Assembly (NCBI GenBank): GCA_964562525.1
Contig: CAZLTL010000007.1
Coordinates: 32,026 to 96,025 of the forward strand
Origin: an uncultured bacterium
GTDB taxonomy: Bacteria > Omnitrophota > Omnitrophia > Omnitrophales > Aquincolibacteriaceae
Length of the DNA: 64,000 bases
Reading direction: 5' to 3'
The notes beneath the pieces were generated by a model that had not been told where the DNA came from, searched no databases, and was given only the letters and a program-made list of their open reading frames with translations. Both the position numbers and the translations under genes were made by a program. Positions 1 to 64,000 of this stretch are shown piece by piece (the stretch's first letter is position 1; the number at the start of each line of letters is the position of its first letter).

Positions 1-33
1 GTGAAGTCTTAGGGCGTGGCATGACCGCGATTT

Positions 34-99
34 TATACATACCCAATTAGTATGTATACAGAAAACATACCTTTATTGTCGTGTTGTGTTTAGGTATGT
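34..99. promoter_or_regulatory. Operator-like array: inverted repeat tatacatac-N7-gtatgtata (34-58), second IR acatacc-N21-ggtatgt (65-99); palindrome tcgtcat-gg-atgacga (113-128) overlaps the XRE start codon
   Basis: Direct reading of the inverted repeats, which share a GTATGTA box just upstream of an HTH regulator gene. Confidence 0.4.
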
Positions 100-117
100 A
101 AAAATAAGCTATTCGTC

Positions 118-345
118 ATGGATGACGAAACACGGCGAATCAAAAAGGTCTTAGCGGCAAACCTCAAGAAATGCCGTGCCAAGCTGGAGCTAACTCAAGA
201 AGAAGCGGCTGAAAAAGCCGATATTGCAGTCAGGTATTGGCAAAGGCTGGAAATGGTTTCTCAAAAGGATTTACCATCGCTTCAAATGCTTAGCCGGATC
301 GCCCACACCTTGGAAACAACCCCCTCCAAATTGATTCAGGACTAA
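118..345 (+). CDS. XRE-family (Cro/C1-type) helix-turn-helix transcriptional regulator
   Basis: 75 aa; HTH_3-like segment LKKCRAKLELTQEEAAEKADIAVRYWQRLE. Confidence 0.8.
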   Translation: MDDETRRIKKVLAANLKKCRAKLELTQEEAAEKADIAVRYWQRLEMVSQKDLPSLQMLSRIAHTLETTPSKLIQD

Positions 346-346
346 C

Positions 347-373
347 CATCCCAGATCCGGGATCTAGGATGGT
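347..373 (+). terminator. Hairpin ccatcccagatcc-g-ggatctaggatgg immediately after the XRE stop; no clear T-run
   Basis: Near-perfect 13 bp inverted repeat seen in the sequence. Confidence 0.3.
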
Positions 374-470
374 TTGCCTAAACCGGTCTTTTCACGATTC
401 GCGTGGAATCGAGGAAAGACCACGTAACGGGAAGCCGTTACTGCAAAGCAGTATCAGGGCTTCTCCTTTT

Positions 471-579
471 CCCAGCCCCCACCCCACCTTTGCCGAAGAA
501 GCTCAAAGAAGAAGTTTGCCGAGGGCGAGTTCCAAGCGAAGCATTGGCTGCTTGAGCCAGCGGCAAACTTCTTTTTGAG
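471..579 (+). repeat. Structured repeat element copy 0: cccagccccc head, perfect 13 bp stem aagaagtttgccg(509-521)/cggcaaacttctt(561-573) around a 39 nt core (gcgagttcc...cttgagccag), then T-run ctttttgag
   Basis: Aligned by eye with the copies at 3301-3422 and 55671-55775; the stems differ between loci but stay complementary. Confidence 0.5.
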
Positions 580-603
580 CTAAGCCACTTCATAAAAAAG
601 AAC

Positions 604-630
604 TAGATTCCCGCCTGCGCGAGAATGACA
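604..630. repeat. REP-like element tagattcccgcctgcgcgagaatgaca
   Basis: Member of the ctggattccc-loop-gggaatgaca family seen at four sites. Confidence 0.45.
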
Positions 631-678
631 AGTGGAATTGAAAGAATGGGCATGAACCAAGCCACAGCGATTGGAGAT

Positions 679-708
679 CTGGATTCCCGATCAAGTCGGG
701 AATGACAA
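679..708. repeat. REP-like hairpin ctggattcccga-tcaag-tcgggaatgacaa directly downstream of the DUF1653 gene; possible terminator
   Basis: Perfect 8 bp stem; same family as 604-630, 55799-55828 and 55948-55972. Confidence 0.5.
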
Positions 709-713
709 AAGAA

Positions 714-944
714 CTAACTTGAACGTAGAAATCTAAAACGCGGAATACTTTTACCGTCAATCAAGACAGTTTCTTGAAACATGGCAAGCGGACGCACCCA
801 AAGTTGACCTTCTTTAAAGTCACCTTTATATAAAGCTTTATAGATCACAACCGGCTCCCGCGCTTCGGTATGAATACCAGTATCGAGGACTTGATAAAGA
901 TTGCCTTTGTAATGCTCGTAAATCCCTTTTTTAATTTCTTCCAT
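714..944 (-). CDS. DUF1653 domain protein
   Basis: 76 aa; HYKGNLYQV...EPVVIYKALY...QLWVRPLAMF pattern typical of DUF1653. Confidence 0.65.
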   Translation of the reverse strand: MEEIKKGIYEHYKGNLYQVLDTGIHTEAREPVVIYKALYKGDFKEGQLWVRPLAMFQETVLIDGKSIPRFRFLRSS

Positions 945-947
945 AAA

Positions 948-1334
948 TTAATTTCTTTTGAATATTTTCAAAGCAATCCAAAATCCCGTTATGCCTAAAA
1001 CAGAAAATATCGCATCATAAACAACTGTCACCCAATCTCCGCTGCGGCCTGCAACAAATGTTTGATGCCACTCATCCGAACATGCAAAAAGAAAAGCAAT
1101 AATCATCGCTGTAATTGACACAAAAAACTTTTTATCAACACCAACCGAATGAGCAAAGCTGCGTGAAAGCAAAAATCCCAAAACGGCATACTCCACAAAA
1201 TGTGCGATCATGTGAATAAAAGGAAAATCAATATCCGGCAATTTATCCTTGGGAATGGATGATAAAAAGAATATCACCATCATCCATAAAACAGCCGGGA
1301 AACGGTAAATCCAAAAAGACTGCATTGTTACCAA
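948..1334 (-). CDS. VanZ-like family membrane protein
   Basis: 128 aa, 4 TM; [29 protein letters not shown] motif. Confidence 0.65.
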
Positions 1335-2959
1335 TCAATTGGGAAGTAGTCTTTCAGAAACTTCCCGCACCAATGTTTGCCCGTTAAAATTCCATGAAAG
1401 AAAGGGTCACAAACCCGTGCCGCGCCGTCGACAATATCCAGCGGCGGCTGAAAATCGTGTTCTTCTTGCTTGCGCAACGAAAGCGTCACGGGGTCTTCAT
1501 CCGTCACCCAGCCGGTATCCACCGCGTTCATATAAATGCCTTCTTTCGCAAGCCCACCCGCGGCGGTATGCGTCAGCATATTAAGCGCCGCTTTGGCCAT
1601 ATTGGTATGAGGATGACGATCGGCTTTTTTAAAGCGGTGAAACTTGCCCTCCATAGCCGTGACATTCACAATATGTTTGATGCCTGTATTTTCACGCTTC
1701 ATCAGCGGAATCAATTTATTGCAAAGCACAAACGGCGCGATTGCGTTCACTAACTGCAATTCCAGCAATTCGGAAGTTTCAACTTCACCCAAACGCAAGC
1801 GCCAGCTATTGGTTTCGCGTAAATCCACCTGCTGTAAATCCGCGTCCAATTTCCCTGCCGGGAAAACCTTTTCTTCTTCGCGCGTATCATCATAAGCGTA
1901 GGGAATCTGCGATAGTTCCGCGGAAGCCAGCATTCCGATTCCTTGCGTTTTTCCATTCCAAGTAATTTTAAGCGCGACTTCGCCCGCCATATCCGCGCCG
2001 GATAATTTTTTACGGGCATGCACCGAAAGCGCCTGCTTTATTTCATGAAAATCGGCGAGCAATCCTTGTGCTTCTTTGGGAATGCGCTCCCAAGGCATCG
2101 TTTCATTGGACATAAGATGGGCGTAAAACCCGGGAGGACGGCGCACAGTTTGCGCGGCATTGTTGATCAATAAATCCAAACGCCCATATTTCTTTTCAAA
2201 AGCTTGGCAAAATATCTCGACACTGGGGGTATGCCTTAAATCTAAACCATAAATATGTAAGCGGCCTTTCCAGTCAGCAAAATCTTTTTCTTTGGCGTAG
2301 CGAATCGCAGAATCGACGGGAAAGCGTGTGGTTGCAATCACCTTGGCTCCGGCACGCAGCAGCATCAAAGTAGCCTGATAGCCGATTTTAAGGCGGGAAC
2401 CCGTAATGACCGCCACCTGCCCATGCAAAGGCGCGGTTTGAAAGCGTTTTTCATAATTGAACTGCGCACAGGAAGGACACATGGCATCATAAAAAAAGTG
2501 CAGCTTGGTGTATTCCGCTTTGCAAACATAGCAATTTCGGGGAGAACTCAAATCAGGTAATTTTTGCAGAGAAGCATCTGTGATCGCCAATTTCTCCGGC
2601 GCCAAGAAAACAGAAGCTGTTCTTGCGGAACGAATTCCCGTTGCTGCACGGGCAGCACGCTCTTCTTGAGCGATTTTTTTTCGATTTAATTTTTTCACCT
2701 GCCTGCCGCGAGAAAGCTTTTCTTCCTTACTCGGTCTCGAAAATTTTCCGGCAGCCATGCGCAAAGCAATTCTTTTTTCTTCGGGCAATGCCGCCATCTG
2801 ATCAGGATTTTCCAGAAGGTTCTTTAAAACCTCAATACAATTGTCTGCATCTTCGGGCAAAACCGGCTTTTTAAGGTCTGAATTCATGCGCGGATTATAG
2901 CAAAACCGGCATATAAACGATCCAAAGACATCACGTGCGGATATAGCAAAAACTAGCAC
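1328..2959 (-). CDS. SDR-type Rossmann oxidoreductase with a long N-terminal basic/Zn-ribbon-like extension (CYVC...CPSC); atypical active site. Start uncertain; an alternative ATG at 2887 is preceded by TATAAT
   Basis: [16 protein letters not shown] (TGxxxGxG-like) and LLINNAAQ motifs; the YxxxK region is divergent (HTNMAKAAL). Confidence 0.6.
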
Positions 2960-3231
2960 TCCCTTGAATTTTTTTAATCTCGTGAGTAAGTTTCTGTTTA
3001 AGCGTTAGCCGAGACAGACGATGCACCGAGGTGCGCAAATCGCGATATCGCCAGACGCTTAAAAAAATAACCGGACAACCCATCAGAAAGGAATGAAGGA
3101 CTGATTTTCCAATGAAGAAACACGGAGAATTTTATGTGTCTCATTTCAAAAAATCTAACGGTGTTGAAGGTCGTTGTAGAGCTTAATCGTGCCCGTCTCC
3201 CTCCGATTCGGGTATAAATAGGAATCATTTC

Positions 3232-3266
3232 GAGCCGGCTGCGGTAGCAGCCGGCTCTTTTTATTT
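3232..3266 (+). terminator. Rho-independent terminator-like hairpin gagccggctgc-ggta-gcagccggctc followed by ttttt, with no annotated + strand gene upstream
   Basis: Perfect 11 bp stem plus T-run; possible small ORF at 3112-3186 (24 aa) upstream. Confidence 0.45.
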
Positions 3267-3300
3267 ATCGACCGTGAAACGCGAATGCGTTTCTCTGCTT

Positions 3301-3422
3301 CCAGCCCCCCTCTCCAGCGCTAACTTCCCTTCTCAAGAAGACAGCCGCAAAGCTGCGAGTTCTGCGCCGTCTAGGACGCAGCTGTCTGAGCAGACTGCGG
3401 CGGGCTTTTGAGAAATTCATTC
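3301..3422 (+). repeat. Structured repeat element copy 1: ccagcccccc head, stem gccgca(3344-3349)/tgcggc(3406-3411) around the conserved core aagctgcgagttctgcgccgtctaggacgcagctgtctgagcagac, then gcttttgag
   Basis: The 45 nt core is nearly identical to 55718-55762. Confidence 0.55.
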
Positions 3423-3453
3423 TAATTTTTCGCACACACTCTATAATCACTTC

Positions 3454-3972
3454 ATGATTGAAAAATTTTCGTTCGAAGTTTGCGCCCCCAAAATTCCGCC
3501 GCAAACCAAACTTATTCTGGTCAAAGATGTTTGCGAGCACCGCGAACACATTGTGATGAAGCTACTTTCATATCTTTTGTTTTATACCCCTGAATTAAAA
3601 GTCGAAATCAGCGCGGACATGCACTATAAGCCCGACTTGATGATTCCAGGCGATCACGGCGTTCCCAAACTGTGGATTGACTGCGGGCAGGTGGCGATTA
3701 AGAAAATTGACGCCCTTGCCACTAAATTAAAAAATTCCCGAGTTATTTTTGTCAAAGAAGCTAAGCGCGAACTGGATGTTTTTAAGAAAATGGTGGAAAA
3801 GAAAATTGATAAATCGGAAAGACTTGAATATTTATCGTTTGATCCGGGCTTTGTTACTTCACTCGGTAATGCGCTGAAACGCACCAATCATATTACGCTG
3901 TATGAAGTGATGGAAAATGTGATTGGAGTCGCGCTGAACGACGAGATATTCGAAAGCACTCTGCACAGGTAA
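3454..3972 (+). CDS. yaeQ: YaeQ family protein
   Basis: 172 aa; KPDLMIPGDHGVPKLWIDCGQ...SRVIFV resembles the YaeQ signature. Confidence 0.5.
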   Translation: MIEKFSFEVCAPKIPPQTKLILVKDVCEHREHIVMKLLSYLLFYTPELKVEISADMHYKPDLMIPGDHGVPKLWIDCGQVAIKKIDALATKLKNSRVIFVKEAKRELDVFKKMVEKKIDKSERLEYLSFDPGFVTSLGNALKRTNHITLYEVMENVIGVALNDEIFESTLHR

Positions 3973-4077
3973 AATCGCTGAAAACGCTTCCCCTCGTGCG
4001 GCGTATTTTCACACATACGCCTCCTCGGGCACTCGTTCGCGCCTTGGATTGAAAACATTTTGATCGATTTTATTTAC

Positions 4078-4803
4078 TTAGGAACCGAGGTAGGCCTGCT
4101 TGATTTGGGGATTGGAGAGTAAATCTTTACCAATGCCCTCCATTTGAATTTGGCCTGATTCAATGACATACGCATAATCAGCAAGTTCCAAGGCCTTCCA
4201 CGCATTCTGTTCTACTAAAAGAATCGTCAGACCTTTTTCTTTGATTTTAACGATCAAATTAAAAATAATCTCGATCAGCTTCGGAGCCAATCCTAAGCTG
4301 GGCTCATCCAACAATAACAGTCTGGGCTTTGCCATCAAGGCGCGCGCCATAGCGAGCATTTGCTGTTCTCCGCCGCTTAAGTTGCCTGCCTGCCCTTTCA
4401 GTCTTTTTGCAAGAATGGGAAAAAGAGTAAGCATCTCTTCTTTGTCGTGTTTAACTTCACGGGCGCCGTCTTTGCGGGTATAAGCCCCCAAATCCAAATT
4501 TTCTTCCACGGTAAGATGCGGAAAAATACGGCGACCTTCGGGGACTTGTACCACGCCCTGCTTTACGACATCGCAAGGAGCCAGCTTAGAAATATCCGTG
4601 CCTTGAAAATGAATCGCTCCCTGATGCGCCCGCACTAAGCCTGAAAGCGTCATCAAAAAAGTAGTCTTCCCGGCGCCGTTGGAGCCGATCAAAGACACAA
4701 TCTTTCCTTCCGGAATTTTGACATTCACGCCCTTCAAAATCTCAATCGGACCATATCCCGCGTATAAATCTTGTGTCTCAAGCAAATAGGACATTTTACT
4801 CAC
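4078..4803 (-). CDS. livF: Branched-chain amino acid ABC transporter ATP-binding protein LivF
   Basis: Walker A GSNGAGKTT, LSGGEQQ signature; the C-terminal one of two adjacent ATP-binding genes. Confidence 0.85.
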   Translation of the reverse strand: MSKMSYLLETQDLYAGYGPIEILKGVNVKIPEGKIVSLIGSNGAGKTTFLMTLSGLVRAHQGAIHFQGTDISKLAPCDVVKQGVVQVPEGRRIFPHLTVEENLDLGAYTRKDGAREVKHDKEEMLTLFPILAKRLKGQAGNLSGGEQQMLAMARALMAKPRLLLLDEPSLGLAPKLIEIIFNLIVKIKEKGLTILLVEQNAWKALELADYAYVIESGQIQMEGIGKDLLSNPQIKQAYLGS

Positions 4804-5593
4804 AGGGCTTCCCTAAATAGGCCTCAATAACTGTTTTGTTACATTGAATTTCTTTGGGTTTGCCTTCCGCGATTTTTTTTCCGTAATCCAAAACGACAAT
4901 GTGATCGGAGATGGGCATCACGACTTTCATATCATGCTCAATCAAAACCAAAGTCACGCCGCGGTCGCGAATTGCAGTGAGATATCCCAGCAGCTCTTCT
5001 TTTTCTTTGGGATTCATGCCTGCGGCAGGCTCATCCAAAAGCAAAAGCTTAGGGTCGCTGGCTAACGCCCGAGCAATTTCAAGTTTGCGCTGATGCCCGT
5101 AAGCGAGATTACGCGCAAGCTCATTCGCCTTGCCGTCCAAGCAAAAAAAATCGAGCAAACGATGCGCGCGCTGCTCCATGCGCTTTTCTTCCACGCGCGT
5201 CCAGCGCGGCTGAATCAAACACCCAAACATACCGGATCGAAGCTTCGAATGCTCACCCACCATGACATTTTCAAGCGCGGTCATATTTTTAAACAAACGA
5301 ATGGTTTGGAAAGTGCGGGAAATATCGCAGGCGGCAATTTCATAAGGCTGCATGCGGTTTAAATTAATTTGCGAATCGCCGAAAAACATTGAACCTGAAT
5401 CAGGACGATAAAGCCCGGTGATGCAATTAAAAAGCGTCGTCTTGCCTGCACCATTCGGACCGATCACACTAACGATTTGTCCCTGCCGCACCGAAAAAGA
5501 AAGCTCATTCAGCGCGGTAACCCCGCCGAAGCGCTGCGTCACTTTTTCAATGTTCAAAATATTAAATTCAGACAGCGCCTGCGTGTTTTTCAT
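4796..5593 (-). CDS. livG: Branched-chain amino acid ABC transporter ATP-binding protein LivG
   Basis: GPNGAGKTT, LLLDEPAAG; LivG-type insertion. Confidence 0.85.
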   Translation of the reverse strand: MKNTQALSEFNILNIEKVTQRFGGVTALNELSFSVRQGQIVSVIGPNGAGKTTLFNCITGLYRPDSGSMFFGDSQINLNRMQPYEIAACDISRTFQTIRLFKNMTALENVMVGEHSKLRSGMFGCLIQPRWTRVEEKRMEQRAHRLLDFFCLDGKANELARNLAYGHQRKLEIARALASDPKLLLLDEPAAGMNPKEKEELLGYLTAIRDRGVTLVLIEHDMKVVMPISDHIVVLDYGKKIAEGKPKEIQCNKTVIEAYLGKPCE

Positions 5594-6546
5594 TTGAGAG
5601 GGGCCTCGCAGTTGGGCTTCAGCCCAGAGCCTTTAAAACACAGCAGCCCCTGAGGACGAAAAAGCATCATCACAATCATCGCGATGCCAAAGATCAGCAT
5701 GCGATAAGAAGAAAAGTCGCGCAAACATTCAGGCAAAATGGTTAAAACTAAAGCGCCTAAAACTGCGCCGTAAAGGCTGCCAATTCCCCCGAGAACCACC
5801 ATCGCTAAAACCATCACCGAAACCGTAAAGTCAAAACTATCCGGCGAAATCGTGCCCTGCTTAGCCGCAAAAATGCAGCCCGCGATGCCCGCAATAAATC
5901 CGCCGATGCCGAAAGCCGTCAACTTGGTCCAAGCTAAGTTAATTCCCATCGCCGACGCCGCGAGCTCATCTTCACGCAATGCGCGCCACGCGCGTCCAAG
6001 ACGAGACGTTTCAAGCCGGCGCAAAAAGAAAAAAACGATCAAAATAAAAACGAGAATTAAAAAATAGTAAGGCTGGGAGTGAACGCTAAAATCATAATTG
6101 ATAATCGGCAAACGCGGATGATCGATGCCAAGCAAACCATTCGGACCGCCGGTAACCTGATCCAGATTATTCAAAACAATGCGCGTGATCTCCCCCGCCC
6201 CCAAAGTCACGATTGCGAGATAATCACCCGACAAACGAAGAGCCGGAAACGCGAGAAGCATTCCGAAAACCGCCGTCGCGATCGCGCTCACCGCAATCCC
6301 GCCCCAAAAAGGAACGTGAAAATGAATATTCACAATCGCATAGGTGTAAGCTCCGAAAGCAAAGAACGCGGCATACCCTAAATTCAAAATCCCTGCATAC
6401 CCCACAATCACCTGTAACCCCAAAGCCAATAAAATAAAAAGCCCTGCCGTCACAAGCACATCGATGTGATAAGCGTTTTTATGAACGAAAGGCAAAATAA
6501 ATGCTGCCGCAACAACCAGCCATGGAAGAAACTTCTGCAGTTTCAT
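5590..6546 (-). CDS. livM: Branched-chain amino acid ABC transporter permease LivM
   Basis: 318 aa polytopic membrane protein in the liv operon. Confidence 0.8.
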   Translation of the reverse strand: MKLQKFLPWLVVAAAFILPFVHKNAYHIDVLVTAGLFILLALGLQVIVGYAGILNLGYAAFFAFGAYTYAIVNIHFHVPFWGGIAVSAIATAVFGMLLAFPALRLSGDYLAIVTLGAGEITRIVLNNLDQVTGGPNGLLGIDHPRLPIINYDFSVHSQPYYFLILVFILIVFFFLRRLETSRLGRAWRALREDELAASAMGINLAWTKLTAFGIGGFIAGIAGCIFAAKQGTISPDSFDFTVSVMVLAMVVLGGIGSLYGAVLGALVLTILPECLRDFSSYRMLIFGIAMIVMMLFRPQGLLCFKGSGLKPNCEAPLK

Positions 6547-7452
6547 TTAGACCTTCTTAACGATGCGCGCGCCGAAAAGACCGGTAGGCCTGAACAAAAG
6601 AATCAAAATCAAAATCAAGAACGCAAAAACATTTTTCCATTGTGAAGAAATATAGCCCGCAGCCAAGCCTTCCAAAACACCGAGCAAAACGCCGCCGATC
6701 ATGGCGCCCGGAATATTGCCGATACCGCCCAAAACCGCGGCGGTAAACGCTTTCATTCCCGCTAAATAACCATCATGAAAATTAATCGTGTTGTAATAAG
6801 CCCCAAACATGAGTCCTCCCGCGCCCGCCAGCGCCGACCCAATGATAAAGGCAACCCCAATCACAAAGTTCACGTCAATCCCCATCAAACTCGCGGCTTG
6901 CCGATCATCAGCCAAAGCGCGCATGGCTTTCCCAATTTTTGTGTGTTTCACAAAAAAATGCAGCCCCGCCATTAATCCAATTGAAACTAACGCAATCAGG
7001 ATTTGTAGATTGGTGACGGTAATGTTTGAGAATGTGTATTTTTGAATGTTGAGAATCGAGGGAAAACTTTTATCCGTAGGGCCCGCAATGAGCATTACGG
7101 CATTTTGCAAAAGAAAAGAAATCCCGATTGCGGCAATCAGCGGGGCCAAACGTGAAGCGTTACGCAAAGGCCGATAAGCCACTCGCTCAATCAAATACCC
7201 TAACGCCGCTGTCGCGATCATAGTTGCCAAAAAAGTCGGAACAATAACCCATGAAGCCAGCGCGGTTTGATTCAATACCGTGTAAAACAACAATCCAAGA
7301 TAAGCGCCCACCATAAAGACTTCGCCGTGGGCAAAATTAATCAGCTGAGCAATGCCATAAACCATGGTATAGCCGAGGGCGATCAGCGCGTAAATCATGC
7401 CGATCGTGAGACCGTTCACAAGCTGCTGAAAAAAAACATCCGTAACGCTCAT
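6547..7452 (-). CDS. livH: Branched-chain amino acid ABC transporter permease LivH
   Basis: 301 aa; operon position and membrane topology. Confidence 0.8.
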   Translation of the reverse strand: MSVTDVFFQQLVNGLTIGMIYALIALGYTMVYGIAQLINFAHGEVFMVGAYLGLLFYTVLNQTALASWVIVPTFLATMIATAALGYLIERVAYRPLRNASRLAPLIAAIGISFLLQNAVMLIAGPTDKSFPSILNIQKYTFSNITVTNLQILIALVSIGLMAGLHFFVKHTKIGKAMRALADDRQAASLMGIDVNFVIGVAFIIGSALAGAGGLMFGAYYNTINFHDGYLAGMKAFTAAVLGGIGNIPGAMIGGVLLGVLEGLAAGYISSQWKNVFAFLILILILLFRPTGLFGARIVKKV

Positions 7453-7491
7453 AGCGCCTTGTTCCCAAAAACATTCATCGAACGATTGCTT

Positions 7492-8658
7492 TTATTCAGC
7501 GGGGCCAATGTAAACAAGCTTTCCATTCTGAAATTGGAAAATACCGATAAACTGATTTTGATTATCTCCCTTGGAATCAAAAACAATTTCACCCGTAACC
7601 CCCTGAAACTTGGGGATTTCGCGAATCGATTTCAAAACACCGGCACGGTCTTTGGAAGCAGCTTTTTGAATCGATTGAATCAAGACATTAGCTGAATCAT
7701 AACCATAAGCTGACCATTGCCCTAAAACGCCATACTTGCCTTCATAATCGCGGATGAACGAAGCCGCCGCGGGAACCTGATGCATATCGCCGCCCACCAT
7801 CGTCGCATAAGCTCCTTCGGCAATTTCTTTCGTCGCTAAATCGGAAAAAGTCAAAGTCGCAATCCCGTCGCCGCCCATAATCGGAGCTTTGATATCAAGC
7901 GCGCGCATTTGCCTTAAAAGCAATGCTCCTTCCGGATAAATTCCGCCGAAATAAATCAGATCCGGCGCAAGCGGCTTTACTTTTGTCAAAAGCGGCGTGA
8001 AATCTTTATCGCCTTGTGTGATGCCTTCATGACCTAAAATTTCAGCACCCAGCTCACGGGCTTTCTTTTCAAATTCATCAGCCAAGCCTTTACCATACGT
8101 CGTTTTGTCATCAATCACGAAAATCTTTTTTGCGCCCAGCTTATTGATGGCAAAGACAGCGCCCTTCGGCCCCTGAACATCATCTGTTGCCGCTGTACGA
8201 AAAAAAGTCGCAAAACCCTGTTTGGAAAGCTCAGGATTGGTGGAAGCCGGCGTAATTTGAACTATTCCGGCTGCGTTATAAACCGCTGAGGAAGGCTTGG
8301 TGCAGCTTGAATTAAAATGCCCCACCACCGCCAAAACAGCAGGGTCTGAAACAAATTTTTTGGCAACATTCACGGCTTGAGCCGGATTATGCTGATCATC
8401 CTGCCGGCTGATTTCAAACTGGAGGGGCGTAACACCCGAAACAGCCGCTTGTTGCGCAAAATCATTGGCCTGCAAAATGGCAAGCTCAACCCCATTACAC
8501 ATATCAATACCAATCGTCGCCTGATCCCCGGTCAAGGGCGCGGCACAACCGATTTTAATTTTTGAAGCCGTATCAGAGGAAGATCCGCAAGCGGAAAGAA
8601 TGAAAGCTAAAACACACAAAAGACTATTAAATTTTCGAATCACAGCAAATCTCCTCAC
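7492..8658 (-). CDS. livK: Branched-chain amino acid ABC transporter substrate-binding lipoprotein (LivK/LivJ)
   Basis: Lipobox LSACGS; periplasmic binding fold; first gene of the liv operon. Confidence 0.8.
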   Translation of the reverse strand: MRRFAVIRKFNSLLCVLAFILSACGSSSDTASKIKIGCAAPLTGDQATIGIDMCNGVELAILQANDFAQQAAVSGVTPLQFEISRQDDQHNPAQAVNVAKKFVSDPAVLAVVGHFNSSCTKPSSAVYNAAGIVQITPASTNPELSKQGFATFFRTAATDDVQGPKGAVFAINKLGAKKIFVIDDKTTYGKGLADEFEKKARELGAEILGHEGITQGDKDFTPLLTKVKPLAPDLIYFGGIYPEGALLLRQMRALDIKAPIMGGDGIATLTFSDLATKEIAEGAYATMVGGDMHQVPAAASFIRDYEGKYGVLGQWSAYGYDSANVLIQSIQKAASKDRAGVLKSIREIPKFQGVTGEIVFDSKGDNQNQFIGIFQFQNGKLVYIGPAE

Positions 8659-8714
8659 CTCAAAAGGTGGTCGTTAGAAAGAAGGGTCGAGGATTATAGC
8701 TAGGACGCGAGTCT

Positions 8715-8747
8715 TTAGTCTATAGTCGCTTGCCATGAGCAAAGTCG
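8715..8747 (-). repeat. Inverted copy of the repeat ccccttcgactt(c/t)gctca(g/t)ggcaagcgacta, also at 52513-52545, next to a gactaaagac motif
   Basis: 31/33 identical on reverse complement; lies in the livK-can intergenic region. Confidence 0.5.
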
Positions 8748-8775
8748 AAGGGGCGGTCTATTGTCTTCGGTCGCT

Positions 8776-9321
8776 TCAGATTTGATCGTCCAGAATGAGA
8801 AACAGCTCATTATTATGGACATTGTAAAGCATCGGCGCGACAGGCATTTTGGGATAAAGGTCGCGCAAACGACGGGATTCTTTAACCAAAAAAGAGGTTT
8901 CTTCACCGATTTCAAACTGATCACGGTGCTTCACAAAATGTTCGTCGGCATGTTGGCGCGTCCAACCCGCGCGATCCATGAGCCCCTGAATAAAAATCTC
9001 TTTGCGGGATTCTAAATTGCGCATACCACAATCATTGTGACCGATCAAAGCAATCGCTTTCGCGCCACCCACTCCGATAGCATACGAAACCTTAAAATTT
9101 GCGTATTGAAGGTTGGCGCCACCCGAACGGATAATAAAAGCAAAATTATCAGGAATTTTGAGGTGCTTTCGGCTGTCCATGCACATCCCGATCAATAACT
9201 GGGCTTGGGTATATTTGTCATACTCACGTCCCAAATTGTGATACTCAAGCAAAAGCCCAATGGGCGTATCCCGATAAAGCTCGGGAATATCTGCCTGCTT
9301 TTCTACTGACTTTAATAGCAT
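8776..9321 (-). CDS. can: Beta-class carbonic anhydrase
   Basis: CMDSR and HNDCGM zinc-ligand motifs plus FIIRSGGAN; the start was placed at the second ATG, which has the GAAGGGGG RBS. Confidence 0.8.
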   Translation of the reverse strand: MLLKSVEKQADIPELYRDTPIGLLLEYHNLGREYDKYTQAQLLIGMCMDSRKHLKIPDNFAFIIRSGGANLQYANFKVSYAIGVGGAKAIALIGHNDCGMRNLESRKEIFIQGLMDRAGWTRQHADEHFVKHRDQFEIGEETSFLVKESRRLRDLYPKMPVAPMLYNVHNNELFLILDDQI

Positions 9322-9414
9322 AGAACCCCCTTCAGAACCCAAAAGCGGGCGTATTATAGGTCTAAAAGGTTAAAAATGGGAGGGCTATTCTCAGCTTAAA
9401 AAGAGCTTTTAAGA

Positions 9415-9717
9415 CTAAAATTTATCGTTTCTTAAAGTCGCAACATCCGCAGTGAAAACAATCATCGCATAATTGTCATAAAAGTTTTTCTGCAAAAAAG
9501 CACATATCTGCTCTGCGCGAACCTCATCACAAACAATTTCAATTCGAATATTCGAAGATTGATCCCAGCTTGCACTGCGAACCCCGCGCGCACCTTCTCC
9601 ACGGGCATCCGTCACGGTAAATCCTTTCATGCCTACCTTCTTAAGCTGTTCAAGCAAATCATCTTCAAGAATTTTTTCAGTCACGATCGTAACCAGTTTT
9701 TTGGGCCAAGTTTTCAT
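9415..9717 (-). CDS. sbtB: PII-like signalling protein SbtB
   Basis: KLVTIVTEKIL...MKGFTV...RGVRSAS...FYDNYAMIVF closely parallels cyanobacterial SbtB; lies 6 nt downstream of sbtA. Confidence 0.8.
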   Translation of the reverse strand: MKTWPKKLVTIVTEKILEDDLLEQLKKVGMKGFTVTDARGEGARGVRSASWDQSSNIRIEIVCDEVRAEQICAFLQKNFYDNYAMIVFTADVATLRNDKF

Positions 9718-9723
9718 TTGCCA

Positions 9724-10680
9724 TTACCTCACAATCATTTGAGCCCACTTTAAATAAAGCGGAAGGCCCACGGTTAAATTAAACGGAAAGGTAATTCCAA
9801 GCGCAGCGGTCAAATACAGACTGGGGTTGGCCTCCGGAATCGCGATGCGCACAGCCGCCGGTGCGGCAATATAGGACGCACTGGCCGCCAGCGTGGCTAA
9901 AATCGCGGTTCCCCCAACCGAAAGCCCCACTGCCCATCCGACCCAACATCCAATAAATCCCGAAAGAAGCGGCATCAAAACACCAAACAAAATGAGAAAG
10001 ACGCCCGTTTTTTTCAAATCTTTCAGACGAGAAGCCGTCACAAGCCCCATCTCCAATAAAAAGAAGGCCAGCAATCCCTTAAAAGGATCAAAAAAAACGT
10101 TTTTTACAGGCTGAATTCTTTCTTCTCCAACGAGCGCTCCAATCAAAAGTCCGCCCAATAAAAGTAAAATACTTTTTCCGGTGAGTATCTCGTGAAAAAA
10201 CTTTCCCCAAGGAACGCGCGGGCCTGCTCCTTTAAGACGAAACCGAGCAATCATAATCGCAATTAAAATGGCGGGGATTTCCATCGTCACAAGCAAAACA
10301 GCCGAAAAACCTTCATAGGCGATATTTTCCTTTTGTAAAAAGGACAAACAAACAGCGTAAGTGACAGCGCTAACCGATCCATAATGAGCCGCAATGGCCG
10401 CGGCATCCGCAGTTGCAAACCGACCAAACTTTTTCAAAATAAAATAAGCGATCCAGGGAATAATCACTCCAAGGAATATCGCTCCTGCCAAAGGCATTGC
10501 GACGTCACTAAGCGCAACCTTAGAAAGCTCCACGCCACCTTTCATACCGATCACAACCAGCAAATAGAGACTCAGACTTTCGTAAAGCGCCTGAGGCACT
10601 TTCAAATCCGATTTCACAACTCCGGCAAAAATTCCAAGAGCAAAAAACAAAACCGCCGGGTTGAGCAAATTATCAATCAT
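9724..10680 (-). CDS. sbtA: SbtA-family (DUF897) Na+-dependent bicarbonate transporter
   Basis: LLVVIGMKGGVEL matches the SbtA LLMKIGLNGGIAI motif; ~10 TM; adjacent sbtB. Confidence 0.75.
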   Translation of the reverse strand: MIDNLLNPAVLFFALGIFAGVVKSDLKVPQALYESLSLYLLVVIGMKGGVELSKVALSDVAMPLAGAIFLGVIIPWIAYFILKKFGRFATADAAAIAAHYGSVSAVTYAVCLSFLQKENIAYEGFSAVLLVTMEIPAILIAIMIARFRLKGAGPRVPWGKFFHEILTGKSILLLLGGLLIGALVGEERIQPVKNVFFDPFKGLLAFFLLEMGLVTASRLKDLKKTGVFLILFGVLMPLLSGFIGCWVGWAVGLSVGGTAILATLAASASYIAAPAAVRIAIPEANPSLYLTAALGITFPFNLTVGLPLYLKWAQMIVR

Positions 10681-10694
10681 AAACCGTTTCCTTT

Positions 10695-11582
10695 TTACAT
10701 GTAGCCTTCACGCCGCAAGCTTTCAAGTCCGCCATCTTCTTTATCTTGGGCGCGCCCCGAACGCTCAGCAATATTCGCAAAAGCACCGCTGCGAAGCTCC
10801 TTAATAATATCATCCACATTCTTCGCCTTCGAACAAATAGATGAAGTACACGGATGACAGCCGACCGAACGATAGCGTTCGCCTTTTCCTTGATCAAAAT
10901 AAAGCGGAATCATCGGAATGTTTTCGCGCTTTACATAATCCCAAATATCAAGCTCCGTCCAATCCAAGAGCGGATGAATACGAATATGCGTTCCGGGAGC
11001 AAAATCAGTTTTAAACTGATTCCACAATTCAGGAGGCTGATCAGCAACATTCCAATCATGATGTTTATCCCGCGGAGAAAAATACCGTTCTTTGGATCGA
11101 CTTCCCTCTTCATCAGCCCGCACGCCCAAAATAACACCCGTAAAAGGGCTCTTATCTTCGTACGGAACAAATTTTCCAGTTTCTAAATTTAAAACATAGC
11201 GTGGACCAGAGCCATCGAGCGTTTGCTTCAGACCAATCGACTTAAGCGCCTTACAGCAAGACAAACGATCAATTGCCCCATCAGGAAAAGTTTGTTTATT
11301 CATTAATGCTTCTTCATTCATTCCGATAACCAAATTTAACTTCCACTCCATCGCGAGCCGATCACGATATTCGATCATTTCCGGAAACTTAAACATGGTA
11401 TCCACATGAACCAAAGGATAAGGAACATGACCAAAAAAAGCTTTGCGCGAAAGCCACAGTAACACCGTGCTGTCCTTACCAATCGACCAAAGCAATGCTA
11501 GATTCTTAAAATTGGCATAAGCTTCTCTCAGAATATAAATCGACTGAGCTTCGAGCTTATCAAGATGATTCATTTCTTTCAT
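10695..11582 (-). CDS. cysD: Sulfate adenylyltransferase subunit 2 (CysD)
   Basis: PAPS-reductase-like SIGKDS P-loop; C-terminal [20 protein letters not shown]; no cysN adjacent. Confidence 0.8.
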
Positions 11583-12397
11583 TTTTTGGAAGCAATATCT
11601 GATCTTAGGTTTTCGTATTTCACTTTGATTTCATCAATTAGCGCCGAGAGTTCCTCCGCCCTGCCATCCATACCTCCCCAGCAAAGCTCTTTATTCTTAT
11701 TCAAATCTTGCTGGACCTGCTCCATGCTTCGCAAAACAACCCCGATCAGCAAATTTAATAAAATCATGGTTCCCATCAAAATAAATGAAACAAAATACAA
11801 AGCAGCCGGCCAGCCATGTATTTCAAGCTGCGGCCGAAAAATTTCAGCCCATCCTTCGAGGGTAATAATTTGAAACAAAGAAAGAAATGCAAGCCCAAGA
11901 TGACCAAAGTGCTCGGGGTCAGTCGCCTTAAAAAGATGAGTTCCTAAAACCGCGTAAATATACACGATCAAAAAAAGAAGCAGTCCCACATACCCCATGG
12001 AAGGCAAGCTCTTCAGCAAAGCCCCCACAAGAATCTGAAGATCGGGAATATTCGAAATAAGCCTCAAAACACGCAGAACACGCAGAAGACGAAATGCGGC
12101 GAATGCGGGAGAAGCCGCCGGACAAACCGAAACCGCGACAATCAGGAAATCAAAAACATTCCATCCGTTCAAAAAAAACTGATGCGGCTTTTTTCCATAC
12201 GAAAGCATTCTCAGAAGAATCTCCAACACAAACCATCCGAGAATAACTTTATCGGCAATCGAAAAATAGCTTTTAACCCGGTCAGAAAAACCATCAAACG
12301 TCTCAAGCCCGATCAACGCGGAAGCCGCGACAATCATAATCAAGCTTAGCCGGCTAAAAAGGCGCGCTTCCGTTATGCTCTTTATTTTCTTAAACAT
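11579..12397 (-). CDS. NaChBac-like voltage-gated cation channel (Ion_trans, 6TM)
   Basis: S4 [14 protein letters not shown] and pore [11 protein letters not shown], compared with NaChBac TLESWAS. Confidence 0.7.
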
Positions 12398-12445
12398 AGT
12401 TTTTATTTTTTATTTTGAAAACTATTCCGTCTTTATCATTTATTT

Positions 12446-13537
12446 TTAAGCTGCCGCCTCAGCGCGAGCCTTGGGCTTGCGGCAAACCGTCACCAAAAGA
12501 GTCAAGACCGTGATCGGAATCACAAACCCAAGCATCACTGAACTGATTTGCGGTAACTGATCATGTTGAACGGATTGCAAAACCAAATAAAGCGTATAAG
12601 CAACGTAATAGAAAAAGAAAAGGGCGCCCTCCCATCGAGAAATTCGCGAGGAGGTAAAGAAAATAGGCAAACAAGCAAAAGCAACGGCAACCATGATCGG
12701 AATATCAAACCGTAAAATTCCATCTGAAACAGGCACAGCAGATCCGGAAGCAATAGCGCAGAAACCCAAGATGCCTAAAATATTAAAAACATTACTCCCA
12801 ACCACATTGCCGACGGCAATATCACGCTCACCTTTGATCGCCGCCACAATGGATGTCGCGACTTCAGGAAGCGAAGTTCCTGCAGCAACAATCGTTAAAC
12901 CAATAATCGCTTCGCTCACACCCCATCCCCGCGCAATTTGAACTGCAGCGTCAACCATCCAGCGCGCTCCAAAAACAAGCAGACCCAGACCTGACAGAAT
13001 CATCAAAGGTGACAAAATCCATATTTTTATTGTGGACTGTTTGTCCACTTTGCCAAATTCTTGGTCAAATTCTTTAGTGTCTTGTTTTTTTTCTTTTTGG
13101 CTTAGCCAAATTAAATAAAAGGTATACCCCACCAAAGAACCAACCATAACCATACCTTCATAAAAAGAAATACGCCCATCAAATGCAAAGAGCCACATCA
13201 AAGCGGAAGCTGCTATCATCACAGGAATATCCAGACGTAAAATCTGAAGATGAACCGTAAGAGGAATAATCAGGGCAGAAACCCCCAAAATAAAGAGCAC
13301 ATTAAAAATATTGCTCCCCACCACATTTCCCACGGCGATGTCAGGAACTCCGGTGTAAACCCCTTTCAAACTAACTGCCATTTCAGGCGCGCTGGTCCCC
13401 ATCGCAACCAAAGTTAACCCAATCACGAGCGGTGAGATCCCCAATCTTAAAGCCAAAGCCGAGCTGTTGCGTACGAAAAGCTCAGCCCCTAACGTTAAAA
13501 TAGCCAATCCTGCGATAAACATCAAAAAAGTCGTCAT
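12446..13537 (-). CDS. Ca2+/Na+ antiporter (CaCA, YrbG-like)
   Basis: Duplicated alpha-repeats GNVVGSNIFNVL / GNVVGSNVFNIL. Confidence 0.8.
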   Translation of the reverse strand: MTTFLMFIAGLAILTLGAELFVRNSSALALRLGISPLVIGLTLVAMGTSAPEMAVSLKGVYTGVPDIAVGNVVGSNIFNVLFILGVSALIIPLTVHLQILRLDIPVMIAASALMWLFAFDGRISFYEGMVMVGSLVGYTFYLIWLSQKEKKQDTKEFDQEFGKVDKQSTIKIWILSPLMILSGLGLLVFGARWMVDAAVQIARGWGVSEAIIGLTIVAAGTSLPEVATSIVAAIKGERDIAVGNVVGSNVFNILGILGFCAIASGSAVPVSDGILRFDIPIMVAVAFACLPIFFTSSRISRWEGALFFFYYVAYTLYLVLQSVQHDQLPQISSVMLGFVIPITVLTLLVTVCRKPKARAEAAA

Positions 13538-14451
13538 GCTTTGTCCTTGTTTTCCGAAAAAACAATTGACGCAATGATTGAAATTAAAAGAACCGTTCCA
13601 ATCACGCCCAACGATGTCAAAATTGGTACTTTATAAAAATCAGCGATAAGCATTTTGAAACCCACAAAACAAAGGACGACCGCCAAACCATAGTGTAAAA
13701 ACCGGAAATAATGCAAAATCCCAGCCAATGCAAAATAGAGTGAACGTAACCCCAAAATCGCAAAAATATTTGAGGTGTAAACAATAAACGGATCCTTGGT
13801 GATCGCTAAAATTGCAGGGATTGAATCAACCGCAAAAATCACATCGGTGAACTCAACCACCAACAGCGCCGCAAAAAGCGGCGTTGCTACACGCCTTCCA
13901 TTTTCCAAAGTAAAAAACTTTTGCCCATCCATAGCCGTTGTCATCGGAATAAACTTTCTAAGAAAACGCAGAGCCGGATTTTTTTCGAGATCTAATTCTT
14001 GACCATGACTCACCGCCATTTTAATCCCGGTGAGCACAAGAAAAGCGCCAAAAACGTAAATTAGCCAATGGAATTTCTCGAGGAGAGTAATTCCGGTGGC
14101 TATAAAAATTGCGCGCATAATCAGCGCTCCAATAATCCCCCAAAATAAAACGCGATGCTGATATTGCTGCGGAATCTTAAAATAGGTAAAGATAACTAAG
14201 AAAACGAAGATATTGTCCACCGAAAGTGACTTTTCAATCACATATCCCGTAAAAAACTCAAGCGCGGCTTGCTCACCACGCCAAAGGTGAACAAGTCCGT
14301 TAAAAAGCATGGCGAGCAGAATCCAAACTCCGCTCCAAGCGAGCGCTTCTTTAAAGTGGATGACATGGGCTTTGCGGTGAAAAACACCCAGATCGAGAGC
14401 AAGCATTCCGAACACAAACACATGAAACAAAACCCATGGCATCCAATCCAT
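13534..14451 (-). CDS. TerC family integral membrane protein
   Basis: EKSLSVDNIFVF motif; 305 aa. Confidence 0.75.
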   Translation of the reverse strand: MDWMPWVLFHVFVFGMLALDLGVFHRKAHVIHFKEALAWSGVWILLAMLFNGLVHLWRGEQAALEFFTGYVIEKSLSVDNIFVFLVIFTYFKIPQQYQHRVLFWGIIGALIMRAIFIATGITLLEKFHWLIYVFGAFLVLTGIKMAVSHGQELDLEKNPALRFLRKFIPMTTAMDGQKFFTLENGRRVATPLFAALLVVEFTDVIFAVDSIPAILAITKDPFIVYTSNIFAILGLRSLYFALAGILHYFRFLHYGLAVVLCFVGFKMLIADFYKVPILTSLGVIGTVLLISIIASIVFSENKDKA

Positions 14452-14460
14452 TTTTATCTC

Positions 14461-14976
14461 CTAGGCTGAAAAAGCCGATGCAAATAAAGTGCTTTCTTTA
14501 TTATTTTGAATTTCTTGAAACATATCGTCGATTTTCTTGGCCTCATCCGGAATCACTAATTTTGCAGCGGCTTTCATATTTACAACCTCAGACAAAAAGC
14601 GATTGTCTTTAGGCGTCAGCTTCAATCCGGCCTTCTGCACTGCTTTCAGAACAAACTCATACACGAGCGCTGCAAAGTAAGCATCATCCAAATAGCCAAA
14701 CAAGCCATGCTTCCCCTCATCTAGAAAGTCTTTCGGGTGATACAGATAGCTTAACAAATACCCGCCGACTTTTTTTGCGGGTGCATCCTTTGGAAATTGA
14801 CGCCACAGCAAATGAACGCGATCGACAACATCTGGTGTGATCACAATCAGTTGCCGCAAACGCTTTTCAAGTAACTTTGTGGCTCGCTTTCCAACCCGAG
14901 CGCGAATTTTAGCATGAAATGGATCTTGATCATCATTGGCTAATTGCTTTAAATGCTCTCGAAAGGCAAACAACAT
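14461..14976 (-). CDS. Hypothetical protein
   Basis: 171 aa ORF with no recognised motif. Confidence 0.4.
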   Translation of the reverse strand: MLFAFREHLKQLANDDQDPFHAKIRARVGKRATKLLEKRLRQLIVITPDVVDRVHLLWRQFPKDAPAKKVGGYLLSYLYHPKDFLDEGKHGLFGYLDDAYFAALVYEFVLKAVQKAGLKLTPKDNRFLSEVVNMKAAAKLVIPDEAKKIDDMFQEIQNNKESTLFASAFSA

Positions 14977-15024
14977 AACAACCTCCTTGATTATTAAATA
15001 AATCTATTCCATCGCAACTTGAGA

Positions 15025-15873
15025 TTATTGGTCCCGCAAAGCCAGTAACTTTTTTACACGCTCTCCTACAGGCGGATGGGTTGAAAAAAGCGACATCAGC
15101 CCGCCGCCCCCCATCATCGGACTCATAATGTAAAGGTGTGCCATCCCTGGCTGCGGCTCAATTTCACCATGTTCGGTTTCACGCTGAATCTCCCCTGAAA
15201 TTTTTTGAAGCGCGGATGCCAAAGCTTCCGGATCACCCGTAAGCCGTGCGGCTGTTTCATCCGCCAAGTATTCGCGGCTTCGGGAAATACCGAGCTGAAT
15301 CAACGTTGCAGCCAGCGGCGCCAATATAACCGTGGCAAGCATCAAAATCGGATGCCCTCCACGACCCTCGCGATTCCCACCCCCAAAAAAAGCAAAGAAG
15401 TGCACAAAATGCATCAGCGCAGAAGCCATCACCGCCACGACCGCGGAAATCAAAGTGTCACGGTTAAGGATATGCCCCAGCTCATGCGCCAAGACGCCTT
15501 TCACTTCCTGGGGATTAAGCCGGTCCAGCAACCCTTGCGTTACCGCGACGACTCCATGTTTGGGATCGCGGCCGGTTGCAAAAGCATTCGGCGAAGGGTC
15601 CGGCATCCAATAAAGCTGAGGAACGGGAACACCTGCTTTGTGACTCAAATCAGCTAGGTCCGATTTTAAGTAGCTATACTCTTCCGGAACCGGCTTTGCG
15701 CCATGCATCGCCAAAACAATTTTATCGGAAAACCAATAGGCCCCGACATTCATCACAATCGACAGAATGAGCGCAATCCCAATGCCTCCTCGACCGCCTA
15801 AAGCACTCCCCACAACCAAAAAAAGCCCGCTCAATAGAACGAGCAAAGCCAATGTTTTAAGTTTGTATTTCAT
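15025..15873 (-). CDS. htpX: Zn-dependent protease HtpX (M48)
   Basis: HELGHI motif; start at MKYKLK with RBS AGGAGGATTT-ATG (ORF-track start 15966 trimmed). Confidence 0.85.
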   Translation of the reverse strand: MKYKLKTLALLVLLSGLFLVVGSALGGRGGIGIALILSIVMNVGAYWFSDKIVLAMHGAKPVPEEYSYLKSDLADLSHKAGVPVPQLYWMPDPSPNAFATGRDPKHGVVAVTQGLLDRLNPQEVKGVLAHELGHILNRDTLISAVVAVMASALMHFVHFFAFFGGGNREGRGGHPILMLATVILAPLAATLIQLGISRSREYLADETAARLTGDPEALASALQKISGEIQRETEHGEIEPQPGMAHLYIMSPMMGGGGLMSLFSTHPPVGERVKKLLALRDQ

Positions 15874-15979
15874 AAATCCTCCTTTCGCCCACGAACAGGA
15901 TGCCAACACTGGGAATATCGCATCCTTTAATTTAAAATTAAAATAGATAATTTTCATGTTATGCATAGAATATATCTAT

Positions 15980-16888
15980 ATGATTCCTTTTAACTATCAT
16001 CACCTTTATTACTTCTATGTTATTGCCAAGGAAGGCAGTGTTTCCAAAGCGGCTAAAGCGCTTCGGCTTGCCCAACCGACACTCTCCGCTCAACTCAAGC
16101 AGTTCGAGTCTTTCTTGGATAAAAAACTCTTTGAGCGGGAAAACCGCGAATTACAACTCACCGAGGACGGTCACCGGATTTTAGGCTATGCCAAATCTAT
16201 TTTTGATCTGGGCCAGGAACTCATGGATCAAATGGGCGACCTCGCACAAAAGGGTCGCATTCGCATTCAAATCGGACTTTCAAATTTCATTCCAAAATCA
16301 TTTGCGGATATTTTGCTTCAATTTATTTTGCAAATTGAACCAACAGCTCAAATTACATTAATCGAAGACCGCATTGAAGTTTTACTCTCTCAATTAGAAG
16401 ATCATTTGCTGGATATTGTTTTTCATGATTCAACGGTTTTGCCCGTAACGGCCAAATCAGCCGAGCACCGGCTAATCGCGGATTTGCCGGTTGTATTTTG
16501 CGCCAGCAAGAAACTGGCTCATGCCATCGGAAAATTTCCAAATTGCCTAAGCAAGGCACCGCTTATTTTACCCACAGCTCCCAGCCAAGTTGCCTTCGCG
16601 GTAAGAGAGTTTCTGCTGTCTAAAAAATTAGAGCCGAGGATTCTGGGTGAAATTCAAGATATTGAAATCGTACGCCGTCTCGCCTTACGCGGTCTTGGAA
16701 TTGCCCCTCTCAATTTACTTACAATTTCCCAAGCTCCGGCAAAAGAGTCACTCAAAATACTGCATACCCCCGAGAGCAGTCCGATTTCGGAAAAGATTTA
16801 CGCCCTCTCTCGCCCGCGTAAAAATCCGCACCCATTGGTGCTGAGAATTTTAAGCGAATTTAAAGTGGAGTCTTGGCTTAAAAAATGA
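15980..16888 (+). CDS. LysR-family transcriptional regulator
   Basis: N-terminal HTH YHHLYYFYVIAKEGSVSKAAKALRLAQPTLSAQLKQFE; start chosen at the internal ATG. Confidence 0.8.
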   Translation: MIPFNYHHLYYFYVIAKEGSVSKAAKALRLAQPTLSAQLKQFESFLDKKLFERENRELQLTEDGHRILGYAKSIFDLGQELMDQMGDLAQKGRIRIQIGLSNFIPKSFADILLQFILQIEPTAQITLIEDRIEVLLSQLEDHLLDIVFHDSTVLPVTAKSAEHRLIADLPVVFCASKKLAHAIGKFPNCLSKAPLILPTAPSQVAFAVREFLLSKKLEPRILGEIQDIEIVRRLALRGLGIAPLNLLTISQAPAKESLKILHTPESSPISEKIYALSRPRKNPHPLVLRILSEFKVESWLKK

Positions 16889-18222
16889 ACGTGGTTACTT
16901 TTAAAGAAGCTTTTCGCGTTTGGCTTAAAATCGCCGCGCTCAGCTTTGGTGGTCCTGCGGGGCAAATCGCGGTCATGCACCGCATTCTCGTGGATGAAAA
17001 AAAATGGATCAGCGAAAATCGATTTCTGCACGCACTCAGTTATTGCACACTTTTGCCCGGCCCTGAAGCGATGCAGCTGATCACCTACTCGGGCTGGATG
17101 ATGTTCGGCATACGTGGCGGCCTCGCTGCCGGGCTTCTCTTCGTCTTACCCGGCTTCCTATCCATTCTTGTACTGAGTACCATTTATACGGCATTTCAAG
17201 GTACATCATGGCTAATCGGTCTTTTCCTCGGAATCAAAGCGGCAATTATCGCCGTGGTCATAGAAGCTTTGCTGCGCATCAGTAAGCGGGTATTGAAAAA
17301 CAAAACCATGCTCACGATCGCGGGAGTTTCTTTTGCCGCGCTTTTCTTTTTTAAAATTTCTTTTCCACTCATCATCGCCTGCGCCGGACTAATCGGCTTT
17401 ATCGGTTCCCGAATTTGGCCAAATATTTTTCTGGTCATCCGCCAGCAAAAAGATGCCGAAAAAGAAACTCCGGCTGTTTTCAACGAAGAACCTTCACATC
17501 CCAAAAACGCCTGGGCACATGTCTTCAAAACAACAGGGCTTTGGTGTTTTATTTGGTTTTCACCTGTCGTGTTATTTTTATTATGGCTTGGGAAAGATCA
17601 CATCCTGATTCAACAGGGCTTGTTTTTCAGCAAAGCCGCCATGGTCACTTTCGGCGGCGCTTACTCCGTTCTAAGCTATATCGCTCAAGAAGCCGTGCAA
17701 AACTTTGGCTGGCTTTCATTGAGCGAAATGATGGATGGGCTGGGCCTTGCAGAAACCACACCGGGACCGCTCATTCAAGTCGTGCAGTTTGTCGGTTTTC
17801 TCGGCGCCTTTCATAATCCGGCACCCTTTTCACCCTGGTTCGCGGGACTTTTAGCATCAATCATCGTCACTTGGGTAACGTACGCACCTTGCTTTTTATG
17901 GATTTTTTTAGGCGCGCCCTACATTGAAAAACTGCGCGGCATCCAAGCCTTAACCGGCGCGCTTTCTTCAATCACCGCCGCTGTCGTGGGCGTGATCTTA
18001 AATTTAACCGTGTGGTTTGCTTTGCATACGCTGTTCGGCAAAATTGATAATACAACTTGGTCTGGAATCAATCTCTGGATTCCAGACCGAAATACTTTTC
18101 AGTTATTTCCGGCTCTGCTAGCCTGTGTGGCAGGAATTGCGATCCTCAGACTCAAAATTAATTTATTGTGGGTCTTAGCGGCTTGCGGCGCGGCAGGTGT
18201 TCTCTTTAAGCTTTTCGCTTAG
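16885..18222 (+). CDS. chrA: Chromate transporter ChrA (CHR family, two-domain)
   Basis: FGGPAGQIAVMH motif repeated as TFGGAYSVLSY; overlaps the LysR stop (ATGA). Confidence 0.8.
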   Translation: MNVVTFKEAFRVWLKIAALSFGGPAGQIAVMHRILVDEKKWISENRFLHALSYCTLLPGPEAMQLITYSGWMMFGIRGGLAAGLLFVLPGFLSILVLSTIYTAFQGTSWLIGLFLGIKAAIIAVVIEALLRISKRVLKNKTMLTIAGVSFAALFFFKISFPLIIACAGLIGFIGSRIWPNIFLVIRQQKDAEKETPAVFNEEPSHPKNAWAHVFKTTGLWCFIWFSPVVLFLLWLGKDHILIQQGLFFSKAAMVTFGGAYSVLSYIAQEAVQNFGWLSLSEMMDGLGLAETTPGPLIQVVQFVGFLGAFHNPAPFSPWFAGLLASIIVTWVTYAPCFLWIFLGAPYIEKLRGIQALTGALSSITAAVVGVILNLTVWFALHTLFGKIDNTTWSGINLWIPDRNTFQLFPALLACVAGIAILRLKINLLWVLAACGAAGVLFKLFA

Positions 18223-19313
18223 AAAAGCGAGTCAATCACAGAATAGATCGCGGCATCTTCCGCTCCGGTCACAATGCTGACACGACCGATCTCTTCCGGA
18301 AGAATGAACCGCAATTTGCCGGACTTTTTCTTTTTATCATGCGCCATCACACGGAAGATTTCTTGAGTTTTAATCTCCAGGCGGTCCAAGCAAACAGGCA
18401 AGTCAAAAGACCGAATCAATTGCAGTTGGCGGCGCTGAAAATCAGGTGCACACAATCCTAAACGCACGCTCATTTCGGCGGCCATCAACATTCCGAGCGC
18501 AACGGCCTCGCCATGCACAAGTTTTTGATATTGAAGCGCGCCTTCCACGCCATGTCCGAAAGTATGCCCATAATTCAGGCTCATGCGCTCACCTTTGGTT
18601 TCAAACTCATCGCGGCTGACCACACCGGCTTTAATCCGCGCCGAATCATAAACAATACGTGTTAAAGCCGCTGGTTTTTTAGCAAGAATCTGAGCTGTGT
18701 TTTTTTCAAGAAAACTAAAAAGCTTTGGATCCGCGATCACGCCGTATTTAATCACTTCGGCCATGGCCGCGCGCAATTCACGGGACGGCAAGGTTTTTAA
18801 AGTATCGACATCGGAAATCACCACGACAGGCGGATTAAACGCGCCAACCAGATTTTTGCCTTCAGGGGTATTCACCGCGGTTTTACCGCCGATAGAACTG
18901 TCGACTTGCGCCAACAAAGTCGTGGGAATTTGCGCGTAACGAATCCCACGCAAATAAACTGCTGCGGCAAACCCGCTTACATCACCCGTCACGCCGCCCC
19001 CCAAAGCCGTGATCGCGTCGCCACGCTCAAAACCATTCTTCAAAAGCGCCGCAACTAAACGAAAAAGTTCATTTGCGGACTTCGCTTTTTCACCCTGCGG
19101 CAGATAATAAAAAAAGACCTGAAAGCCCGCTTTGCGCAGAGAAACTTCTGTCTTCTTGCGGTGTCCGGCAGGAACGGTTTCCTGCGTCACAAGCATGACT
19201 CGACAGCCCGGATTAAAAACCTTTTTCAACAACACGCCTGTTTTTGAAAGCAATCCGCTTCCGACCAAAATCGAGTAGTTCTGTTTAAGACTTTTAACTA
19301 GGATGGTTTTCAT
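18219..19313 (-). CDS. aroB: 3-dehydroquinate synthase
   Basis: LGGGVTGDVSGFAAA...DSSIGGKTAVN. Confidence 0.85.
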   Translation of the reverse strand: MKTILVKSLKQNYSILVGSGLLSKTGVLLKKVFNPGCRVMLVTQETVPAGHRKKTEVSLRKAGFQVFFYYLPQGEKAKSANELFRLVAALLKNGFERGDAITALGGGVTGDVSGFAAAVYLRGIRYAQIPTTLLAQVDSSIGGKTAVNTPEGKNLVGAFNPPVVVISDVDTLKTLPSRELRAAMAEVIKYGVIADPKLFSFLEKNTAQILAKKPAALTRIVYDSARIKAGVVSRDEFETKGERMSLNYGHTFGHGVEGALQYQKLVHGEAVALGMLMAAEMSVRLGLCAPDFQRRQLQLIRSFDLPVCLDRLEIKTQEIFRVMAHDKKKKSGKLRFILPEEIGRVSIVTGAEDAAIYSVIDSLF

Positions 19314-19813
19314 TTCAGATTCTTTTCGATTTCAACCGCGACTTCCCGCGGTGTTTTTCCATTCGTAACAACCCGGATATGCGCACACCCCTCATAAAGA
19401 GGACGGCGAGTATTTAAAATCGACATCAATTTTTGTTTGGGATCAAAATCTTCCAAAAGCGGGCGACCGGTTTCTTTTGAAACGCGCTTCCATAAATCCT
19501 CAAGATCCGTTTCCAAATAAACAACCGTTCCGCAGGCACGCATCCATTCCCGGTTTTCATTGCGGATAATCACGCCGCCGCCCGTCGCAAATACCGCGCT
19601 TGTATCCGCTGGATACTGCGTCAAAATGGTTGTCTCGGTATCACGAAACCAGTCTTCCCCTTTTTCACGGAAAATTTCGGCGATTTTCTTGCCGTTTTTC
19701 TTTTCAAGCTCAGCGTCTAAATCAATCAGCGGCATTTTCAGAAGAGCGGATAACTCTCGAGCCGTTGAAGTTTTCCCCGATCCCATCATGCCGATCAGAT
19801 AGATGTTCTTCAT
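19310..19813 (-). CDS. aroK: Shikimate kinase
   Basis: IYLIGMMGSGKTS P-loop; 167 aa. Confidence 0.85.
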   Translation of the reverse strand: MKNIYLIGMMGSGKTSTARELSALLKMPLIDLDAELEKKNGKKIAEIFREKGEDWFRDTETTILTQYPADTSAVFATGGGVIIRNENREWMRACGTVVYLETDLEDLWKRVSKETGRPLLEDFDPKQKLMSILNTRRPLYEGCAHIRVVTNGKTPREVAVEIEKNLK

Positions 19814-20934
19814 TAAGCCGAAATTTGTTTTAAATAACCTTCGTAGTTACGGCGAATTTCCGTCAACGAATCTCCGCCGAATTTTTCAAGGAAAGAACCG
19901 GCAATAACATAAGCCACCAAAGACTCTCCGATGACCGCGCCGGCGGGCACCGCGCAAATATCGGATCTCTCATATTCAGCGCGCTCGGCTTGTTTGGTTT
20001 GCATATTCACCGAAGCTAAAGGCTGGCCCAAAGTTGAAATCGGCTTCATGGTCGCGCGCACAACAATATCGGAACCGTTCGACATACCACCCTCAATACC
20101 GCCGCAGCGGTTGGTTTTGTGGTAATACCCTTTTTTCGGGTCATAAAAAATCTCATCATGCGCCTCGGAACCAAAGACTTCGCCAACCAAAGTTCCCGAA
20201 CCAATTTCCACAGCCTTAATCGACTGCATACTCATCATGATCATGGCAAGCTGTCCATCGAGCTTGCGCTCAAAATGTACAAAGGAACCCAAGCCGATCG
20301 GAACACCCGATACTCGCACTTCAAATTTGCCGCCGGCGGTATTTTTTTGACGGCGGGCTTCATCCACTTCCGCAATCATTTTCTTTTCTGTTTCGGGACA
20401 AATACAATTCACTTCGGAGTCTTTTGTTTTTTCGCGGATTTGCTGCACGGTCGGCTCAGCATCACTCGGCAAAGAGGCTTTGCCGATACGGATGACATGG
20501 CTCGCGACTTCGATGCCGAATTGCTTCAAAAACAACTTACAAACCGCTCCTACCGCCACGCGCATCACGGTTTCACGCGCGCTGGCTCGTTCCAAAATCG
20601 GGCGAATTCCTTGTGCGTATTTCAACGCGCCGTTTAAATCCGCGTGTCCGGGACGCGGGCGAAATAGTTCGGGCATGGACTCAATTTTAAAATCCGCGTT
20701 CGTCAGTAAAAATCCGAGCGGTGCGCCGGTGGACAGACCTTTGATGACGCCGCCCATTAAGTTCACCGTATCGGTTTCAATTTTCTGGCGGCCGCCGCGT
20801 CCGTATCCGCCCTGCCGACGGCGCAATTCGGAGTTAATGAACTCCATATCCATTTTAAGCCCGCTCGGAAATCCTTCCAAGATCGCGGCCATATGCTGTC
20901 CATGGGATTCACCTGTTGTCACATATTTCAACAT
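19813..20934 (-). CDS. aroC: Chorismate synthase
   Basis: N-terminal TTGESHG motif; 373 aa. Confidence 0.9.
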   Translation of the reverse strand: MLKYVTTGESHGQHMAAILEGFPSGLKMDMEFINSELRRRQGGYGRGGRQKIETDTVNLMGGVIKGLSTGAPLGFLLTNADFKIESMPELFRPRPGHADLNGALKYAQGIRPILERASARETVMRVAVGAVCKLFLKQFGIEVASHVIRIGKASLPSDAEPTVQQIREKTKDSEVNCICPETEKKMIAEVDEARRQKNTAGGKFEVRVSGVPIGLGSFVHFERKLDGQLAMIMMSMQSIKAVEIGSGTLVGEVFGSEAHDEIFYDPKKGYYHKTNRCGGIEGGMSNGSDIVVRATMKPISTLGQPLASVNMQTKQAERAEYERSDICAVPAGAVIGESLVAYVIAGSFLEKFGGDSLTEIRRNYEGYLKQISA

Positions 20935-21722
20935 TACGATACTCCGTAAATTTTATTTAAAAAACGCATTAAAACATCACCGTACAGAAAAAAAGCAGCA
21001 CCCCAAAAAGCGAGAAAGGGTCCAAATGGAATTTGCTCCTCTTTTTTAACTGCCTTATACCAAAGCGCAAAAGGCAAAGCAATAAAAGGTGCGAGCATAA
21101 AGACGTAAAAAACGCCAGGCAGTCCGATAAACGCGCCCAGCATGCCCATTAGTTTTAAGTCGCCGCCGCCCATGCTTTCTTTTTTGAAAAGCCAATTTCC
21201 GAGCAGCGCCGTTAAAAACAGAAACCCATACCCGCTCACCAGCCCTAAAGCTGAATGCGCAAGCCTATGATACCACAAGGTTTGTTCAAAAATCCCGCCC
21301 GGCAAAAGACTGAAAACCAACCCAAGAACCATGCCCGGCAAAGTGATCAAGTCAGGCACAAATTTCATTTCGAAATCAGTCATGGTGACAACCAAAAGCA
21401 TGCTCATAAAGACAGCTCTGATTCCGAACTGAATCCAGTTCCCCCCGCTCAAATTCCATAGCCAGACGAACATGCAGGCGGTAATCAACTCCACCCAAAA
21501 ATAGCGCGGCGAAATTTTCACCTTACAGAAAGCGCATTTTGCACGCAGCTGGAGATAAGAAATGAGCGGGATATTTAAATACCATGGAATTTGTTTTTGA
21601 CAGGCCGGACAAAAAGAGCGCACCGGCTTCGCCACGGACATATCGCGCGGCATGCGATAAATGCAAACATTTAAAAAACTGCCGATCATCGCGCCGTATA
21701 AAAAAACCAAAGCGCCGATCAT
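20934..21722 (-). CDS. pilD: Prepilin peptidase (A24 family)
   Basis: N-terminal CPAC...CAFC zinc motif; polytopic; overlaps both neighbouring aro genes. Confidence 0.8.
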   Translation of the reverse strand: MIGALVFLYGAMIGSFLNVCIYRMPRDMSVAKPVRSFCPACQKQIPWYLNIPLISYLQLRAKCAFCKVKISPRYFWVELITACMFVWLWNLSGGNWIQFGIRAVFMSMLLVVTMTDFEMKFVPDLITLPGMVLGLVFSLLPGGIFEQTLWYHRLAHSALGLVSGYGFLFLTALLGNWLFKKESMGGGDLKLMGMLGAFIGLPGVFYVFMLAPFIALPFALWYKAVKKEEQIPFGPFLAFWGAAFFLYGDVLMRFLNKIYGVS

Positions 21723-22585
21723 TTCAGGGGATCTTTCAACGCTCGCTCTAAGGCGGCACGCATCGTTTCAACCGGCGCTTTCTTGCCGGTCCAAATCTCA
21801 AAGGCACGCGCACCCTGATAAAGCAGCATCGGCAAACCATTCAAAGTAAAATGGCCTTTTTTGCGGGCAACTTGAAGAAACTTTGTTTCGGAAGGATTAT
21901 AAATCAAATCCACAAAATACTTTTTGCCTTCTTTTGCGGAAGGAATCAGCGCCGTGCTCAAAATAGCCGTATCTGTTTGTTTCAATCCGACTGAGGTCGT
22001 ATTCACAATCAATTCAAAAGGTTTTAAATCATTTTTCGAGCTAACCGAAGTCGAAAAAAAAGCTGTTTTAGGAAATAGCTTCCCGAAATACTGAATCAAC
22101 TCCTGCGTCCGCGTTTCGGTTCGATTCCAGACCGCGATTGACTTCACCCCGCGGGAAGCTAAAGCATAAAGCACCGCTCTTGCCGCACCCCCGGCGCCAA
22201 TCACCAGCACAGACTTTCCTTTAGGTTTCCAATTCCATTCTTTTTTTAAAGACAGCCAAAAGCCTTCGGCATCCGTATTGGTTCCATACCATTTTTTTCC
22301 AAAGCGATAAACTGTGTTCACAGCGCCAATCGCACGCGCGGAGTCCGTCAGCCAATCAAGATAAGGAATGACGATTTGTTTGTAAGGTACGGTAAGGTTG
22401 AATCCTTTGAGCGGAACCTTCGAGAGCAAACGCATGGTTTTCTTGAAAACAGGTTCGCTGAAATCAAAGACCAAATAATGCGCCAAAAGACCGACCTTCT
22501 GCATACCTGCTTCTTGAAAAACAGGCGAAAGCGTATGACTTAGCGGATGCCCAAAGATACCGTAAAGTTCGAGTTTCTTATCCAT
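21719..22585 (-). CDS. aroE: Shikimate dehydrogenase
   Basis: GHPLSHTLSP, NLTVPYK, GAVNTV, GTNTD motifs. Confidence 0.85.
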   Translation of the reverse strand: MDKKLELYGIFGHPLSHTLSPVFQEAGMQKVGLLAHYLVFDFSEPVFKKTMRLLSKVPLKGFNLTVPYKQIVIPYLDWLTDSARAIGAVNTVYRFGKKWYGTNTDAEGFWLSLKKEWNWKPKGKSVLVIGAGGAARAVLYALASRGVKSIAVWNRTETRTQELIQYFGKLFPKTAFFSTSVSSKNDLKPFELIVNTTSVGLKQTDTAILSTALIPSAKEGKKYFVDLIYNPSETKFLQVARKKGHFTLNGLPMLLYQGARAFEIWTGKKAPVETMRAALERALKDPLK

Positions 22586-22662
22586 TTTTCCAATCTGATT
22601 TAACAGAATGCGATTCCCGGTCGAGCGGGCAGCTTATTAAGCTGCCCGCCGGAGGAATAAAA

Positions 22663-24210
22663 TTATAGGTGTTGCGCGCTTTGCTTCGGCAATCCATGCG
22701 CGGCAACTTTATTGATCGCGAATAAATACGCGCGAACGCTCGCCTCAAGAATATCCGTGCTCGTGCCGCGGCCCGAAACTTCTTTACCGCTGATCAAAAG
22801 CTTCACGGTTACTTCACCTTGCGCGTCCATACCGCCGGTTACGGCTTGAATGCCGTAATGCGCAACCTTAGCGCCGGAGCCGATGATTTTCTCAATCGCT
22901 TTGTAGCAAGCGTCCACCGGACCGTCCCCGACCACTTCAGCTTCATGTGTTTTTCCATCACGGCTTAATTCAATGCGAGCTTCGGACTTCTTACCTGATT
23001 CAGCAACAACACGCATGTCTTTGAGCAGCCAAGTATCGGAAGTCGGCCCCGCCTGATCCTGCAATAAGACTTCCAAATCTTCGTCAAAAACATACTTCTT
23101 CTTATCCGCCAGCTGCTTGAATTTGGCAAAAGCCTTATCCAAATCCGCGGGCTTTAAATTAAAGCCGATTTTCTTGATGCGCGCGGCAAAAGCATTACGG
23201 CCGGATAACTTACCCAGCATGATGTTATTGCTCGCCAACCCGATCTTTTTTGGATCCATGATTTCATAAGTTTGGCGTTTTTTAAGGACTCCGTCCTGAT
23301 GAATACCTGATGCGTGCCAAAAGGCATTGCGGCCAACAATGGCTTTGTTCGGCTGAACTACCATACCGGTTAAATGCGAAACCAAGCGGGATGACTTCAT
23401 GATCTCTTTCGTATTCACACCGGTCGTGCAGTTAAAGAAGTCCTTCCTCGTATCCATCGCCATCACAATTTCTTCAAGTGACGCATTCCCCGCGCGCTCT
23501 CCGATACCATTCACGGTGCATTCCACCTGATTGGCGCCCGCTTGCACCGCGGCCAAAGAATTCGCCACGGCCAAACCCAAGTCATTATGGCAATGCACGG
23601 ACAATACAACCTGCTTACCCAATTCCGGCATTTTCTTAACCAACCCGCTGATCACTTCATTGAATTCATGCGGTACGGTGTAACCGACGGTATCCGGCAC
23701 ATTGATCGAAGTCGCACCCGCGTCAATCGCAGCTCGCACCACTTGGTGCAAAAAGTCTCGCTCCGTACGCGAAGCGTCTTCCGGTGAAAATTCGATTTGT
23801 TTAAAATCTTTTTTCGCCGACTTGATTTGATCCGCGATCATCTTCAGAACTTCTTTTTTATCTTTCTTCAACTTGAACTCGCGATGAATTTGCGAAGTCG
23901 CCAGAAAAACATGCAGACGCTTTTTCTTCGCGTTTTCCAAAGCCTTGCGCGCGGCGTCAATGTCGCGAGGAATCATGCGAGCCAACCCGCATATAATCGG
24001 CTTGGTCAACGCGCGCGCGATCACATCCACCGCTTTCATTTCACCGGGCGATGAAGCCGGAAAACCCGCTTCGATCACATCCACGCCCAACCGCTCAAGC
24101 TGTTTAGCGATCTTTAATTTTTCATCCGGTGTCAACGATGCACCCGGCGATTGTTCGCCATCGCGCAAAGTCGTATCAAAAATGTAAATTCTTCGTTTTG
24201 TGTTTTTCAT
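22663..24210 (-). CDS. leuA: 2-isopropylmalate synthase
   Basis: FDTTLRDGEQSPG; 515 aa with C-terminal regulatory domain. Confidence 0.85.
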   Translation of the reverse strand: MKNTKRRIYIFDTTLRDGEQSPGASLTPDEKLKIAKQLERLGVDVIEAGFPASSPGEMKAVDVIARALTKPIICGLARMIPRDIDAARKALENAKKKRLHVFLATSQIHREFKLKKDKKEVLKMIADQIKSAKKDFKQIEFSPEDASRTERDFLHQVVRAAIDAGATSINVPDTVGYTVPHEFNEVISGLVKKMPELGKQVVLSVHCHNDLGLAVANSLAAVQAGANQVECTVNGIGERAGNASLEEIVMAMDTRKDFFNCTTGVNTKEIMKSSRLVSHLTGMVVQPNKAIVGRNAFWHASGIHQDGVLKKRQTYEIMDPKKIGLASNNIMLGKLSGRNAFAARIKKIGFNLKPADLDKAFAKFKQLADKKKYVFDEDLEVLLQDQAGPTSDTWLLKDMRVVAESGKKSEARIELSRDGKTHEAEVVGDGPVDACYKAIEKIIGSGAKVAHYGIQAVTGGMDAQGEVTVKLLISGKEVSGRGTSTDILEASVRAYLFAINKVAAHGLPKQSAQHL

Positions 24211-24274
24211 AATTTTTCCTGCGCAATCCGAGTTTTATCGAGGATTGCTATTAAAATCGGTTTCGTTAAAAACG

Positions 24275-24312
24275 AAAAAACCGCCTTCTCTTTCGAAGAA
24301 GGCGGTTTTTTT
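24275..24312. terminator. Bidirectional rho-independent terminator a6-ccgccttct-ctttcga-agaaggcgg-t7 between ilvC and leuA; possible leuA attenuator
   Basis: Perfect 9 bp stem flanked by an A-run and a T-run. Confidence 0.7.
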
Positions 24313-24325
24313 ATAAAACTGGAAC

Positions 24326-25390
24326 CTATCGAGCTGCAAGCGCTGGTTTGCGCTTTTTCGCCCCCGCCTTCTTCTTTGTATTCTGTGCTAGGGAGCTCGA
24401 GTTCTTAATCCACTGCATCATGCCGCGAAGTCGTGCGCCGACCTTTTCAATGTCATGATTATCGGCTTCTTTGCGGTAAGCGTTATACTTTTTGCGACCA
24501 GTGCGGTTTTCTTCCATCCACTCACGCGCAAAGGCACCGGTTTGAATTTCTTTCAAAATCTTTTTCATTTCCTTTTTAGCCGAAGCGGGCACAACACGTT
24601 TTCCGCGTGAATAGTCGCCGTATTCAGCCGTGTCGGAAACGCGGCGGTGCATACCGCTGATACCCTCAATGAAAATCGCGTCCGTGATCAATTTCACTTC
24701 ATGCAGACATTCAAAGTAAGCCATTTCGGGCTGATAACCGGCTTCCACCAAAACTTCATAACCGTTGCGGATTAATTCCGACAAACCGCCGCATAAAACA
24801 GCCTGTTCACCGAAAAGATCGGTTTCGGTTTCCTCTTTAAAATTAGTCTGGATCACGCCCGCACGTGTTCCGCCGATCGCTTTCGCGTAAGCCAAGGCAT
24901 ATTTTAAAGCTTTGCCGCTGGCATTCTGATAAATCGCAACCAGCGCCGGTACTCCGCCGCCCGCGAGATACTGAGTGCGGACCAAAGCGCCCGGACCCTT
25001 CGGAGCAACCATGAACACATCGACATTCTTCGGCGGCTTGATATAGCCGAAGTGAATGTTAAAACCATGCGAGAAAAGCAAAGCTTTGCCGGGTTTCAAA
25101 TACGGCTCAATGCTTTCTTTATAGATCTGAGCCTGCAAATGATCCTGGGTCAAAATCTGGATGATGTCAGCCTTCTGCGCTGCTTCTTCCGCGGAAACGG
25201 GCTTGAAACCATCTTGAATAGCCAAATCATAATTTTTTCCGCCCGGACGCTGCGCCACAATGACTTTGACACCAGAGTCGCGCAAGTTCAAACCTTGTCC
25301 ACGGCCTTGAATACCGTAACCCACGATAGCAACGGTTTTACCTTTTAAAAATCCCAAATCAGCGTCTTTGTCGTAATAAATCTTTGCCAT
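24326..25390 (-). CDS. ilvC: Ketol-acid reductoisomerase (class I) with a basic C-terminal tail
   Basis: [17 protein letters not shown] Rossmann motif; ends [16 protein letters not shown]. Confidence 0.9.
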
Positions 25391-25521
25391 GGTCTTATTC
25401 TTCTCTCTCTATTTTAAATTTTCAGTTTCAAAAAAATTATTGCCTTTACCGCCGAATCAAACTTGTTTTGATTCGGCAAAATAAAAACGGCACATCCAGA
25501 ATGGATGTAATGGCAGCGCCA

Positions 25522-26142
25522 TTACATCCAAGTGTCGGTGCCCGCCTGCATCTTCGCTTTTTTGTCGCCGCCTTTGACAGCAGCCTTCGCAGAAGATTTT
25601 GCCGATTTCTTCACTTTCACAACTTCCACTTCTTTTGCTTCCGGAGCATCCAAAGGTGCTTTGCGCGAAATCGCGATTTTACCGGTGCGAACCACTTCAA
25701 TCACGCCGAAAGAGCGGAGAAGTTCAAGCATCGCGTCAATTTTGGCTTCCGTCCCGGTTGCTTCCAAAGTCATGGAATCTTCCTGAACATCCACGATTTT
25801 GCCGCGGAAGTTATTAACCACGCCCATCAAATCATTGCGGTTCGAAAGATCCGACTTTACCTTGATCAAAACAAGCTCGCGGTCAATCGAATCTTGCGGA
25901 GCCAAAATTTCAATCGAGATCACGTCGATCAACTTGTCGAGCTGACGTACGATTTGCTGCACGACACGTTCATCACCGCGCGCCACCACCGTCATGCGCG
26001 ACACATCGGCATGCTGAGTTTCGCCCACGGTTAAACTGTCGATGTTAAATCCACGCGCGGAGAAAAGACCCGCTACACGGCAAAGAACGCCGAACTGATT
26101 TTCAACTAAAACTGCGATTGTATGTTTTTGCATAATTTCCAC
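25522..26142 (-). CDS. ilvN: Acetolactate synthase small (regulatory) subunit with a Lys-rich C-terminal extension
   Basis: ACT domain HTIAVLVENQFGVL; tail KKSAKSSAKAAVKGGDKKAK. Confidence 0.85.
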   Translation of the reverse strand: MEIMQKHTIAVLVENQFGVLCRVAGLFSARGFNIDSLTVGETQHADVSRMTVVARGDERVVQQIVRQLDKLIDVISIEILAPQDSIDRELVLIKVKSDLSNRNDLMGVVNNFRGKIVDVQEDSMTLEATGTEAKIDAMLELLRSFGVIEVVRTGKIAISRKAPLDAPEAKEVEVVKVKKSAKSSAKAAVKGGDKKAKMQAGTDTWM

Positions 26143-26148
26143 CCGGCC

Positions 26149-27834
26149 TTAGGCCATATCCATAACTTGATCAAGCGCGTGTCCCGCAGGAACCATCGGA
26201 TAAACATTGTCTGCTTTTTCAACAAGACAATGAACCACAACCGGTCCTTTGTGCTTAAGCGCTTCTTTAATTGCCGGAATCACTTCTTCGTTTGTTTTGC
26301 ATTGGATTGCTCGCACACCGCAAGCTTCAATCAACTTCGGAAAATCCGGGTTGGATGGCTCAAGATGCGACGCTGAATAACGCTCTTTATAAAAGAGTTC
26401 CTGCCACTGACGCACCATGCCGTGCCAGCCGTTATCAAGCAAAAACAACTTAACCGGAATATTGTAATGAGATGCGGTCACAAGCTCACACATCGTCATT
26501 TGGAATGAACCATCGCCGTCAAAGCACACCACGGTTTTATCCGGACGACCGCATTGCGCGCCGATCGCGGCAGGCAACCCGTAACCCATCGTACCGAGTC
26601 CGCCTGAAGTTAACATGCTGCGGGGTTCCGCAAATCCGTACCACTGCGCAGCCCACATCTGATGCTGTCCCACACCGGTTGCGACAAGGGCTTTGTGATT
26701 AGTAAGATTTCCGACTTGCTCGATCACATACTCCTGACGAATACCGCCTTCTTTTTTATATTTAAGCGGATGCTTTTTCTTCCATTCTTCAATCTGCGCA
26801 ATCCATTCTTTTGTATCAGGACGGCGGTTTTTAACAAGCTTGTTGAGCTTAACCAAAGCTTGCTTAACGTCGCCTTCAATCGCCACATCTACTTTGATTG
26901 TCTTCGAAATAGAAGAAGGATCAATATCAATATGGATAATTTTCGCATGCGGCGCGAAACGAGGAATGTGTCCCGTAACGCGATCGTCAAACCGCGCGCC
27001 AACGGCAATCAACACATCCGACTTTTGAACGGAATAGTTTGCGTAAACTGTTCCGTGCATACCGAGCATACGCAAAGAAAGAGGATGGGTTTCCGGAAAG
27101 ATACCCAAACCCAAAACTGTCGTCGTAATTGGAATACCTGTTTTCTCAACAAGTTCCATCACTTCTTTTTCAGCATTTGAAATAACCGCGCCGCCGCCTA
27201 CATATAAACACGGGCGCTTTGCGCTATTGATTAAATCAGCGGCTTTCTGCAATTGCTCCAAATTAACGGGGTTCGCCGCTTTTTCAGGATTATATCCACG
27301 CAACTTCACTGAAGTTGCCGGCTCATATTCCGCCTTAGCGCGGCTGACATCCACCGGAAAATCGATCAGAACCGGACCAGGACGGCCTGTGCGAGCAATG
27401 TAAAATGCTTCTTTCACAATGCGCGCAATATCATTCACATTCTTAATCAAGTAGTTATGCTTCGTAACCGGACGCGACACACCAACAACGTCGGCCTCTT
27501 GAAAAGCATCGCTTCCGATCGCAGTTGTTGCAACCTGGCCGGTAATGCAAACCATCGGTGCGGAATCCATATAAGCCGTCGCTAATCCGGTGATGGTGTT
27601 GGTTGCTGCAGGGCCTGAAGTCACGATACAAACGCCGGGTTTACCTGTCGCGCGGCCGTAAGCATCCGCCATATGCGAAGCGCCCTGTTCGTGACGCACG
27701 AGATGAAACTTGATCTTCGAATCATAAATTGCGTCGAATGTCGGCAGAATCGCTCCGCCGGGCAAACCGAACACACAATCAACGCCCTCAGCTTCGAGCG
27801 ATTTAACTAAAATTTGCGCACCTGTTAATTCCAT
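26149..27834 (-). CDS. ilvB: Acetolactate synthase large subunit
   Basis: ThDP enzyme; GDGSFQM motif; 561 aa. Confidence 0.9.
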   Translation of the reverse strand: MELTGAQILVKSLEAEGVDCVFGLPGGAILPTFDAIYDSKIKFHLVRHEQGASHMADAYGRATGKPGVCIVTSGPAATNTITGLATAYMDSAPMVCITGQVATTAIGSDAFQEADVVGVSRPVTKHNYLIKNVNDIARIVKEAFYIARTGRPGPVLIDFPVDVSRAKAEYEPATSVKLRGYNPEKAANPVNLEQLQKAADLINSAKRPCLYVGGGAVISNAEKEVMELVEKTGIPITTTVLGLGIFPETHPLSLRMLGMHGTVYANYSVQKSDVLIAVGARFDDRVTGHIPRFAPHAKIIHIDIDPSSISKTIKVDVAIEGDVKQALVKLNKLVKNRRPDTKEWIAQIEEWKKKHPLKYKKEGGIRQEYVIEQVGNLTNHKALVATGVGQHQMWAAQWYGFAEPRSMLTSGGLGTMGYGLPAAIGAQCGRPDKTVVCFDGDGSFQMTMCELVTASHYNIPVKLFLLDNGWHGMVRQWQELFYKERYSASHLEPSNPDFPKLIEACGVRAIQCKTNEEVIPAIKEALKHKGPVVVHCLVEKADNVYPMVPAGHALDQVMDMA

Positions 27835-27915
27835 AAAATTTCCTTACTTATTTTTATTTAAAACAACTTTGTATCTGTTTCCCGCCGGTTGCGCTTCGCG
27901 CAGAGGCAAAAGGAA

Positions 27916-28779
27916 TCAGACTTCGAAAAACTCTTTAACGCCCTTTTTGAAGCGTTGCTTGAATGTTTTACTTTGTTCTTCCCGCACAAGCTTCCAAGCT
28001 TGGCTTTTTTGATCCAGCCATTCCAGCAAACTCACTTTGAAATCCGGAGAATCAAAACCTTGCTCAGCCGGAACATCCATCACATGCACGGGATAACCCT
28101 TTTGCTGATACTCCAAAACCCATTTTTCATTTTTTATTTTATTGTCTTGTTGATTGGCGGTGAAGGCCGCCACCACAGGCATTTGGTCGCCAGCCGACGC
28201 GCGAGGCTTGAAAAGCTGCACATAACGGCCTTCCCAAGCTTCTCCCAACAAAGCAGCACCCGAAAAATCTTTCGGATAAGCCGAAATCAAATACGCCGCG
28301 TAGTGCCCGCCCAAATTCAAGCCGATGGCATAAACTTTCGACGAATCAATCGGAAAACGCATCATGGCATCGTTTTTAACGCCTAACAACCACCGGTCAA
28401 AGATAAACGGCTCGCCTTCTTTGGGCCAAGCGTTCACGGCTAAGACAAAACATTCCAAACTTTTCGCAACGGGCAAAATGTATTCAAGCTGCTTCTCAGC
28501 AGGATGAGTCTCGCTCGGAACCATCACTAAAAAAGGATATTTTTTATCCGCTTCCAAACCTTCCGGTACATAAAGAAAAACCGGTACCTTATATCCGCTT
28601 AACTCCAGCAACCCTGTAGGAAGTTTACGCTTCGGTTTAGCAACGGGTACCGGCGCATCCGCGGAACTCAACGCAGGCGCCGTTTGAGCGAAGCTCTGCC
28701 CCGGAGTTACCGCGTATCCCCAAATTAAAAAAGCCACAAAAAAAGCCAACGCTTTTTTCGGGCTCATTCTGATCTTCAC
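27916..28779 (-). CDS. Secreted alpha/beta-hydrolase-fold esterase (predicted)
   Basis: Signal peptide; GLNLGGHYAAY nucleophile-elbow-like region. Confidence 0.5.
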   Translation of the reverse strand: MKIRMSPKKALAFFVAFLIWGYAVTPGQSFAQTAPALSSADAPVPVAKPKRKLPTGLLELSGYKVPVFLYVPEGLEADKKYPFLVMVPSETHPAEKQLEYILPVAKSLECFVLAVNAWPKEGEPFIFDRWLLGVKNDAMMRFPIDSSKVYAIGLNLGGHYAAYLISAYPKDFSGAALLGEAWEGRYVQLFKPRASAGDQMPVVAAFTANQQDNKIKNEKWVLEYQQKGYPVHVMDVPAEQGFDSPDFKVSLLEWLDQKSQAWKLVREEQSKTFKQRFKKGVKEFFEV

Positions 28780-28888
28780 GCTTATTTCCCGCCTGAAAGT
28801 CTTAAAATGATGAAAGTATTCGATCGTAAAAAGCTGTGTATTATAGCTTGGAGCTTGGGGATGTCAACGAAACGGTCAAATGAGGGTT

Positions 28889-29233
28889 TTAGTCGCGTTC
28901 AGGGGTCAAATCGGCGGTTTTAACCACGGGCGGAGCCGCCGTAACCTGCTTGCGGGGCTTGTTTTCAAACTCATAAACCACCTCGCCCGGCTCAACCAAC
29001 CCCATTTCTTTGCGGATCACATTCTCAAGGTAGTTTTTATCATTTTTGATCAGCTGCTTTTCATGCTGAAGGTCTTCAATCTGTTTTTGCAAATCCGCAA
29101 GCTGGGACTGAAGGCGGTCGGCTTCCGATTTAAGCTCGCGGTAACGGGAATAAGACGGGAAATAAAAGAAAAATGCCGCAGTTAAGGCCAAAACAACGAC
29201 AAGCGTATATTTTGGAAACTTAAACCGCGGCAT
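28889..29233 (-). CDS. ftsB: Septum formation initiator FtsB/DivIC
   Basis: N-terminal TM, coiled coil, LVEPGEVVYEF. Confidence 0.75.
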   Translation of the reverse strand: MPRFKFPKYTLVVVLALTAAFFFYFPSYSRYRELKSEADRLQSQLADLQKQIEDLQHEKQLIKNDKNYLENVIRKEMGLVEPGEVVYEFENKPRKQVTAAPPVVKTADLTPERD

Positions 29234-29374
29234 TATTAATCCTTCTTATTTAACAGATTGCCCAAAAAGGCTCAGATGCACGACGCCAGCAAGCGACTGC
29301 GGAGGCGTAGTGAAACCTACGCCGCACAAGGAAGCGCGCTGGCAACACAGCAGATGACCTTTTTCGGTGATCTG

Positions 29375-30685
<1,311 letters not shown>

Positions 30686-30856
30686 TCAAAATACCTAATT
30701 ACAGTCCGTTTACGAGACCGGGGATTATAACGACACACAGGTTTCAGGACAAGCGTGATATGCGGCTGCGGTTGGGCAGAGCGGAACGAAACGGCCCAGA
30801 GCCTAAGCATAAATAAAAAAAGCCACGCCCGCAGGCATGGCTTTTTTTATTTATGC

Positions 30857-31465
30857 TTAATATTTAACCGAACAGCCGTAAGCTTTTGAGGTCGGCGTGG
30901 ACACCAACTCACCATTCATTGCTTCTGTCAAAGCGGAATCAACATAGTTTTCAGCCAAAGCAATATCTTCGGAGTTCGTGCTTTTAATACTGTCAATTGC
31001 GCCCTGGTAAATCAAATTGCCGTCGGGATTGACAATATACATATGCGGTGTCGTCTGCGCACCGTAAAGCTTGCCTACTTGTCCGTCAGCATCCAGCAAA
31101 GTTGCTGATGCGGCTGATTTTTTTTCGGCCTGCAGATTTTTCCACTCTTCAGGAGAATAATGGCCTTGCTTACCCTGAGCTGAAGAATTGATTGAAAGCC
31201 AGATCACACCTTTTTCAGCATACTTGGCTTGCAGCGCTTGCATGTGCCCTTGGTCATAATGCTTTTTCACGAACGGGCAATCATGATTCACCCATTCCAA
31301 AACAACAAACTTCCCTTTAAATTCAGAAAGCGAACGGGCATTACCGTCCACGTCGGACAAAGAAAAGTCCGGCGCGGGCTTGCCGTTTTCGACGGCAGCA
31401 AAAGCAGGTGCGGAAAAAATCAAAGTTAAAAAAAGAAACGGTAAAAGTGCGGAATTCAGTTTCAT
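30857..31465 (-). CDS. Secreted thioredoxin-fold (redoxin-like) protein
   Basis: Signal peptide; WVNHDCPFVKKHY; adjacent to dsbD. Confidence 0.55.
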   Translation of the reverse strand: MKLNSALLPFLFLTLIFSAPAFAAVENGKPAPDFSLSDVDGNARSLSEFKGKFVVLEWVNHDCPFVKKHYDQGHMQALQAKYAEKGVIWLSINSSAQGKQGHYSPEEWKNLQAEKKSAASATLLDADGQVGKLYGAQTTPHMYIVNPDGNLIYQGAIDSIKSTNSEDIALAENYVDSALTEAMNGELVSTPTSKAYGCSVKY

Positions 31466-31511
31466 ATCGATCTCCTTCGTTAGTGATGAGACGGCAGAGC
31501 ATCTATCTTAT

Positions 31512-33407
31512 TCATTTTAACTCGCTTTGCAAAGCAGGAAGCTTTTCCAAGGCTTCACGAATGATCTTAGGCGTTAAAATCTCGGGCAAAATGACCGGCG
31601 GATCCCCTTGCCCCGGATAGAGCAGATAGAATGGAATACTGTTGCGCCCGTACGCCGCCAAAGCACGGGTAATCGTCTCATCCCGGCTGGTCCAATCGGC
31701 TTTCAAGGCCGTTACTTTTTTATCCTTAAATAAAGCGGCGGTTTCTTTGCGGTCGAGCGCTAAGCGTTCATTGACCTGACAAGTCAAACACCATGCTGCG
31801 GTAAAATCGACAAAGACTGGTTTTCCCTCCGCAAGTAAATCCGCCAAGCGCGTTTCGGAATAAGGCTCCCAATTCAACTGATGCGCCGAAGCGGGCTGCG
31901 TTTTTGATGCCCAATTTAAAATGCCCGTTTGCACCGCAAAAATCCAACCCAGCCATAAAGCAGTTAATAGCAAAAAAACACCCAGCGCTTTTTTGAGTGT
32001 CACCATCCACGGCCCGGGCTTGGGAATAAAACGCAGCCACGCGGGGTTCGCGCAAAGCAGCACATACGGAATAGCTAATCCTGCTCCCAACGCGGTAAAA
32101 ACAGCCCAGGCAACCCAAGCCGGCTGAGTCAGCGCATAACCCAAGGCTGTTCCCATAAACGGCGCCGTGCAAGGCGTTGCCACCACAACCGCTAAAATGC
32201 CGCTCGCAAAAGTTCCGGCCCAGCCTTTTTTTGCGCTTAAGTTTTGTCCCGCACCGGTCAGCGATAAACCGATTTCAAAAAATCCGAATAAATTAAAAGC
32301 CAAAATTAAAAAGACGACGGCTAAGCCCGCGACAAACCCAGGCGACTGCAACTGAAATCCCCAGCCAATTTGCTGTCCGCCGGATTTTAAAAGCATCAAA
32401 GCTCCGGCTAAAACCCAAAACGAAATTAACACCCCCGCGGTAAAAATTAGTCCCTGCTTTAAACCAGAGGCTCGGCTTTGCCGGGATTCATTCACGAAGC
32501 TTAAAACCTTAAGAGACAGCACCGGCAAAACGCAGGGCATCAAATTCAAAATCAATCCGCCCAAAAAAGCAAACAGCACCGCGCCCGAAAAACGAAGCGG
32601 AGTCTCGATGGGATCCGCGTTGGTTTCAAACGGAATATCGATTTCCCATGCTCTCTCTCCCGAAACCAAAACACCTCGGAGCCGCTCTAAAATTTTGGGC
32701 TGCGTGACCGCGAGAGGAATACTTAACTGATATCCCTGCGGCAAAACAGCAAGACTTTGCGTCTCCGCGTGCGCAACCAACTCTGCGTTTTCAGGGAAGA
32801 AATAAGCCCGTTCCAAATCAGGTCCGGTTTGCGAAAAAAAAGTCAGCTTGATTGATTTATCGAATCTTTCAGCATGAATTTCAAACGCGTTATCCTGAAG
32901 CGGATACCGGGCTTTTGTTTTTTCAAAAATATCTGCCCGCGCAGGAAAAGGCGCCGCAATTTCCAATTCAGCTTGTCCCGGAATACATTCCACCTTGCAA
33001 GCCAGCCATTCGACTTTCACTTTAAGACGGATGGGAGTATTCGGATTAAATTCAGGCGAAACTTGAAACGGTACTGCCAATAAAACTTCACCTTCATAGC
33101 CGTAACTAGAAAGCGGCGGTAAATCAATTTTCTTGGGAGTGGGCCATTGCACTTCCCCGGCGGAAATCCCCTCAGGTAATACCCATTTAAAAATCGGCGC
33201 CATGCCTGAGTCGCCTGGATTTTTCCAGTAAACATGCCAATCCGGGTCCATGCGAAAAAGAACACCCGCGTGAAACTCAGTGCGGGACTGAATCTGCTCC
33301 GTGTCGGCAATTAATTCAACCTGTGTATGCGCTTGATAAATCGGCTCCGCAAAAACAGGAACGGCTGCGCAAAACAAAAACAATAGAAGCAAATAAAGGC
33401 GGTTCAT
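31512..33407 (-). CDS. dsbD: Thiol:disulfide interchange protein DsbD
   Basis: Central CcdA-like TM domain (CVLPVLSLK), C-terminal thioredoxin WCLTC; start at MNRLYLL with RBS AAGGGG. Confidence 0.85.
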   Translation of the reverse strand: MNRLYLLLLFLFCAAVPVFAEPIYQAHTQVELIADTEQIQSRTEFHAGVLFRMDPDWHVYWKNPGDSGMAPIFKWVLPEGISAGEVQWPTPKKIDLPPLSSYGYEGEVLLAVPFQVSPEFNPNTPIRLKVKVEWLACKVECIPGQAELEIAAPFPARADIFEKTKARYPLQDNAFEIHAERFDKSIKLTFFSQTGPDLERAYFFPENAELVAHAETQSLAVLPQGYQLSIPLAVTQPKILERLRGVLVSGERAWEIDIPFETNADPIETPLRFSGAVLFAFLGGLILNLMPCVLPVLSLKVLSFVNESRQSRASGLKQGLIFTAGVLISFWVLAGALMLLKSGGQQIGWGFQLQSPGFVAGLAVVFLILAFNLFGFFEIGLSLTGAGQNLSAKKGWAGTFASGILAVVVATPCTAPFMGTALGYALTQPAWVAWAVFTALGAGLAIPYVLLCANPAWLRFIPKPGPWMVTLKKALGVFLLLTALWLGWIFAVQTGILNWASKTQPASAHQLNWEPYSETRLADLLAEGKPVFVDFTAAWCLTCQVNERLALDRKETAALFKDKKVTALKADWTSRDETITRALAAYGRNSIPFYLLYPGQGDPPVILPEILTPKIIREALEKLPALQSELK

Positions 33408-33426
33408 GGAAAACCCCTTGTTGGCA

Positions 33427-35733
33427 TTACTCTTTGTTGAGATCGGAAAGATAATCAAAAGCGGCTTTAAGCTGATCGGGCCAACCAAAAAGAATCAGGA
33501 CATCACCGGCTTCAACCAAAGTATCAGGCCCCGGGCTGTTAACGGAAATTCCGGCTTTTTGTAAACCGAAAACTGTCGCTCCCGTTTTGCGGCGCAAACG
33601 GATTTCGCCCAAAGTTTTACCGACCACCGCATACTCCGGCACAATCGTAAACGACTGGGTTTTAGGAACACCCTCGCGCTTCGGAACCGCCTGAATCGGC
33701 TCCTTAATTTTTTTATTTAAAAACTGAATGGCCGCTTTGACCTGATCTTGATCCCCCATCAAAAGCAAAACATCTCCGGGCTGGAGGCGAGTTTCCGCGG
33801 GCGGATTCGGAATGGATTCTTCATCGCGGTAAACCGCCACAATTGTCGCGCCTGTTTCCGCGCGCAAACGTAAGTCCCTCAAAGTTTGATTCGCTGCCGA
33901 GGGCTGATAAGGTAAAAGAAAATCTTCGGTAACCACATCCATCGGGTATTCTTCGCGAATCAATTTGACCAACTCGCCATGGATCGCCTGCGAGGCAACC
34001 GTATCAAGAGGTTGCTCACGGTCAAAAATACCAATAACGGTTTTTTCAATGCGGTCATGAACCTTGCGCGCGGAGTCCCATAAAAACATACCGGCAATAA
34101 AAACAACCGCAAGCACGGCAATAATTAAAGGAATTCGCGGAAAAAAACTCGACCCCACGGCGAGTAAAATAACGCAGACAAGTAAAATCATCAAAAAGCG
34201 CAGCGTCCGGTGTAATGTTTGATGAACGTCTTTGGCCTGTTCAACCTCTTCACGGGATTTAATTAAATTTAAAAAAAGAACATTCCATAAAATACGGTCT
34301 AAAGCATAAGCGCCGCCAATAAGAAACGGCAATAACCCGATAACAAGCGCCGTAAAATAAACCACTTGAGGAAAAGCATACGTTTTCTGAAGCCACTCCA
34401 CACCGTAAAAAACAGCGCATGCACAAACACCATAAATTAAAAGCCGCGGCAAATAAAGCTGGAGTCCTTTCCAAACCATCCGCTTGCGCTCAGAACGCAC
34501 TCCGCCAATTTTCTCGACCCACCCCGTATAAAAACCCAGCAAAGTAGCAATCGGTTTCGGCGTCACGAAAGCAAGCCCCCGAATAATCGGCCCTGTGTTG
34601 CGCATTAAAAAAGGAGTTGTCACCGTGGTGATACCTGAGACTGAAACCGCGATCGGATAAAGAAAGTGACTTGTCACGCCTGTTGATTCGCCGAGCTGCG
34701 CGATAATAAAAGAAAATTCTCCGATTTGCGCGAGACCTAAACCAACCTTCATGGATGTTTCAGCGTTGTACCCCATTAAAAAAGTCGCGGAGGAACAAGC
34801 CATAACTTTGCCTGCAATAGTCGCCAAAGTCATAATTAAAATAAAAAGCCAATACTCAGCAATAATCGCGGGCGAAAGCATCATCCCCACCGACACAAAG
34901 AAAATGGCCGTAAACATATCGCGGATCGGTTCGATTCTATGCGTGACTTCTTTTCCTTGTTTGGTTTCCGCAATCACAGCTCCGATCAAGAAAGCACCCA
35001 AAGCCACCGAAAATCCGAGCTTGGCCGCAGCCAACGAAACTCCGAAGCAAAGCCCCAAAACCGTGATCACAAGCATCTCTTCACTCTGAAACTTTGCGAC
35101 ATAACGCAAAAGACGCGGCACCAAAAGATAGCCCGCCAGCAAAACTCCGCCTACAAACAAAAGTACGCGCACCGTCGCAACACCGACTTCGTGCATTTCC
35201 AAAGATCCCGTTGAAGCCACACCCGAAAGTAACGCAATGATCACGATTGCGAGCAAATCTTCAATAATCAAAATCCCGAGTATGACCTGCGCGAATTTCT
35301 CTTTAACCTTTTTCATGTCCATCAGTACCTTCGCAATAATCGTGGTACTGGAAATTGAAAGAATGGCTCCCAAAAACAAACTGTCCATAAATTTCCAGCC
35401 GAACAGCTGTCCAAGCGAATAACCTACCCAAATCATGAGTAAAATCTCAAGCGTGGCAGCGACAAAAGAAACAAGCCCGACTTTGGCCAGCTTAGAAAGA
35501 CTGAATTCTAAACCGATCGAGAAAAGCAGAAAAATTACGCCCATTTCGGAAAGAGTTTGAATGCTGTGCAGATCTTTAATGAAAGCGTATGGAGGAGTAT
35601 GGGGTCCGATCAGCAATCCGGCCAAAATATAACCCAGCACCACGGGCAGCCGAAGACGCCGGCACAAAATCATAATGACAGCGCTTACCGCCATCACCAC
35701 CGCCATGTCTTGCAGAAAGGTTAAATGATTCAT
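33427..35733 (-). CDS. CPA2-family monovalent cation:proton antiporter (KefB/KefC-like) with two C-terminal TrkA-C (RCK_C) domains
   Basis: 768 aa; 13 TM N-terminal half plus duplicated regulatory domains. Confidence 0.75.
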   Translation of the reverse strand: MNHLTFLQDMAVVMAVSAVIMILCRRLRLPVVLGYILAGLLIGPHTPPYAFIKDLHSIQTLSEMGVIFLLFSIGLEFSLSKLAKVGLVSFVAATLEILLMIWVGYSLGQLFGWKFMDSLFLGAILSISSTTIIAKVLMDMKKVKEKFAQVILGILIIEDLLAIVIIALLSGVASTGSLEMHEVGVATVRVLLFVGGVLLAGYLLVPRLLRYVAKFQSEEMLVITVLGLCFGVSLAAAKLGFSVALGAFLIGAVIAETKQGKEVTHRIEPIRDMFTAIFFVSVGMMLSPAIIAEYWLFILIMTLATIAGKVMACSSATFLMGYNAETSMKVGLGLAQIGEFSFIIAQLGESTGVTSHFLYPIAVSVSGITTVTTPFLMRNTGPIIRGLAFVTPKPIATLLGFYTGWVEKIGGVRSERKRMVWKGLQLYLPRLLIYGVCACAVFYGVEWLQKTYAFPQVVYFTALVIGLLPFLIGGAYALDRILWNVLFLNLIKSREEVEQAKDVHQTLHRTLRFLMILLVCVILLAVGSSFFPRIPLIIAVLAVVFIAGMFLWDSARKVHDRIEKTVIGIFDREQPLDTVASQAIHGELVKLIREEYPMDVVTEDFLLPYQPSAANQTLRDLRLRAETGATIVAVYRDEESIPNPPAETRLQPGDVLLLMGDQDQVKAAIQFLNKKIKEPIQAVPKREGVPKTQSFTIVPEYAVVGKTLGEIRLRRKTGATVFGLQKAGISVNSPGPDTLVEAGDVLILFGWPDQLKAAFDYLSDLNKE

Positions 35734-35787
35734 CAGCTCTATTTTACCTTACGCTGCGGGCTTTTAACGACCGCAAACTTCCTGTTT

Positions 35788-36333
35788 TTAAATTATTCTA
35801 TCAATCGTCCGCCATTTTCCGGCTTCCAGATCCCCAAGCTTTAAATTTCCGATCGCGGAACGGATCAGCCGTAAAGTCGGAAACCCTACCGCTGCGGTCA
35901 TTCGACGCACTTGTCTGTTTTTTCCTTCAATCAATTTCAATTCAATCCAACAGGTCGGAATATTTTTTCTTTCCCGAATCGGCGGGTTCCGCGGTGGATA
36001 CTCGGGTTCGGCTTTGAGCCAGCGAGCTTGGCATGGACGCGTTTTATACCCCTGAATCACAACGCCTTGTTCAAGCTTGCGCAAAGCTTCAACCGACATT
36101 TTGCCCTCAACTTGCACATGATAAGTGCGCTCATGCGCGTTTTCCGGATTCAGTAGTTTGTCATTCCAAACTTTTTCATCGCTGAGAATCAACAAACCTT
36201 CGCTGTCGAGATCTAACCTTCCGACCGGATAAACATTTTTTGGAAAATCAAATTCCGCGAGGGTTCTCTGCCCGGGCTGATCAGGGGTGAACTGGCAAAG
36301 TACGCCATAAGGTTTGTGAAAAAGAAGAATCAC
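35788..36333 (-). CDS. rRNA pseudouridine synthase (RluE/RsuA family)
   Basis: HKPYGVLCQF...VGRLDLDSEGLLILSDE catalytic Asp motif. Confidence 0.75.
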   Translation of the reverse strand: MILLFHKPYGVLCQFTPDQPGQRTLAEFDFPKNVYPVGRLDLDSEGLLILSDEKVWNDKLLNPENAHERTYHVQVEGKMSVEALRKLEQGVVIQGYKTRPCQARWLKAEPEYPPRNPPIRERKNIPTCWIELKLIEGKNRQVRRMTAAVGFPTLRLIRSAIGNLKLGDLEAGKWRTIDRII

Positions 36334-36767
36334 GGATTAAACTCGGCGCGTGTTTTATTGACCGAACGGGCAACTGCGCCGGCATCCAAACGAAAGCTGG
36401 GCCAACCTTTAAAAAAAAGCAAGACGATACCCAAAAGCAACGGCGCACCGACAATCGCGGCAATCCACCATTTCAAAAATATACCAAGCACGCCGAGCAC
36501 AAAAAGCAATATTCCCTGTAAAAACAGGGCGAAATAGTTGCGGTCAGCCAGCTCGCCGACAACCCGCGCGGCTGTCACAGTCATGAAACGGCGTTTGCTC
36601 AGTTCGACAAAAAAGACCAAAAATAACGTACCAATCAAAAGACAAGTAAATCCGGCAATCTCAGAAATGGAATCGGCCAAGGTGGTTTGCCCGTGAAATC
36701 CGGCCCAAACCTTGATACCGATCACCGCTGCCCAAAATAAAACAATCCAAAGATGTGTTTTTTTCAT
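36330..36767 (-). CDS. Hypothetical membrane protein (4 TM)
   Basis: Hydrophobic 145 aa ORF overlapping the rluE-like stop. Confidence 0.5.
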   Translation of the reverse strand: MKKTHLWIVLFWAAVIGIKVWAGFHGQTTLADSISEIAGFTCLLIGTLFLVFFVELSKRRFMTVTAARVVGELADRNYFALFLQGILLFVLGVLGIFLKWWIAAIVGAPLLLGIVLLFFKGWPSFRLDAGAVARSVNKTRAEFNP

Positions 36768-36916
36768 CCTGTCAGAGTCTCCTAAAAATAAATGTTAAGT
36801 TCTTACCCTTCAACAAACTCCATGCTCTCAAATATTCATAAAGCCGTTTAAGACTCTAACAAGATTCACTGCATGCTTCATCTTGATTAATAAAAAAACC
36901 ATGTTATTTTAGCACG

Positions 36917-37393
36917 ATGACAAACATGCTGCCCCTAGGCATTCCAAAAGATTTCGTTGAAAAACAAACCGCCGTTATTCTTAATTCTTACCGGCACTGG
37001 ACAGGACGCGAGCTGCTCCCTTTATCTTCGGCTGAACCCGATTTAACGACAGCGCTTTTTTTTGCGCCGTTTGTCGTTGCCTCCTCAAACTCCGCGACGG
37101 ATCCTATTCTTAATTATGGTAATGCTCAGGCCTTAAAACTTTGGGAAATGCCCTGGAATCAGCTCACGCGAACACCCGGCCGCCACACCGCCGAACCCAT
37201 GCACCGCGATGAAAGGCAGAAGTTTTTGTATGCGGTTCAAAAAAATGGGTTTATTGAGAACTATTCGGGCATCCGTATTTCCAGCACAGGCCGGCGCTTC
37301 AAAATTGAAAAAGCCACGGTGTGGAACCTCGTCGATCAAGACGGCAAATTTTTAGGTCAAGCCGCTACATTCAAAGAGTGGTCTTATCTCTGA
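36917..37393 (+). CDS. MEKHLA domain protein
   Basis: LWEMPWNQLTRTPGRHTAEP...GFIENYSGIRISSTGRRFKIEKATVWNL resembles the bacterial MEKHLA/PAS-like family. Confidence 0.55.
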   Translation: MTNMLPLGIPKDFVEKQTAVILNSYRHWTGRELLPLSSAEPDLTTALFFAPFVVASSNSATDPILNYGNAQALKLWEMPWNQLTRTPGRHTAEPMHRDERQKFLYAVQKNGFIENYSGIRISSTGRRFKIEKATVWNLVDQDGKFLGQAATFKEWSYL

Positions 37394-37839
37394 GCTGTGT
37401 CCGGCTTGAAGGTTTTGCGGAAAAACTCACGGTTGGCGGGCATGTCTTCAGTGGACCAAATTTCACAACGCCAAATTCTTTTGATGGTCCCGCTATAAAC
37501 TTCAAAGGCTCCGCGGTCCTGCGCGTCAAAATACCCTTCGATCACTACATATTTCCCGGTAAGCTGTTCGCGCATGTTAAACATATCGTCCGTAATTTCT
37601 AAAGCGAGGCTGTTGCCAAAAACACCATGCTTAAAATCTGCCTCACTTAAATAAACAGCGTCGCCTTCGCGCTCTAAGTGAAGATAACCGATGACACGTA
37701 CGGTTTTACGATCATGCTCACGCGGGTTGGAAAGAATTTGAAGTAAAGTCGCATCTTGAGGATCAGCTGAGATACTGCCTCCGCAAGCTATGACCGCTCC
37801 TAAAAAAAGAATTCCAAGATAAAAATATCGCTTTAACAT
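37384..37839 (-). CDS. Hypothetical secreted protein
   Basis: Start at the internal MLKRYFYLGILFLGAVIACGG signal/lipobox; ORF-track start 38016 would overlap the desaturase. Confidence 0.45.
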   Translation of the reverse strand: MLKRYFYLGILFLGAVIACGGSISADPQDATLLQILSNPREHDRKTVRVIGYLHLEREGDAVYLSEADFKHGVFGNSLALEITDDMFNMREQLTGKYVVIEGYFDAQDRGAFEVYSGTIKRIWRCEIWSTEDMPANREFFRKTFKPDTAQR

Positions 37840-37918
37840 CAGGCTGATTCCATTCTGCTTAAATAGACCAGAGACATGATGCAGAAAAAAAACGAGACTG
37901 TCTAGGGCGTGTCCGTTT

Positions 37919-38782
37919 TTAGGCGGCGGGAGAACCAGAGAGTTTGGCGCGGGCAATACTTGCTTCGGGTACGCGCATGAGATCTCGCACCATCCCGATT
38001 TTCTCCATGAAGGCAATCATCCACTTGCTGGGATCCCAATGATACCAGCGCACGCCGTTACGATAATCACTCGGGAAACGGTGATGAAAATTATGATACC
38101 CTTCGCCGAAAGTCAAAATCGCCACAAGCCAATGATCACGCGCCGTAGCGTCCTTGTCATAAGTCCGGTTTCCGAAGGTATGGCACACCGAGTTAATGCA
38201 CCAGGTCGAGTGATAAACCAAAGTGACGCGGAAACAAACGCTGATGATAAATGCCGACAAAGCATGCCCAAAAAAACTGCCGATCACCACCGGTGTAATC
38301 ACGCCCGCCACAACCGCCCACGGAACATAATACTTAGCCTGATGCATGATTAAGCGACTACGCACCAAATCATCTACGTTCGTATAATGAAACTGGTATT
38401 TGCCGGCCACAAGCCAGCCCATATGCGCCCAGAAAAATCCTTTTTTAATACTGTAAGGATCATTGTCGGTATCCACAAAGCGGTGATGATCGCGATGCTG
38501 CGAAGACCAAGCCAAAGCGGATTGTTCAAACGCGGCGGAACCAAAAAAAATCAAAAGAAAACGCACCAGCTGATTCGCTTTATACGTCACATGCGCGAAA
38601 AGACGATGATACCCCACCGTAATCGCCATGCCGGTGGCAATGCAGAAAAAAACAAACAGCGCGATTTCATCCCAAGCCAAACCGTTGTAGGCGATATAAA
38701 TCGGTGCCCCGATTAGTCCAACAACCGTATTAAACGAAATAAACGTGATATTAAACCAATTGAATTTACCCAGCTTTGACAT
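37919..38782 (-). CDS. Membrane fatty acid (acyl-CoA/acyl-lipid) delta-9-type desaturase
   Basis: Three His boxes HRLFAH, HRDHHRF, HNFHHRFP. Confidence 0.8.
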   Translation of the reverse strand: MSKLGKFNWFNITFISFNTVVGLIGAPIYIAYNGLAWDEIALFVFFCIATGMAITVGYHRLFAHVTYKANQLVRFLLIFFGSAAFEQSALAWSSQHRDHHRFVDTDNDPYSIKKGFFWAHMGWLVAGKYQFHYTNVDDLVRSRLIMHQAKYYVPWAVVAGVITPVVIGSFFGHALSAFIISVCFRVTLVYHSTWCINSVCHTFGNRTYDKDATARDHWLVAILTFGEGYHNFHHRFPSDYRNGVRWYHWDPSKWMIAFMEKIGMVRDLMRVPEASIARAKLSGSPAA

Positions 38783-39261
38783 TATGCCACTCCTGCTCCG
38801 CTCAAATATAAGCCCAAGTTCAAGCGGCCGCGCTTAAGGTCACGATAACGGCAACCGCTAAATTTCTTCTTCATCGACGCTAAATTACTTGATCCCATTT
38901 CATTCAAAACTTTATTTTTAGCCGCTTTCCAAACCACATGCAAAGGGCAAGCGTTCGTATCGGAACATTGGTCCAACCCCATCACGCATGACTTCAAATG
39001 TTCCGGATCATCAATAATCTCCATGATGGTGCTCAAAGAAATACTTTCCGGAGACTGCGCCAACGCGACACCGCCCCGCGCTCCGCGGCGCGAATCCAAA
39101 ATACGGTAGCGCACCAGCTCTTGAAATATTTTCGCCAAATACGTCAGCGAAATACCCGTCTCGCGGCTCACTTGACGCGTCAAAACATACCCGCCCTTTT
39201 TTTGATTCGAAAGATAAAGCAAAGCGCGAATCGCGTATTCGCAAGTTTTAGAGTAAATCAC
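38782..39261 (-). CDS. Rrf2-family transcriptional regulator
   Basis: MIYSKTCEYAIRALLYL HTH; stop overlaps the desaturase start (TAATG). Confidence 0.8.
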   Translation of the reverse strand: MIYSKTCEYAIRALLYLSNQKKGGYVLTRQVSRETGISLTYLAKIFQELVRYRILDSRRGARGGVALAQSPESISLSTIMEIIDDPEHLKSCVMGLDQCSDTNACPLHVVWKAAKNKVLNEMGSSNLASMKKKFSGCRYRDLKRGRLNLGLYLSGAGVA

Positions 39262-39357
39262 AACGCTCCCGTCTATTTAAGATGTGCACATCTTAAATAG
39301 ACGGCTTGTATTTTTCAATCTTTAATTCAAAAACAACCGTTCCGCAGGGTTGCGGAA

Positions 39358-39561
39358 TCAGTTTTTAGGTTTGCGGAAATACTCAATGGCAAGCAGGGTC
39401 GCTTTTCCAACCAGCCAAATGAGGACTAGACACAGTAATATCCCAATGAAGAAACGCAGAAAAAAACCCATCAGCAAAAGCAACGGAAACAATAACGCCC
39501 CAAAAAAAGCAAGCACGCCGATCAGCGCAATCACAAACAATCCGACTAAAAATTCAATCAT
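39358..39561 (-). CDS. Small hydrophobic protein (2 TM), hypothetical
   Basis: 67 aa ORF. Confidence 0.3.
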   Translation of the reverse strand: MIEFLVGLFVIALIGVLAFFGALLFPLLLLMGFFLRFFIGILLCLVLIWLVGKATLLAIEYFRKPKN

Positions 39562-39646
39562 AAAATCCCCCTTAACGCATGCAAGCAGCCGCAGCGATGA
39601 CGAGACTCCAGTTTACTCCCAAAAACGCCGCCCCATCAAAATCTTT

Positions 39647-41014
39647 TCAGGACTCCAGAATATGAATATTTTTCCATTTCCCCGAACGGTAGCGCAGCCA
39701 TGCCAAGCTTGAAAGCAAAAGAAAAACAGCAATAAGCCAAGCCCACCCTTGCACGGCGGAAGCCCCTAGGTAGCGGGTTGAAACATAAAGGACAACCACG
39801 CAAGTCCAATGCAGTGAAACGTGATAGCTCATCGCCCACAAAGTGTCCCCCGCTCCGCGCAAAGCCCCGACAAATACAATCACAATCACCACGCTTAATA
39901 CATAAAACGCAATCATCTTGAGCATCGCAACCGCAATCGGCTGTGCCTCGACAAAAGTGATGCTGGCTTCCGCGGGATGAAAAAACTGCGCGAGCGGTAC
40001 CGGAAAAAAAGTAAAAAGCCCTAATAGCCCCAAAGCATAAACACACCCGACTTTAAGCCCCGAAAAAGTGGCGCGATTGGCAATATCAAGCTGCCGGGCG
40101 CCGATATAGCGGCCAACCAAACTGGTTACGCCGATTTCCATACCCATCAACGGAACATAAGCGACCATATCCCAATTTAAAACAATACTGGATGCCGTCG
40201 CAACGACCGGCCCCATCGACTGAAACGCCATCACCAGGCCATTAAACGCCAAAAGCGAAAGAAACATTTCAATTCCGGCGGGATAACCGTACTTCAGCCA
40301 TTTCTTCATCACTTCCGCGCTGAACTTAAATGCTTCATTTATAAAAAACCGCGCGGCATTTTGTTTGCTGAAATAAAACGCGGCGGCAACCATCACGGCG
40401 CTGATGCTTCCAGTCACAGTCCCAATAGCGGCGCCGCGAATTCCGAGCGCGGGAAATCCTAATTTTCCATAAATCAAAATAAAACTGACAACCACATTCA
40501 CGGTTAAAGCCGTCAGCGAAGAAAGCATAACCACGCCGGTACGTCCGACTCCTGAAAAAAATCCGCAAAAAGATTGCCGCAATAAAACAAAAAAGCTCCC
40601 GTAAACCAAAATATCAAAAAAAATGATTTGATCTTCAAGCTGAGATGCGGGAACTTGTAAAAGGCGGAACAAATCATGCACAAACGGCCGAGCGAGCAAG
40701 ATCAGAGGATAAAAAAACAAAATAAAAAACCAAGCCTGAGCTGTCACGCGCGGACAAGCCTTATGATCCCCCGCACCATAATATTGCGCCACCAGCGCGG
40801 TGCTATAGCCGATCAATCCAAAACCGAAACTAAGAATTAAAAAGGCAGCAATACTTCCGCCCACCGCCGCATTCATCAGATCGGGACCCAGCCGCGACAA
40901 AAGCAAGCGGTCGGTAAACATCATAAAAGTATCACAGGCATAAGACACGACCATGGGCAAAGCGATCAACATCATTTCACGCACGCCACCGGGAGTTAAC
41001 TTTTTGAGGCTCAT
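39647..41014 (-). CDS. MATE-family efflux transporter
   Basis: 455 aa, 12 TM. Confidence 0.75.
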   Translation of the reverse strand: MSLKKLTPGGVREMMLIALPMVVSYACDTFMMFTDRLLLSRLGPDLMNAAVGGSIAAFLILSFGFGLIGYSTALVAQYYGAGDHKACPRVTAQAWFFILFFYPLILLARPFVHDLFRLLQVPASQLEDQIIFFDILVYGSFFVLLRQSFCGFFSGVGRTGVVMLSSLTALTVNVVVSFILIYGKLGFPALGIRGAAIGTVTGSISAVMVAAAFYFSKQNAARFFINEAFKFSAEVMKKWLKYGYPAGIEMFLSLLAFNGLVMAFQSMGPVVATASSIVLNWDMVAYVPLMGMEIGVTSLVGRYIGARQLDIANRATFSGLKVGCVYALGLLGLFTFFPVPLAQFFHPAEASITFVEAQPIAVAMLKMIAFYVLSVVIVIVFVGALRGAGDTLWAMSYHVSLHWTCVVVLYVSTRYLGASAVQGWAWLIAVFLLLSSLAWLRYRSGKWKNIHILES

Positions 41015-41040
41015 AAAATTAATTGGGAGAGAAAATTAAA

Positions 41041-41595
41041 TTAAAGCTGTCTTAAAATTCGCGCCGGATTTCCGGCAACCACCACACCGCTCGGCACATC
41101 TTTGGTCACAATCGCACCGGCGCCGATCACGCTTTTGCTGCCAATCGTTACACCCGGACAAATAATGGCTCCGCCGCCAATCCACACATCATCTCCGATG
41201 GTAATCGGCTTGCCGAATTCCACCTTGCGCCGTTCTTGCCAATCCAACGGATGTCCCGCAGTATAAATCTGAACATTGGGCGCCATAAAAACAAAAGATC
41301 CGATAGTCACTTTCGCGACATCCAAAATCACGCAATTAAAATTAAGAAAAACTGAATCCCCAAAAGAAATATTTTTACCGTAATCGCAGAAAAAAGGTGG
41401 TTGAAGCCAAAGATTTTTTCCGATAGAGCCGAATAGCTCTCGGGCGAGCTCAAGCCGCGGACCGCTGCGGACATCTTCGGCCGATTGATTAATTTGGGTT
41501 AAAAGCTTGCGGGCATAGGTGCGCATCTCGACCAACTCCGGGTCGAGCCCGTTGTACATTTCCCCTGCAATCATTTTTTCGTATTCGCGCATCAT
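41041..41595 (-). CDS. Hexapeptide-repeat sugar O-acetyltransferase (maltose/galactoside acetyltransferase-like)
   Basis: LbH repeats IGDDVWIGGGAIICPGVTIG. Confidence 0.8.
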   Translation of the reverse strand: MMREYEKMIAGEMYNGLDPELVEMRTYARKLLTQINQSAEDVRSGPRLELARELFGSIGKNLWLQPPFFCDYGKNISFGDSVFLNFNCVILDVAKVTIGSFVFMAPNVQIYTAGHPLDWQERRKVEFGKPITIGDDVWIGGGAIICPGVTIGSKSVIGAGAIVTKDVPSGVVVAGNPARILRQL

Positions 41596-41602
41596 TTTTT
41601 CT

Positions 41603-41640
41603 CAAAAAAAAAGAGGGGGCCAAAAAGCCCCCTCTTCTAA
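41603..41640 (-). terminator. Rho-independent terminator (a9-gagggggcc-aaaaa-ggccccctc)
   Basis: Hairpin followed by T9 on the minus strand. Confidence 0.65.
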
Positions 41641-41659
41641 CCGAGACGGTTACCAGCTA

Positions 41660-41968
41660 TTAAAGCTGAACTCCGCCGTCCGGAAGAGTCATTTCGGCAG
41701 GAATCGGGAAAGTAAGAAGGTTAAAGGCACCTGCAACCGTGCTGTGGATAGCGTCAACAACGCCCTTACCTGCACCGGCCCAAGGATTCTTCTTCTCTTG
41801 CTGATAAGCATGAGGAACTGAGAATACTTTGGTCCAACCCAAAAGAGTATTCGACAATCCACTCTGCAACTTAGCGCCAACTGCATCGGAATAGGAATCA
41901 GCAGCAAACGAAGATGCCGGAGTTAACATGACTGCAGCCATGAGAATTAAACCTAAGATTTTTTTCAT
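41660..41968 (-). CDS. Small secreted protein, paralog A; resembles the exosortase-system-associated TIGR04073 family (uncertain)
   Basis: Signal peptide; KLQSGLSNTLLGWTKV...NPWAGAGKGVVDAIHSTVAGAFNLLTFPIP. Confidence 0.45.
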   Translation of the reverse strand: MKKILGLILMAAVMLTPASSFAADSYSDAVGAKLQSGLSNTLLGWTKVFSVPHAYQQEKKNPWAGAGKGVVDAIHSTVAGAFNLLTFPIPAEMTLPDGGVQL

Positions 41969-42192
41969 TTTTTTCCCCTTTTTAGAAAGAACACGGCTTG
42001 CACCGCGTCCCTAATGTATACTAAATTTACCTTCGTATAATTTACTCAAAATATTAAATTAATGCAACTTTTCTTCCTTTAAATTTATTTTTTTATAAAA
42101 AATATCGTGACTTTTTTAAAACATATACCGAACTTTTTAATATTTAACTTTATTTCCGTTTCAACTTTGCCGACAAATTGATTCTACTTTTC

Positions 42193-42237
42193 TCCAAAAA
42201 AAATCGGGCATCTTCCGGTTAAGGAAAATGCCCGATA
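42193..42237 (-). terminator. Rho-independent terminator (tcgggcat-loop-atgcccga, T8 on the minus strand) after paralog B
   Basis: 8 bp stem with T-run. Confidence 0.65.
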
Positions 42238-42259
42238 AAAATAAAATCTTTTTAGAAAA

Positions 42260-42634
42260 TTATTTTACGGCTGCGGCTTCCGCGGCTTTAACAGTTGAAC
42301 CTTCCCAATCTTCCGACTTAGGCGCTGAACCTAAATCCACACACTGATCATTGCTCATTTCAGCGGCAATGGGAAAAGTCAGCAAATTAAAAGCTCCGGC
42401 AACCGTGCAGTGAATCGCGTCCACAACGCCTTTGCCCGCGCCCGCCCAAGGATTTTTATTTTCCTGTTTATACTCATGCGGAACCGAGAAAGCTTTTGTC
42501 CAACCGAAAAGCGTGTTGGTCAAGCCGCTCTCAAGACGCTCGCCCACCGCATCGGAATAGGAGTCTTCCGCATAAACATTCAGCGAAATCAAAGAAACAA
42601 CCAAAATTAAAATAAGCCCCAAAAACTTCTTCAT
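42260..42634 (-). CDS. Small secreted protein, paralog B of 41660-41968 (TIGR04073-like), with an extra C-terminal tail
   Basis: ~70% identical core to paralog A. Confidence 0.45.
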   Translation of the reverse strand: MKKFLGLILILVVSLISLNVYAEDSYSDAVGERLESGLTNTLFGWTKAFSVPHEYKQENKNPWAGAGKGVVDAIHCTVAGAFNLLTFPIAAEMSNDQCVDLGSAPKSEDWEGSTVKAAEAAAVK

Positions 42635-42735
42635 TGAAATCCCCTTTTCAAAATTTTCCTAAACTTAAAACCAACTGGAATAATTTTATACAGGAGTGCC
42701 GTGAAAAGCAACAAGTGCGGACAAGTTCAAACGGT

Positions 42736-43068
42736 TTATTCTTTAAAACCGTTCAGCTCCAAGCAAATTTGATAGCTCTCTCTTTGCTGCATCATCAAAA
42801 AGAGCGAGGCCTCTTTCATCTCTTGCGGAAGCGCGCTGATATTTTGTCCCAAGTCGATCCGCTTCCCGAAATAGTCTGCGATTTTCTCTTTGACTGCTTC
42901 CCGGCTATCGAGTCCGTCAAAAGCGGTTCCCAACGAAAGCGCCAAGCATTGCTGTCTGATCATTTTGGGGCGGTACGCAAACCAATAAAAAGGAATGCCT
43001 GCGATAATAAGAATAAAAAGCATGACAATTGAAGCAAAAAAACGTTTATCCATAACACACCTCCGCAA
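42736..43068 (-). CDS. Hypothetical membrane-anchored protein
   Basis: N-terminal TM; 110 aa. Confidence 0.4.
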   Translation of the reverse strand: MRRCVMDKRFFASIVMLFILIIAGIPFYWFAYRPKMIRQQCLALSLGTAFDGLDSREAVKEKIADYFGKRIDLGQNISALPQEMKEASLFLMMQQRESYQICLELNGFKE

Positions 43069-43366
43069 CCCTTCAGCCCTCTTCTAAGGGACCTTGATGT
43101 AAACGCGGCTCAAACACCGCACAAGGTTGGGATAATGCGCCAATCAATTCAAAACCATGTCATCAATCAGAACAACATGCTGCGCGGCGACCGCTAGCGA
43201 TCTCCATAACAAGATACCTTTCGGCACCCAATAAAAGCATACCCCAATCCAAAGGCGGGAGAGGCGTATTTCAGCTCTTTTTTGATTTTTTTTATTTTCT
43301 GAAGGTAAGTTATTTTGAAACTTTAAATAGTCTCAGAGACGAGAGGCACGAGGTGAATATTTCTGC

Positions 43367-43879
43367 CTAAAAACCAATTTGGCTGAAAATACGCGCGCGC
43401 CGGTAAGCACTGTCAATTTTACGATCCACACGGCCGATTTCGGTGACAAGCTTGCTGTTGACGTCGCTTAAGCCCCGTTCGGTTAAACGCAGTTTTTCAA
43501 ACTCAATTCCGCCCACAGCGATATATTCACGGATCTTTTCTATTTCATCGGCATCAAACCAAGTGCCATGCTTCAAACACCGGTCCACAACCACTCCGGA
43601 ATGCGAACCCCATGTTTTACGGTTCATCAGTTCCGCGCATAAGGGACAAGGAACATACTTAACGGGATCAATGCGCCCAAGCGGCTCATAAATTGAACGC
43701 AGCCGCCGCAGCTCATCAATTGAAAAGACCTCGGGACGGACTTGCAGCACAGCTTTTTCTTTGGGCGTATCCACCCAAACTCCGCGACAAGCCGGGCAAA
43801 CATCCACTTCCAACGCGCCCTCGACGGCAACTTCCAGCGCCTGCGAACACTTCGGACATTTCAATTCACGCTTGGACAT
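43367..43879 (-). CDS. Protein with two TFIIB-type zinc ribbons
   Basis: CPKC...CPAC...GVWVD and CPLC...C..HGTWFDADE repeats. Confidence 0.55.
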   Translation of the reverse strand: MSKRELKCPKCSQALEVAVEGALEVDVCPACRGVWVDTPKEKAVLQVRPEVFSIDELRRLRSIYEPLGRIDPVKYVPCPLCAELMNRKTWGSHSGVVVDRCLKHGTWFDADEIEKIREYIAVGGIEFEKLRLTERGLSDVNSKLVTEIGRVDRKIDSAYRRARIFSQIGF

Positions 43880-43902
43880 AGTCTCTCCTAATCAAAAACA
43901 GC

Positions 43903-44238
43903 TTACGCTTTTTGTTCGGCGATATCGCCCGCCACCGGCAGTTTGAATTTCTCACCCTGATAAGCTTTGACCATTAAAAGAATCCACAGCACAACACTGC
44001 CCAAGCTGACCAGCGGAATCAAAATTACTCCCAAAACGGGAATCACCGGCAAAATAATCTGCAAGATAAATAAAAATCCGAAGACAACCATCGACTGAAC
44101 GGCATGAAAACGGATAAATTTATTGTCTTTTTCGATCAGAAAAAAAACAATCCCCGTGATCAAACCCAAAGCGTAACAAGCAAGCCCCGCAATATTCGCG
44201 TTCAAACCCGTTGATGACTTTCCTAAATCTTCGTTCAT
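43903..44238 (-). CDS. DUF4870-family small membrane protein
   Basis: FHAVQSMVVFG motif; 3 TM. Confidence 0.55.
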   Translation of the reverse strand: MNEDLGKSSTGLNANIAGLACYALGLITGIVFFLIEKDNKFIRFHAVQSMVVFGFLFILQIILPVIPVLGVILIPLVSLGSVVLWILLMVKAYQGEKFKLPVAGDIAEQKA

Positions 44239-44470
44239 AAAACCTCCGTTAAAGTTATGCCTCTCCGCCCTATTTAATTGATAGGCTTAACCGTAAAACC
44301 CGGCGCTGCATCGCCAGCCTGCCCGGACTGCGAATTATCCGCCGATGCTTCATCCGCGGGCTCAGCCCATACATATTCCTCTTTCGGACTTTCTGCCGCG
44401 CATACAAAACTGACAAAAGACGTCATCAAAAAAAAATAGAACTAAGAATGATTTCACACTATCTCCTTTT

Positions 44471-45436
44471 TTACTTTTTTCCAAGCCCCTGAAAAAGCTC
44501 AATCGCTGAAGGGGTTGTTTTTAAATGCAAATCGCGTTGAGGAAAAGGAATTTCAATGCCTTCCTTCACGAAAGCTTCACAAATCGCGTAATTCATTTCG
44601 CTGAGCAAGCATTTCTGCCTGTCAGGTGAGGCAGTCCAAACCAAAAGTTCAAAATCCAGCGAAGATTCGCCGAACCCCAAGAAAAGAACATCCGGCTTCG
44701 GTTCTTTCAGCGCCTCAGGGTTTTCTGAGGCCACGCGCAAAAGAATCTCGGTTACCTTTCTGACATCCGTTCCGTAAGCCACTCCGATAGGACAATGGAC
44801 GCGCACCTTCGGATCGCCATGCGACCAATTGATCACACTGCCTTCGATAAATTTGCTGTTCGGAACAATGATCGAAACGCGGTCGCCGGTTTCAATAATG
44901 GTCGTGCGAATATTAATTTGCAGCACTTTACCAACCTGTCCTTCCACGCTGATCATATCGCCCACCGTAATCGGCCGCTCGAGAAGTAAAATCAAGCCCG
45001 CGATAAAATTAGAGGTCACATTTTGCAAGCCAAACCCGATACCCACGCTCAAAAACCCGAACACCACCGCAAAGCTGCCGAGATTGATCCCGATACATTG
45101 CGCCGCCAAAACCGCGCCGCAAACCAACATGACATAATGCACCACGCGCGTCAGCGCGTAAGTCATGCCGGATTCCATTTTCAACTGAACCGCCACGCGC
45201 CGGATTAAAATTTTCTGGAGAACCCCCGAAAGAAAAACAAACACCATGAAAACGATCACAGCCGTAAGCATTCCGCTGAGCGTCACCGGTGATGAGCCGA
45301 CATGAATCAATGGCAAATTCATCCATTTTAAAATTTGCTCGTAAATATTGGTCTGGTCCATTTTTATGCCTTTAAGCTGAATATTGAATCGTTGATAGCG
45401 TTTAACCGGGTCGGTTCCTGGAGTAGAATACGGCAA
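44471..45436 (-). CDS. Mechanosensitive ion channel (MscS family); start may be the internal ATG at 45361
   Basis: TM region followed by beta-domain GDMISVEGQVGKVLQINIRTTII. Confidence 0.75.
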   Translation of the reverse strand: MPYSTPGTDPVKRYQRFNIQLKGIKMDQTNIYEQILKWMNLPLIHVGSSPVTLSGMLTAVIVFMVFVFLSGVLQKILIRRVAVQLKMESGMTYALTRVVHYVMLVCGAVLAAQCIGINLGSFAVVFGFLSVGIGFGLQNVTSNFIAGLILLLERPITVGDMISVEGQVGKVLQINIRTTIIETGDRVSIIVPNSKFIEGSVINWSHGDPKVRVHCPIGVAYGTDVRKVTEILLRVASENPEALKEPKPDVLFLGFGESSLDFELLVWTASPDRQKCLLSEMNYAICEAFVKEGIEIPFPQRDLHLKTTPSAIELFQGLGKK

Positions 45437-45955
45437 ATGAGTTTCTTGCCCAAGCTAAAAAAATTGGGTTTTTATTTAACCGCATTTCTTCCGTTTTTTT
45501 CAGCCGCGGCCTTGGCTGCTGACTGTTATAGTGACTGTATGCGCGGTTCCGGGTGCTGGGATTCCCGCTCGGACGAAAATGTCAGTTATTGCAGCGGCAT
45601 TCAGGCGCGTTGTTCAACCGAGTGCCGGAGTTCCGCCAACAGCGCCAATAGCAGCTATAAATCTTACGGCGCCATCGCTTACAGCCGTAAAGACCAAAGC
45701 TACGGCTACTCCAACGGCAAAAAAACACGTAACCAAGCTGAAAAAACAGCCTTACAATACTGTCAAGAATACGGTAAAAAATGCAAAGCCGCGGTTTGGT
45801 TTTATAATCAATGCGGAGCCGTCGCCGCAGACGAAGAAAAAGTCGGAATCGGTCTCGGCACCAACACCGGCGACGCAAGTCAAGCCGCTCTGAAGGAATG
45901 TAAGAAAAGCGGCAAAAACAATTGCAAAGTTAAAATAGCGCATTGCTCGTTTTAA
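45437..45955 (+). CDS. Secreted DUF4189-like Cys-rich protein
   Basis: Signal peptide; duplicated GA(I/V)A...C..YG..C half-domains. Confidence 0.5.
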   Translation: MSFLPKLKKLGFYLTAFLPFFSAAALAADCYSDCMRGSGCWDSRSDENVSYCSGIQARCSTECRSSANSANSSYKSYGAIAYSRKDQSYGYSNGKKTRNQAEKTALQYCQEYGKKCKAAVWFYNQCGAVAADEEKVGIGLGTNTGDASQAALKECKKSGKNNCKVKIAHCSF

Positions 45956-45977
45956 ACGGAAAGGCACTTATCAAAAA

Positions 45978-46440
45978 TTTAAACGCTGTGAAATGGGCGA
46001 TCCTGCTTCTCTTCATTGTTCCCGCCATTGTTGGCGCTGAAGAGCTCCCAAAGAAAGCAAAGAAGCTCGAAGAAATGTCCCCGGCGGAATTCAGAGAAGC
46101 TTTAAAAAAATCCCATGAAGAAATCAGTTCGCGTCTTGGCGGCAGCGGCACTTTGGCTGAATCCGGGACTTCGACGGAAAAAATTTCTTCGCTCTCAGAA
46201 AAGCGGGCCTATGAAACCTCCGCCCAAAGCCGCATTGATATGCTCAGTCATAAAATTAGATCTCTGGAGAATCACTATTATGATAATTGGGGCTACGCGC
46301 AAAAAGATGCCGCGAAGTTGAGGGACATTCAATCCAAAGCCCGCGATCACCTCAATAAAATCAGAGCGGATAACACCGACAGCTGGAAAGTCAACAAACA
46401 GGCTTTGGAAAATTTACTGCGTCAGACTTCGGATTATTAA
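45978..46440 (+). CDS. Hypothetical secreted coiled-coil protein (GTG start inferred)
   Basis: Signal-peptide-like WAILLLFIVPAIVGA. Confidence 0.35.
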
Positions 46441-46461
46441 GCACGCTAAGCCGTGTGATTC

Positions 46462-46740
46462 TTATTGAAATTGGCGGGAAGCCGCGTTGATATCTTGGTT
46501 TTGATTTTTAATTAGCCGTTCAGCCTCTTCATCTAATTGACGCTCTTGTCTCCGGCGCGCCTCAACATATTCTTGATTGGCGGCGAGCTTCAAGTTCTCG
46601 GCTTCAAGCTGCGTAATCTCTCCGCGCGCCGCGCGTGCGTCCGCTTCCGTGACAGCGGCTTCATACTTCACCAGCGCCGGATGTTTCCCGGACGCGCACC
46701 CCGCCAACACCAACAAAAAGACGAAGAAAATATTTCTCAC
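46462..46740 (-). CDS. Small lipoprotein, hypothetical
   Basis: Lipobox LLVLAGCAS. Confidence 0.45.
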   Translation of the reverse strand: MRNIFFVFLLVLAGCASGKHPALVKYEAAVTEADARAARGEITQLEAENLKLAANQEYVEARRRQERQLDEEAERLIKNQNQDINAASRQFQ

Positions 46741-46761
46741 AAAGATCTTTCTTTGAAAAAT

Positions 46762-47832
46762 TTAAACCGTGCGCCGTAAAAAAGGAATCCGCAAAAGAAC
46801 AAGGGTCATAGCAAGTGAAAGCAAATAAATCACCGTCGTCGCCGCAAGCACCGTGAACACCGATGAATTCTCAAGCGGCGAAACCTTAAAACCTAACCTT
46901 CCTTTTTCAACCGCCTCCATCACCATGGGGTGCATTAAGTAAACGCCAAAACTCGCCTTTGATAATTCTCCCAAAATGGATTTAGCACGCGGAGACCAAT
47001 TCTCCATTTGCGGCGCTGTTTTTTTCGCCATGATAAAAAGTGCCGCGGCATAAATCGCCACGTTCGGCGCGGTGTTTTCATAAAATAAAACATGGTAATA
47101 CCCTGTCTTCAAACACACCGCGTAAGTGCCCGCGATACAAATACCCAATGTGATTAAAGCGCCCCAGGGCGCGTATTTCCCAATCTTTTCCGGTGCGATG
47201 GCCCGCAAATAATAGCCCAATACAAAATAACCGATCATGCCCTGAGCCATGCCCACCGGCAAATAGAATTCGGGCTTCATCCCAAAGAAGATTTTAGAAA
47301 AATCCTGCGCAAAAGGCCACAGTGAAGCGAAAACAAACCATAGACCGATGAAGTAAAGGATATGGGCCGGCTTGGCATAACGCACAAAAACACGGAGGAT
47401 AGGTGTAACGAGATAAATGCCGATCAAAGCGTAAAAAAACCAAAGATGAAAATGAACTTGGTTTTTAGCAATGCGGGTCAGTCCCTCGCCCCAAGAAAAA
47501 TCAGCGTGCAGAAAATATTTTTTCCAAACCAAGTAAAGCACAGACCAAACCAAAAACGGAATTAAAATGCGGTTGAGGCGTTTCTTAAAAAAGTCGCCTA
47601 TCGATTGTTCGCTTGGCATCAGTAAGAGCGCGCCGCTTACCATGATAAACAAGCACACACAGCCTCGCACGAGGCTGTCGAAAAAATGAGTGAGCCACCA
47701 ATCCAAACGCGGTACTTTGTCGTATTGCGCGATCACATCCGCCGCGACATGAATGAAAACAATCCCAAAGGAAGCGATGAAGCGGATGGCATCAATCCAA
47801 ATGAGACTGGAACGAACAGCAGGCTTGGTCAT
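46762..47832 (-). CDS. Acyltransferase family 3 (membrane O-acyltransferase)
   Basis: 10 TM; N-terminal IDAIRFIASFGIVFIH. Confidence 0.7.
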   Translation of the reverse strand: MTKPAVRSSLIWIDAIRFIASFGIVFIHVAADVIAQYDKVPRLDWWLTHFFDSLVRGCVCLFIMVSGALLLMPSEQSIGDFFKKRLNRILIPFLVWSVLYLVWKKYFLHADFSWGEGLTRIAKNQVHFHLWFFYALIGIYLVTPILRVFVRYAKPAHILYFIGLWFVFASLWPFAQDFSKIFFGMKPEFYLPVGMAQGMIGYFVLGYYLRAIAPEKIGKYAPWGALITLGICIAGTYAVCLKTGYYHVLFYENTAPNVAIYAAALFIMAKKTAPQMENWSPRAKSILGELSKASFGVYLMHPMVMEAVEKGRLGFKVSPLENSSVFTVLAATTVIYLLSLAMTLVLLRIPFLRRTV

Positions 47833-47905
47833 ACCTACTATTATCGGAACACCCCTCGTTTGCTATTAGCCTCGATTAAATTAAAATCTCCGGGGGACCG
47901 CGGTT

Positions 47906-48412
47906 TTAACCGCCCTCCGCGGAAGAAAAGGGCTTCGCTCCGAACATTTGGAGCTTGAGGCGCGACGCGATTAAGCGCTGATTCATAATTGGAACGAGAC
48001 GTTTATAAACTTCATAGCCCAGCTCATGATCGACTTGCATCGCTCTGCGCAAGCGTACGCCGTCAATCGCCAAAAACTCCGCGTCCTGCTCCACCACCGC
48101 GTCAAACCGCCAGCGGTAAGGCGTAATCACCCAAGACCAGCCCACCACGTCTCCGGCGCCCAAAGTATGAAACACGCGTTTCTCGGGCTCAGCCTCGAAG
48201 CGGACATCCTGCTCAACGCCGATCAAATTAACTTTACCCTTTAAAATTAAAAAGAAATGTTCCGCCTTGCCGCCGTCGCGGAAAACCGTTTTGCCTTTGG
48301 CGATCTCGGTCACTTTGCCGAGCTTCGTGATTTGATTTCTGAAATCTTCGGACAAGCCTCTAAAAAAGGGGTGCTTCACTTTGGGTATAATCACTTTACG
48401 AGCATGACGCAT
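47906..48412 (-). CDS. Cyclic nucleotide-binding domain protein
   Basis: cNMP-binding fold GKTVFRDGGKAEHFFLILKGKV...GAGDVVGWSW. Confidence 0.65.
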   Translation of the reverse strand: MRHARKVIIPKVKHPFFRGLSEDFRNQITKLGKVTEIAKGKTVFRDGGKAEHFFLILKGKVNLIGVEQDVRFEAEPEKRVFHTLGAGDVVGWSWVITPYRWRFDAVVEQDAEFLAIDGVRLRRAMQVDHELGYEVYKRLVPIMNQRLIASRLKLQMFGAKPFSSAEGG

Positions 48413-48557
48413 GCACGACCTCCTTATAAATTAAAACACTTTGCTTCTGTGGCCCCGCCGACACCCGCTAAATTCGGATAGACACATCCTAAATAGGATA
48501 ATCAAGAATGGCAACTTTTAAATTTGAGGGAAATGAGGGCTTCTTTAATTGCGGCTT

Positions 48558-48968
48558 TTAACGCGTTTCATCTTTCACGGCAACATTAAGCTGGGCGGCA
48601 ATTTTCCGGGCTTCTTCAAGCGCCTGCTTATGTTTTATTTCCAAATCCGGCCCCATCGCCAAACCCGGCTCATACTGCAAAGTCGTGTTCAGCTGCTTCA
48701 AAATTACAAAACTGCCGTCCCGCAGCAAAAGCCCCACACGATAGATACCGCGCATTTTAAAATCAAAATAAGCCTTGTGATAGCGGACGCCGATTGCAAG
48801 CACTTGGTCACGGCTATAGACAGTCCTTCCCATCGCAACGCCCAACACACGGCGTTCGACCGCCACTTGCGATGAAGCGGTGCCTTCAACCAAGTGGTGA
48901 GAAATAATTTCCGGCGCCATCCAAAACAAAAAAACACCCAGCAAAATAAACGGCATCCATTTTTTCAT
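48558..48968 (-). CDS. Hypothetical secreted/membrane-anchored protein
   Basis: N-terminal hydrophobic segment. Confidence 0.4.
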   Translation of the reverse strand: MKKWMPFILLGVFLFWMAPEIISHHLVEGTASSQVAVERRVLGVAMGRTVYSRDQVLAIGVRYHKAYFDFKMRGIYRVGLLLRDGSFVILKQLNTTLQYEPGLAMGPDLEIKHKQALEEARKIAAQLNVAVKDETR

Positions 48969-49009
48969 TTTTCAACCCCTCCTCGCGGGGCGGTATACGT
49001 CTTATCTGT

Positions 49010-49327
49010 TTATTGGGTGTCTAACTTTTTTTGTCCGGCCAAAATCCATTTGTCATAACTTTTATGAAGCGAAACAAATGATTTAGAAATAGGGTTATGC
49101 GAAAAAGCATTCGTGAAAGTATTACGCGCCAAATTAAAATTGCCGCGAAAAACATACTCAAAGCCGCGGGCATACTCCAAGCGCTGACTGGGCTGCGAAA
49201 AATAAAAATACGCCCAAATCGCCAATAAAATCAGCGGCCATTTAAGCGCTTTCTTAAACAGCGCAATCCGCTGAGCCTTCTTATCGACGGGCGGCTTTTT
49301 TTCAGCGTACGGATTAACGTGTTCCAT
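49010..49327 (-). CDS. Hypothetical membrane protein
   Basis: 1 TM; 105 aa. Confidence 0.35.
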   Translation of the reverse strand: MEHVNPYAEKKPPVDKKAQRIALFKKALKWPLILLAIWAYFYFSQPSQRLEYARGFEYVFRGNFNLARNTFTNAFSHNPISKSFVSLHKSYDKWILAGQKKLDTQ

Positions 49328-49359
49328 TTTACATCCTTTTCGCCGGAAGCGACTTTTCG

Positions 49360-50007
49360 TTATCGTCTTTGAAGAAGATAAACATTTTGACGCATCCCCT
49401 CAACCGCGGAAAGCCGAGGCCCCTCGCTTTTGGGCTTTTCACTTTCCATCAATTGAATATCGAACGCATCCGCGTAAAGCCGCTCAATTTCAGTCTTACT
49501 GATGCTAAACGGCGGGCCTTCCATTTTGGATTGATCATATTCATAAACAATCAAAAGATATTTGCCGCCCACCTTGAGAGAGTCGCAGATCACGCGAGCA
49601 TAATCAACTCGCATGGAATCAGGCAAAGCCACCAAAGCGGCGCGGTCATAAATAAAATCATAAGAGTTCGTTTTATTCAGCTTAAAAAAATCACCGCAGC
49701 TGATACGAATATTTTGATGCGCATGGTCAATAAAATCAGCGCATTCTGTTTTGCACACAGACTCAAATTTGTTTTCAGCAAAAAAATCTTCGACAGCACC
49801 CGAATAAAGCTCGACGCCATGAACCTGCAACCCCAAACTCGCAAGCCAAACCATATCAATCGTCTTGCCGCACAAAGGCACCAGCACACTTTGCCCCGCC
49901 TGAGGCTGCATTTGCGGAAAATACTGCGTCAGCTTCGCATGATATTGTTGCTGATTAAACCCCGTCCGGCTCTCTTCCCAAGATTTAATCCAAAATTCAG
50001 GCTCCAC
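49360..50007 (-). CDS. Thiopurine S-methyltransferase (TPMT)-family SAM methyltransferase; GTG start
   Basis: FWIKSWEESRTGFNQQQYHAKL...VLVPLCGKTIDMVWLASLG. Confidence 0.7.
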   Translation of the reverse strand: MEPEFWIKSWEESRTGFNQQQYHAKLTQYFPQMQPQAGQSVLVPLCGKTIDMVWLASLGLQVHGVELYSGAVEDFFAENKFESVCKTECADFIDHAHQNIRISCGDFFKLNKTNSYDFIYDRAALVALPDSMRVDYARVICDSLKVGGKYLLIVYEYDQSKMEGPPFSISKTEIERLYADAFDIQLMESEKPKSEGPRLSAVEGMRQNVYLLQRR

Positions 50008-50019
50008 AAATCATTCCTT

Positions 50020-50065
50020 TTAACAGACTAAAAACCAACGACTGAAGACCGAAGACTAATGTCTT
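50020..50065. repeat. Repeat family A (cagactaMagaccaacgacYgaagactaaYgac; iterated NAAGAC/NAACGAC units) immediately upstream of the TPMT start
   Basis: Also at 51885-51930, 52322-52355 and 54526-54563. Confidence 0.55.
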
Positions 50066-50302
50066 CCCGCGGACGGCGTCCCGTTTTCACGGCGGAGTTT
50101 ATCGTCGCCTCTTTTGAATCAAAATCGTTATTCCGAAAGCAAGCGCAAGAGAAACCACAAAAACAACTGCTGCAATGCCAAAAAACTTTTGAATTTGCGG
50201 TTGCCGCGTCAAAGTTCCAACACTATAGCCCAAAGGCAACAACACAAAACCCCAGACTAACCACTCAATCCTTGGTTGAAACTTCATTTGCGTAATCCTC
50301 AA

Positions 50303-50461
50303 TCAGCTCAACAACAACTTAGGATTATGACAATGATATTGCCCAGTACCATTCGCCCAATTGTGGTGACAGCCTTGCGAATCCGTGCCCCCGCTGTGCG
50401 CAAAAGCAGAACCCGAAACTAGCATAACTAAAACAACAACCAATCCAAAAACTTTTTTCAT
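50303..50461 (-). CDS. YHYH-motif secreted protein
   Basis: AHSGGTDSQGCHHNWANGTGQYHCH; start at MKKVFGL with RBS GGGAGGG. Confidence 0.55.
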   Translation of the reverse strand: MKKVFGLVVVLVMLVSGSAFAHSGGTDSQGCHHNWANGTGQYHCHNPKLLLS

Positions 50462-50569
50462 TAATCTAAGCCCTCCCCGCCGCTTGTCCCGAGCAAAGCC
50501 GAGGGAGACGGCGTCCCGTTTTCCGTTTTCTTGCTTGGGCTCTGCGTCTAAGAGGTCTATAATCATTTC

Positions 50570-51079
50570 ATGAATTATACTTCATCAGAAATTCTAAACC
50601 CGAAAAAAGCTTCCGAGTCGCGCGTCGAGACAACTTATTTGATGATGCCCCATCACGCGAACCCCGCCGGCAATATTTACGGCGGATCCATTCTTTCGAT
50701 GGCAGATGCGGTCGCTTACATGTGCGCCGCGCGCCACAGCGGACCCGGGTGTGTCACGGTTTCTGTCGATCAGGTTGACTTTCGCAAACCTATTCTCATC
50801 GGTGAAGTGCTCACTTTCAAAGCTTCGATTAATTATGTCGGACGAACCTCGATGGAAGTCGGCATCCGCATTGAATCTGAGAATCTCAAGACAGGGAAAA
50901 AACAGCACACCAATTCTTGCTATTTCACGATGGTCTGCCTTGATGAAAACTACCAGCCAACTCCCGTCCCACCGCTTTTATGCGAAACCAAAGAAGAAAA
51001 ACGACGGTTTGCCGAAGGCCGCATCCGCCGCGAGCACGCTAAAGAACTTTCAGAGAAAAGAAAAAAACTCGAAATATAA
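50570..51079 (+). CDS. Acyl-CoA thioesterase (hotdog fold, YciA-like)
   Basis: MMPHHANPAGNIYGGSILSMAD. Confidence 0.75.
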   Translation: MNYTSSEILNPKKASESRVETTYLMMPHHANPAGNIYGGSILSMADAVAYMCAARHSGPGCVTVSVDQVDFRKPILIGEVLTFKASINYVGRTSMEVGIRIESENLKTGKKQHTNSCYFTMVCLDENYQPTPVPPLLCETKEEKRRFAEGRIRREHAKELSEKRKKLEI

Positions 51080-51130
51080 AATTAGTTCAAAACTCAGAGA
51101 TCAGAAATCAGAACCATAGCTCAAAACCTA

Positions 51131-51802
51131 TCAGCTAATCATCAAACTCTGAACTCTGATTTTTGAATTCTGAACTTTTCCTGCCTGTCCCCGCGGTACT
51201 CGGTACCTTTTTCTGGAAATGTTCCGATCTCTGTTTTGGAAACGCAAAAAAAGCATGCTGACAAAAACCATCAAAAGAAATAATCCAAGCCCCGACAACA
51301 AGAGAACATCTTTCAACTCCAAAATCTTAGCGCTGTTTAAATAAAATGCCGCTGCTAAAAATACTACCCCCGTAATAATCCCGCCAACAGGTACAATTAA
51401 AGCATAGGACTTAGAAACATCTATGGCTGACTGCAGTCGCCCTCTCTGTCCCTTTGAGCGCAAAATCGCATGGGGGTCGCGCAGAGGATGGAATGCATGA
51501 TATCGATAGAGACACAGAAAGAAAATAATTACTCCACTTCCAATAAAAAAAGGCAGTTTTTCAAAAAAACTCATCTTGTCTTCAACTGAAAACTTAATGG
51601 CTGGCATCTTGTTGTCGGAATCTTCCAAGCAAATAGATCTTAATTCTTCATACGCCTTTGAATTCAAGCTCTGATGAGGAACATCAAATTTTTTCCCATT
51701 TTCACACTCAACCACAAATTTTTTTTCATTGGTCATTAGTGTGCCAAATACCAAGCCAAACACTACGCCAAAAATAGTAGCCCACCACAAAGAAAAACTC
51801 AC
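51131..51802 (-). CDS. Hypothetical membrane protein
   Basis: 4 TM; 223 aa. Confidence 0.45.
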   Translation of the reverse strand: MSFSLWWATIFGVVFGLVFGTLMTNEKKFVVECENGKKFDVPHQSLNSKAYEELRSICLEDSDNKMPAIKFSVEDKMSFFEKLPFFIGSGVIIFFLCLYRYHAFHPLRDPHAILRSKGQRGRLQSAIDVSKSYALIVPVGGIITGVVFLAAAFYLNSAKILELKDVLLLSGLGLFLLMVFVSMLFLRFQNRDRNISRKRYRVPRGQAGKVQNSKIRVQSLMIS

Positions 51803-51911
51803 AAATCACTACCTCCATCAGAAAAAACTAAGCTGTCACTCTCTTGCTGAGCCAACCAGCTGCTTTTAAAAATGTTCTGAACAAAACAGACTACAGACCG
51901 ACGACTGAAGA

Positions 51912-52232
51912 TTACCGACTAACGCTTCTGCTCGCCAAGTAATCACGCAGCTTTTTTTCATCCCCTACAAATCTTATATTGTCCCGTGAGATCCAACTAC
52001 CAACGGTAACACCAACAGTCTCACCTTTGATCAGATTTCCTGTTTGCACTACGGTTCCCTTTTTAATAATGCCAAACATGGGCTGATTATTTATTTTTCC
52101 GAATAGTTCCAAATTAATATCTTCAAGAAGAACGCCATAAAAAGGAGAAGGACGAGGCTTCATCACGGCAGTCATAAAACCTGAGACATACACACAAAGC
52201 AGAACAATCACAGTCACAATTTTTCTTTTCAT
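51912..52232 (-). CDS. Hypothetical small secreted protein; C-terminal codons are supplied by repeat family A
   Basis: N-terminal signal/TM. Confidence 0.4.
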   Translation of the reverse strand: MKRKIVTVIVLLCVYVSGFMTAVMKPRPSPFYGVLLEDINLELFGKINNQPMFGIIKKGTVVQTGNLIKGETVGVTVGSWISRDNIRFVGDEKKLRDYLASRSVSR

Positions 52233-52565
52233 AGGTTTACCTTTTTAACCCGGCACTTTTACAAGCCGAAGCATCGCTTCGAACCAGTGGTCGCATGACC
52301 AGAAATGTTCCGATCGAAATCAGACTAAAGACCAACGACTGAAGACTAACGACTACTTTGAACCCGGTAAGCCTCGACATCAGTCGAGAACCAATGGTCG
52401 CATGACCACACTTTTAGAAATGTTCCGATCTCTGAGCAGACCCAAACATTTTTTCATTTATTTAACCCGGCACTTCCGGTACCGGTACCTTTTCTATTCA
52501 AATGACTAAAGACTACCCCTTCGACTTCGCTCAGGGCAAGCGACTACTTTGAAGCCTACACTTAT
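52233..52565. repeat. 333 bp intergenic mosaic of repeats: tandem units cgaaccagtggtcgcatgacc-agaaatgttccgatc, family A, family B (acccggcacttccggtaccggtacctttt), and a 62 bp duplicate (52438-52499) of the bla start region
   Basis: Each segment has one or more copies elsewhere in 50-55 kb; the reverse complement reads ATGAAAAAATGTTTGGGTCTGCTC, matching the first 8 codons of bla. Confidence 0.7.
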
Positions 52566-52928
52566 TTATACAGCTTCCAAAATCTCGCTGACTTTTTTCC
52601 GGAAATCCTCGATAGAAAAAGGTTTGGGCAAAAAACAAACCATATCTCCATCGGCAAAAATACTTTTCACGCTTTCGCGACTCGACATCACAAGCACAGG
52701 AATATTTCGGTAAGGCGAATCCGGACGCTTGAGGTTAACAAGCAACTCATATCCCGTCATTTCAGGCATCAACACATCGGTAGCGATCAAGTCAGGCTGA
52801 ATACGGCCCACACCATCTAACGCCGCCGCGCCATTGGAAAAAATGGTAACCTCATAATCCGCTCTCAGCATCGCCTTTAAAAGCGCCGCAAGGCTAGGAT
52901 CGTCGTCCACGATCATTATTTTTTTCAT
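52566..52928 (-). CDS. Single-domain CheY-like response regulator (orphan receiver)
   Basis: MKKIMIVDDD, phospho-acceptor D in LIATDVLMP, conserved K in FLPKP. Confidence 0.8.
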   Translation of the reverse strand: MKKIMIVDDDPSLAALLKAMLRADYEVTIFSNGAAALDGVGRIQPDLIATDVLMPEMTGYELLVNLKRPDSPYRNIPVLVMSSRESVKSIFADGDMVCFLPKPFSIEDFRKKVSEILEAV

Positions 52929-53020
52929 CTTACCTGTCCCTTTGGTAAACGGTACCTTTTTTACTCGCCTGTCCCCGCGATTCCCGGTACCTTTTTTTGG
53001 GCGACTAACGTCTTTTTTAG
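52929..53020. repeat. Two family-B-like units (cctgtccc-tttggtaaacggtacctttttt; cctgtccccgcgattcccggtaccttttttt) between bla and the receiver gene
   Basis: Shared ggtacc-Tn ends with the other B copies. Confidence 0.5.
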
Positions 53021-53818
53021 TTATTCAAATAAAGACTCAACAAGAACGCGAACATCTTTTCCCGTCGCGCCGTCACCTTTTACCACGGCTGCAAAAGCAT
53101 AATTTTCATTATGAGACTCAACATATCCGACAAACCAGCCATAGTTCGACTGCGGTGCGTTGTTCATGGCACTGCCCGTTTTTCCATAAAGCACGCTCTG
53201 CGAAACTTCCTTCACACGCATGATTTCTTTTAACCCTGCTCGCGTTTTTTCCGAAAAAGGCAATTGTCCTGAAACCAACCGGCACAAAAGCTGCGCTTGC
53301 TCAAACGGTGAAATCAAAATTGTTTGGCGGTTTTCAGCGGGGAGCCAAAAAACATCAAGCCCTGCACTGATATCCTCATTACCGTACCCGATGCGGTTCA
53401 GCCAATTTTGCATAGCCTCGGCTCCGATTGAGCGCGCCAAAGCTTGATACGCGGGCACGGAAGAAACACGGAATGCCTCTTTTAAATTCAAATTCTGATT
53501 CCAATCCGGAATCGCACGCGTCACACCGTCCCACTCGTAAAACGATTGCTCGGGAGAGGTCAGCACCCCCTCCTCAAATCCAATCAATGTATTCCAGATT
53601 TTAAAAGTGGAACACGGTGCCAGTTTTTTCGAAACCCCCTCGGGATTGAATTGCAAAGCTTGCTCCGACCCGCAATCCAGCATCACAAACGCACCGTCAC
53701 GCCCCTCAAAAATAGATTGAACCCTCGCCTCAGAAACCGGTAAAACACTCTCATTCGCCGCAACCGATAAGGCAGCATTGAAACAGAAACAAATGAGCAG
53801 ACCCAAACATTTTTTCAT
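53021..53818 (-). CDS. Class D (OXA-type) serine beta-lactamase
   Basis: Signal peptide; STFK (PCSTFKIW), SVP-type motif, YGN, KTG, and W..G (GWFVGYVE). Confidence 0.85.
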   Translation of the reverse strand: MKKCLGLLICFCFNAALSVAANESVLPVSEARVQSIFEGRDGAFVMLDCGSEQALQFNPEGVSKKLAPCSTFKIWNTLIGFEEGVLTSPEQSFYEWDGVTRAIPDWNQNLNLKEAFRVSSVPAYQALARSIGAEAMQNWLNRIGYGNEDISAGLDVFWLPAENRQTILISPFEQAQLLCRLVSGQLPFSEKTRAGLKEIMRVKEVSQSVLYGKTGSAMNNAPQSNYGWFVGYVESHNENYAFAAVVKGDGATGKDVRVLVESLFE

Positions 53819-53857
53819 TTATTTAACCCGGCACTTCCGGTACCGGTACCTTTTTCT
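53795..53857. repeat. 62 bp repeat (copy 2) spanning the bla start codon and the 3' end of the upstream gene; identical to 52438-52499 except one T
   Basis: Direct alignment gagcagacccaaacattttttcatttatttaacccggcacttccggtaccggtacc. Confidence 0.75.
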
Positions 53858-54396
53858 GTTTTCTGTAATTCAGAGCCCATGTTAATTAAGTCAGTTAAAT
53901 TTGCTCCGGCTGCATAGCTAATCATAAATTTTCCGTGCTGAAGCTCTTCGATTAATTTTTTCAATCGATGAACTTTTATCCCAGCTTGTTCAATCAGTCT
54001 GACTTCATCTTCAGACTTCACATTGTGAATGACGAGCTCACTAGACCACGGTTTGTTGAAAAGAGCTTGCATCAACTTTCTCTTTTTAGGTTCATTAAAT
54101 TTTATTTCAACCCATTCCTTGACACCTTGCTCCAGATCCCCAGGCTCTCGCTTAGCGCTAGTTGCACCGCGCCCTTTAGCCCGCTGAACTTCTTTTGGAA
54201 CCCTAGATATATAGCTGACAGGACGCATAGAAGCTTGCACTTCGATATGCCGACATTCTTCAACCTCCGCACCTTTAATCTTAATTGCCAAAAGATCCAT
54301 TTCATGAACACCGAGCTTGATACCACGAATGGTAAAATAACCCTGCCGATTTAACCATTCCTCCACAATTTCTTCTGCCAACAATGCCATAGACAA
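53815..54396 (-). CDS. YraN/UPF0102-like PD-(D/E)xK-fold protein with the Lys position occupied by Gln (EVQ), plus a ~110 aa C-terminal extension; stop overlaps the bla start (ATGA)
   Basis: EEWLNRQGYFTIRGIKLGVHEMDLLAIK...IEVQAS parallels the YraN GEIDLIA...VEVK pattern; the C-terminal GTGTGSAGLNK is encoded by repeat family B. Confidence 0.45.
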   Translation of the reverse strand: MSMALLAEEIVEEWLNRQGYFTIRGIKLGVHEMDLLAIKIKGAEVEECRHIEVQASMRPVSYISRVPKEVQRAKGRGATSAKREPGDLEQGVKEWVEIKFNEPKKRKLMQALFNKPWSSELVIHNVKSEDEVRLIEQAGIKVHRLKKLIEELQHGKFMISYAAGANLTDLINMGSELQKTEKGTGTGSAGLNK

Positions 54397-54429
54397 CCTC
54401 TAGCTAACTTTTACCTTTTATACTTAACC

Positions 54430-54595
54430 TTTAACCTGCACTCTTACCTGTCCCCGCGGTACCCGGTACCTTTTTTTTCCAACCTGGCACTTCCGGTACC
54501 GGTATCTTTTTCTTAATCAAATCAGACTACAGACCAACGACCGAAGACTAACGACTTTTCGAACCCGGCACTTCCGGTACCGGTACCTTTTTAGA
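54430..54595. repeat. Cluster of family B repeats (three copies) and family A (54526-54563) between the DUF4062-like gene and the nuclease-like gene
   Basis: cctgtccccgcggtacccggtaccttttt; aacctggcacttccggtaccggtatcttttt; aacccggcacttccggtaccggtaccttttt. Confidence 0.65.
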
Positions 54596-55553
54596 AAGGA
54601 ACATTCTCATCCGGGGCATCGAGCACATCCAACTTCAGATCCGCTTCTTTCCATTCTTCAGGCGTAAAAATCTTTAAACGCCCTTCAGCATCAAATATAC
54701 TTTTATTGAACTTCAATAGATGTATTTTCTTGCCTCGGGTCTCCGTCCATTCAATAAAATTGGGACTATCCCAAAGCTCTTCCACCATCATGGAAAAACC
54801 ACGTGCTCTTAGCCAAGCCTCAAACTCTGATTTATTAGTAAAATAAATTCGATAGGGAATTTTCAACATTTTCTTAAGTTGATTAAAAATTGGATGGCTA
54901 CCCAACAATATTTCTCGAATAGCAGCGTCTCCTCTTTCTTTTGCGCTGGTTAAAAAAGAAACCAACTGTTTTAGAGTTGCGATCATTTCTTTCATATCAG
55001 CCAGATCTAATAATTCTTTCTGCCGTGCATTCTCCTGAAGTAACCGCTGAAAAAGACCCGCCCATTGCTCCTGAAGATAGCCTGTAATATCTGCCGTAAT
55101 TTCAAATCCAGCCACTTGATTATTAAATGGTAAAGCAAAAACTTCGTCCAAAAATTTATAGATTTTGAGATCATCAACAGCGGCCGGCTTAAACTGCGCG
55201 TTGTCTCGATTTTTTTCATATGTTTTGTGTTCCGCAAGAACATTTTTTTCAACAAAAACATATATTTGTTTGTTTAATTCAATAGCTGTTTTCAACTCTT
55301 GCTGTGAAATTGAATAATCTTTCTCTTTTGACGGGCTACCATAACGACCTCCCACAATTGAAATAATAATGTCACAATGCTCTATTTCCTTATAACAGTA
55401 CTCTTCTAATTTTTTTTCTGCGCCATAAGCAACTGCACCACGCTCATGGAGAACAGGCTCAAAGCCTCTTTCCTTAATAAATCTTTCTAAATCAGCCCGA
55501 ACTACTTTTAAATCGTAATAAGTTGAACTCACAAAAACCCTAGGTCTTGCCAT
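54591..55553 (-). CDS. DUF4062-like N-terminal domain protein with an uncharacterised C-terminal region
   Basis: RVFVSSTYYDLKVVRADLERFIKERGFEPVLHE...CDIIISIVGGRYGS fits the DUF4062 start (VF[IV]SST..DL...R). Confidence 0.45.
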   Translation of the reverse strand: MARPRVFVSSTYYDLKVVRADLERFIKERGFEPVLHERGAVAYGAEKKLEEYCYKEIEHCDIIISIVGGRYGSPSKEKDYSISQQELKTAIELNKQIYVFVEKNVLAEHKTYEKNRDNAQFKPAAVDDLKIYKFLDEVFALPFNNQVAGFEITADITGYLQEQWAGLFQRLLQENARQKELLDLADMKEMIATLKQLVSFLTSAKERGDAAIREILLGSHPIFNQLKKMLKIPYRIYFTNKSEFEAWLRARGFSMMVEELWDSPNFIEWTETRGKKIHLLKFNKSIFDAEGRLKIFTPEEWKEADLKLDVLDAPDENVPF

Positions 55554-55670
55554 TTATAAACTCCTAAATTTAACTCGATACAAAAACCCAACTCTTTCGA
55601 TATTGCTTAGCTAGATCGAAAGAGTTATCAAAACAGGAAACCTTTTTGAGAGAAAAGTTTCTCCATTTCA

Positions 55671-55775
55671 CAGCCCCCCACCCCTCTTTGAACGAGGGGT
55701 TCAAGTCCGTTCTTTCGAAGCTGCGAGTTCTGCGCCGTCAGGACGCAGTTGTCTGAGCAGACCGAAAGAACGGAT
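55671..55775 (+). repeat. Structured repeat element copy 2: cagcccccca head, hairpin cccctc-tttgaac-gagggg, 12 bp stem tccgttctttcg(55706-55717)/cgaaagaacgga(55763-55774) around the conserved 45 nt core
   Basis: Core aagctgcgagttctgcgccgtcaggacgcagttgtctgagcagac differs from copy 1 at two positions. Confidence 0.55.
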
Positions 55776-55798
55776 TGAACCGAGCCACTTATATCGAA

Positions 55799-55828
55799 CT
55801 GGATTCCCGCCTTCGCAGGAATGACAGA
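55799..55828. repeat. REP-like element ctggattcccgccttcgcaggaatgacaga
   Basis: Same family as 604-630 and 679-708. Confidence 0.45.
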
Positions 55829-55892
55829 CAAAAAATATAGAAACAATCACAGGTGTCAGGCACCGATTACGATGCCAGACACCCGAACAAAC

Positions 55893-55925
55893 AAAAAGCC
55901 CGATGATTGCTCATCGGGCTTTTAA
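55893..55925 (-). terminator. Rho-independent terminator of nrdB (agcccgatga-ttgc-tcatcgggct, followed by TTTTTGTTTG on the minus strand)
   Basis: 10 bp perfect stem plus T-run. Confidence 0.75.
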
Positions 55926-55947
55926 AACATTCCGACTACTTCTCAGA

Positions 55948-55972
55948 CTGGATTCCCGTTAGGGAATGACAA
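55948..55972. repeat. REP-like hairpin ctggattccc-gtta-gggaatgacaa
   Basis: Perfect 6 bp stem; family member. Confidence 0.5.
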
Positions 55973-55982
55973 TCGTCGTTTT

Positions 55983-57044
55983 TTACTCGTCCCAAGTCAA
56001 CGTTCCGCCTACTTGGTATTCGGTTACGCGCGTCTCAAAGAAATTCTTTTCTTTGCGAAGATCAATCACTTCACTCATCCAAGGAAAAGGATTTTCCGTC
56101 TTGCCGTATTGCTTATTGAGATTGAGTTTTTCCATGCGGCGATCAGCAATATGCTTAATGTATTGTTCAAGCATGGTATGCGTTAAACCCATGAGCCCAT
56201 TCGGAAGAAGATCTTTCGCGTAAGCGATTTCAAGCGCGACGCCTTCACGGAACATTTCTTCACATTCAGCTTTAAACTTTTCAGTCCAAACTTCCGGGTT
56301 TTCTTTGACGATGGTATTGATCAAGTCGATACCAAAGTTAAGATGCATCGATTCATCGCGCAAAATGTACTGAACCTGTTCGCATGTTCCCGGCAAACGG
56401 TTTTGACGGCCGAATGAAAGCAGCATCACAAACGCCGCGTAAAAGAAAACGCCTTCCATCACACCCGAAAAAGCCACCATGTTGCGGAGCAAACGCTGTT
56501 TGCCTTCAAGCGTGCTGGTGTCGAGATTCGGATTGCAAAGATCTTCGGTGTAGCGCGCTTCGAACTCAGCTTTGTCATGCATGGTTTTGCATTCGCGGTA
56601 CATGTTATAAAGCTCGGGCTCATCAAACGAAAGCGATTGCGGAATATATTGATACGCGTGCGTATGAATCGCTTCTTCGAAAGCTTGACGCAAAAGATAT
56701 TGGCGGCATTCCGGCGCGTTGATGTGCTTATAAAGACCAAGCACAAGGTTGTTGGCGACTAAAGTATCAGCCGTGGTAAAGAAACCAAGGTTGCGTTTAA
56801 TCATCAAGCGCTCATCATCCGTAAAAGCCTTAGGGTCTTTCCATTGCTCAATGTCGCGCTGCATGGAAACTTCCTGCGGCATCCAGTGATTAGCGCAGCT
56901 ATCAAGATAGTATTGCCATGCCCATTCATATTTAATGGGAATCAGCTGATTCACATCCACCGCCTTCGAGGCAAGGATGCGCTTGTCATCCTTGTTAATC
57001 TTTTGCGTTGTGAATGGGATGATGTCTTCTTTTCTGTCTAACAT
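55983..57044 (-). CDS. nrdB: Ribonucleoside-diphosphate reductase beta subunit (class Ia)
   Basis: Ferritin-like diiron fold; EEAIHTHAY and FVMLLSFGRQ motifs. Confidence 0.9.
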   Translation of the reverse strand: MLDRKEDIIPFTTQKINKDDKRILASKAVDVNQLIPIKYEWAWQYYLDSCANHWMPQEVSMQRDIEQWKDPKAFTDDERLMIKRNLGFFTTADTLVANNLVLGLYKHINAPECRQYLLRQAFEEAIHTHAYQYIPQSLSFDEPELYNMYRECKTMHDKAEFEARYTEDLCNPNLDTSTLEGKQRLLRNMVAFSGVMEGVFFYAAFVMLLSFGRQNRLPGTCEQVQYILRDESMHLNFGIDLINTIVKENPEVWTEKFKAECEEMFREGVALEIAYAKDLLPNGLMGLTHTMLEQYIKHIADRRMEKLNLNKQYGKTENPFPWMSEVIDLRKEKNFFETRVTEYQVGGTLTWDE

Positions 57045-57096
57045 GTTGAATTTCTCCTAATTCAGAAACTTATAAAAACAACTGACTCAAAAACTT

Positions 57097-57240
57097 AACA
57101 CATCTTTTGATAACCGCAAATAGTATGCCAAACAAAATTAGATCAGAGTTCAGAAATCAAAGATCAGAACCATAGCTTAAAATTCAAAGACCTTAAAAAT
57201 ATCTTTGAGCTCTGATCTATGGTTCTGATTTCTGATCTAT
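57097..57240. repeat. nrdA-nrdB intergenic inverted repeat agatcagaaccatag...ctatggttctgatct (arms about 57148-57175 and 57208-57240); an element family also present at 51097-51125
   Basis: Long imperfect palindrome; shared motif agatcagaaatcagaaccatagct. Confidence 0.55.
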
Positions 57241-57255
57241 AATTTTTGAACTTGC

Positions 57256-60200
57256 CTATTGGCAGGCTTCGCAGTCAGGTCCGTTCTCGATACTGCAAAC
57301 CATTTTCGCACGCGCCGCGGCTTCCGCATCGGCATCAACCACCGGTGCTTCAGGCTTTTTGTTGCGGCCGAGCGGGTCACCGTACTTATTCGCATCGAGC
57401 GTTGATTTCTCAATACGCGTCGCGCCAAGCGAACGGAGATAGTAAGTGGTTTTAAGACCGCGGGTCCACGCAAGCTGATACATTTGGCTCAAACGCTTTC
57501 CGTTTGGTTCTTCCATGTACAAGTTGAGTGATTGGCCCATATCGATCCACTTTTGACGGCGGCTTGCGCATTCAATGATCCATTCATGGCTGATTTCAAA
57601 CGCCGTGAGATAGCGTTCTTTGATCGATTCCGGAATGCGGCCGATTTCCTGCAAATTGCCGTCGAAGTATTTAAGATCATCGATCATTTGCTGATCCCAA
57701 AGGCCAAGCGCTTTCAGCTCGTCTACGAGATAAGGATTCGCGATCGTGAATTCACCCGACAAATTGCTCTTCACATAAATGTGTTTGTACATCGGCTCAA
57801 TCGACTGCGTTACGCCGGCAATGTTGCCGATCGTCGCTGTCGGCGCGATGGCCATACAATTGGAATTGCGCATGCCGTATTGCTTGATATGCTCGCGCAC
57901 CGGCTTCCAGTCGAGACGGCTGGAAGTATCCATATCAAGATATCCGCCGCGTTCGTCTTTCAGCAATTGAATGGTGTCGATCGGAAGCATGCCGCGGTCC
58001 CACTTGGAACCTTTGTAGCTGCCGTAAGTGCCTTTTTCTTTCGCGAGTTTGCTGGAACCCAAAATCGCGTAATACGAAATGGCTTCCATGCTCGCGTCGG
58101 CAAAATCAACCGCCGCTTGCGAAGCATAGCTGATCGCCTGAATATAAAGCGCGTCCTGAAAACCCATGATGCCGAGTCCTACCGGACGATGACGCAAATT
58201 AGCGTTCTTCGCTTCGATAGTCGGATAGAAGTTAATATCAATCACGTTATCAAGCATACGCATCGCAGTTTCAACCGTATCCGCCAAAAGTTTTTGGTTG
58301 AGTCCGGATTCCGTTGTATGCGCCGCCAAGTTGATGGAACCGAGATTGCACACCGCAGTTTCTTCGTTGGAAGTGTTAAGCAAAATTTCCGTGCAAAGAT
58401 TCGAGCTATGCACCACGCCCGCGTGATCCTGCGGAGAGCGGATGTTCGAAGGATCTTTGAAAGTAATCCACGGATGACCGGTTTCAAAAACCTGAGTCAA
58501 CATTTTGCGCCAAAGCTGAACGGCGGGAATCTTTTTGAAAAGAGCGATTTCTCCGCGCGCGGCTTTTTCTTCATAAGCGACATAACGCGCTTCAAAGTCT
58601 TTGCCGTAAGTGTCGTGAAGGTCTTTGGCTTCATTCGGGCTGAACAAAGTCCAATCTTCATTCGCCAAAACGCGCTTCATGAAAAGATCGGGAATCCAGT
58701 TCGCGGTATGCATATCATGCGTACGGCGGCGGTCATCCCCGGTGTTTTTACGAAGCTCAAGAAAATCTTCGACGTCAATGTGCCAGCATTCAAGATAAGC
58801 GCAAACCGCGCCTTTGCGTTTTCCGCCCTGGTTCACCGCAACAGCCGTATCATTGGCAACCTTCAAGAACGGCACCAACCCTTGGCTACGTCCGTTGGTT
58901 CCCTTAATGATAGAACCCATGCCGCGCACGCGTGTCCAGTCATTACCGAGGCCGCCCGACCATTTGGAAAGCTGAGCGTTGTCTTTCACACACTTGAAGA
59001 TGTGATCAAGATCGTCATCGACAGTGGTTAAGAAGCAGGAAGAAAGCTGAGAGTGCAAAGTGCCCGCGTTGAAAAGCGTCGGGGTCGAGCTGACAAAACG
59101 GAAAGACGAAAGCACTTCATAAAATTGAATCGCGCGTTCGGTTTTGTTTTTGCCTTCCACCAAAGAAAGCCCCATGGCCACGCGCATCCAGAAAGATTGC
59201 GGTGTTTCAAGGCGGCGGCCTTTTTCATGGATGAAATAGCGGTCATACAAAGTCTGCAAACCGATATACCCGAAAAGCAAATCGCGTTCAGGCTTCAAAG
59301 CCGCGCCGATTTTTTCAAGGTCAAACTCAAGCAAATCCGGAGAAAGGCGCTCAAACTTCACCATCGCCGTTAAAGCGGTGACGAAAGAAGTCGCATATTC
59401 TTTCTTCATATCTTTCATCATCAGCGGACGGCCGACGACTTCGGCATAAAGCTTGCGGAGAAGAATGCGCGCGGCAACCGAGCTGTACGCGGGCTCTTTT
59501 TCAATCAGAACACGAGTCGCAAGCAGCATCGCTTCGGTGAGCTGACTTTCTTTGATGCCGTTGAAGCAATTTTTAACTGTCCCCTTCAAAATTTCTTCAA
59601 CCGAAACTTTGTCTTCAAGACCATGGCAAGTTTCAGCAATGATGAGCTTCAGCTTTTCAACATCAAGACGTTCGGTGGAACCGTCTTCATGCGCGACGCG
59701 GATATTGGTGAGGCTCGCAAGCGGCTGAGCCTGTTCATTGGCTTCGGCAAAACGCTGTTGGCGCTGTTTTTCGCGGTAAACGATGTAATCGCGCGCGACA
59801 TCATGCTGCGCGGTTTCCATCAAAGACAATTCAACGATATCCTGGATTTCTTCGATATCAATCGTGTGAACGCCGGTATATTGATTCTTAAGGTAGTTCA
59901 CCACTTTGTCGGAAAGCAGCAAAACGCTTTGCTGAGTTTCAGGCTGCAAAGGATATTGATTCTTGCAAGCGGCAAAAGCTTTCGCGAGCGCGATCGTAAT
60001 TTTTTCAGGCTTGAACGAAACCACGCGCCCATCGCGCTTCTTCACCGTAAGACGCTCATGTTCGAAACGGCGCATTTCATGCTCGCGGCGGTAATTGTCA
60101 TATTCTTTGGAAATATCTTCAAAACCGGCAGCCTGAAGTTCACGCACCACGGTGTTTTGAATATCTTCGATAAAAACGATACTGCCCTTGGCGCCTTCGG

Positions 60201-60405
60201 TTTCGCACCATGCCACAACCTTGCCGGCGATCTGTTTAATTTTGGCTTGAGAGTCAGAATCAAGTTCGGATTCTTGCGGAATACCCAAGTGAGCTTTGAA
60301 AGCGGCTTCAATCGCGTTAAAAATACGAACATCGAAAAAAGGAACCTGTTGTCCGTTGCGTTTTTTGACGGTAAGCGATGAGCTCACATAAGACGGGGTT
60401 TGCAT
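57256..60405 (-). CDS. nrdA: Ribonucleoside-diphosphate reductase alpha subunit (class Ia) with three N-terminal ATP-cone domains
   Basis: 1049 aa; three VxKRxG-type cones (VKKRNGQQV, VKKRDGRVV, RVAHEDGSTE); catalytic NLCTEI and C-terminal CxxC tail. Confidence 0.9.
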   Translation of the reverse strand: MQTPSYVSSSLTVKKRNGQQVPFFDVRIFNAIEAAFKAHLGIPQESELDSDSQAKIKQIAGKVVAWCETEGAKGSIVFIEDIQNTVVRELQAAGFEDISKEYDNYRREHEMRRFEHERLTVKKRDGRVVSFKPEKITIALAKAFAACKNQYPLQPETQQSVLLLSDKVVNYLKNQYTGVHTIDIEEIQDIVELSLMETAQHDVARDYIVYREKQRQQRFAEANEQAQPLASLTNIRVAHEDGSTERLDVEKLKLIIAETCHGLEDKVSVEEILKGTVKNCFNGIKESQLTEAMLLATRVLIEKEPAYSSVAARILLRKLYAEVVGRPLMMKDMKKEYATSFVTALTAMVKFERLSPDLLEFDLEKIGAALKPERDLLFGYIGLQTLYDRYFIHEKGRRLETPQSFWMRVAMGLSLVEGKNKTERAIQFYEVLSSFRFVSSTPTLFNAGTLHSQLSSCFLTTVDDDLDHIFKCVKDNAQLSKWSGGLGNDWTRVRGMGSIIKGTNGRSQGLVPFLKVANDTAVAVNQGGKRKGAVCAYLECWHIDVEDFLELRKNTGDDRRRTHDMHTANWIPDLFMKRVLANEDWTLFSPNEAKDLHDTYGKDFEARYVAYEEKAARGEIALFKKIPAVQLWRKMLTQVFETGHPWITFKDPSNIRSPQDHAGVVHSSNLCTEILLNTSNEETAVCNLGSINLAAHTTESGLNQKLLADTVETAMRMLDNVIDINFYPTIEAKNANLRHRPVGLGIMGFQDALYIQAISYASQAAVDFADASMEAISYYAILGSSKLAKEKGTYGSYKGSKWDRGMLPIDTIQLLKDERGGYLDMDTSSRLDWKPVREHIKQYGMRNSNCMAIAPTATIGNIAGVTQSIEPMYKHIYVKSNLSGEFTIANPYLVDELKALGLWDQQMIDDLKYFDGNLQEIGRIPESIKERYLTAFEISHEWIIECASRRQKWIDMGQSLNLYMEEPNGKRLSQMYQLAWTRGLKTTYYLRSLGATRIEKSTLDANKYGDPLGRNKKPEAPVVDADAEAAARAKMVCSIENGPDCEACQ

Positions 60406-60839
60406 GCTGGAAATCTCCTAACTTTGAGAGATAAAAATCTTAAAAAAACAATAAATCTTGGGTGCTTGACGGTGGGTCAAAAAACGTGCGGAAGTGATAA
60501 TAAAATAAAACGGTCTAAGGCATCAAAATAAGACTGTTTTTCACTCCAACCGCCTTTCCTTTCGGAAAGTTTGATTTTTCCACATACTTCTATTGGTTGT
60601 ATGTTAAAAAACCAAAACACCCCATATCTAGTACCGCTAAACTCATTATTCGTCCTGAATTGGAGAACCTTGAGAGTTATTTAGCAGAACTTTTTTGGTG
60701 TGTTCAAGCGATGCAAATTATGTCAGAAATTTATTCAATCGCAAGCGGTTTTTTAGTGTTTTTTTGCACTTTTTTTACACAAAATCTTTTTAAAACTTTT
60801 TATAAAAAACAAATGAAAACAAATGCTAGTTTTTAAGCG

Positions 60840-61110
60840 TTGACAGAAAAATTTTTCTCTGAAAATTTTTTATTTTTTTCGGATTTTTTCTGAAAAATAT
60901 TTTTCACGCAAAATTTTTTCTAAAAAAACTTTTTCCGCTTTCATTTTATTTTTTTGAAAAAAATCTTCTCTCACCTACGTTTGTAGAGGAGAAAGACACA
61001 AAAAAACTTCGAAGAAATAAATTTAACTACAAAATTGGCGCAGAAAAATATTTTCATCGCGCAAATTTTTTATTTTTTTCTCAAATTTTTATTTTGTATT
61101 GGAGGAATTG
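60840..61110. promoter_or_regulatory. AT-rich array of five or more palindromic A/T-tract motifs (GAAAAAWATTTTTC-like) 0.4-0.7 kb upstream of nrdA; candidate regulatory or curved DNA
   Basis: gaaaaatatttttc is a perfect 14 bp palindrome; related units lie ~25-35 bp apart. Confidence 0.35.
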
Positions 61111-61129
61111 CATTTAAAAAATAATGCGC

Positions 61130-61325
61130 AGCTGTTTTAATCGAGCCTTGTTCAAAAGGTTTTGGATGCTAGGCGCAAATGAGCGCCACCGAAGCTTGGA
61201 CAAACTTAAAAATCGCTCAAAAAGGATTGATTGCGAGGCGCGAGCAAGCGCCCGACGAGGCGTATGCGGCAATACGCCGCAGGAGGAAGCGACGCTCGCA
61301 ACGAAGCAAGCGGACTTTTTCAGCA
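61130..61325. ncRNA. Candidate structured RNA or terminator cluster: GC-rich island with multiple perfect short hairpins (ggcgc-tcattt-gcgcc; ggcgtat-gcggca-atacgcc; ggcgc-ttgctc-gcgcc) in an AT-rich context
   Basis: Only overlapping short ORFs on both strands cover it; no match to RNase P, tmRNA, SRP or 6S consensus was seen. Confidence 0.25.
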
Positions 61326-61329
61326 ATTT

Positions 61330-63384
61330 TTACTGAGCGTACTCCCAAGCGGAGAGGTAGCCGTTAACTTTCTCCACATACGCCAGAAAGTCTTCATAGA
61401 AAGGCAGTGAAGAAAGCGTGGCGCTATCACCGATCACGATCAGCTTTCTTTTCGCACGCGTCATAGCGACATTCATACGGCGGACATCCTTCAAAAAGCC
61501 GAGATCCCCCTCGAGATTGGAGCGCACCAGCGACAAAATAACGGCTTCTTTCTCACGCCCTTGGAAAGAATCAACGCTGTCGACCTCGATATCGTACCCA
61601 CCCATGCCTTGCTCATCCATTTTCTGCAAAATCCACTTAATCTGCGCCGAATAGGGACTGATCACCGCGATTTCCGAGGAAGAAACACCTTTTTCGGTTA
61701 AATCTTTGACCTGGCGCAATACTAATTGAGCTTCGCCGGGGTTATAGCGGCTGAAACTGCCGTCTTCAAAAACTTCGTCATAAGACAATCCGGCGGTATC
61801 AATGAAAACGACGGGCTTTTCGGTTAACTCATGCGCGGTTACCTGCGGTAAATCCTTCAGCGTATGTGCGCGATTCGCTTCGGCGGCAATCAGCGCCCCT
61901 TCATAGAAGGCTTCGGACGAAAACTGCATAATCTCTTCATGCATGCGGTATTGCAACTCCAGCCTCAACTGCGAAGTCGCGGGCAAAACATCGTGAAACC
62001 GCTCAAAAAGCGTATAAGCCAGGCTGCCGCGCCCTTGATAGTTGGAAAGAACCGTCGGAGGCAGCTGTTCATGATCGCCCGCCAAAACAACACGGCCGCC
62101 CTGCGCGGTTCCGCCTTGAGAAGACGCATGCGCGAGCGGAATCCAGGTCGCCGGCTCAATCCCTTGACCGGCTTCATCCACGATCACCCAATCGAATTTC
62201 TTGGACTCAAGCAAAGGATCAGCGCAAACCACATGGGTGGCGATGACAATATCGGTGCTGTTCCACACCTCATTGAAAATTTGCGCTTTAATTTCTTTGT
62301 TCTCGGCCTTGAGCGCGTCAATTTCGGCATTCATTTCATCTTTTTCTTCCCAGCTCATTTCCCGGCGTTCACGCCGGCGCAAACGCTGTTTAAAGAGCTG
62401 ATCGAGCTTGGCATGATTGGATTCGAGCAGTTTGGCGTAAGGATGCAAAGCGAGCTGGAATGAAAGCGTGTGATCGCGCACCGCGGGCGAAACGCGCGCG
62501 GGATGGCCTAAACGCGTGACCTTCAAGTTGCAGGCGGCAATGCAATCCACCAAATGATCGCAGGCGGCATTACTAGGAGCGGATATCAGCACGGTTTCAC
62601 CGCGCTCCTTGGCTTGACGCACCATTTCAACCAAGACGCTGGTCTTACCCGTGCCCGGCGGGCCATGCAAAACAAAAATATCTTTGTTCTCAAGCGCCAT
62701 CGCCACTGCTTTCTTTTGCTGCTCATTTAAACCCGGATGGAAAAAAGAAAGTTTTTCCGGTTTGACCGGATCACCCAGCTCAGGCGCCTTGAGCCCCAAA
62801 GCGATATCGCGCAATTTCGCCAAACGATTGTGTTTGGCATCACGCACGCGGTCCAGCATGACAAACATACGCTCAAACGAAGTGCGGCTTTCACCTAAAG
62901 TGAGTTGAAACAATTCCGTGTGTTGAATCCAGTCGGGCATTTCTCCGCCGGAAAAAGCCACGGTAATGGAATTGGCTGAACGCGTGTAAACCACACCTGC
63001 GGGCCATTCGCTTTCGGGAATACGTATCGCGGATAAACGGACGATATCGCCGCCGTTTAAGTTAAAGCGGGGTAAACGCTTACCGCCTTTTTGCTGAAAA
63101 GCAATCAATCGCTGACCGGACGGATTGTAATGCACTTCTAAAATGTGCAAACCCATCATCGCCTTACCGCGCTTTTCGCGCTGTTCGGGCAGAAGCTTTA
63201 AGACTTCTTCTTCATAACGGCTGCGGTCACGCGCCTGCTCAGCCATTAAAAGACTGCGCATATGGCTGAAATGCTTGCGGATCACCTTTTCTTCGCCCAC
63301 CCAAATTTTACGGGTGGTTTTTTGGCGGAAGGGGTTCTTGTGTCCCGCCTGACCGGGCTTTTTGGTGAAGTATTTGCGTTTCAT
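61330..63384 (-). CDS. Upf1/IGHMBP2-like superfamily 1B helicase (AAA_11/AAA_12, COG1112)
   Basis: Walker A LHGPPGTGKTS, DEAGQ, GDHEQLPP, SVDSFQGREKEAVILSLVRSN, VAMTRAKRKL. Confidence 0.8.
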   Translation of the reverse strand: MKRKYFTKKPGQAGHKNPFRQKTTRKIWVGEEKVIRKHFSHMRSLLMAEQARDRSRYEEEVLKLLPEQREKRGKAMMGLHILEVHYNPSGQRLIAFQQKGGKRLPRFNLNGGDIVRLSAIRIPESEWPAGVVYTRSANSITVAFSGGEMPDWIQHTELFQLTLGESRTSFERMFVMLDRVRDAKHNRLAKLRDIALGLKAPELGDPVKPEKLSFFHPGLNEQQKKAVAMALENKDIFVLHGPPGTGKTSVLVEMVRQAKERGETVLISAPSNAACDHLVDCIAACNLKVTRLGHPARVSPAVRDHTLSFQLALHPYAKLLESNHAKLDQLFKQRLRRRERREMSWEEKDEMNAEIDALKAENKEIKAQIFNEVWNSTDIVIATHVVCADPLLESKKFDWVIVDEAGQGIEPATWIPLAHASSQGGTAQGGRVVLAGDHEQLPPTVLSNYQGRGSLAYTLFERFHDVLPATSQLRLELQYRMHEEIMQFSSEAFYEGALIAAEANRAHTLKDLPQVTAHELTEKPVVFIDTAGLSYDEVFEDGSFSRYNPGEAQLVLRQVKDLTEKGVSSSEIAVISPYSAQIKWILQKMDEQGMGGYDIEVDSVDSFQGREKEAVILSLVRSNLEGDLGFLKDVRRMNVAMTRAKRKLIVIGDSATLSSLPFYEDFLAYVEKVNGYLSAWEYAQ

Positions 63385-63439
63385 GGGGCGCCATTCTAGG
63401 TTACCGGCCCCAAAAGCACCAGAGCTGTTTTGAAAGCGG

Positions 63440-63928
63440 CTAGACGCGGTCTAAGCTGACTTTTTGAGCATTTAAACTGGAGACAGGGCGTTCGGAAAGA
63501 AAGGCTTTGCTGATCTCAAATTCCCCATCGGCATCTGAAACAGCCATGTAGTTAAAAACGCTGTTCTTTTTTTGAGGCACAGAAATTTGATAATAGCGCC
63601 ATTGATCGGAGGCATCCAAATGCAGAAAAACCTTCTTTCCGAGAATTTGATTCAGCTCATGCTTCATTTCTAAGCTGAACAAGTTGGGTTTCCCGCTGCG
63701 ATTTCGAATTTTAAGGTAAAGATACCGAAATTTAGAAAGATCGGAATACGGAACATAGCCGCCGCGCCAAGCGCGCCCGCCCTGAAATACGAGGCTGCCT
63801 TTTTCCGCATTGGCCCGATAAGGCATATCCCCGTGACTCAAGCGCCAAAAGCGAAGAATCGGCATTTCAGCCGGAACTGCGGACGCTGCCGCGGGCACCT
63901 GAGAAATTGGCTGAAGTATGGGATTCAT
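63440..63928 (-). CDS. Hypothetical protein
   Basis: 162 aa ORF with no recognised motif. Confidence 0.4.
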   Translation of the reverse strand: MNPILQPISQVPAAASAVPAEMPILRFWRLSHGDMPYRANAEKGSLVFQGGRAWRGGYVPYSDLSKFRYLYLKIRNRSGKPNLFSLEMKHELNQILGKKVFLHLDASDQWRYYQISVPQKKNSVFNYMAVSDADGEFEISKAFLSERPVSSLNAQKVSLDRV

Positions 63929-64000
63929 TTTTTCAAGTTTTAAAGAACGAATCTCGACACGTCCTTCCCGCGCTTCGCTGCGCGAAGCCCCTTGAACATA

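Follow-up and report, generated by a model that had tools for sequence, protein, structure and literature searches.

Several described systems come close to the element reported here. REP/BIME sequences of enterobacteria and pseudomonads can influence termination and the 3' ends of mRNAs, while MITE-like repeats, such as ERIC/IRU, the Neisseria Correia elements and Bacillus cereus bcr1, can carry terminator or promoter activity. Hairpins in single-stranded DNA are recognised in REP/RAYT systems, in IS200/IS605-derived elements and at attC-like sites, and multi-copy C-rich sRNA families include cuckoo/ar14, LhrC and RsaE. The three loci described here, found in a window of 64 kb (the whole stretch of DNA that was analysed), belong to a previously undescribed hairpin family that occurs in many copies in uncultured Omnitrophota. 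The family consists of a dispersed, structured element of ~150-330 nt that is restricted to one Omnitrophota lineage.

A covariance model trained on copies outside the window recovered exactly three copies within it, all on the + strand (501-581, 3331-3414 and 55698-55782, hereafter copies 0, 1 and 2), at 62-81 bits and E-values of 2e-15 to 6e-21. With filters off, it gave no match above 17.5 bits in the rest of the window. This confirmed the three + strand loci that an earlier sequence-only reading had placed at 471-579, 3301-3422 and 55671-55775. The 20-nt core GCTGCGAGTTCTGCGCCGTC occurs twice in the window, against none expected from shuffles. No Rfam family matched the element, in keeping with the earlier impression that no annotated RNA family applied. 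Many copies were also found in relatives: Omnitrophota genomes and metagenomes yielded about 40 further ones, with 33 clean model matches in the fetched loci and more in the yaeQ loci, and the architecture recurs in independent assemblies from NCBI, ENA, JGI and Logan. The density is 3 copies in 64 kb for the window and 7 in 38.5 kb for two unbiased loci (L031 and L033).

The common unit is organised around P1, a long stem of 17-28 bp whose sequence is free yet paired, often with one bulged G. It is capped by a conserved apical domain of 40-46 nt. Here a 3-bp helix (N-G-C / G-C-N') leads into an internal loop that is asymmetric and rich in purines (5'-GAGUU / 5'-YUGYYUGA), above which the short helix P2 carries a bulged A and ends in a GNNA or GNA loop. 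Upstream of P1, most copies add the hairpin P0 (GAAAnGC..GCnUUUC) and 25-30 nt of pyrimidine-rich single strand. The C-rich head that had been noticed in each window copy is real and conserved (consensus ..TTTCTCCGYTT..AGCCCCCACCCC; as RNA, ..UUCUCCGYUU..AGCCCCCACCCC), and this segment is predicted to be unpaired between the two hairpins. Copies 0 and 2 have an extra upstream hairpin, P-1, and their 3' side bears an optional tail that contains a GGATTCCCG..CGGGAATGACA hairpin (606-632, 682-708 and 55801-55827). With P0 and these modules, the element extends further than first described. Solo P1-core hairpins that have no C-rich head occur at L004, L007, L017:3501 and L027:3119. Element modules are also mixed, and mini-hairpins are inserted within copies L006 and L039.

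All parts of the window copies lie on the + strand. Copy 0 starts with P-1 (385-421, GGTCTTTTCACGATTC gcgtg GAATCGAGGAAAGACC), whose CGATTCGCGTGGAATCG hairpin is also seen upstream of copies L010 and L030. It continues with P0 (429-466, GGGAAGCC..GGCTTCTCC, with an inner hairpin) and the pyrimidine-rich single-stranded head and linker (467-500, TTTTCCCAGCCCCCACCCCACCTTTGCCGAAGAA). The P1 arms (501-521, GCTCAAAGAAGAAGTTTGCCG, with bulged G508; 561-580, CGGCAAACTTCTTTTTGAGC) pair over 20 bp and enclose an apical core (522-560) with a GGC/GCC helix and the internal loop GAGUU / CUGCUUGA. As had been remarked, this core is the more diverged one: its P2 is swapped, reading CCAAGC-GAA-GCAUUGG instead of CUGCGCC-GUCA-GGACGCAG, with the bulged A retained and an architecture otherwise common to the other copies. 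The tail (581-632, AGCCACTT..GAACTA) contains a REP-like hairpin, GATTCCCGCCTGCGCGAGAATGACA, and a second tail-type hairpin, GATTCCCGATCAAGTCGGGAATGACA, is an optional module at 682-708.

In copy 1, P0 (3276-3293, GAAACGC gaat GCGTTTC) is preceded by a strong + strand terminator hairpin at 3232-3257 and followed by the pyrimidine-rich head and linker (3294-3329, TCTGCTTCCAGCCCCCCTCTCC..). Its P1 arms (3330-3349, TTCTCAAGAAGACAGCCGCA, with a bulged G; 3396-3414, TGCGGCGGGCTTTTGAGAA) form 17 bp with 2 mismatches around the apical core (3350-3395, AAGCT GCGAGTTC CTGCGCC-GTCTA-GGACGCAG CTGTCTGAGC AGAC), and on the + strand the G+C-rich inner stem is followed by CUUUUGAG. Downstream lie a promoter-like TATAAT of yaeQ (3439-3444) and an ATG at 3454. 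Copy 2 comprises P-1 (55590-55626, AACTCTTTCGAT..ATCGAAAGAGTT), P0 (55636-55664, GGAAACCTTTT..AAAAGTTTCTCC), the pyrimidine-rich head and linker (55665-55697, ATTTCACAGCCCCCCACCCCTCTTTGAACGAGG), P1 arms (55698-55717, GGTTCAAGTCCGTTCTTTCG, with bulged G55705; 55763-55781, CGAAAGAACGGATTGAACC) that pair over 19 bp, the apical core (55718-55762, AAGCT GCGAGTTC CTGCGCC-GTCA-GGACGCAG TTGTCTGAGC AGAC), and a tail (55782-55827, GAGCCACTT..GAACT) with the hairpin GGATTCCCGCCTTCGCAGGAATGACAG. The canonical terminator of nrdB (55894-55923, - strand) lies between nrdB (55983-57044, - strand) and this copy, outside the repeat. Each of the three window stems has one bulged G in its 5' arm. The pairings of 13, 6 and 12 bp that had been proposed for these stems are correct, but they are the inner parts of longer stems of 20, 17 and 19 bp, and the cttttgag T-runs in which copies 0 and 1 had been said to end are the 3' halves of stems that pair with upstream ctcaaag or ctcaag.

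The claim that the stems covary around a conserved apical domain was borne out. Paired cells amounted to 88.2%, compared with 62.2% after shuffling (none of 500 shuffles reached 88.2%) and 32-44% in slid controls, and cells changed on both sides numbered 206 against 66 expected. RNAalifold, run on a structure-blind MAFFT alignment, found compensatory changes in 12 of 14 pairs. The closing pair covaries as well (G-C, A-U, C-G, U-A or G.U), and P2 swaps among CUGCG/CGCAG, CCGCG/CGCGG, CCAA/UUGG, CUGUG/CACAG and CCGA/UCGG with its bulged A always kept. The core is identical among genomes with saturated neutral sites, and the orthologous yaeQ-upstream copies of the window and L039 have diverged at roughly half of their P1 positions while keeping their pairing, a combination that would point to purifying selection on the element.

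The sequence-only reading had taken this pattern as a sign of a selected RNA structure. Covariation around a conserved loop stands, but it may not reflect selection at the RNA level. The stems are almost purely Watson-Crick, and template switching during replication is able to maintain perfect pairing in long inverted repeats even where RNA selection does not act on each pair (PMC8794818). G.U pairs outnumber A.C pairs 23 to 10 on the + strand (30 non-redundant P1 stems, symmetric scoring, p=0.035), an excess that is gone in the model-fitted alignment (25:25) and reversed in the accessory hairpins (3:6). The + strand of the element is C-rich, with a GC skew of -0.03 to -0.2, which, if mutational, predicts the opposite wobble bias. 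Only when read on the + strand are the conserved unpaired bases (GA..GA, the bulged A and the bulged G) purine-rich. Near-Watson-Crick stems and GNA/GNNA loops also fit DNA hairpins.

The copies follow a placement rule. Of 30 independent copies, 23 have a convergent gene next to P1 (p=0.005), a count that rises to 25 after correcting L023 and a tRNA-Met in L027, and a stop codon lies 1-13 nt from the match end in 10 copies. Pairs of copies set 5'-to-5' fill convergent intergenic regions, with each P1 against a stop codon, and all three complete copies in sense orientation lie immediately 5' of a gene start or promoter, which a polar + orientation would predict. Placement also differs between genomes. 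For example, the yaeQ copy is upstream of the gene in the window and L039 and downstream in L031 and L033, and one copy in L033 lies within the liv operon, separating livG-like and livF-like genes whose counterparts in the window overlap. No sigma-70-like promoter was found on the + strand upstream of the copies, and the 5'-to-5' pairs leave no space for one, as their two P-1 hairpins are only ~5 nt apart. U-tracts 3' of P1 are inconsistent among copies, and P1 was not called by the terminator scan.

We tentatively propose that the element is an RNA module read from one strand, in antisense to its neighbours; at gene ends it would terminate or insulate transcription, and it would bind a conserved factor. 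Because its tip is invariant, its stem variable but paired, and its position back-to-back with gene ends, it would probably be an RNA-level terminator and factor-binding module. We infer that it is active as RNA from the + strand as annotated, opposite in sense to the genes beside it. Transcription running backward from the next gene's promoter region would cross P0 and the C-rich stretch and be halted at P1, which sits against the convergent gene's stop codon, and P1 is probably a 3'-end or terminator hairpin in both directions. The invariant internal loop may be the docking site of the conserved factor, and the C-rich strand may serve for loading or pairing (Rho-like, S1-like or anti-SD-like). 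Counting against this model are the sites where the gene-sense strand must be transcribed (L033, L014, L016 and L022), the missing promoter, the inconsistent U-tracts and the modest G.U excess; against selection at the RNA level counts that template switching could maintain such stems.

It is unlikely, though a serious possibility, that the gene-sense strand is the functional one and that the element is a hairpin module that acts in cis, as REP/BIME elements do, within the 3' UTRs and intercistronic spacers of mRNAs. There it would block exonucleases, terminate or attenuate transcription, or mark a site of processing, with the apical domain as a protein site on the mRNA. In keeping with this role, P1 starts 1-13 nt past the upstream gene's stop codon and no other terminator is present at that point, but at copy 2, L009, L012 and L024 the upstream gene has a canonical terminator of its own ahead of the element. 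Transcription of the gene strand is also suggested by the liv operon copy, by the read-through needed at L014, L016 and L022, where SD and ATG are 13-29 nt past P0, by a U-rich linker that follows P0 on the - strand in about half of the copies, and by a promoter-like site on the - strand upstream of copy 2. However, the G.U excess (23:10) belongs to the opposite strand, the conserved loops turn into pyrimidine mismatches (AACUC / UCARRCAR) with a bulged U and C, and the P0-head module would have no explanation for lying almost always on the side of P1 away from the stop codon.

We consider it improbable that the element is mobile or formerly mobile DNA, with single-stranded hairpins recognised by a transposase or recombinase and a structure kept for mobilisation. 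A hairpin-recognising mobile element had been suggested as an alternative, and gain and loss between genomes support it indirectly: presence differs at orthologous sites (yaeQ in the window, L039, L031 and L033; the liv operon in L033), the density is high, and the modules are mixed. The GNA/GNNA loops and the bulged G in the stem are typical of single-stranded DNA recognition sites, and the stems are near-perfect Watson-Crick. However, the T-runs are parts of the stems and not free tails, no transposase, integrase or reverse transcriptase was found in the 64-kb window or the gene calls of the fetched loci, and the examined copies showed no conserved terminal inverted repeats or clear target duplication. 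No recently made copies were seen, as P1 is never shared by two non-orthologous copies, and so there is no sign of recent transposition. The G.T-tolerant strand is the leading-strand and transcription template, least exposed as single-stranded DNA, and the invariant core across deeply diverged copies argues for selection at each copy.

There is only a slim chance that each copy is a trans-acting small RNA gene whose exposed C-rich stretch (..CCUCCAC.. / CCCCCACCCC) pairs with G-rich, SD-like mRNA targets. In its favour, the C-rich segment is conserved and, by prediction, lies unpaired with a hairpin on either side, CCUCC occurs within some heads, a 3' hairpin terminates the element, and the wobble bias is towards the + strand; anti-SD motifs are known from other multi-copy sRNA families (PMC4615179). 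Against it stand the missing promoter, for which adjacent copies leave no space, the solo hairpins that have no C-rich head (L004, L007, L017:3501 and L027:3119) and the strict stop-codon placement, which would be unexpected for free-standing sRNA genes. Extrapolation from the observed density also gives tens to hundreds of copies in each genome, far above any known trans-sRNA family. Chance palindromes, low-complexity sequence or an assembly artefact are refuted by the core count (2 against 0 in shuffles), both covariation controls (shuffled and slid) and model E-values of 1e-15 to 1e-21, and the architecture repeated across the four assembly sources also speaks against them, even though the copy 1 region alone folds no better than shuffled sequence (z = 0.02).

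Compared with known systems, the element is like REP/BIME in being extragenic, multi-copy and hairpin-forming, in lying directly past stop codons or between operon genes, and in forming mosaics with other short modules and tandem or inverted pairs. REP differs in its sequence-conserved stems and GTAG head, since the stems here are locus-specific and the loop domain conserved; the unit here is also 4-8 times longer, and no RAYT gene was seen with it. MITE-like repeats share the size (100-300 nt), dispersed intergenic position, long-hairpin fold and variable presence among relatives, but their terminal inverted repeats are conserved, they come with target duplications and many of their copies are nearly identical. 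The element shows none of these features, and each of its copies has its own stem. Integron attC sites likewise conserve structure over a variable stem sequence, with extrahelical stem bases and a position just past the stop codon of the preceding gene, and the base of the stem resembles xTTRRRY / RYYYAAx. However, the element does not have the invariant GTT/AAC triplet of attC, its apical part is the most conserved rather than the most variable, and its copies are scattered among housekeeping genes with no cassette array or intI. Cuckoo/ar14 of Rhizobiales, LhrC and RsaE are also paralogous families within one genome with an exposed C-rich motif between hairpins, but each comprises 2-10 copies that carry promoters and terminators of their own, whereas here the copies are much denser, no promoter is detectable and placement at gene ends is strict. 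Such sRNAs also diverge in sequence while retaining structure (PMC4615179), as the element does. Iron-responsive elements share a conserved loop and bulge on a stem that need only pair, as well as the occurrence of the same element beside many unrelated genes. They are, however, eukaryotic, ~30 nt long and fixed in orientation within mRNAs, while the Omnitrophota element is mostly antisense to adjacent genes and carries additional modules.

Three copies of an intergenic hairpin repeat lie on the + strand of the window, at 501-581 (copy 0), 3331-3414 (copy 1) and 55698-55782 (copy 2), and re-reading of the sequence confirmed the loci as the sequence-only reading had described them. In each, a long locus-specific stem (P1) is capped by a conserved apical domain, the core. 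A 20-nt core sequence has two exact occurrences in the window against none expected; copy 0 has GCGAGTTC..TGCTTGAGC in common with the other copies, but its inner helix is different. The complementarity of the stems around the core was borne out, but they are longer than had been reported, at 17-20 bp: 501-521 pairs with 561-580 in copy 0, 3330-3349 with 3396-3414 in copy 1, and 55698-55717 with 55763-55781 in copy 2, all on the + strand. The "cttttgag" T-runs that had been read as the ends of copies are really the 3' halves of P1 stems. Folding z-scores on the + strand were -4.0 for copy 0, -5.2 for copy 2, and 0.0 for the region of copy 1. Copy 0 is found between an HTH_3 gene and DUF1653 (an adjacency to DUF1653 that is retained in L031, one of the loci fetched from other Omnitrophota), copy 1 upstream of yaeQ, and copy 2 between nrdB and a DUF4062 gene; all copies of the element are intergenic. 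No annotated RNA family had come to mind for these loci, and a scan of the window against Rfam 15 likewise gave 0 matches at the gathering threshold, while E-value scans of two loci returned only chance matches outside the core. No tRNA or tmRNA genes were found in the window.

Read 5' to 3' on the + strand, the element begins with an optional, variable, G+C-rich hairpin (P-1), followed by an A/U-rich linker such as CATATAAC or GATATAGC and a second hairpin, P0, of the form GAAAnGC-loop-GCnUUUC, which is expanded to ~90 nt in some copies. The head then follows, a pyrimidine-rich single strand with the sequence UCUCCGYUU..AGCC(Y)CCACCCC and then ..UUUGCGCGA, leading into the 5' arm of P1. Its AGCC(Y)CCACCCC motif is conserved in ~28 of 36 copies and is unpaired in predicted folds, and the conserved flank ..TTTCTCCGYTT..AGCCCCCACCCC stands ~20-30 nt upstream of P1. 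A single bulged G in the P1 5' arm, 7-8 nt from the stem base, is present in ~10 of 30 copies overall, including all three in the window. The core is composed of a 3-bp helix (N-G-C / G-C-N'), the invariant loop strands GAGUU and YUGYYUGA, and an inner helix, P2, which varies in sequence (CUGCG/CGCAG, CCGCG/CGCGG, CCAA/UUGG, CUGUG/CACAG, CCGA/UCGG) around a constant bulged A on the 3' strand and a GNNA or GNA loop. After the core come the P1 3' arm and, optionally, a tail (GAACCACUU..GAACU) that holds a REP-like hairpin, GGAUUCCCG..CGGGAAUGACA. Pseudoknots between head ACAGC and core GCUGU, and between core AGUUC and tail GAACU, were rejected: neither covaries, and not every copy has the tail.

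In L004, L007, L017 (3501) and L027 (3119), P1 and the core stand as "solo" hairpins that lack P0 and the head. The solo hairpin of L027 (3042-3199) lies 5 nt past the 3' end of a tRNA-Met gene, to which it is convergent, and its flank, GCAGGGGGGCC, has a G-run where other copies carry the C-run head. Other small hairpins recur near the element. A separate REP-like module, GGATTCCCG-loop-CGGGAATGACA, is found at window 606-632, 682-708 and 55801-55827 (and more weakly at 45560); it follows only some copies, sometimes in tandem, and in L033 lies upstream of P0 instead. The mini-hairpin TGGTC-GNA-GACCA occurs at window ~52288 and ~52385 and in L031 (10885-10900) just before the P0 3' arm (GTTTCTCC), and in L006 (4790-4805) it is found as an insertion in the core's conserved 3' loop strand. 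The L039 copy has a different, 19-nt hairpin inserted in P2.

Further copies were found elsewhere: core-pattern scans, one of each collection, gave 7 loci in a genome collection and 20 in a metagenome collection, and all named source genomes of these matches are Candidatus Omnitrophota/Omnitrophica MAGs. Three Logan assemblies, independent of one another, also contain the window's own yaeQ locus. A covariance model built on the core and 24 nt to either side identified exactly the three window copies even when filters were off, the next-best window score (17.5 bits) belonging to an ordinary terminator hairpin, as well as 33 clean copies in the fetched loci and further copies in the yaeQ loci of related genomes. 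The element was not found in ~58 kb of sequence from genomes with only 68% YaeQ identity, and the viral and plasmid collections gave no match. Its density is 3 copies per 64 kb in the window and 7 copies per 38.5 kb in L031 and L033 together, which had been fetched solely because they encode YaeQ; extrapolation from these densities suggests tens to hundreds of copies per genome. A literature search for repeats or ncRNAs of Omnitrophota found nothing.

The earlier suggestion that stems which change yet stay complementary reflect a selected structure is supported by covariation. In a model-fitted alignment of 31 distinct copies, which is biased towards the model, standard pairs make up 88.2% of pair cells, compared to 62.2 +/- 1.2% with partners shuffled (0 of 500 shuffles reach the observed value) and 32-44% with partners slid by 1-3 columns. 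Both-sided changes are seen in 20 of 24 pairs, in 206 cells where 66 are expected, and RNAalifold on a plain MAFFT alignment found compensatory changes in 12 of 14 pairs. The closing pair varies between G-C, A-U, C-G, U-A and G.U, and one P1 type can be followed through stepwise double changes, from UCCGUUC/GAACGGA to UCCAUUC/GAAUGGA to UCAAUUC/GAAUUGA (window copy 2, L015, L018). P1 arms are otherwise unrelated among copies, with a median pairwise identity of 0.32 versus 0.85 for the core. In the window and L039, yaeQ is preceded by orthologous copies with upstream flanks that are ~90% identical; the P1 arms of these copies differ at about half of their positions and still pair. The core is thus under purifying selection, while P1 need only pair. 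Template switching during replication can give rise to long inverted repeats and maintain their perfect complementarity without each pair being selected at the RNA level (PMC8794818), and the insertion of mini-hairpins in L006 and L039 looks like the outcome of such a process. As DNA-level processes can keep long, perfect, covarying stems, the element is also a warning that covariation alone is no proof of RNA function. That it acts as RNA, which of its strands is active and what it does are inferences.

Wobble pairing bears on the strand. In symmetric arm-to-arm alignments of 30 non-redundant P1 stems, we counted 605 Watson-Crick, 23 G.U and 10 A.C pairs (p = 0.035). The + strand is C-rich (GC skew -0.03 to -0.2), which, if mutational in origin, predicts more A.C than G.U on that strand, so that the excess of G.U points to folding of the + strand. 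Conserved unpaired bases are also purine-rich on the + strand only. Given this skew and the 60 of 73 window ORFs that are on the - strand, the + strand would be the template for leading-strand synthesis and for transcription and probably the least exposed as ssDNA, which would favor RNA over ssDNA as the folded molecule. The wobble signal is modest and disappears in the model-fitted alignment (G.U 25, A.C 25), a count that is uninformative because bulges shift the outer stem positions out of register there. The accessory hairpins show the reverse bias (3:6), and G.U makes up less than 4% of pairs overall, which is unusual for an RNA family.

Placement relative to genes follows a rule. Of 30 independent copies, 23 have a convergent gene as their neighbor on the P1 side (p = 0.005), or 25 once a truncated locus is replaced by its orthologue L023 and the tRNA-Met gene of L027, which ends 5 nt from P1, is counted. 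Ten copies have the convergent stop codon 1-13 nt from the match end, and 18 have it within 45 nt. On the P0 side the preference is weaker, with 19 divergent neighbors versus 11 in the same direction. Convergent intergenic regions hold 5'-to-5' pairs of copies, each with its P1 against one stop codon (L031 10555 and ~10960; L033 10554 and 10965). The complete copies in sense orientation are three (window copy 1, L019/L026 and L031:6654), each with a promoter or gene start just downstream of it, and one copy, in L033, lies between liv ABC genes. P1 resembles an intrinsic terminator in its position directly downstream of stop codons. An intrinsic terminator has a G+C-rich stem of 5-14 bp, a loop of 3-8 nt and then a U-tract. 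The "loop" on P1 is a structured domain of 40-46 nt, and its U-runs lie partly within the stem and differ between copies; a terminator scan does not call it.

Neither a sigma-70-like promoter nor a conserved motif was found upstream of the copies, and adjacent copies ~5 nt apart leave no room for a promoter. The linker before P0 was considered as a -10 box (CATATAAC, GGATAAT), but it is too near P0, follows the variable P-1 and has no -35 box. Elsewhere, promoter-like TCTATAATCAnTTC directly precedes the ATG of yaeQ (window 3437-3456) and of a 4HBT thioesterase gene (50555-50572), and in L019/L026 a TTATAAT lies 13 nt before an ATG (L019). Such promoter-like sites abutting ATGs suggest that mRNAs in this lineage may be leaderless or have very short leaders.

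The best-supported reading is that the element is a strand-specific RNA module, antisense to neighboring genes. This module would end in P1, back-to-back with the stop codon of the convergent gene, and P1 may serve as a shared 3'-end or terminator hairpin, with the invariant internal loop as a putative factor-binding site and the C-rich stretch as an exposed loading or pairing site. An antisense module would explain the orientation rule, why antisense copies are tolerated inside operons, the 5'-to-5' pairs and the wobble asymmetry, and if the + orientation is polar, also why sense copies are confined to the ends of transcription units. It does not explain where + strand transcription would start, given that no promoter was found; divergent firing of the next gene's promoter is only a conjecture.

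The main rival is a REP/BIME-like role on the gene-sense strand, as this strand must be transcribed through the element at several sites. Like REP/BIME, the element is extragenic, has many copies, and occurs at gene 3' ends and inside an operon. In REP/BIME, however, the stem sequence is conserved among copies and a GTAG-type tetranucleotide stands by the palindrome, while the P1 arms here are unrelated and GTAG is absent.

A mobile element recognized as a ssDNA hairpin is a less likely alternative. The window and L039/L040 (YaeQ 84% identical) have a copy upstream of yaeQ, but L031 and L033 (81% and 80%) lack it and have copies downstream of yaeQ instead, and one L033 copy sits between livG-like and livF-like genes, which in the window overlap and in L031 are separated by 89 nt. 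These differences indicate that copies come and go. The filled site (L033 15595-15819) and the sites without the element (window 4796-4803, L031 11792-11881) are too diverged for boundaries to be placed, and neither conserved terminal repeats nor a clear target duplication were found. P1, the sole long inverted repeat, is locus-specific: only orthologous pairs and one tandem pair have it in common. No transposase (including RAYT, the Y1 transposase), integrase, reverse transcriptase or Cas gene was found in the 64-kb window or the fetched-locus gene calls, and no adjacent tnpA, tnpB or iscB, the neighbors of IS200/IS605- or IscB/TnpB-associated RNAs, among the Pfam-annotated scanned ORFs of at least ~75 aa and the locus gene calls. 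Among L009, L015, L018, L019, L026, L031 and the window, P0-head modules that are 80-85% identical stand beside unrelated P1 stems, and one P1 type occurs with four P0 hairpins; this independent assortment suggests segmental exchange between element copies. The idea that the core had inserted into a terminator loop already in place was rejected, since the element in L033 occupies a spot at which other genomes have overlapping liv genes, so that P1 arrived with it, and since the head and P0 lie outside P1, which is longer and more A+T-rich than the genome's canonical terminators.

A trans-acting C-rich sRNA is a further, less likely alternative. The cuckoo/ar14, LhrC and RsaE sRNAs also have a conserved unpaired C-rich motif, but each of their copies has a promoter and a terminator, and no such promoter was found for the element. 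A coding role was dismissed, as the opposite-strand ORFs that span all three window loci have unrelated products.

Other repeats are found in the window as well. Short intergenic families crowd 50024-54591, with CAGACTAAAGACCAACGACTGAAGACTAACGACT-like units starting at 50024, 51887, 52321 and 54523 and several occurrences of CCCGGCACTTCCGGTACCGGTACCTTTT and CCTGTCCCCGCGGTACCCGGTACCTTTTT units; low-complexity fillers similar to those of this region (ttaccttttacctttaac) lie between the liv genes in L031. An exact 61-nt duplicate (52433-52493 and 53794-53854) includes a - strand gene start (ATGAAAAAATGTTTGGGTCTGCTCA), which is the start of a transpeptidase-domain gene (53021-53818), while the second copy heads only a short ORF. 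A direct repeat of 177 nt, 77% identical, occurs at 41689-41865 and 42355-42531, 666 nt apart. By yaeQ, three genomes have a conserved unit (window 3113-3257, L039 963-1110, L043 3456-3600), upstream of the gene in the window and L039 and downstream in L043, in which a small ORF, 15-24 aa long (M(K)(K/Q)HG..YVS(H/Y).KKS) and with a Shine-Dalgarno sequence, precedes ..CTCCCTCC.. and a terminator that is strong on the + strand; the unit could represent a small protein or an sRNA. ORFs of at least 75 aa are missing from three unusually long stretches, 32172-33017, 37393-37919 and 60836-61330.

The element is among the best-supported structured non-coding families obtainable from sequence alone, given its dozens of independent copies, its invariant asymmetric internal loop and its saturated but compensated stems. 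The Omnitrophota are uncultured, and we know of no work on how their transcription units are organized; the placement rule opens two questions to direct test, namely how compact genomes with nearly all genes on one strand deal with transcript ends and antisense transcription, and which protein reads the invariant loop. We think it improbable that Omnitrophota genomes each carry a set of tens to hundreds of dedicated RNA devices, each with a C-rich loading strand, a long hairpin and an invariant tip that recruits a specific factor, placed antisense at gene ends against backward or convergent transcription. If true, Omnitrophota would have an evolved, modular "antisense-transcription insulator" for which no counterpart has been described, and a mobile hairpin element recognized through its apical domain, not its ends, would be equally undescribed.

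Known motifs fit in part. A kink-turn consists of tandem sheared G.A pairs, a 3-nt bulge and then a Watson-Crick C-stem; judged on sequence alone, GA/GA beside the GC/GC helix fits, but the three positions at the would-be bulge read G/G, U/U and U/Y, not Watson-Crick pairs. The tandem GA also recalls the sarcin-ricin loop, the remainder of which does not fit by sequence. CUGAGCAGA..CGAAAG in copy 2 resembles a hammerhead, but its GAAA part is in the variable stem and no ribozyme family matched, and group II intron domain V, retron RNA, Y RNA and 6S RNA gave neither a match nor an associated gene. MITEs of the ERIC, Correia and bcr1 types keep terminal inverted repeats between copies and have near-identical copies from recent transposition, while the element has neither. 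Integron attC sites have an extrahelical base in the stem, as the single bulged G does here, and boxes RYYYAAC / GTTRRRY with an invariant GTT; stem bases of the element such as GCTCAAA/TTTGAGC and GTTCAAG/ATTGAAC agree at 6 of 7 positions but lack the G of GTT. An attC site also sits in a cassette array by intI, whereas the three window copies, scattered across 55 kb, have housekeeping genes around them and no integrase, and this identity was rejected. The element is placed like REP/BIME and ERIC/Correia-type repeats and keeps its shape rather than its stem sequence, like attC or IRE-type sites. It falls outside the REP/BIME, ERIC/Correia and attC families by their defining tests and represents an undescribed family, in our view of the dispersed structured-repeat kind, whose hallmarks are a free stem capped by an invariant apical domain, a C-rich strand upstream and the strict placement of P1 against a convergent stop codon.

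Follow-up and report, generated by a model that had tools for sequence, protein, structure and literature searches.

Genes of the hotspot and its flanks

The 64-kb stretch of source genome analysed here (the window), from a bacterium that one named homologue places probably in Candidatus Omnitrophota, contains, at about 48.4-55.9 kb, a chromosomal hotspot that extends from nrdB to a gene for a cNMP-binding protein. It holds some ten short accessory cassettes, most of them with a single gene and almost all on one strand. All features below lie on this minus strand unless stated, and all comparisons draw on the window and about a dozen related contigs. The conserved upstream flank, nrdB (ribonucleotide reductase small subunit; 55983..57044; Pfam Ribonuc_red_sm on the identical Logan gene), is 84-87% identical in nucleotide sequence to its counterparts in the related loci L016, L017 and L018. 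The upstream border of the array is a conserved, strongly structured non-coding element (55589..55835) recognized by conservation and folding; it is 91-93% identical to L016 and L018, exceeding nrdB, and its 136-nt core (55655-55790) has a predicted fold of -58 kcal/mol (z = -4.3). An Rfam search with the element returned no match. On the downstream side, conserved synteny restarts at the cNMP-binding protein gene (47906..48412; Pfam), from which the window is collinear with L017 onward.

Read along the coding strand, the first cassette encodes a DUF4062 protein of 320 aa (54591..55553; Pfam PF13271, 1.2e-19) and is missing at the equivalent slot in L016, L017 and L018. The second holds a 191-aa ORF (53815 to about 54390; ORF list); the original prediction had called it nuclease-like, a label that found no backing, with no significant match in Pfam, NCBIfam, PADLOC, PHROGs or PDB. 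The third encodes a class D (OXA-like) beta-lactamase of 265 aa (53021..53818; Pfam Transpeptidase; NCBIfam bla_class_D_main, 9e-62, at a score of 208 bits that lies below the cutoff of 250) with a signal peptide and STFK, SSV and KTG motifs. The fourth is a stand-alone receiver-domain response regulator of 120 aa (52566..52928; Pfam Response_reg, 5.6e-20), 88% identical in nucleotides over the gene (363-nt BLAST match, 89.5%) to an L017 homologue that is placed on the other side of the TPMT gene. The fifth and sixth, taken from the ORF list, are a 106-aa ORF (51912..52232) and a 223-aa membrane-like ORF (51131..51802). Beyond them lie a 4HBT thioesterase gene (50570..51079, plus strand; Pfam 4HBT, 1.5e-20), a semi-conserved anchor within the array and its only opposite-strand gene, and a YHYH-domain secreted peptide of 52 aa from the ATG at 50461 (50303..50461; NCBIfam YHYH_alt, 1.1e-10). 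The TPMT methyltransferase gene (49360..50007; Pfam TPMT, 2.7e-61) is found in all relatives, in varying order relative to the adjoining cassettes.

Repeat families and junction modules

The repeat-saturated island of interleaved families described in the original prediction is real. All of the listed families are present far above chance: A, B1, B2, C and E gave no match in any of 100 dinucleotide-preserving shuffles, while the 14-mer D averaged 0.02 matches and reached three in none. The repeats are restricted to 50,008-54,600 of the window, an inverted A/E copy near 8.7 kb excepted, and a sensitive self-BLAST of the 64 kb detected no A, B, C or D elsewhere. Family A (CAGACTAAAGACCAACGACTGAAGACTAACGAC on the plus strand) has the anticipated four or more copies, with complete ones at 50024, 51887, 52321 and 54523, a 13-nt remnant at 53000-53012 and a copy at 52500-52556 split by motif E; on the coding strand it is an exact period-7 array (GTCGTTA GTCTTCA GTCGTTG GTCTTTA GTC). 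Family B, put at seven or more copies, has nine, namely four of B1 (52464, 53825, 54481, 54562), four of B2 (51184, 52933, 52968, 54447) and a B1 tail (52247-52258). The window holds two copies of GAACCAGTGGTCGCATGACC and three of GAAATGTTCCGATC. Motif E occurs once in the island and once, inverted, outside it; the outlying copy had been rightly noticed, but lies at 8726-8750 rather than 8715-8747.

The start of the OXA gene is duplicated, as predicted, although the exact repeat is 61 nt long, not 62 bp, and lies about 5 nt from the coordinates first given. It is made up of B1, the leader AAATAA and the first 25 nt of the OXA ORF; copy I (53794..53854) belongs to the intact gene, and copy II (52433-52493) ends in an 8-codon OXA stub.

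The five families resolve more aptly into a grammar: 3' (X) and 5' (Y) junction modules, within which smaller elements are nested. X modules directly follow stop codons and combine an A-tract with a small hairpin: X1 is an A-run plus a GGTACC(G)GGTACC hairpin, X2 is family D (AGAGATCGGAACATTTC) and X3 is family G (AAAACGGGACGCCGTC). Y modules directly precede start codons and carry a Shine-Dalgarno-like sequence: Y1 is AAGTGCCGGGTTAAATAA-ATG, Y2 is GGGGACAGGTAAG-ATG and Y3 is CGGCGGGGAGGGGTTAA-ATG. B1 corresponds to X1+Y1, about 30 nt with a 7-bp hairpin, and B2 to X1+Y2; the heptad array A, the C-hairpin, E and another element, K, are fillers nested in X/Y modules. A bipartite geometry, GGNAC-N17/18-GTWAA, was also noticed and is only loosely supported.

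The junctions of the window follow this grammar. Junction 1 (54443..54592) consists of B1, array A, a B1 variant and B2, in that order, and junction 3 (52929..53012) of the 13-nt array A remnant and two B2 copies, up to the response-regulator ATG. Junction 4 (52233..52565) begins with the E-split array A, copy II of the 61-nt repeat, D, a C-hairpin and a Y1 tail, and continues with array A, D, a C-hairpin, Y1 and a ribosome-binding site. Before the YHYH gene lies a G module (50470..50522; X3 AAAACGGGACGCCGTC, a nested hairpin and Y3 CGGCGGGGAGGG), and before TPMT another G (X3) followed by an array A that finishes 16 nt upstream of the start codon (50008..50098). A repeat search of the island found neither inverted repeats linking junction modules nor terminal inverted repeats.

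Module copies in nine loci all point the same way along the array (104 of 104), and in each locus, relatives included, they are restricted to the variable region. The window and L016 share B1 at 100% identity over 31-42 nt, while TPMT and nrdB reach only 59-67% at four-fold sites. The X1 hairpin appears as GGTACC.GGTACC, GGTGCC.GGCACC and GGTGAC.GTCACC, and the C-hairpin has three different stems of 6-7 bp across five copies; by this covariation both predicted hairpins are shown to be real. Pairing between modules and genes is also kept: Y1 accompanies OXA, Y2 the response regulator and Y3 signal-peptide genes; two unrelated proteins, encoded in L016 and L018, have the Y3 leader and 21-residue signal peptide of the YHYH peptide. 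Modules adjoining a start codon resemble ribosome-binding leaders, and modules may serve as such leaders or as RNA hairpins.

Gene ends are shaped by the same pieces. The 191-aa ORF ends within B1 (...EKGTGTGSAGLNK*), as proposed, which supplies its last 12 codons and not 10; the 106-aa ORF terminates within array A, also as proposed, and the 223-aa ORF reads through D and B2 (51180-51232). The GGTACC palindrome with its T-run does form a terminator-like site, but solely on the strand antisense to nearly all genes. The wider claim of a recombination mosaic shaping gene ends and promoters is well supported for gene ends, on the strength of these read-through ORFs and of the synteny, shared cassettes, breakpoints and recurring stubs described below, but finds no support for promoters, for which a sigma-70 scan found 3 sites against 5.1 expected, at or below chance.

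Cassette exchange among relatives and breakpoints within modules

Compared by synteny, related loci have the same flanks and other genes between them, bounded by the same modules, in agreement with the mosaic first proposed. Five related metagenomic loci hold different genes in the hotspot: L016, L017, L018 and L019 keep nrdA-nrdB and TPMT around differing intervening genes, and L021 has TPMT without nrdAB. The cNMP-binding gene is kept in L017 and L021, and a downstream Acyl_transf_3 gene in L017 and L018. Shared cassettes (response regulator, 4HBT, TPMT, a 105-aa ORF and YHYH) differ in order among loci, and the 105-aa ORF is re-ordered relative to TPMT without any module. Cassette cargo includes a toxin-antitoxin pair, a lipocalin, a cupin and small secreted proteins.

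Sharing of cassettes between lineages is established by near-identical genes. A 217-aa gene is 99.7% identical between L016 and L018 and agrees at 87 of 87 four-fold sites, against 75-76% at such sites in core genes. The near-identical block (98.3% over 764 nt) has its limits in two successive G modules, in the Y3 part of the first and the X3 part of the second, beginning directly after GACGCCGTC and ending just past the next GGACGCCGTC, and L016 carries a second, partial copy of the gene (100% over 261 nt). The 4HBT gene is 95% identical in nucleotides to that of L017, with 84% at four-fold sites against 59-65% in core genes. Four other contigs carry copies of the OXA gene, 97-99% identical in nucleotides, next to different genes; the X modules there differ, and Y1 is the same. 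Adjacency of OXA and the response regulator is found in two other assemblies (L022 and L025), whose spacer has a full array A and a different ribosome-binding sequence where the window has the array A remnant and two B2 copies.

Breakpoints fall within the modules. Six truncated genes were found: OXA in the window, the 175-aa and 217-aa genes in L016, a homologue of the 106-aa ORF in L023 (an 8-codon stub, then D), the response regulator in L024 and 4HBT in L018, where a 3' fragment stands alone, cut precisely at the X1 left edge. In all six the cut is on the same side and coincides exactly with an X module's left edge; the 5' stubs had no microhomology wherever the intact gene could be compared.

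Origin of the array and comparison with known systems

We give about an even chance to the reading in which the island forms the variable core of a hotspot on the chromosome, with integron-like cassettes that lack integron machinery and are shuffled by recombination at shared modules. Relatives would exchange short single-gene cassettes at this hotspot, an OXA-type beta-lactamase among them, and the repeats would be reusable junction pieces; because unrelated cassettes carry identical pieces, the junctions would act as portable homology. Incoming DNA from relatives would recombine at these modules, most likely by a short-homology (RecA-type) pathway following horizontal transfer, and replication slippage or template switching at hairpins may assist. 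Cassettes would thereby be swapped, re-ordered, duplicated and truncated, and the duplicated OXA start, as a partial tandem duplication, would be one outcome. Searches of all ORFs of at least 110 aa in the 64 kb detected no integrase or transposase domain, and the 10 kb on either side in relatives yielded none either. Since the unrelated X1, X2 and X3 all bound cassettes, and some shuffled genes have no module, generic recombination fits better than a single dedicated site. Against this reading, polar, edge-precise stub junctions characterize site-specific or transpositional events more than homologous recombination, the strict co-orientation and perfect 30-40-nt conservation of modules suggest strong selection or else an active process with sequence specificity, and the homology tracts, at 17-42 nt, are rather short for RecA to recombine efficiently.

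Such observations lend weight to a dedicated site-specific cassette system, integron-like in function but with different sites and a recombinase encoded elsewhere, which would cut and join at X-module edges and leave 5' stubs through secondary-site insertion followed by X-by-X deletion. The exact X left edge (AGAGATCGG... or an A-run plus GGTACC) recurs at at least 13 junctions in five assemblies next to unrelated upstream sequence. The one-sided truncation of all six genes, the uniform orientation of the 104 modules, their perfect conservation against about 60% neutral-site identity, X cores that are small palindromes, one of them covarying, the module-defined limits of the 217-aa block, and cargo typical of integron arrays, beta-lactamase included, point in the same direction. 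We nevertheless regard this system as tenable but doubtful: the sequence searched around the hotspot, here and in relatives, encodes no recombinase, the system would have to accept three or more unrelated X sequences as substrates, certain genes were re-ordered without any module, and neither circular intermediates nor empty sites were observed.

Decidedly unlikely, in our assessment, is an accumulation of selfish miniature elements (REP/BIME- or MITE-like, perhaps mobilized by a RAYT or IS200/IS605-type single-strand transposase) in a region that evolves fast and tolerates them, with cassette turnover proceeding separately via the conserved flanks. Nesting is what such elements would produce: the C-hairpin sits at two different positions within D+Y1, E lies within A both in the island and, oppositely oriented, at 8.7 kb, the G hairpin of L016 carries a further insert, and in L023 element K is split by a D+Y1 copy, GTAAAT being a possible target duplication. 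Strand-specific, replication-linked transposition, as in IS608 and REP biology, would likewise agree with the small hairpins and the uniform orientation, and two Logan assemblies break at B1, as expected for multi-copy sequence. But families A-D are absent, the copy near 8.7 kb aside, from the other 59 kb of the window with its dozens of intergenic regions, and copies in relatives keep to the variable region. The modules stand in fixed register with stop and start codons, travel with particular genes and have no terminal inverted repeats, and the window has no transposase.

That the mosaic is an assembly artefact, with repeats causing collapse or chimeric joining, is very improbable. The contig is of metagenomic origin, k=31 unitigs cannot verify how segments are ordered between identical repeats of 30-61 nt, and Logan look-ups did not recover 52494-54562. 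However, the two independent Logan assemblies, from two runs, match the window exactly over 47601-52493 and 54563-61261, including the junction of the OXA stub with D, a Logan contig (L014) matches junction 4 exactly, and modules, stubs and the OXA-response regulator adjacency reappear in at least six further assemblies, made from different samples.

A classical integron cassette array or CALIN (an attC cluster without integrase) is effectively refuted: the co-oriented single-ORF units with minimal spacers vary between relatives and include an OXA gene, and the Y1 end GTTAAAT fits the attC R' consensus GTTRRRY, but R'' (RYYYAAC)/R' pairs 50-150 nt apart number one in 9.5 kb on either strand, against 0.7 by chance and the one per junction needed at about ten junctions, no inverted repeats connect the junction modules, B1 spans only about 30 nt with a 7-bp hairpin, and the window encodes no IntI-like protein.

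The likeness to integron arrays, including sedentary chromosomal ones and CALINs, is nonetheless close. Both have co-oriented, mostly single-ORF cassettes with very short spacers and a repeated element that separates one gene's stop codon from the start of the following gene; gene content and order vary between close relatives, cassettes are shared horizontally, and the cargo comprises a beta-lactamase, a toxin-antitoxin pair, a lipocalin and many small ORFs of no assigned function. The hotspot differs in having no attC structure or nearby integrase, in junctions built from several unrelated short modules instead of one structured site, in a Y part that remains attached to the following gene, whose ribosome-binding sequence it supplies, and in the frequency of truncated gene starts. 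The pdif (XerC/XerD) modules of Acinetobacter plasmids carry OXA genes or toxin-antitoxin pairs between short recombination sites in varied contexts, and the hotspot likewise has small OXA and toxin-antitoxin units bounded by short sequences in differing contexts. However, pdif sites are 28-bp XerC-spacer-XerD sequences of alternating orientation, whereas the modules are all direct repeats and no site of pdif form is present.

Intergenic arrays combined from short repeat modules are also known as BIMEs in E. coli and as NIMEs in Neisseria, where a role in recombination and in diversifying the neighbouring genes has been suggested (PMC1797815). In NIMEs, RS elements lie between inverted dRS3 repeats of 20 bp, at sites scattered over the whole genome, whereas the modules have no inverted brackets, are all co-oriented, keep a stop/start register and occupy one hotspot in the available sequence. 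Minimal mobile elements (Saunders and Snyder 2002, as cited in PMC1797815) and other core-gene-flanked hotspots of horizontal transfer resemble the locus in placing alternative genes at a syntenic site between conserved flanks without mobility genes. As that citing paper presents them, minimal mobile elements move by homologous recombination after DNA uptake; here, by contrast, exchange involves single genes within the site, and breakpoints lie in internal repeat modules as well as in the conserved flanks. Finally, intergenic heptamer direct repeats are represented by cyanobacterial STRR sequences and the TAACTGA repeats of Beggiatoaceae (PMC4679880). Like them, family A forms intergenic tandems of three to six heptamers (GTCNNNN), sometimes a few nucleotides before a start codon, as at TPMT, but its heptamer is a different and degenerate one, and it is part of a larger composite (G-A-D-Y1) tied to cassette junctions.

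Gene content and repeats of the island

The repeats lie within a variable run of short accessory genes (cassettes), mostly on the − strand, that extends from nrdB to a gene for a cNMP-binding protein (approximately 48.4–55.9 kb). Read along the − strand, the array opens with a DUF4062 protein (54591–55553) matching the phage family phrog_15411, followed by a 191-aa open reading frame (ORF; 53815–54390, −), a class D beta-lactamase-like protein (OXA; 53021–53818, −), a stand-alone receiver-domain response regulator (RR), two small ORFs, a 4HBT thioesterase on the opposite strand, a 52-aa YHYH peptide (50303–50461), a small membrane ORF and, last, TPMT, whose closest named homologue (78% identity) is annotated as Candidatus Omnitrophota. 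The genes nrdB and nrdA lie upstream, and two small ORFs followed by the cNMP-binding protein and an acyltransferase lie downstream. The rest of the window is housekeeping, including shikimate and branched-chain amino-acid synthesis, enolase and transporters, and no tRNA or tmRNA that could act as an integration target lies in the window. The OXA translation carries the STFK, SSV and KTG motifs and scores 208 bits against the NCBIfam model bla_class_D_main, for which the curated cutoff is 250; homologues outside its own cluster reach at most 58% identity. The 191-aa ORF, termed nuclease-like in the original prediction, matched no family or solved structure in profile and structure searches, and the label is dropped here. 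Together with the DUF4062 gene it fills the slot in which relatives carry defence genes.

A non-coding stretch (55589–55835, −; core 55655–55790) separates the first cassette from the nrdB terminator and has counterparts in two of the related metagenomic loci, L016 (5881–6016) and L018 (5084–5220), and none in a third, L017. Its identity across genomes (91–93%) is above that of nrdB, and its core is predicted to fold into a long near-perfect hairpin and a second stem (−58 kcal/mol, z = −4.3). The stretch has no Rfam match: Rfam gave 0 matches over the window at gathering thresholds, and a permissive scan of 49.9–56.1 kb gave only two (E about 0.3–1), both on the nrdB terminator region. It could be an RNA of a new kind or a DNA site at the array border.

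Both strands of 49.5–55.2 kb were read, and the full 64-kb window was searched for every motif that had been reported. The repeat families that had been claimed are present, and far beyond chance: A, B1, B2, C and E had 0 matches in 100 dinucleotide-preserving shuffles, while the 14-mer D averaged 0.02 matches and reached three in none of the 100. The island contains four full copies of the heptad array A, plus a remnant and a further copy that motif E interrupts; four copies of B1, four of B2 and one tail of family B; two of C; three of D; and one of E, which recurs inverted at 8726–8750. An additional family, G (GACGGCGTCCCGTTTTC on the + strand), has two copies, and every island repeat lies on one strand only. 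By sensitive self-BLAST and core k-mer scans, A–D and G are confined to the island, the other 59 kb being empty save for one A/E composite at 8.7 kb. In this sole composite beyond the island (8700–8790), heptads flank E and run opposite to the neighbouring genes, so that A and E do not always follow the direction of genes. Family A, read on the coding (−) strand, repeats with an exact period of 7 (GTCGTTA GTCTTCA GTCGTTG GTCTTTA GTC), and 15 such arrays of three to five units, with GTC at exact period 7, occur in eight loci. The claimed duplication of the OXA gene start likewise holds, as an exact 61-nt repeat (52433–52493 and 53794–53854) in which B1 is joined to the leader AAATAA and to 25 nt from the start of the OXA ORF.

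Other repeats accompany these families. Hairpin-like inverted repeats of one such family, CAGAGATCAGAAATCAGAACC and its inverted counterpart, stand between the convergent genes for ORF223 and 4HBT (51084–51176) and again in the nrdA–nrdB spacer (57147–57252). Two GTCATTCC(N)GCGAAGGCGGGAATCCAG-like copies (55800–55835 and 55935–55960) yield spurious 'VIPAKAGIQ' ORFs; repeats of this type occur in many environmental genomes. A scan of GTDB representative genomes with the B1 19-mer returned 11 loci, which we read as chance matches because each is a single copy in unrelated sequence with no B1 flanks; three of them are near-identical and come from two related Gammaproteobacteria MAGs. Viral contigs gave 0 matches for four module or element patterns, and a 47-aa ORF built wholly of repeats, used as the query for repeat-derived ORFs, had no match.

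Other assemblies bear on the concern that the island might be an assembly artefact. Two Logan assemblies, which are independent assemblies of SRA runs (SRR13355621 and SRR13355622), reproduce 47601–52493 and 54563–61261 exactly and both stop in B1; it follows that the OXA stub does adjoin D and that the read graph contains B1 more than once. Neither run number turned up in a published paper. The segment 52494–54562 lies outside these matches, and exact-protein look-ups for OXA, the 191-aa ORF and RR, all encoded within it, returned no record. The OXA–RR gene pair was found again in two other assemblies.

Conserved flanks and a common junction grammar

When metagenomes were scanned with B1, a single contig was returned: L016, which has four exact B1 copies and is the syntenic locus of a relative, running from TPMT to nrdB–nrdA with different genes between. 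TPMT homologues led to L017, L018, L019, L020, L021 and the more distant L026. In these relatives the flanks are kept and the interior gene content differs: nrdAB, TPMT and the downstream flank (cNMP-binding/Acyl_transf_3) show 79–93% nucleotide identity around a wholly different interior. Conserved flanks, alternative content and cassettes more alike than core genes mark the site as a core-gene-flanked hotspot of horizontal gene transfer. Genes also change places, with RR upstream of TPMT in the window and downstream of it in L017, a 105-aa ORF that lies to different sides of TPMT in these two genomes, YHYH on opposite sides of 4HBT between loci, and 4HBT reduced to a 3′ fragment in L018. The first slot after nrdB in L017 (3299–4292) is taken up by a PDC-M50A/B pair (ThsB-like TIR), which is a candidate for anti-phage defence, and L018 carries a BrnT toxin and CopG-type antitoxin pair beside TPMT; the hotspot thus also appears to be a defence and toxin–antitoxin island. 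In L026 (5000–20000), TPMT (62% identical) stands amid approximately 25 small co-oriented ORFs with 1–140-nt spacers, including DUF1428, glyoxalase-like, adenine glycosylase and sulfotransferase genes, and B1/B2-like modules are found at three junctions only. Judged from this locus, arrays of this kind may predate the modules seen today.

In gene orientation, junctions in nine loci follow the order stop codon, 3′ module (X), 5′ module (Y), start codon. X1 is an A-run plus GGTACC(G)GGTACC, X2 (family D) is AGAGATCGGAACATTTC and X3 (family G) is AAAACGGGACGCCGTC; the 5′ modules are Y1, AAGTGCCGGGTTAAATAA-ATG, Y2, GGGGACAGGTAAG-ATG, and Y3, CGGCGGGGAGGGGTTAA-ATG. B1 is X1+Y1 and B2 is X1+Y2, and X2+Y1 and X3+Y3 occur too. 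In or between the modules stand fillers: the heptad array A (mostly as G-A-D-Y1), the C-hairpin of approximately 40 nt, found at two different insertion positions inside D+Y1, E nested in A, and K, seen in L016 and L023. All detected module copies (104/104, nine loci) are direct and co-oriented with the array, and in every locus they are restricted to the variable region. K, a repeat of approximately 60 nt rich in GTACG/CGTAC palindromes (AATTAAGTAAATCGTAAAGCGTACAAAGTAC...CGATGTCACGC; L023, 2335–2515 and 3295–3350; L016, 3245–3312), follows Y1 and is often truncated by the D module that comes after it; one instance shows a possible GTAAAT target duplication.

Modules also keep company with particular genes, Y1 accompanying OXA in five contexts and Y2 accompanying RR. 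Y3 and a 21-residue signal peptide (MKKVFGLVVVLVMLVS.SAFA) are common, at the nucleotide level, to three unrelated mature proteins, the 52-aa YHYH peptide, a 162-aa protein and a 111-aa protein (window 50303–50461; L016 4465–4953; L018 7045–7380; L017 4946–5104), a pattern that, at the sequence level, points to shuffled gene 5′ ends.

The X1 palindrome covaries (GGTACC.GGTACC; GGTGCC.GGCACC in L026; GGTGAC.GTCACC in L016), with 91% of cells paired and double changes in two of five pairs, compared with 18–51% pairing in slid controls. Five copies of the C-hairpin show three different perfect stems of 6–7 bp, and B1 folds into a 7-bp hairpin (CCGGUAC/GUGCCGG, −11.6 kcal/mol) with a loop that is variable in relatives. 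Because the X1 and C-hairpin stems covary and the B1 loop varies, we regard the hairpins as selected features. They do not fit intrinsic terminators of the cassette genes, in which a GC-rich hairpin is followed by a U-tract on the transcribed strand, since here the A-run precedes the hairpin; a terminator-like form is confined to the antisense (+) strand (51195–51207 and 54458–54470), a position in which only the oppositely directed 4HBT gene could use it. Canonical terminators are present after nrdB. Nor did the proposal that the repeats shape promoters find backing, a sigma-70 scan yielding three where 5.1 were expected. A bipartite GGNAC-N17/18-GTWAA geometry in B1, B2, D+Y1 and G has the look of an ECF-type promoter, and its strict form occurs in the 64 kb at the two OXA leaders and two coding sites, nothing else; that it might serve as such a promoter is a weak idea.

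Exchange of cassettes and its possible mechanism

At fourfold-degenerate sites, TPMT and nrdB of the window share 59–67% identity with L016, L017 and L018, while B1 is 100% identical between the window and L016 over 31–42 nt, and D and Y1 are identical in five assemblies. Some cassettes, too, are more alike than core genes. OXA shows 97–99% nucleotide identity to four other contigs, 4HBT 84% at fourfold sites between the window and L017, and a 217-aa gene 99.7% nucleotide identity between L016 and L018 (87/87 fourfold sites), against 75–76% at fourfold sites of their core genes. The near-identical stretch that contains the 217-aa gene (764 nt at 98.3%; a second, partial copy in L016 matches at 100% along 261 nt) starts directly after GACGCCGTC of one G module and stops just past the next GGACGCCGTC, beyond which divergence is at about background level. 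OXA has different neighbours by contig (Cupin_7, DUF6404 and lipocalin), and the OXA–RR spacer is array A in L022 and L025 and two B2 modules in the window. Cassettes and junction pieces have therefore been exchanged between lineages with breakpoints in modules, and truncated gene starts recur, which upholds the idea of a recombination mosaic shaping gene ends. The region is, from these comparisons, an integron-like, repeat-bounded cassette hotspot at a site conserved across related Omnitrophota, with a mobile OXA-like gene.

Six gene copies are truncated: OXA in the window, 4HBT in L018, a 175-aa gene (14 codons) and the 217-aa gene (63 codons, leader kept) in L016, an ORF106 homologue in L023 (8 codons) and RR in L024 (5 codons). 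All six are cut on the array-downstream side and touch the exact left edge of X1 or X2, with no microhomology at the cut where the intact gene is known, and every truncated start fits the form of a partial tandem duplication, [X-Y-gene...][X-Y-stub][X...]. With moderate confidence, we propose recombination at shared junction modules after horizontal DNA transfer: DNA of relatives would enter and recombine at these modules, and hairpin-promoted slippage would yield the duplicated gene starts. The precision of the edges is the main observation that simple homologous recombination leaves unexplained, and these one-sided cuts favour the main rival, a dedicated site-specific system, which we nevertheless hold doubtful as no recombinase domain is present in window ORFs of at least 110 aa. 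Transposase domains are likewise absent from those ORFs, and no Phage_integrase or other recombinase was found within 10 kb on either side in L017, L018 and L019. An explicit form of such a system, which we judge unlikely, would be a cassette system new to description in Omnitrophota relatives, in which a sequence-specific, non-IntI enzyme cutting X edges captures, excises and rearranges Y/X-bounded single genes at a single chromosomal site, with the structured element by nrdB as entry site or regulator. Selfish miniature elements (REP/RAYT, or IS200/IS605-derived) would fit the covarying hairpins and the nesting of repeats, but the strict codon register, the restriction of the copies to the hotspot and the absence of any transposase, including a Y1 HUH gene, within 64 kb make it quite improbable that they are the whole story.

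To our knowledge, integrons are almost the only known case of gene-cassette arrays whose content changes from one close relative to another. Here the same turnover occurs without attC sites and without an integrase in view, in a candidate phylum known from metagenomes only. If a dedicated mechanism is at work, modular gene capture would have been solved a second time, independently, and a site-specific enzyme would make the system a functional integron analogue built from different parts, already mobilizing a class D beta-lactamase among environmental lineages. On the conservative reading of recombination at shared modules, a few reusable stop-to-start junction modules make a chromosomal site a shuffling platform, producing chimeric gene starts such as one leader and signal peptide on three unrelated proteins. 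This platform would also circulate a divergent OXA-type beta-lactamase between lineages, which may bear on reservoirs of resistance genes and their pick-up by conventional mobile elements.

Comparison with known systems

The literature search found no paper tying Omnitrophota to integrons or cassettes in a relevant way. Co-oriented single-gene cassettes and content that varies between relatives are features shared with integron arrays. An integron or CALIN was rejected on its attC sites, taken as 55–150-nt imperfect palindromes with complementary R″ (RYYYAAC) and R′ (GTTRRRY) at each junction: 9.5 kb contained one R″/R′ pair on either strand, against 0.7 expected by chance, and approximately ten junctions had none. 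The lone pair, ATTTAAC...GTTAAAT upstream of OXA, is not repeated at other B1 copies. An IntI recombinase, which a complete integron would carry with attI beside the array, was found neither in window ORFs of at least 110 aa nor within 10 kb on either side in L017, L018 and L019. The pdif/Xer modules differ in their 28-bp XerC-6 nt-XerD sites in alternating orientation, which are not present here, nor are inverted site pairs; the likeness to dif is limited to a 7-nt resemblance of GTTAAAT to a dif arm.

Family A is alike in form to the STRR/TAACTGA arrays, head-to-tail heptanucleotide repeats in intergenic DNA (PMC4679880). With BIME/NIME mosaics (PMC1797815) the island shares the combinatorial use of several short, intergenic repeat families in variable order, whereas the inverted-repeat (dRS3) brackets and alternating REP orientation of those mosaics are missing: 104/104 copies are direct, and no inverted repeats were found between junction modules in the window. 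Minimal mobile elements and related hotspots likewise pair conserved flanks with alternative content, and differ in that the units of exchange here are internal to the region.

Follow-up and report, generated by a model that had tools for sequence, protein, structure and literature searches.

Two genes that lie side by side in a Candidatus Omnitrophota genome are, in our estimate with a probability of about three in four, independent and mobile single genes that are chance neighbors beside a probable class D β-lactamase gene in a repeat-rich, variable segment. We analyzed a stretch of 64,000 nucleotides (the window). The first gene (54591..55553, minus strand) encodes a stand-alone DUF4062 protein of 320 amino acids, a predicted NADase of the NIR, TIR-like kind. 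The second (53815..54390, minus strand) encodes a stand-alone YraN-like protein with a PD-(D/E)xK fold. Both minus-strand open reading frames listed in the earlier note, 55553..54591 (320 aa) and 54396..53815 (193 aa from a TTG), are present, although the start of the second is more likely the ATG at 54390, giving 191 aa, since GAGG precedes this codon and the family N-terminus MALLAEE fits it. We refer to it below as the 193-aa protein. The genes have the same orientation, and the spacer between them is exactly 194 bp (54397..54590) and built of repeats, as had been described.

The two gene families did not occur together elsewhere. The earlier note had proposed that the pair is a defense or toxin module, and conserved co-occurrence was set beforehand as the test of this proposal. 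In tblastn searches, the 193-aa family was found within 10 kb on either side of the 320-aa family in 0 of 80 loci, and in the converse search none of 82 loci of the 193-aa family had a member of the DUF4062 family. Clustering of the open reading frames that flank the 320-aa family gave no neighbor family present in more than five of the 80 loci, and no neighbor family was present in more than four of the 82 loci of the 193-aa family. The two-gene defense module as first proposed thus fails, and adjacency within a variable island is not proof of partnership.

A TIR-like DUF4062 domain with a candidate catalytic glutamate

The 320-aa protein begins with a DUF4062 domain. Residues 5-90 matched Pfam PF13271 with E=1.2e-19 and a score of 70.8 bits (cut-off 24.7), and the domain has a TIR- or nucleoside-deoxyribosyltransferase-like α/β fold, bearing out the suggestion of a TIR-like domain of the kind seen near defense genes. 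In hhalign, the family profile aligned with a Swarozyc-like protein at a probability of 97% over columns 3-164 only. Based on this comparison and on the alignments around E86, we place the catalytic domain at residues 1-164 (55062..55553, minus strand).

The glutamate at position 86 (codon GAG, 55296-55298, minus strand) was invariant across 47 sequences. The family profile matched KpSwz in the PDB (E=9e-5), with E86 opposite the alanine of the E97A construct, and E86 faced the second glutamate of SYTEKEF in the Swarozyc-like protein (hhalign) and aligned with the E-Y glutamate in ISYIEKEY of an Eva01-like protein. A HMMER alignment that set the KpSwz glutamate opposite Gln84 was rejected, as the PDB chain carries the E97A substitution and homologues from Vibrio and Staphylococcus place this residue at E86. 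Judged from these alignments, E86 is a candidate for the catalytic glutamate and would be the counterpart of KpSwz E97 and Eva01 E87.

The rest of the protein is predicted to be a stalk and a compact domain. In the AlphaFold2 model, a long helix (residues 153-203) lies between the catalytic domain and a C-terminal auxiliary domain, the presumed sensor, whose limits (residues 209-312; 54618..54929, minus strand) follow the predicted secondary structure: three helices, a β-hairpin, and a last strand, with pLDDT of 86-90 over most of its length. The pTM of the full-length model was only 0.47, so the mutual arrangement of the domains is uncertain. The C-terminal half had no sequence match in the PDB, and sequence searches found no detectable homologue of the auxiliary domain outside the lineage of the 320-aa protein. 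Neither BLASTP nor hhalign found similarity between this domain and the Swarozyc auxiliary domain; the two may nonetheless have a distant common origin.

The 320-aa family is patchily distributed. Members with about 50% identity come from sources as different as Thermoleophilia, Paenibacillus, Pseudomonas, and an archaeon, and 66 loci are in viral or prophage contigs. Immediate neighbors across the family include type I R-M, Mrr, PtuA, Old, GajA, AriA, and MADS genes; in the window, PADLOC found no other recognizable defense gene beside the DUF4062 gene. Among 72,556 plasmids there was no full-length relative and only six matches (28-30% identity over 40-67% of the query), in contrast to the KpSwz core, which matched 196 staphylococcal plasmids. 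The DUF4062 gene of the window lies downstream of the ribonucleotide reductase genes nrdAB, and a DUF4062 gene is beside nrdAB in Pseudomonas as well.

Comparison with tested DUF4062 systems

DUF4062 proteins have been found experimentally to be NADases that confer abortive-infection defense by depleting NAD+ (10.64898/2026.05.01.722283, 10.64898/2026.06.25.731849, 10.64898/2026.09.04.749371). The earlier note knew of no named system for this locus. That still holds for PADLOC 2023, in which no model matched the 320-aa protein, but no longer holds now that these three 2026 preprints have named single-gene DUF4062 defenses. The roughly 2,000 relatives, from more than 15 phyla and from many prophages, and the Omnitrophota gene itself are thereby placed within a newly recognized DUF4062 NADase immune family. 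We found no phage tests in the literature on any member of the 320-aa lineage.

Swarozyc has the same plan as the 320-aa protein. KpSwz of Klebsiella pneumoniae (PDB 10wc) is triggered by the phage portal, which is sensed by a winged-helix auxiliary domain (10.64898/2026.05.01.722283). Like the 320-aa protein, Swarozyc is a single protein of about 320-340 aa with an N-terminal DUF4062 TIR-like domain, a catalytic glutamate in an S-x-[ST]-x-x-E motif, a domain-closing tryptophan (W164 in the 320-aa protein, opposite W162 in a Swarozyc-like protein from Vibrio), and a long helical stalk followed by a compact C-terminal domain, the last two being predicted for the 320-aa protein by its model. The core identity is about 28-37%, and homology stops at residue 164 in hmmsearch, BLASTP, and hhalign; the stalk and auxiliary domain, compared by sequence alone, have no detectable similarity. 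The phage-portal trigger of KpSwz is therefore not transferable to the 320-aa protein.

Evangelion is alike in being a single gene with a DUF4062 core, a diversified auxiliary region, and no obligate partner. Eva01 is carried on staphylococcal and enterococcal resistance plasmids, and Evangelion escape mutants have been linked with phage recombinases (10.64898/2026.06.25.731849). The two proteins share an N-terminal aromatic residue (F7 in the 320-aa protein, F11 in Eva01) and an E-[YFL] motif (E86-L87 and E87-Y88, respectively), and both genes have an antibiotic-resistance gene adjacent. However, the 320-aa protein is outside the Eva01 plasmid lineage, is longer, and has a different auxiliary domain, and its lineage is chromosomal or prophage-borne in many phyla. 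As far as sequence comparison goes, the lineage of the 320-aa protein is separate from the Swarozyc and Eva01 proteins that have been tested.

The NIR-domain systems Vulcan, Vesta, and NIR-Avs (10.64898/2026.09.04.749371) have the same effector domain family, with its catalytic glutamate. The model of the 320-aa protein has no HEAT repeats, and the protein, 320 aa long, lacks a STAND NTPase. The alkaline-phosphatase partner of Vesta (vstB) is also unmatched: no neighbor family was conserved across the 80 loci of the 320-aa family, and an alkaline phosphatase was not among the leading neighbor Pfam families.

Based on these comparisons, we infer that the 320-aa protein is a single-protein abortive-infection defense of the DUF4062 (NIR) kind. 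The TIR-like NADase domain (residues 1-164, with Glu86 as the catalytic residue) would be kept inactive at rest. A phage cue would be sensed by the auxiliary domain and passed along helix 153-203 to switch on the NADase, which would then hydrolyze NAD+ and stop the infected cell.

An SSB-like C-terminal tail

Proteins of the 320-aa lineage end like SSB. E. coli SSB ends in ...DFDDDIPF, and the C-terminal tip of SSB is a hub that recruits genome-maintenance proteins. Homologues of the 320-aa protein end in PF in 102 of 120 cases, and 91 of the 120 match [DE][DE]x0-1[ILVMFT]PF$ at the C-terminus. The commonest form, DDDIPF, is the same as the SSB tip; the lineage consensus is DDDIPF or DDDLPF, and the protein in the window ends in DENVPF within an acidic tail at 54594..54617 (minus strand). 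The conserved tail of the lineage can be written as [DE][DE][DE][ILV]PF. An acidic linker of variable length precedes the terminal hexapeptide, and full-length prophage copies keep the tail. It is not present in distant DUF4062 proteins or in the Swarozyc-like protein from Vibrio, which ends in ...IKMRVVEK, and the three 2026 preprints (on Swarozyc, Evangelion, and NIR/Vulcan/Vesta) make no mention of it. Despite having the same class of hexapeptide at its end, the 320-aa protein is not itself an SSB and contains no OB fold, and any binding of SSB partners by the tail is hypothetical.

The flexible, acidic tail may share in sensing or autoinhibition. A more specific and rather doubtful proposal is that it is a decoy of the SSB tip, and that phage replication or recombination proteins that dock on SSB tails would bind it instead, relieve the autoinhibition, and thereby activate the NADase. 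Candidate docking proteins would be Sak4-, UvsY-, or RecO-like mediators, helicase loaders, and exonucleases. If the proposal were true, the protein would be an immune sensor that uses a decoy peptide to guard a conserved protein-interaction hub of the host, and the reported connection of Evangelion escape mutants with phage recombinases could be approached mechanistically through the tail. In any case, the tail offers a concrete sensing hypothesis that can be tested cheaply.

A YraN-like protein family that has lost the motif lysine

The fold of the 193-aa protein is of the PD-(D/E)xK type and resembles YraN, as the earlier note had recognized. The AlphaFold2 model (pLDDT 83.5, pTM 0.78) contained an α-β-β-β-α-β core whose strands 2 and 3 carry acidic residues. 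The UPF0102 profile of Pfam did not match the protein from the window; it matched 29 of 45 family members weakly, at best with E=0.006, which is under the Pfam threshold. The motif E32-x-D34 ... H50-x-E52-x-Q54 is encoded at 54235-54303 (minus strand). Across 212 sequences of the family, E32, D34, H50, and E52 were nearly invariant, and position 54 was Q in 187, T in seven, H in six, and S in five, with no lysine among the residues counted. The replacement of lysine by glutamine, noted for this one protein, is thus a trait of the whole family, which does not have the canonical D ... E-x-K motif of YraN. A C-terminal extension of about 110 aa had also been described. There are extra parts, but this length was overstated, since it includes α-β4-α-β5, which still belongs to the core fold. 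What the protein truly adds is a basic insert, conserved in the family and spanning about residues 55-84, together with helices at the C-terminus.

The family differs from the known proteins of this fold. YraN is an ssDNA endonuclease that resolves transformation D-loops together with ComM (10.1101/2024.02.06.579203). In comparison with YraN/UPF0102 (PF02021), the 193-aa protein is under the Pfam threshold, its family has Gln, Thr, His, or Ser in place of the motif lysine, and it is enlarged by the conserved basic insert (about 30 aa) and by the extra C-terminal helices. Identity to AF1548 (PDB 1y88), itself uncharacterized, and to the FokI-type cleavage domain was 10-17%, and the 193-aa protein carries no DNA-recognition domain. 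The family profile matched nothing among PDB sequences, and the PDB matches of the single sequence, a designed TIM barrel and MurB, seem to be spurious. The family has no Pfam model, and the 193-aa protein matched nothing in PADLOC, NCBIfam, or PHROGs. We view it as an unannotated YraN-like family with systematic loss of the motif lysine, one that may merit a family entry of its own and assays for DNA repair or recombination.

The 193-aa protein might be a stand-alone defense nuclease, restriction-like or abortive, that rides in defense islands independently of the DUF4062 gene. We consider this improbable. It would agree with the restriction-endonuclease-like fold, with the patchy distribution of this large, stand-alone family across phyla at about 60% identity, with EcoRI, type I REase, PD-Lambda-4, AbiEi, MzaA, or TnsA genes next to some members, and with two loci (L244 and L004) in which the gene lies amid arrays of small unknown genes. 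However, many loci are housekeeping in character (downstream of bioB, by a SpoU methylase gene, or near dnaN, hemA/hemC, or sigma-70), there were no PADLOC or PHROG matches and no relatives in 2.9 million viral contigs, and no methyltransferase or immunity partner was conserved in the 82 loci. The sole informative fusion is to a uracil-DNA-glycosylase domain, and this points to a role in DNA repair. Most likely, the 193-aa protein would be a metal-dependent nuclease or a nucleic-acid-binding protein that acts without the DUF4062 protein. High conservation across phyla and frequent housekeeping neighbors leave several biological roles for the family.

Neighbors of the DUF4062 gene

The nrd transcript probably does not extend into the DUF4062 gene. 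A strong terminator-like hairpin with a 13-bp stem follows nrdB (55894..55923, minus strand), and after it there is a promoter-like site (55859-55832), both from a consensus scan only; together these would put the DUF4062 gene outside that transcript. The 320-aa protein could instead be an enzyme of nucleotide metabolism (a nucleoside deoxyribosyltransferase, a CMP hydrolase, or a DNPH1-like N-glycosidase) tied to the ribonucleotide reductase encoded upstream. We consider this very unlikely, and we rejected a functional link between the DUF4062 gene and nrdAB, because the arrangement was found in only two of the 80 loci and is absent from sister genomes.

Even less probable is a two-gene defense or toxin-antitoxin-like module in which the DUF4062 protein is sensor and NADase and the nuclease-fold protein is a nuclease effector that works with it. 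The genes adjoin on the same strand, the consensus scan showed no terminator-like site in the 194 bp that part them, and both folds are common among defense systems; co-transcription in this one genome is possible. However, co-occurrence was nil over 80 and 82 independent loci, each family is overwhelmingly stand-alone with variable neighbors, the spacer consists of genome-specific repeats, and the 2026 preprints describe DUF4062 proteins of such architecture that act as single genes.

The overlap with the β-lactamase gene looks incidental. The ATGA overlap is there as described (minus strand, A at 53818, T at 53817, G at 53816, and A at 53815), with the TGA stop of the 193-aa reading frame overlapping the ATG of the β-lactamase gene. 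The claim that it couples translation of the two genes was not supported; the overlap is best explained by a repeat. A 61-nt repeat (53794..53854) comprises the final codons of the nuclease-fold reading frame, its stop, and the first 25 nt of the β-lactamase gene, and it is 100% identical to a second copy at 52433..52493. That copy carries the same 25 nt as an orphan β-lactamase start, with no nuclease-fold gene in front and no reading frame behind. The residues encoded by the repeat fall in the unconserved tail of the 193-aa family, and none of the other 82 loci had an OXA neighbor. Given the exact duplicate and the unconserved tail, the overlap appears to have been created by the repeat. The β-lactamase itself (53021..53818, minus strand) is probably a divergent class D (OXA-like) enzyme with a signal peptide. 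It matched the Pfam Transpeptidase family (E=2.8e-34), scored 208 bits with the main NCBIfam class D model NF012161, under the 250-bit cut-off, and has the STFK, YGN, and KTG motifs in its translation.

A strain-specific, repeat-rich segment

The genes are in a strain-specific segment of 4.6 kb downstream of nrdAB (51083..55658). In blastn comparisons with three sister Omnitrophota contigs, homology ran up to 55659 and resumed from 51082, and the sisters share nrdAB and the TPMT-to-MatE backbone. The cargo here comprises the DUF4062, nuclease-fold, β-lactamase, and receiver-domain genes and open reading frames of 106 and 223 aa; between the same boundaries, the sisters have a 558-aa gene and a 111/122-aa gene instead. 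We discarded the 558-aa protein as a known defense gene, as PADLOC gave only a marginal GajB match (E=0.0065). The exchange of this segment for other genes in the sister genomes supports the view that the island is prone to rearrangement.

The segment is also rich in repeats, as had been proposed: 12 of the 16 GGTACC sites in the window fall in 51202-54582. The 194-bp spacer is made of short repeat modules of the GGCACTTCCGGTACCGGTACC, CCTGTCCCCGCGGTACC, and GACTAAAGACCAACGACT types (repeat families D1-D4), and a pattern search for the spacer repeat gave four copies against zero expected. Among 245 loci from other organisms, none had the GGTACC-containing repeat core CCGGTACCGGTACC, which occurred solely in assemblies of the same organism as the window. 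We rejected the repeats as terminators for the genes, because the terminator-like GGTACC hairpins are on the opposite strand.

The segment could be read as an array of integron-type cassettes whose attC recombination sites would be the repeats. This is hardly credible despite the short, single genes on one strand, parted by related repeats, and the class D β-lactamase, a classic cassette gene, since no integrase-like domain was present in the stretch of about 43.3-60.4 kb, the repeat modules are mosaic and run into coding 3' ends, no R''/L''-L'/R' imperfect-palindrome organization was seen by eye in the gene orientation, and the core CCGGTACCGGTACC is confined to same-organism assemblies. Two independent Logan assemblies stop at window position 54563, within a repeat of the spacer.

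The DUF4062 gene and the nuclease-fold gene do not form one system

The 320-aa DUF4062 gene and the 193-aa nuclease-fold gene of the window had been proposed in an earlier note as a candidate two-gene defence or toxin module beside an OXA beta-lactamase gene. We surveyed the 320-aa family at 80 genome loci with 10-kb flanks, spanning bacteria (Thermoleophilia, Planctomycetia, anammox bacteria, Burkholderiales, Pseudomonas, Vibrio, Yersinia, Acinetobacter, Bacteroidota, Paenibacillus, Clostridia and cyanobacteria) and a Nitrososphaeraceae archaeon, and the 193-aa family at 80 metagenome loci plus two long contigs (n = 82). A tblastn search with the 193-aa protein as query found no match in any of the 80 loci of the 320-aa family, and DUF4062, OXA and nrd genes were found in none of the 82 loci of the 193-aa family. 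All-against-all clustering of flanking ORFs gave no neighbour family present in more than 5 of the 80 loci or, for the 193-aa family, in more than 4 of the 82. Both families are stand-alone, and the proposal that the two genes are one system is refuted by this lack of co-occurrence and of any conserved neighbour family.

The sequence-level observation behind the proposal was confirmed. All genes of interest are on the minus strand: nrdA (60405..57256), nrdB (57044..55983), the 320-aa ORF (55553..54591), the 193-aa ORF (54396..53815), a class D beta-lactamase ORF (53818..53021) and a receiver-domain ORF (52928..52566). The spacer between the 320-aa and 193-aa ORFs is exactly 194 bp and made of short repeats, and the beta-lactamase ATG shares bases with the TGA stop of the 193-aa ORF (ATGA). 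For the 193-aa ORF the ATG at 54390 is the preferred start: it has GAGG upstream and yields the family N-terminus MALLAEE. A strong terminator-like hairpin follows nrdB, and there is a promoter-like site upstream of the DUF4062 gene. The source organism is a Candidatus Omnitrophota bacterium; the window NrdB clusters at 90% identity with proteins that, where named, come from Omnitrophota MAGs. The beta-lactamase (53021-53818), an OXA-like enzyme within an uncultured Omnitrophota genome, is divergent (208 bits versus the 250-bit NCBIfam cut-off) and retains STFK, YGN, KTG and a signal peptide.

The ATGA overlap, which had been read as translational coupling of the 193-aa and OXA genes, is part of a duplicated repeat unit. 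A 61-nt stretch that includes the repeat and 25 nt from the start of the beta-lactamase gene is present in two exact copies, at 52433-52493 and 53794-53854, which carry the beta-lactamase start codon and first 8 codons. The copy at 52433-52493 has nothing behind it and leaves an orphaned gene start within the 333-bp spacer past the receiver-domain gene; a repeat therefore best explains the apparent coupling. The duplication is a footprint of recombination between repeat modules, and the nuclease-fold ORF simply reads on into the repeat until a stop codon, such that the last 12 residues of the window protein (KGTGTGSAGLNK) come from the repeat.

The 3' side of nrdB carries a strain-specific segment rich in repeats

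GGTACC-type repeats cluster in the 4.6-kb variable segment downstream of nrdAB (12 of 16 sites), and the sequence of this organism breaks within a repeat, at 54563, in two independent Logan assemblies. The last codons of a 223-aa ORF (3' end, 51131-51233; …RKRYRVPRGQAGK…) also come from a repeat of the GGTACC type, as in the 193-aa ORF, and repeats invading gene 3' ends seem to be a habit of the segment. Units of a second repeat family (AGTTCAGAAATCA/GATCAGAAC) make up an imperfect palindrome of 51 nt that lies between nrdA and nrdB (57140-57252). The family occurs again at the right edge of the segment (51084-51176), and the arms of that copy are 90% complementary.

Three sister Omnitrophota contigs share nrdAB with the window (86-91% nucleotide identity), as well as the downstream backbone, which runs from TPMT through Zn-ribbon and MscS genes to MatE. 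Homology ends at 55659 and restarts at 51082. Between these points the window has the DUF4062, nuclease-fold, beta-lactamase and receiver-domain genes and two small ORFs, and the sisters have a 558-aa gene and a 111/122-aa gene, neither of known function. Two of the three sisters also have a BrnT/BrnA toxin-antitoxin pair a few genes on, directly before TPMT. The 558-aa protein (e.g., 2129-3805 of sister contig L247) has no Pfam match and a marginal PADLOC match to GajB (E = 0.0065). The left edge of the segment is marked by a non-coding 126-nt block directly downstream of nrdB (55659-55783) that is 93% identical in the sisters, higher than nrdB itself (86%); it holds a long inverted repeat (GGTTCAAGTCCGTTCTTTCG ... 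CGAAAGAACGGATTGAACC) and has no Rfam match at the gathering threshold.

The DUF4062 gene is directly downstream of nrdAB (55983-60405) in the window and is also 3' of nrdAB in three Pseudomonas/Halopseudomonas genomes (loci L011, L018 and L021), with a nrdB-DUF4062 gap of 70 bp in P. monsensis; none of 78 other loci has this arrangement. The region 3' of nrdB may be a hotspot where insertions recur.

The 320-aa protein represents a new DUF4062 lineage

Pfam DUF4062 spans residues 5-90 of the 320-aa protein (E = 1.2e-19). There are ~1,970 homologues, and the best 120 are almost all 310-330 aa and align over most or all of the query. The structural model (pLDDT 75.5) has four parts: an alpha/beta domain (residues 1-150), a 50-residue helix (153-203), a compact C-terminal domain (209-312) and a tail at the C-terminal end.

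Three preprints of 2026 established that DUF4062, renamed NIR, is a TIR-like NADase effector in abortive-infection systems (10.64898/2026.05.01.722283; 10.64898/2026.06.25.731849; 10.64898/2026.09.04.749371). In KpSwz, the Swarozyc protein of Klebsiella pneumoniae, E97 is catalytic; stalk helices are present, and an auxiliary domain of the winged-helix type binds the phage portal (10.64898/2026.05.01.722283). For the Evangelion protein Eva01, the residues described are F11, E87-Y88 and W162, and phage recombinases carry the escape mutations (10.64898/2026.06.25.731849). NIR-Avs, Vulcan and Vesta are further NIR systems (10.64898/2026.09.04.749371).

The alignments indicate that the 320-aa protein has the catalytic Glu. 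The family profile matches KpSwz (PDB 10wc) over the DUF4062 domain only (E = 9e-5), with the invariant E86 opposite the Ala that the deposited chain, the E97A mutant, carries. In a Swarozyc-like Vibrio protein that shares 79% identity with the KpSwz core, this site reads SYTEKEF, and E86 faces the second Glu of that motif (hhalign, 97% probability, columns 3-164). The corresponding motif of an Eva01-like staphylococcal protein, ISYIEKEY, agrees with E87-Y88 given a two-residue N-terminal offset, and when 32 diverse DUF4062 cores were aligned with MAFFT the S-x-[ST]-x-x-E-[YFL] column was invariant. When 10wc_A is set naively against our alignment A2, the Ala at the catalytic position makes a neighbouring Glu look catalytic, and the mutant chain could thus mislead automated annotation.

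The 320-aa lineage is separate from both tested systems, Swarozyc and Evangelion. Likeness to Swarozyc ends at residue 164, with none found beyond, and 72,556 plasmids held no full-length relative. We conclude that the 320-aa gene is a new lineage, or variant, of a kind described in 2026. Among the immediate neighbours of the lineage are genes for type I R-M subunits, Mrr, PtuA, Old, GajA, AriA and MADS proteins, and 66 copies are on viral or prophage contigs, both consistent with a defence gene.

Members of the lineage end in a tail resembling the tip of SSB

The family alignment ends in an acidic linker of variable length followed by [DE][DE][DE][ILV]PF. Of 120 homologues compared, 102 have PF at the C-terminus and 91 conform to the motif; the most frequent endings are DDDIPF (28), DDDLPF (14) and DEDIPF (7). 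SSB ends in the conserved hexapeptide DDDIPF (PMC5872125), and several members of the lineage match further, as [FM]DDDIPF. The window tail is DENVPF (54594-54617), and no other ORF of at least 60 aa in the 64 kb has PF at its end. Full-length prophage copies keep the tail; distant DUF4062 proteins, whose C-terminal regions differ, lack it, as does the Swarozyc-like protein.

The residue before PF tracks taxonomy (loci L013-L117), with LPF in Bacteroidota, Acinetobacter and Paenibacillus and IPF in most other Proteobacteria. This pattern could reflect the tips of host SSBs, or simply gene phylogeny.

A role of the tail as bait would be plausible, since Sak4, a phage recombinase, depends on the six C-terminal residues of its SSB (PMC5928155) and Eva01 escapers fall in Sak4/RecA-like and UvsX-like genes (10.64898/2026.06.25.731849). 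The three DUF4062 preprints (10.64898/2026.05.01.722283, 10.64898/2026.06.25.731849, 10.64898/2026.09.04.749371) do not mention SSB. We regard the tail as the most valuable lead of this analysis.

The 193-aa protein belongs to a large, unannotated YraN-like family

No Pfam, NCBIfam, PADLOC or PHROG entry matches the 193-aa protein. Its homologues, of which there are more than 1,200 (~175-180 aa, 55-67% identity), are all unannotated and come from sources such as Rhodocyclaceae, Methylophilaceae, Vicinamibacterales and marine samples; an exhaustive profile search gave 582 clusters (50% identity), which almost without exception are stand-alone proteins of 160-190 aa. AlphaFold2 gives a confident model (pLDDT 83.5, pTM 0.78), with the topology alpha-beta-beta-beta ... 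alpha-beta-alpha-beta, and 29 of 45 members have a sub-threshold UPF0102 match.

The earlier note was correct that the YraN-like core has Gln in place of the catalytic Lys, and this is a trait of the whole family, because Gln dominates the canonical-Lys position across 212 sequences (Q 187, T 7, H 6, S 5) and Lys is absent from the residues counted there. In the same sequences E32, D34, H50, E52 and K99 are nearly invariant, and K99, on the following helix, might substitute for the lost Lys. The conserved region stops at ...DLIxMG, and tails past this point vary.

Neighbours of the family are mixed, including housekeeping genes (bioB, dnaN, hemA/hemC and those for a SpoU methylase and sigma-70) and a few restriction, abortive-infection or transposon genes. 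One member (P0279) is fused with a uracil-DNA-glycosylase (UDG) domain. At four loci a short gene, suspected to be UDG-like, overlaps the start of the family gene (positions 2064-2423 of locus L199 and three similar). On contigs L241-L243 the family gene is within a biotin operon, 10 nt past bioB.
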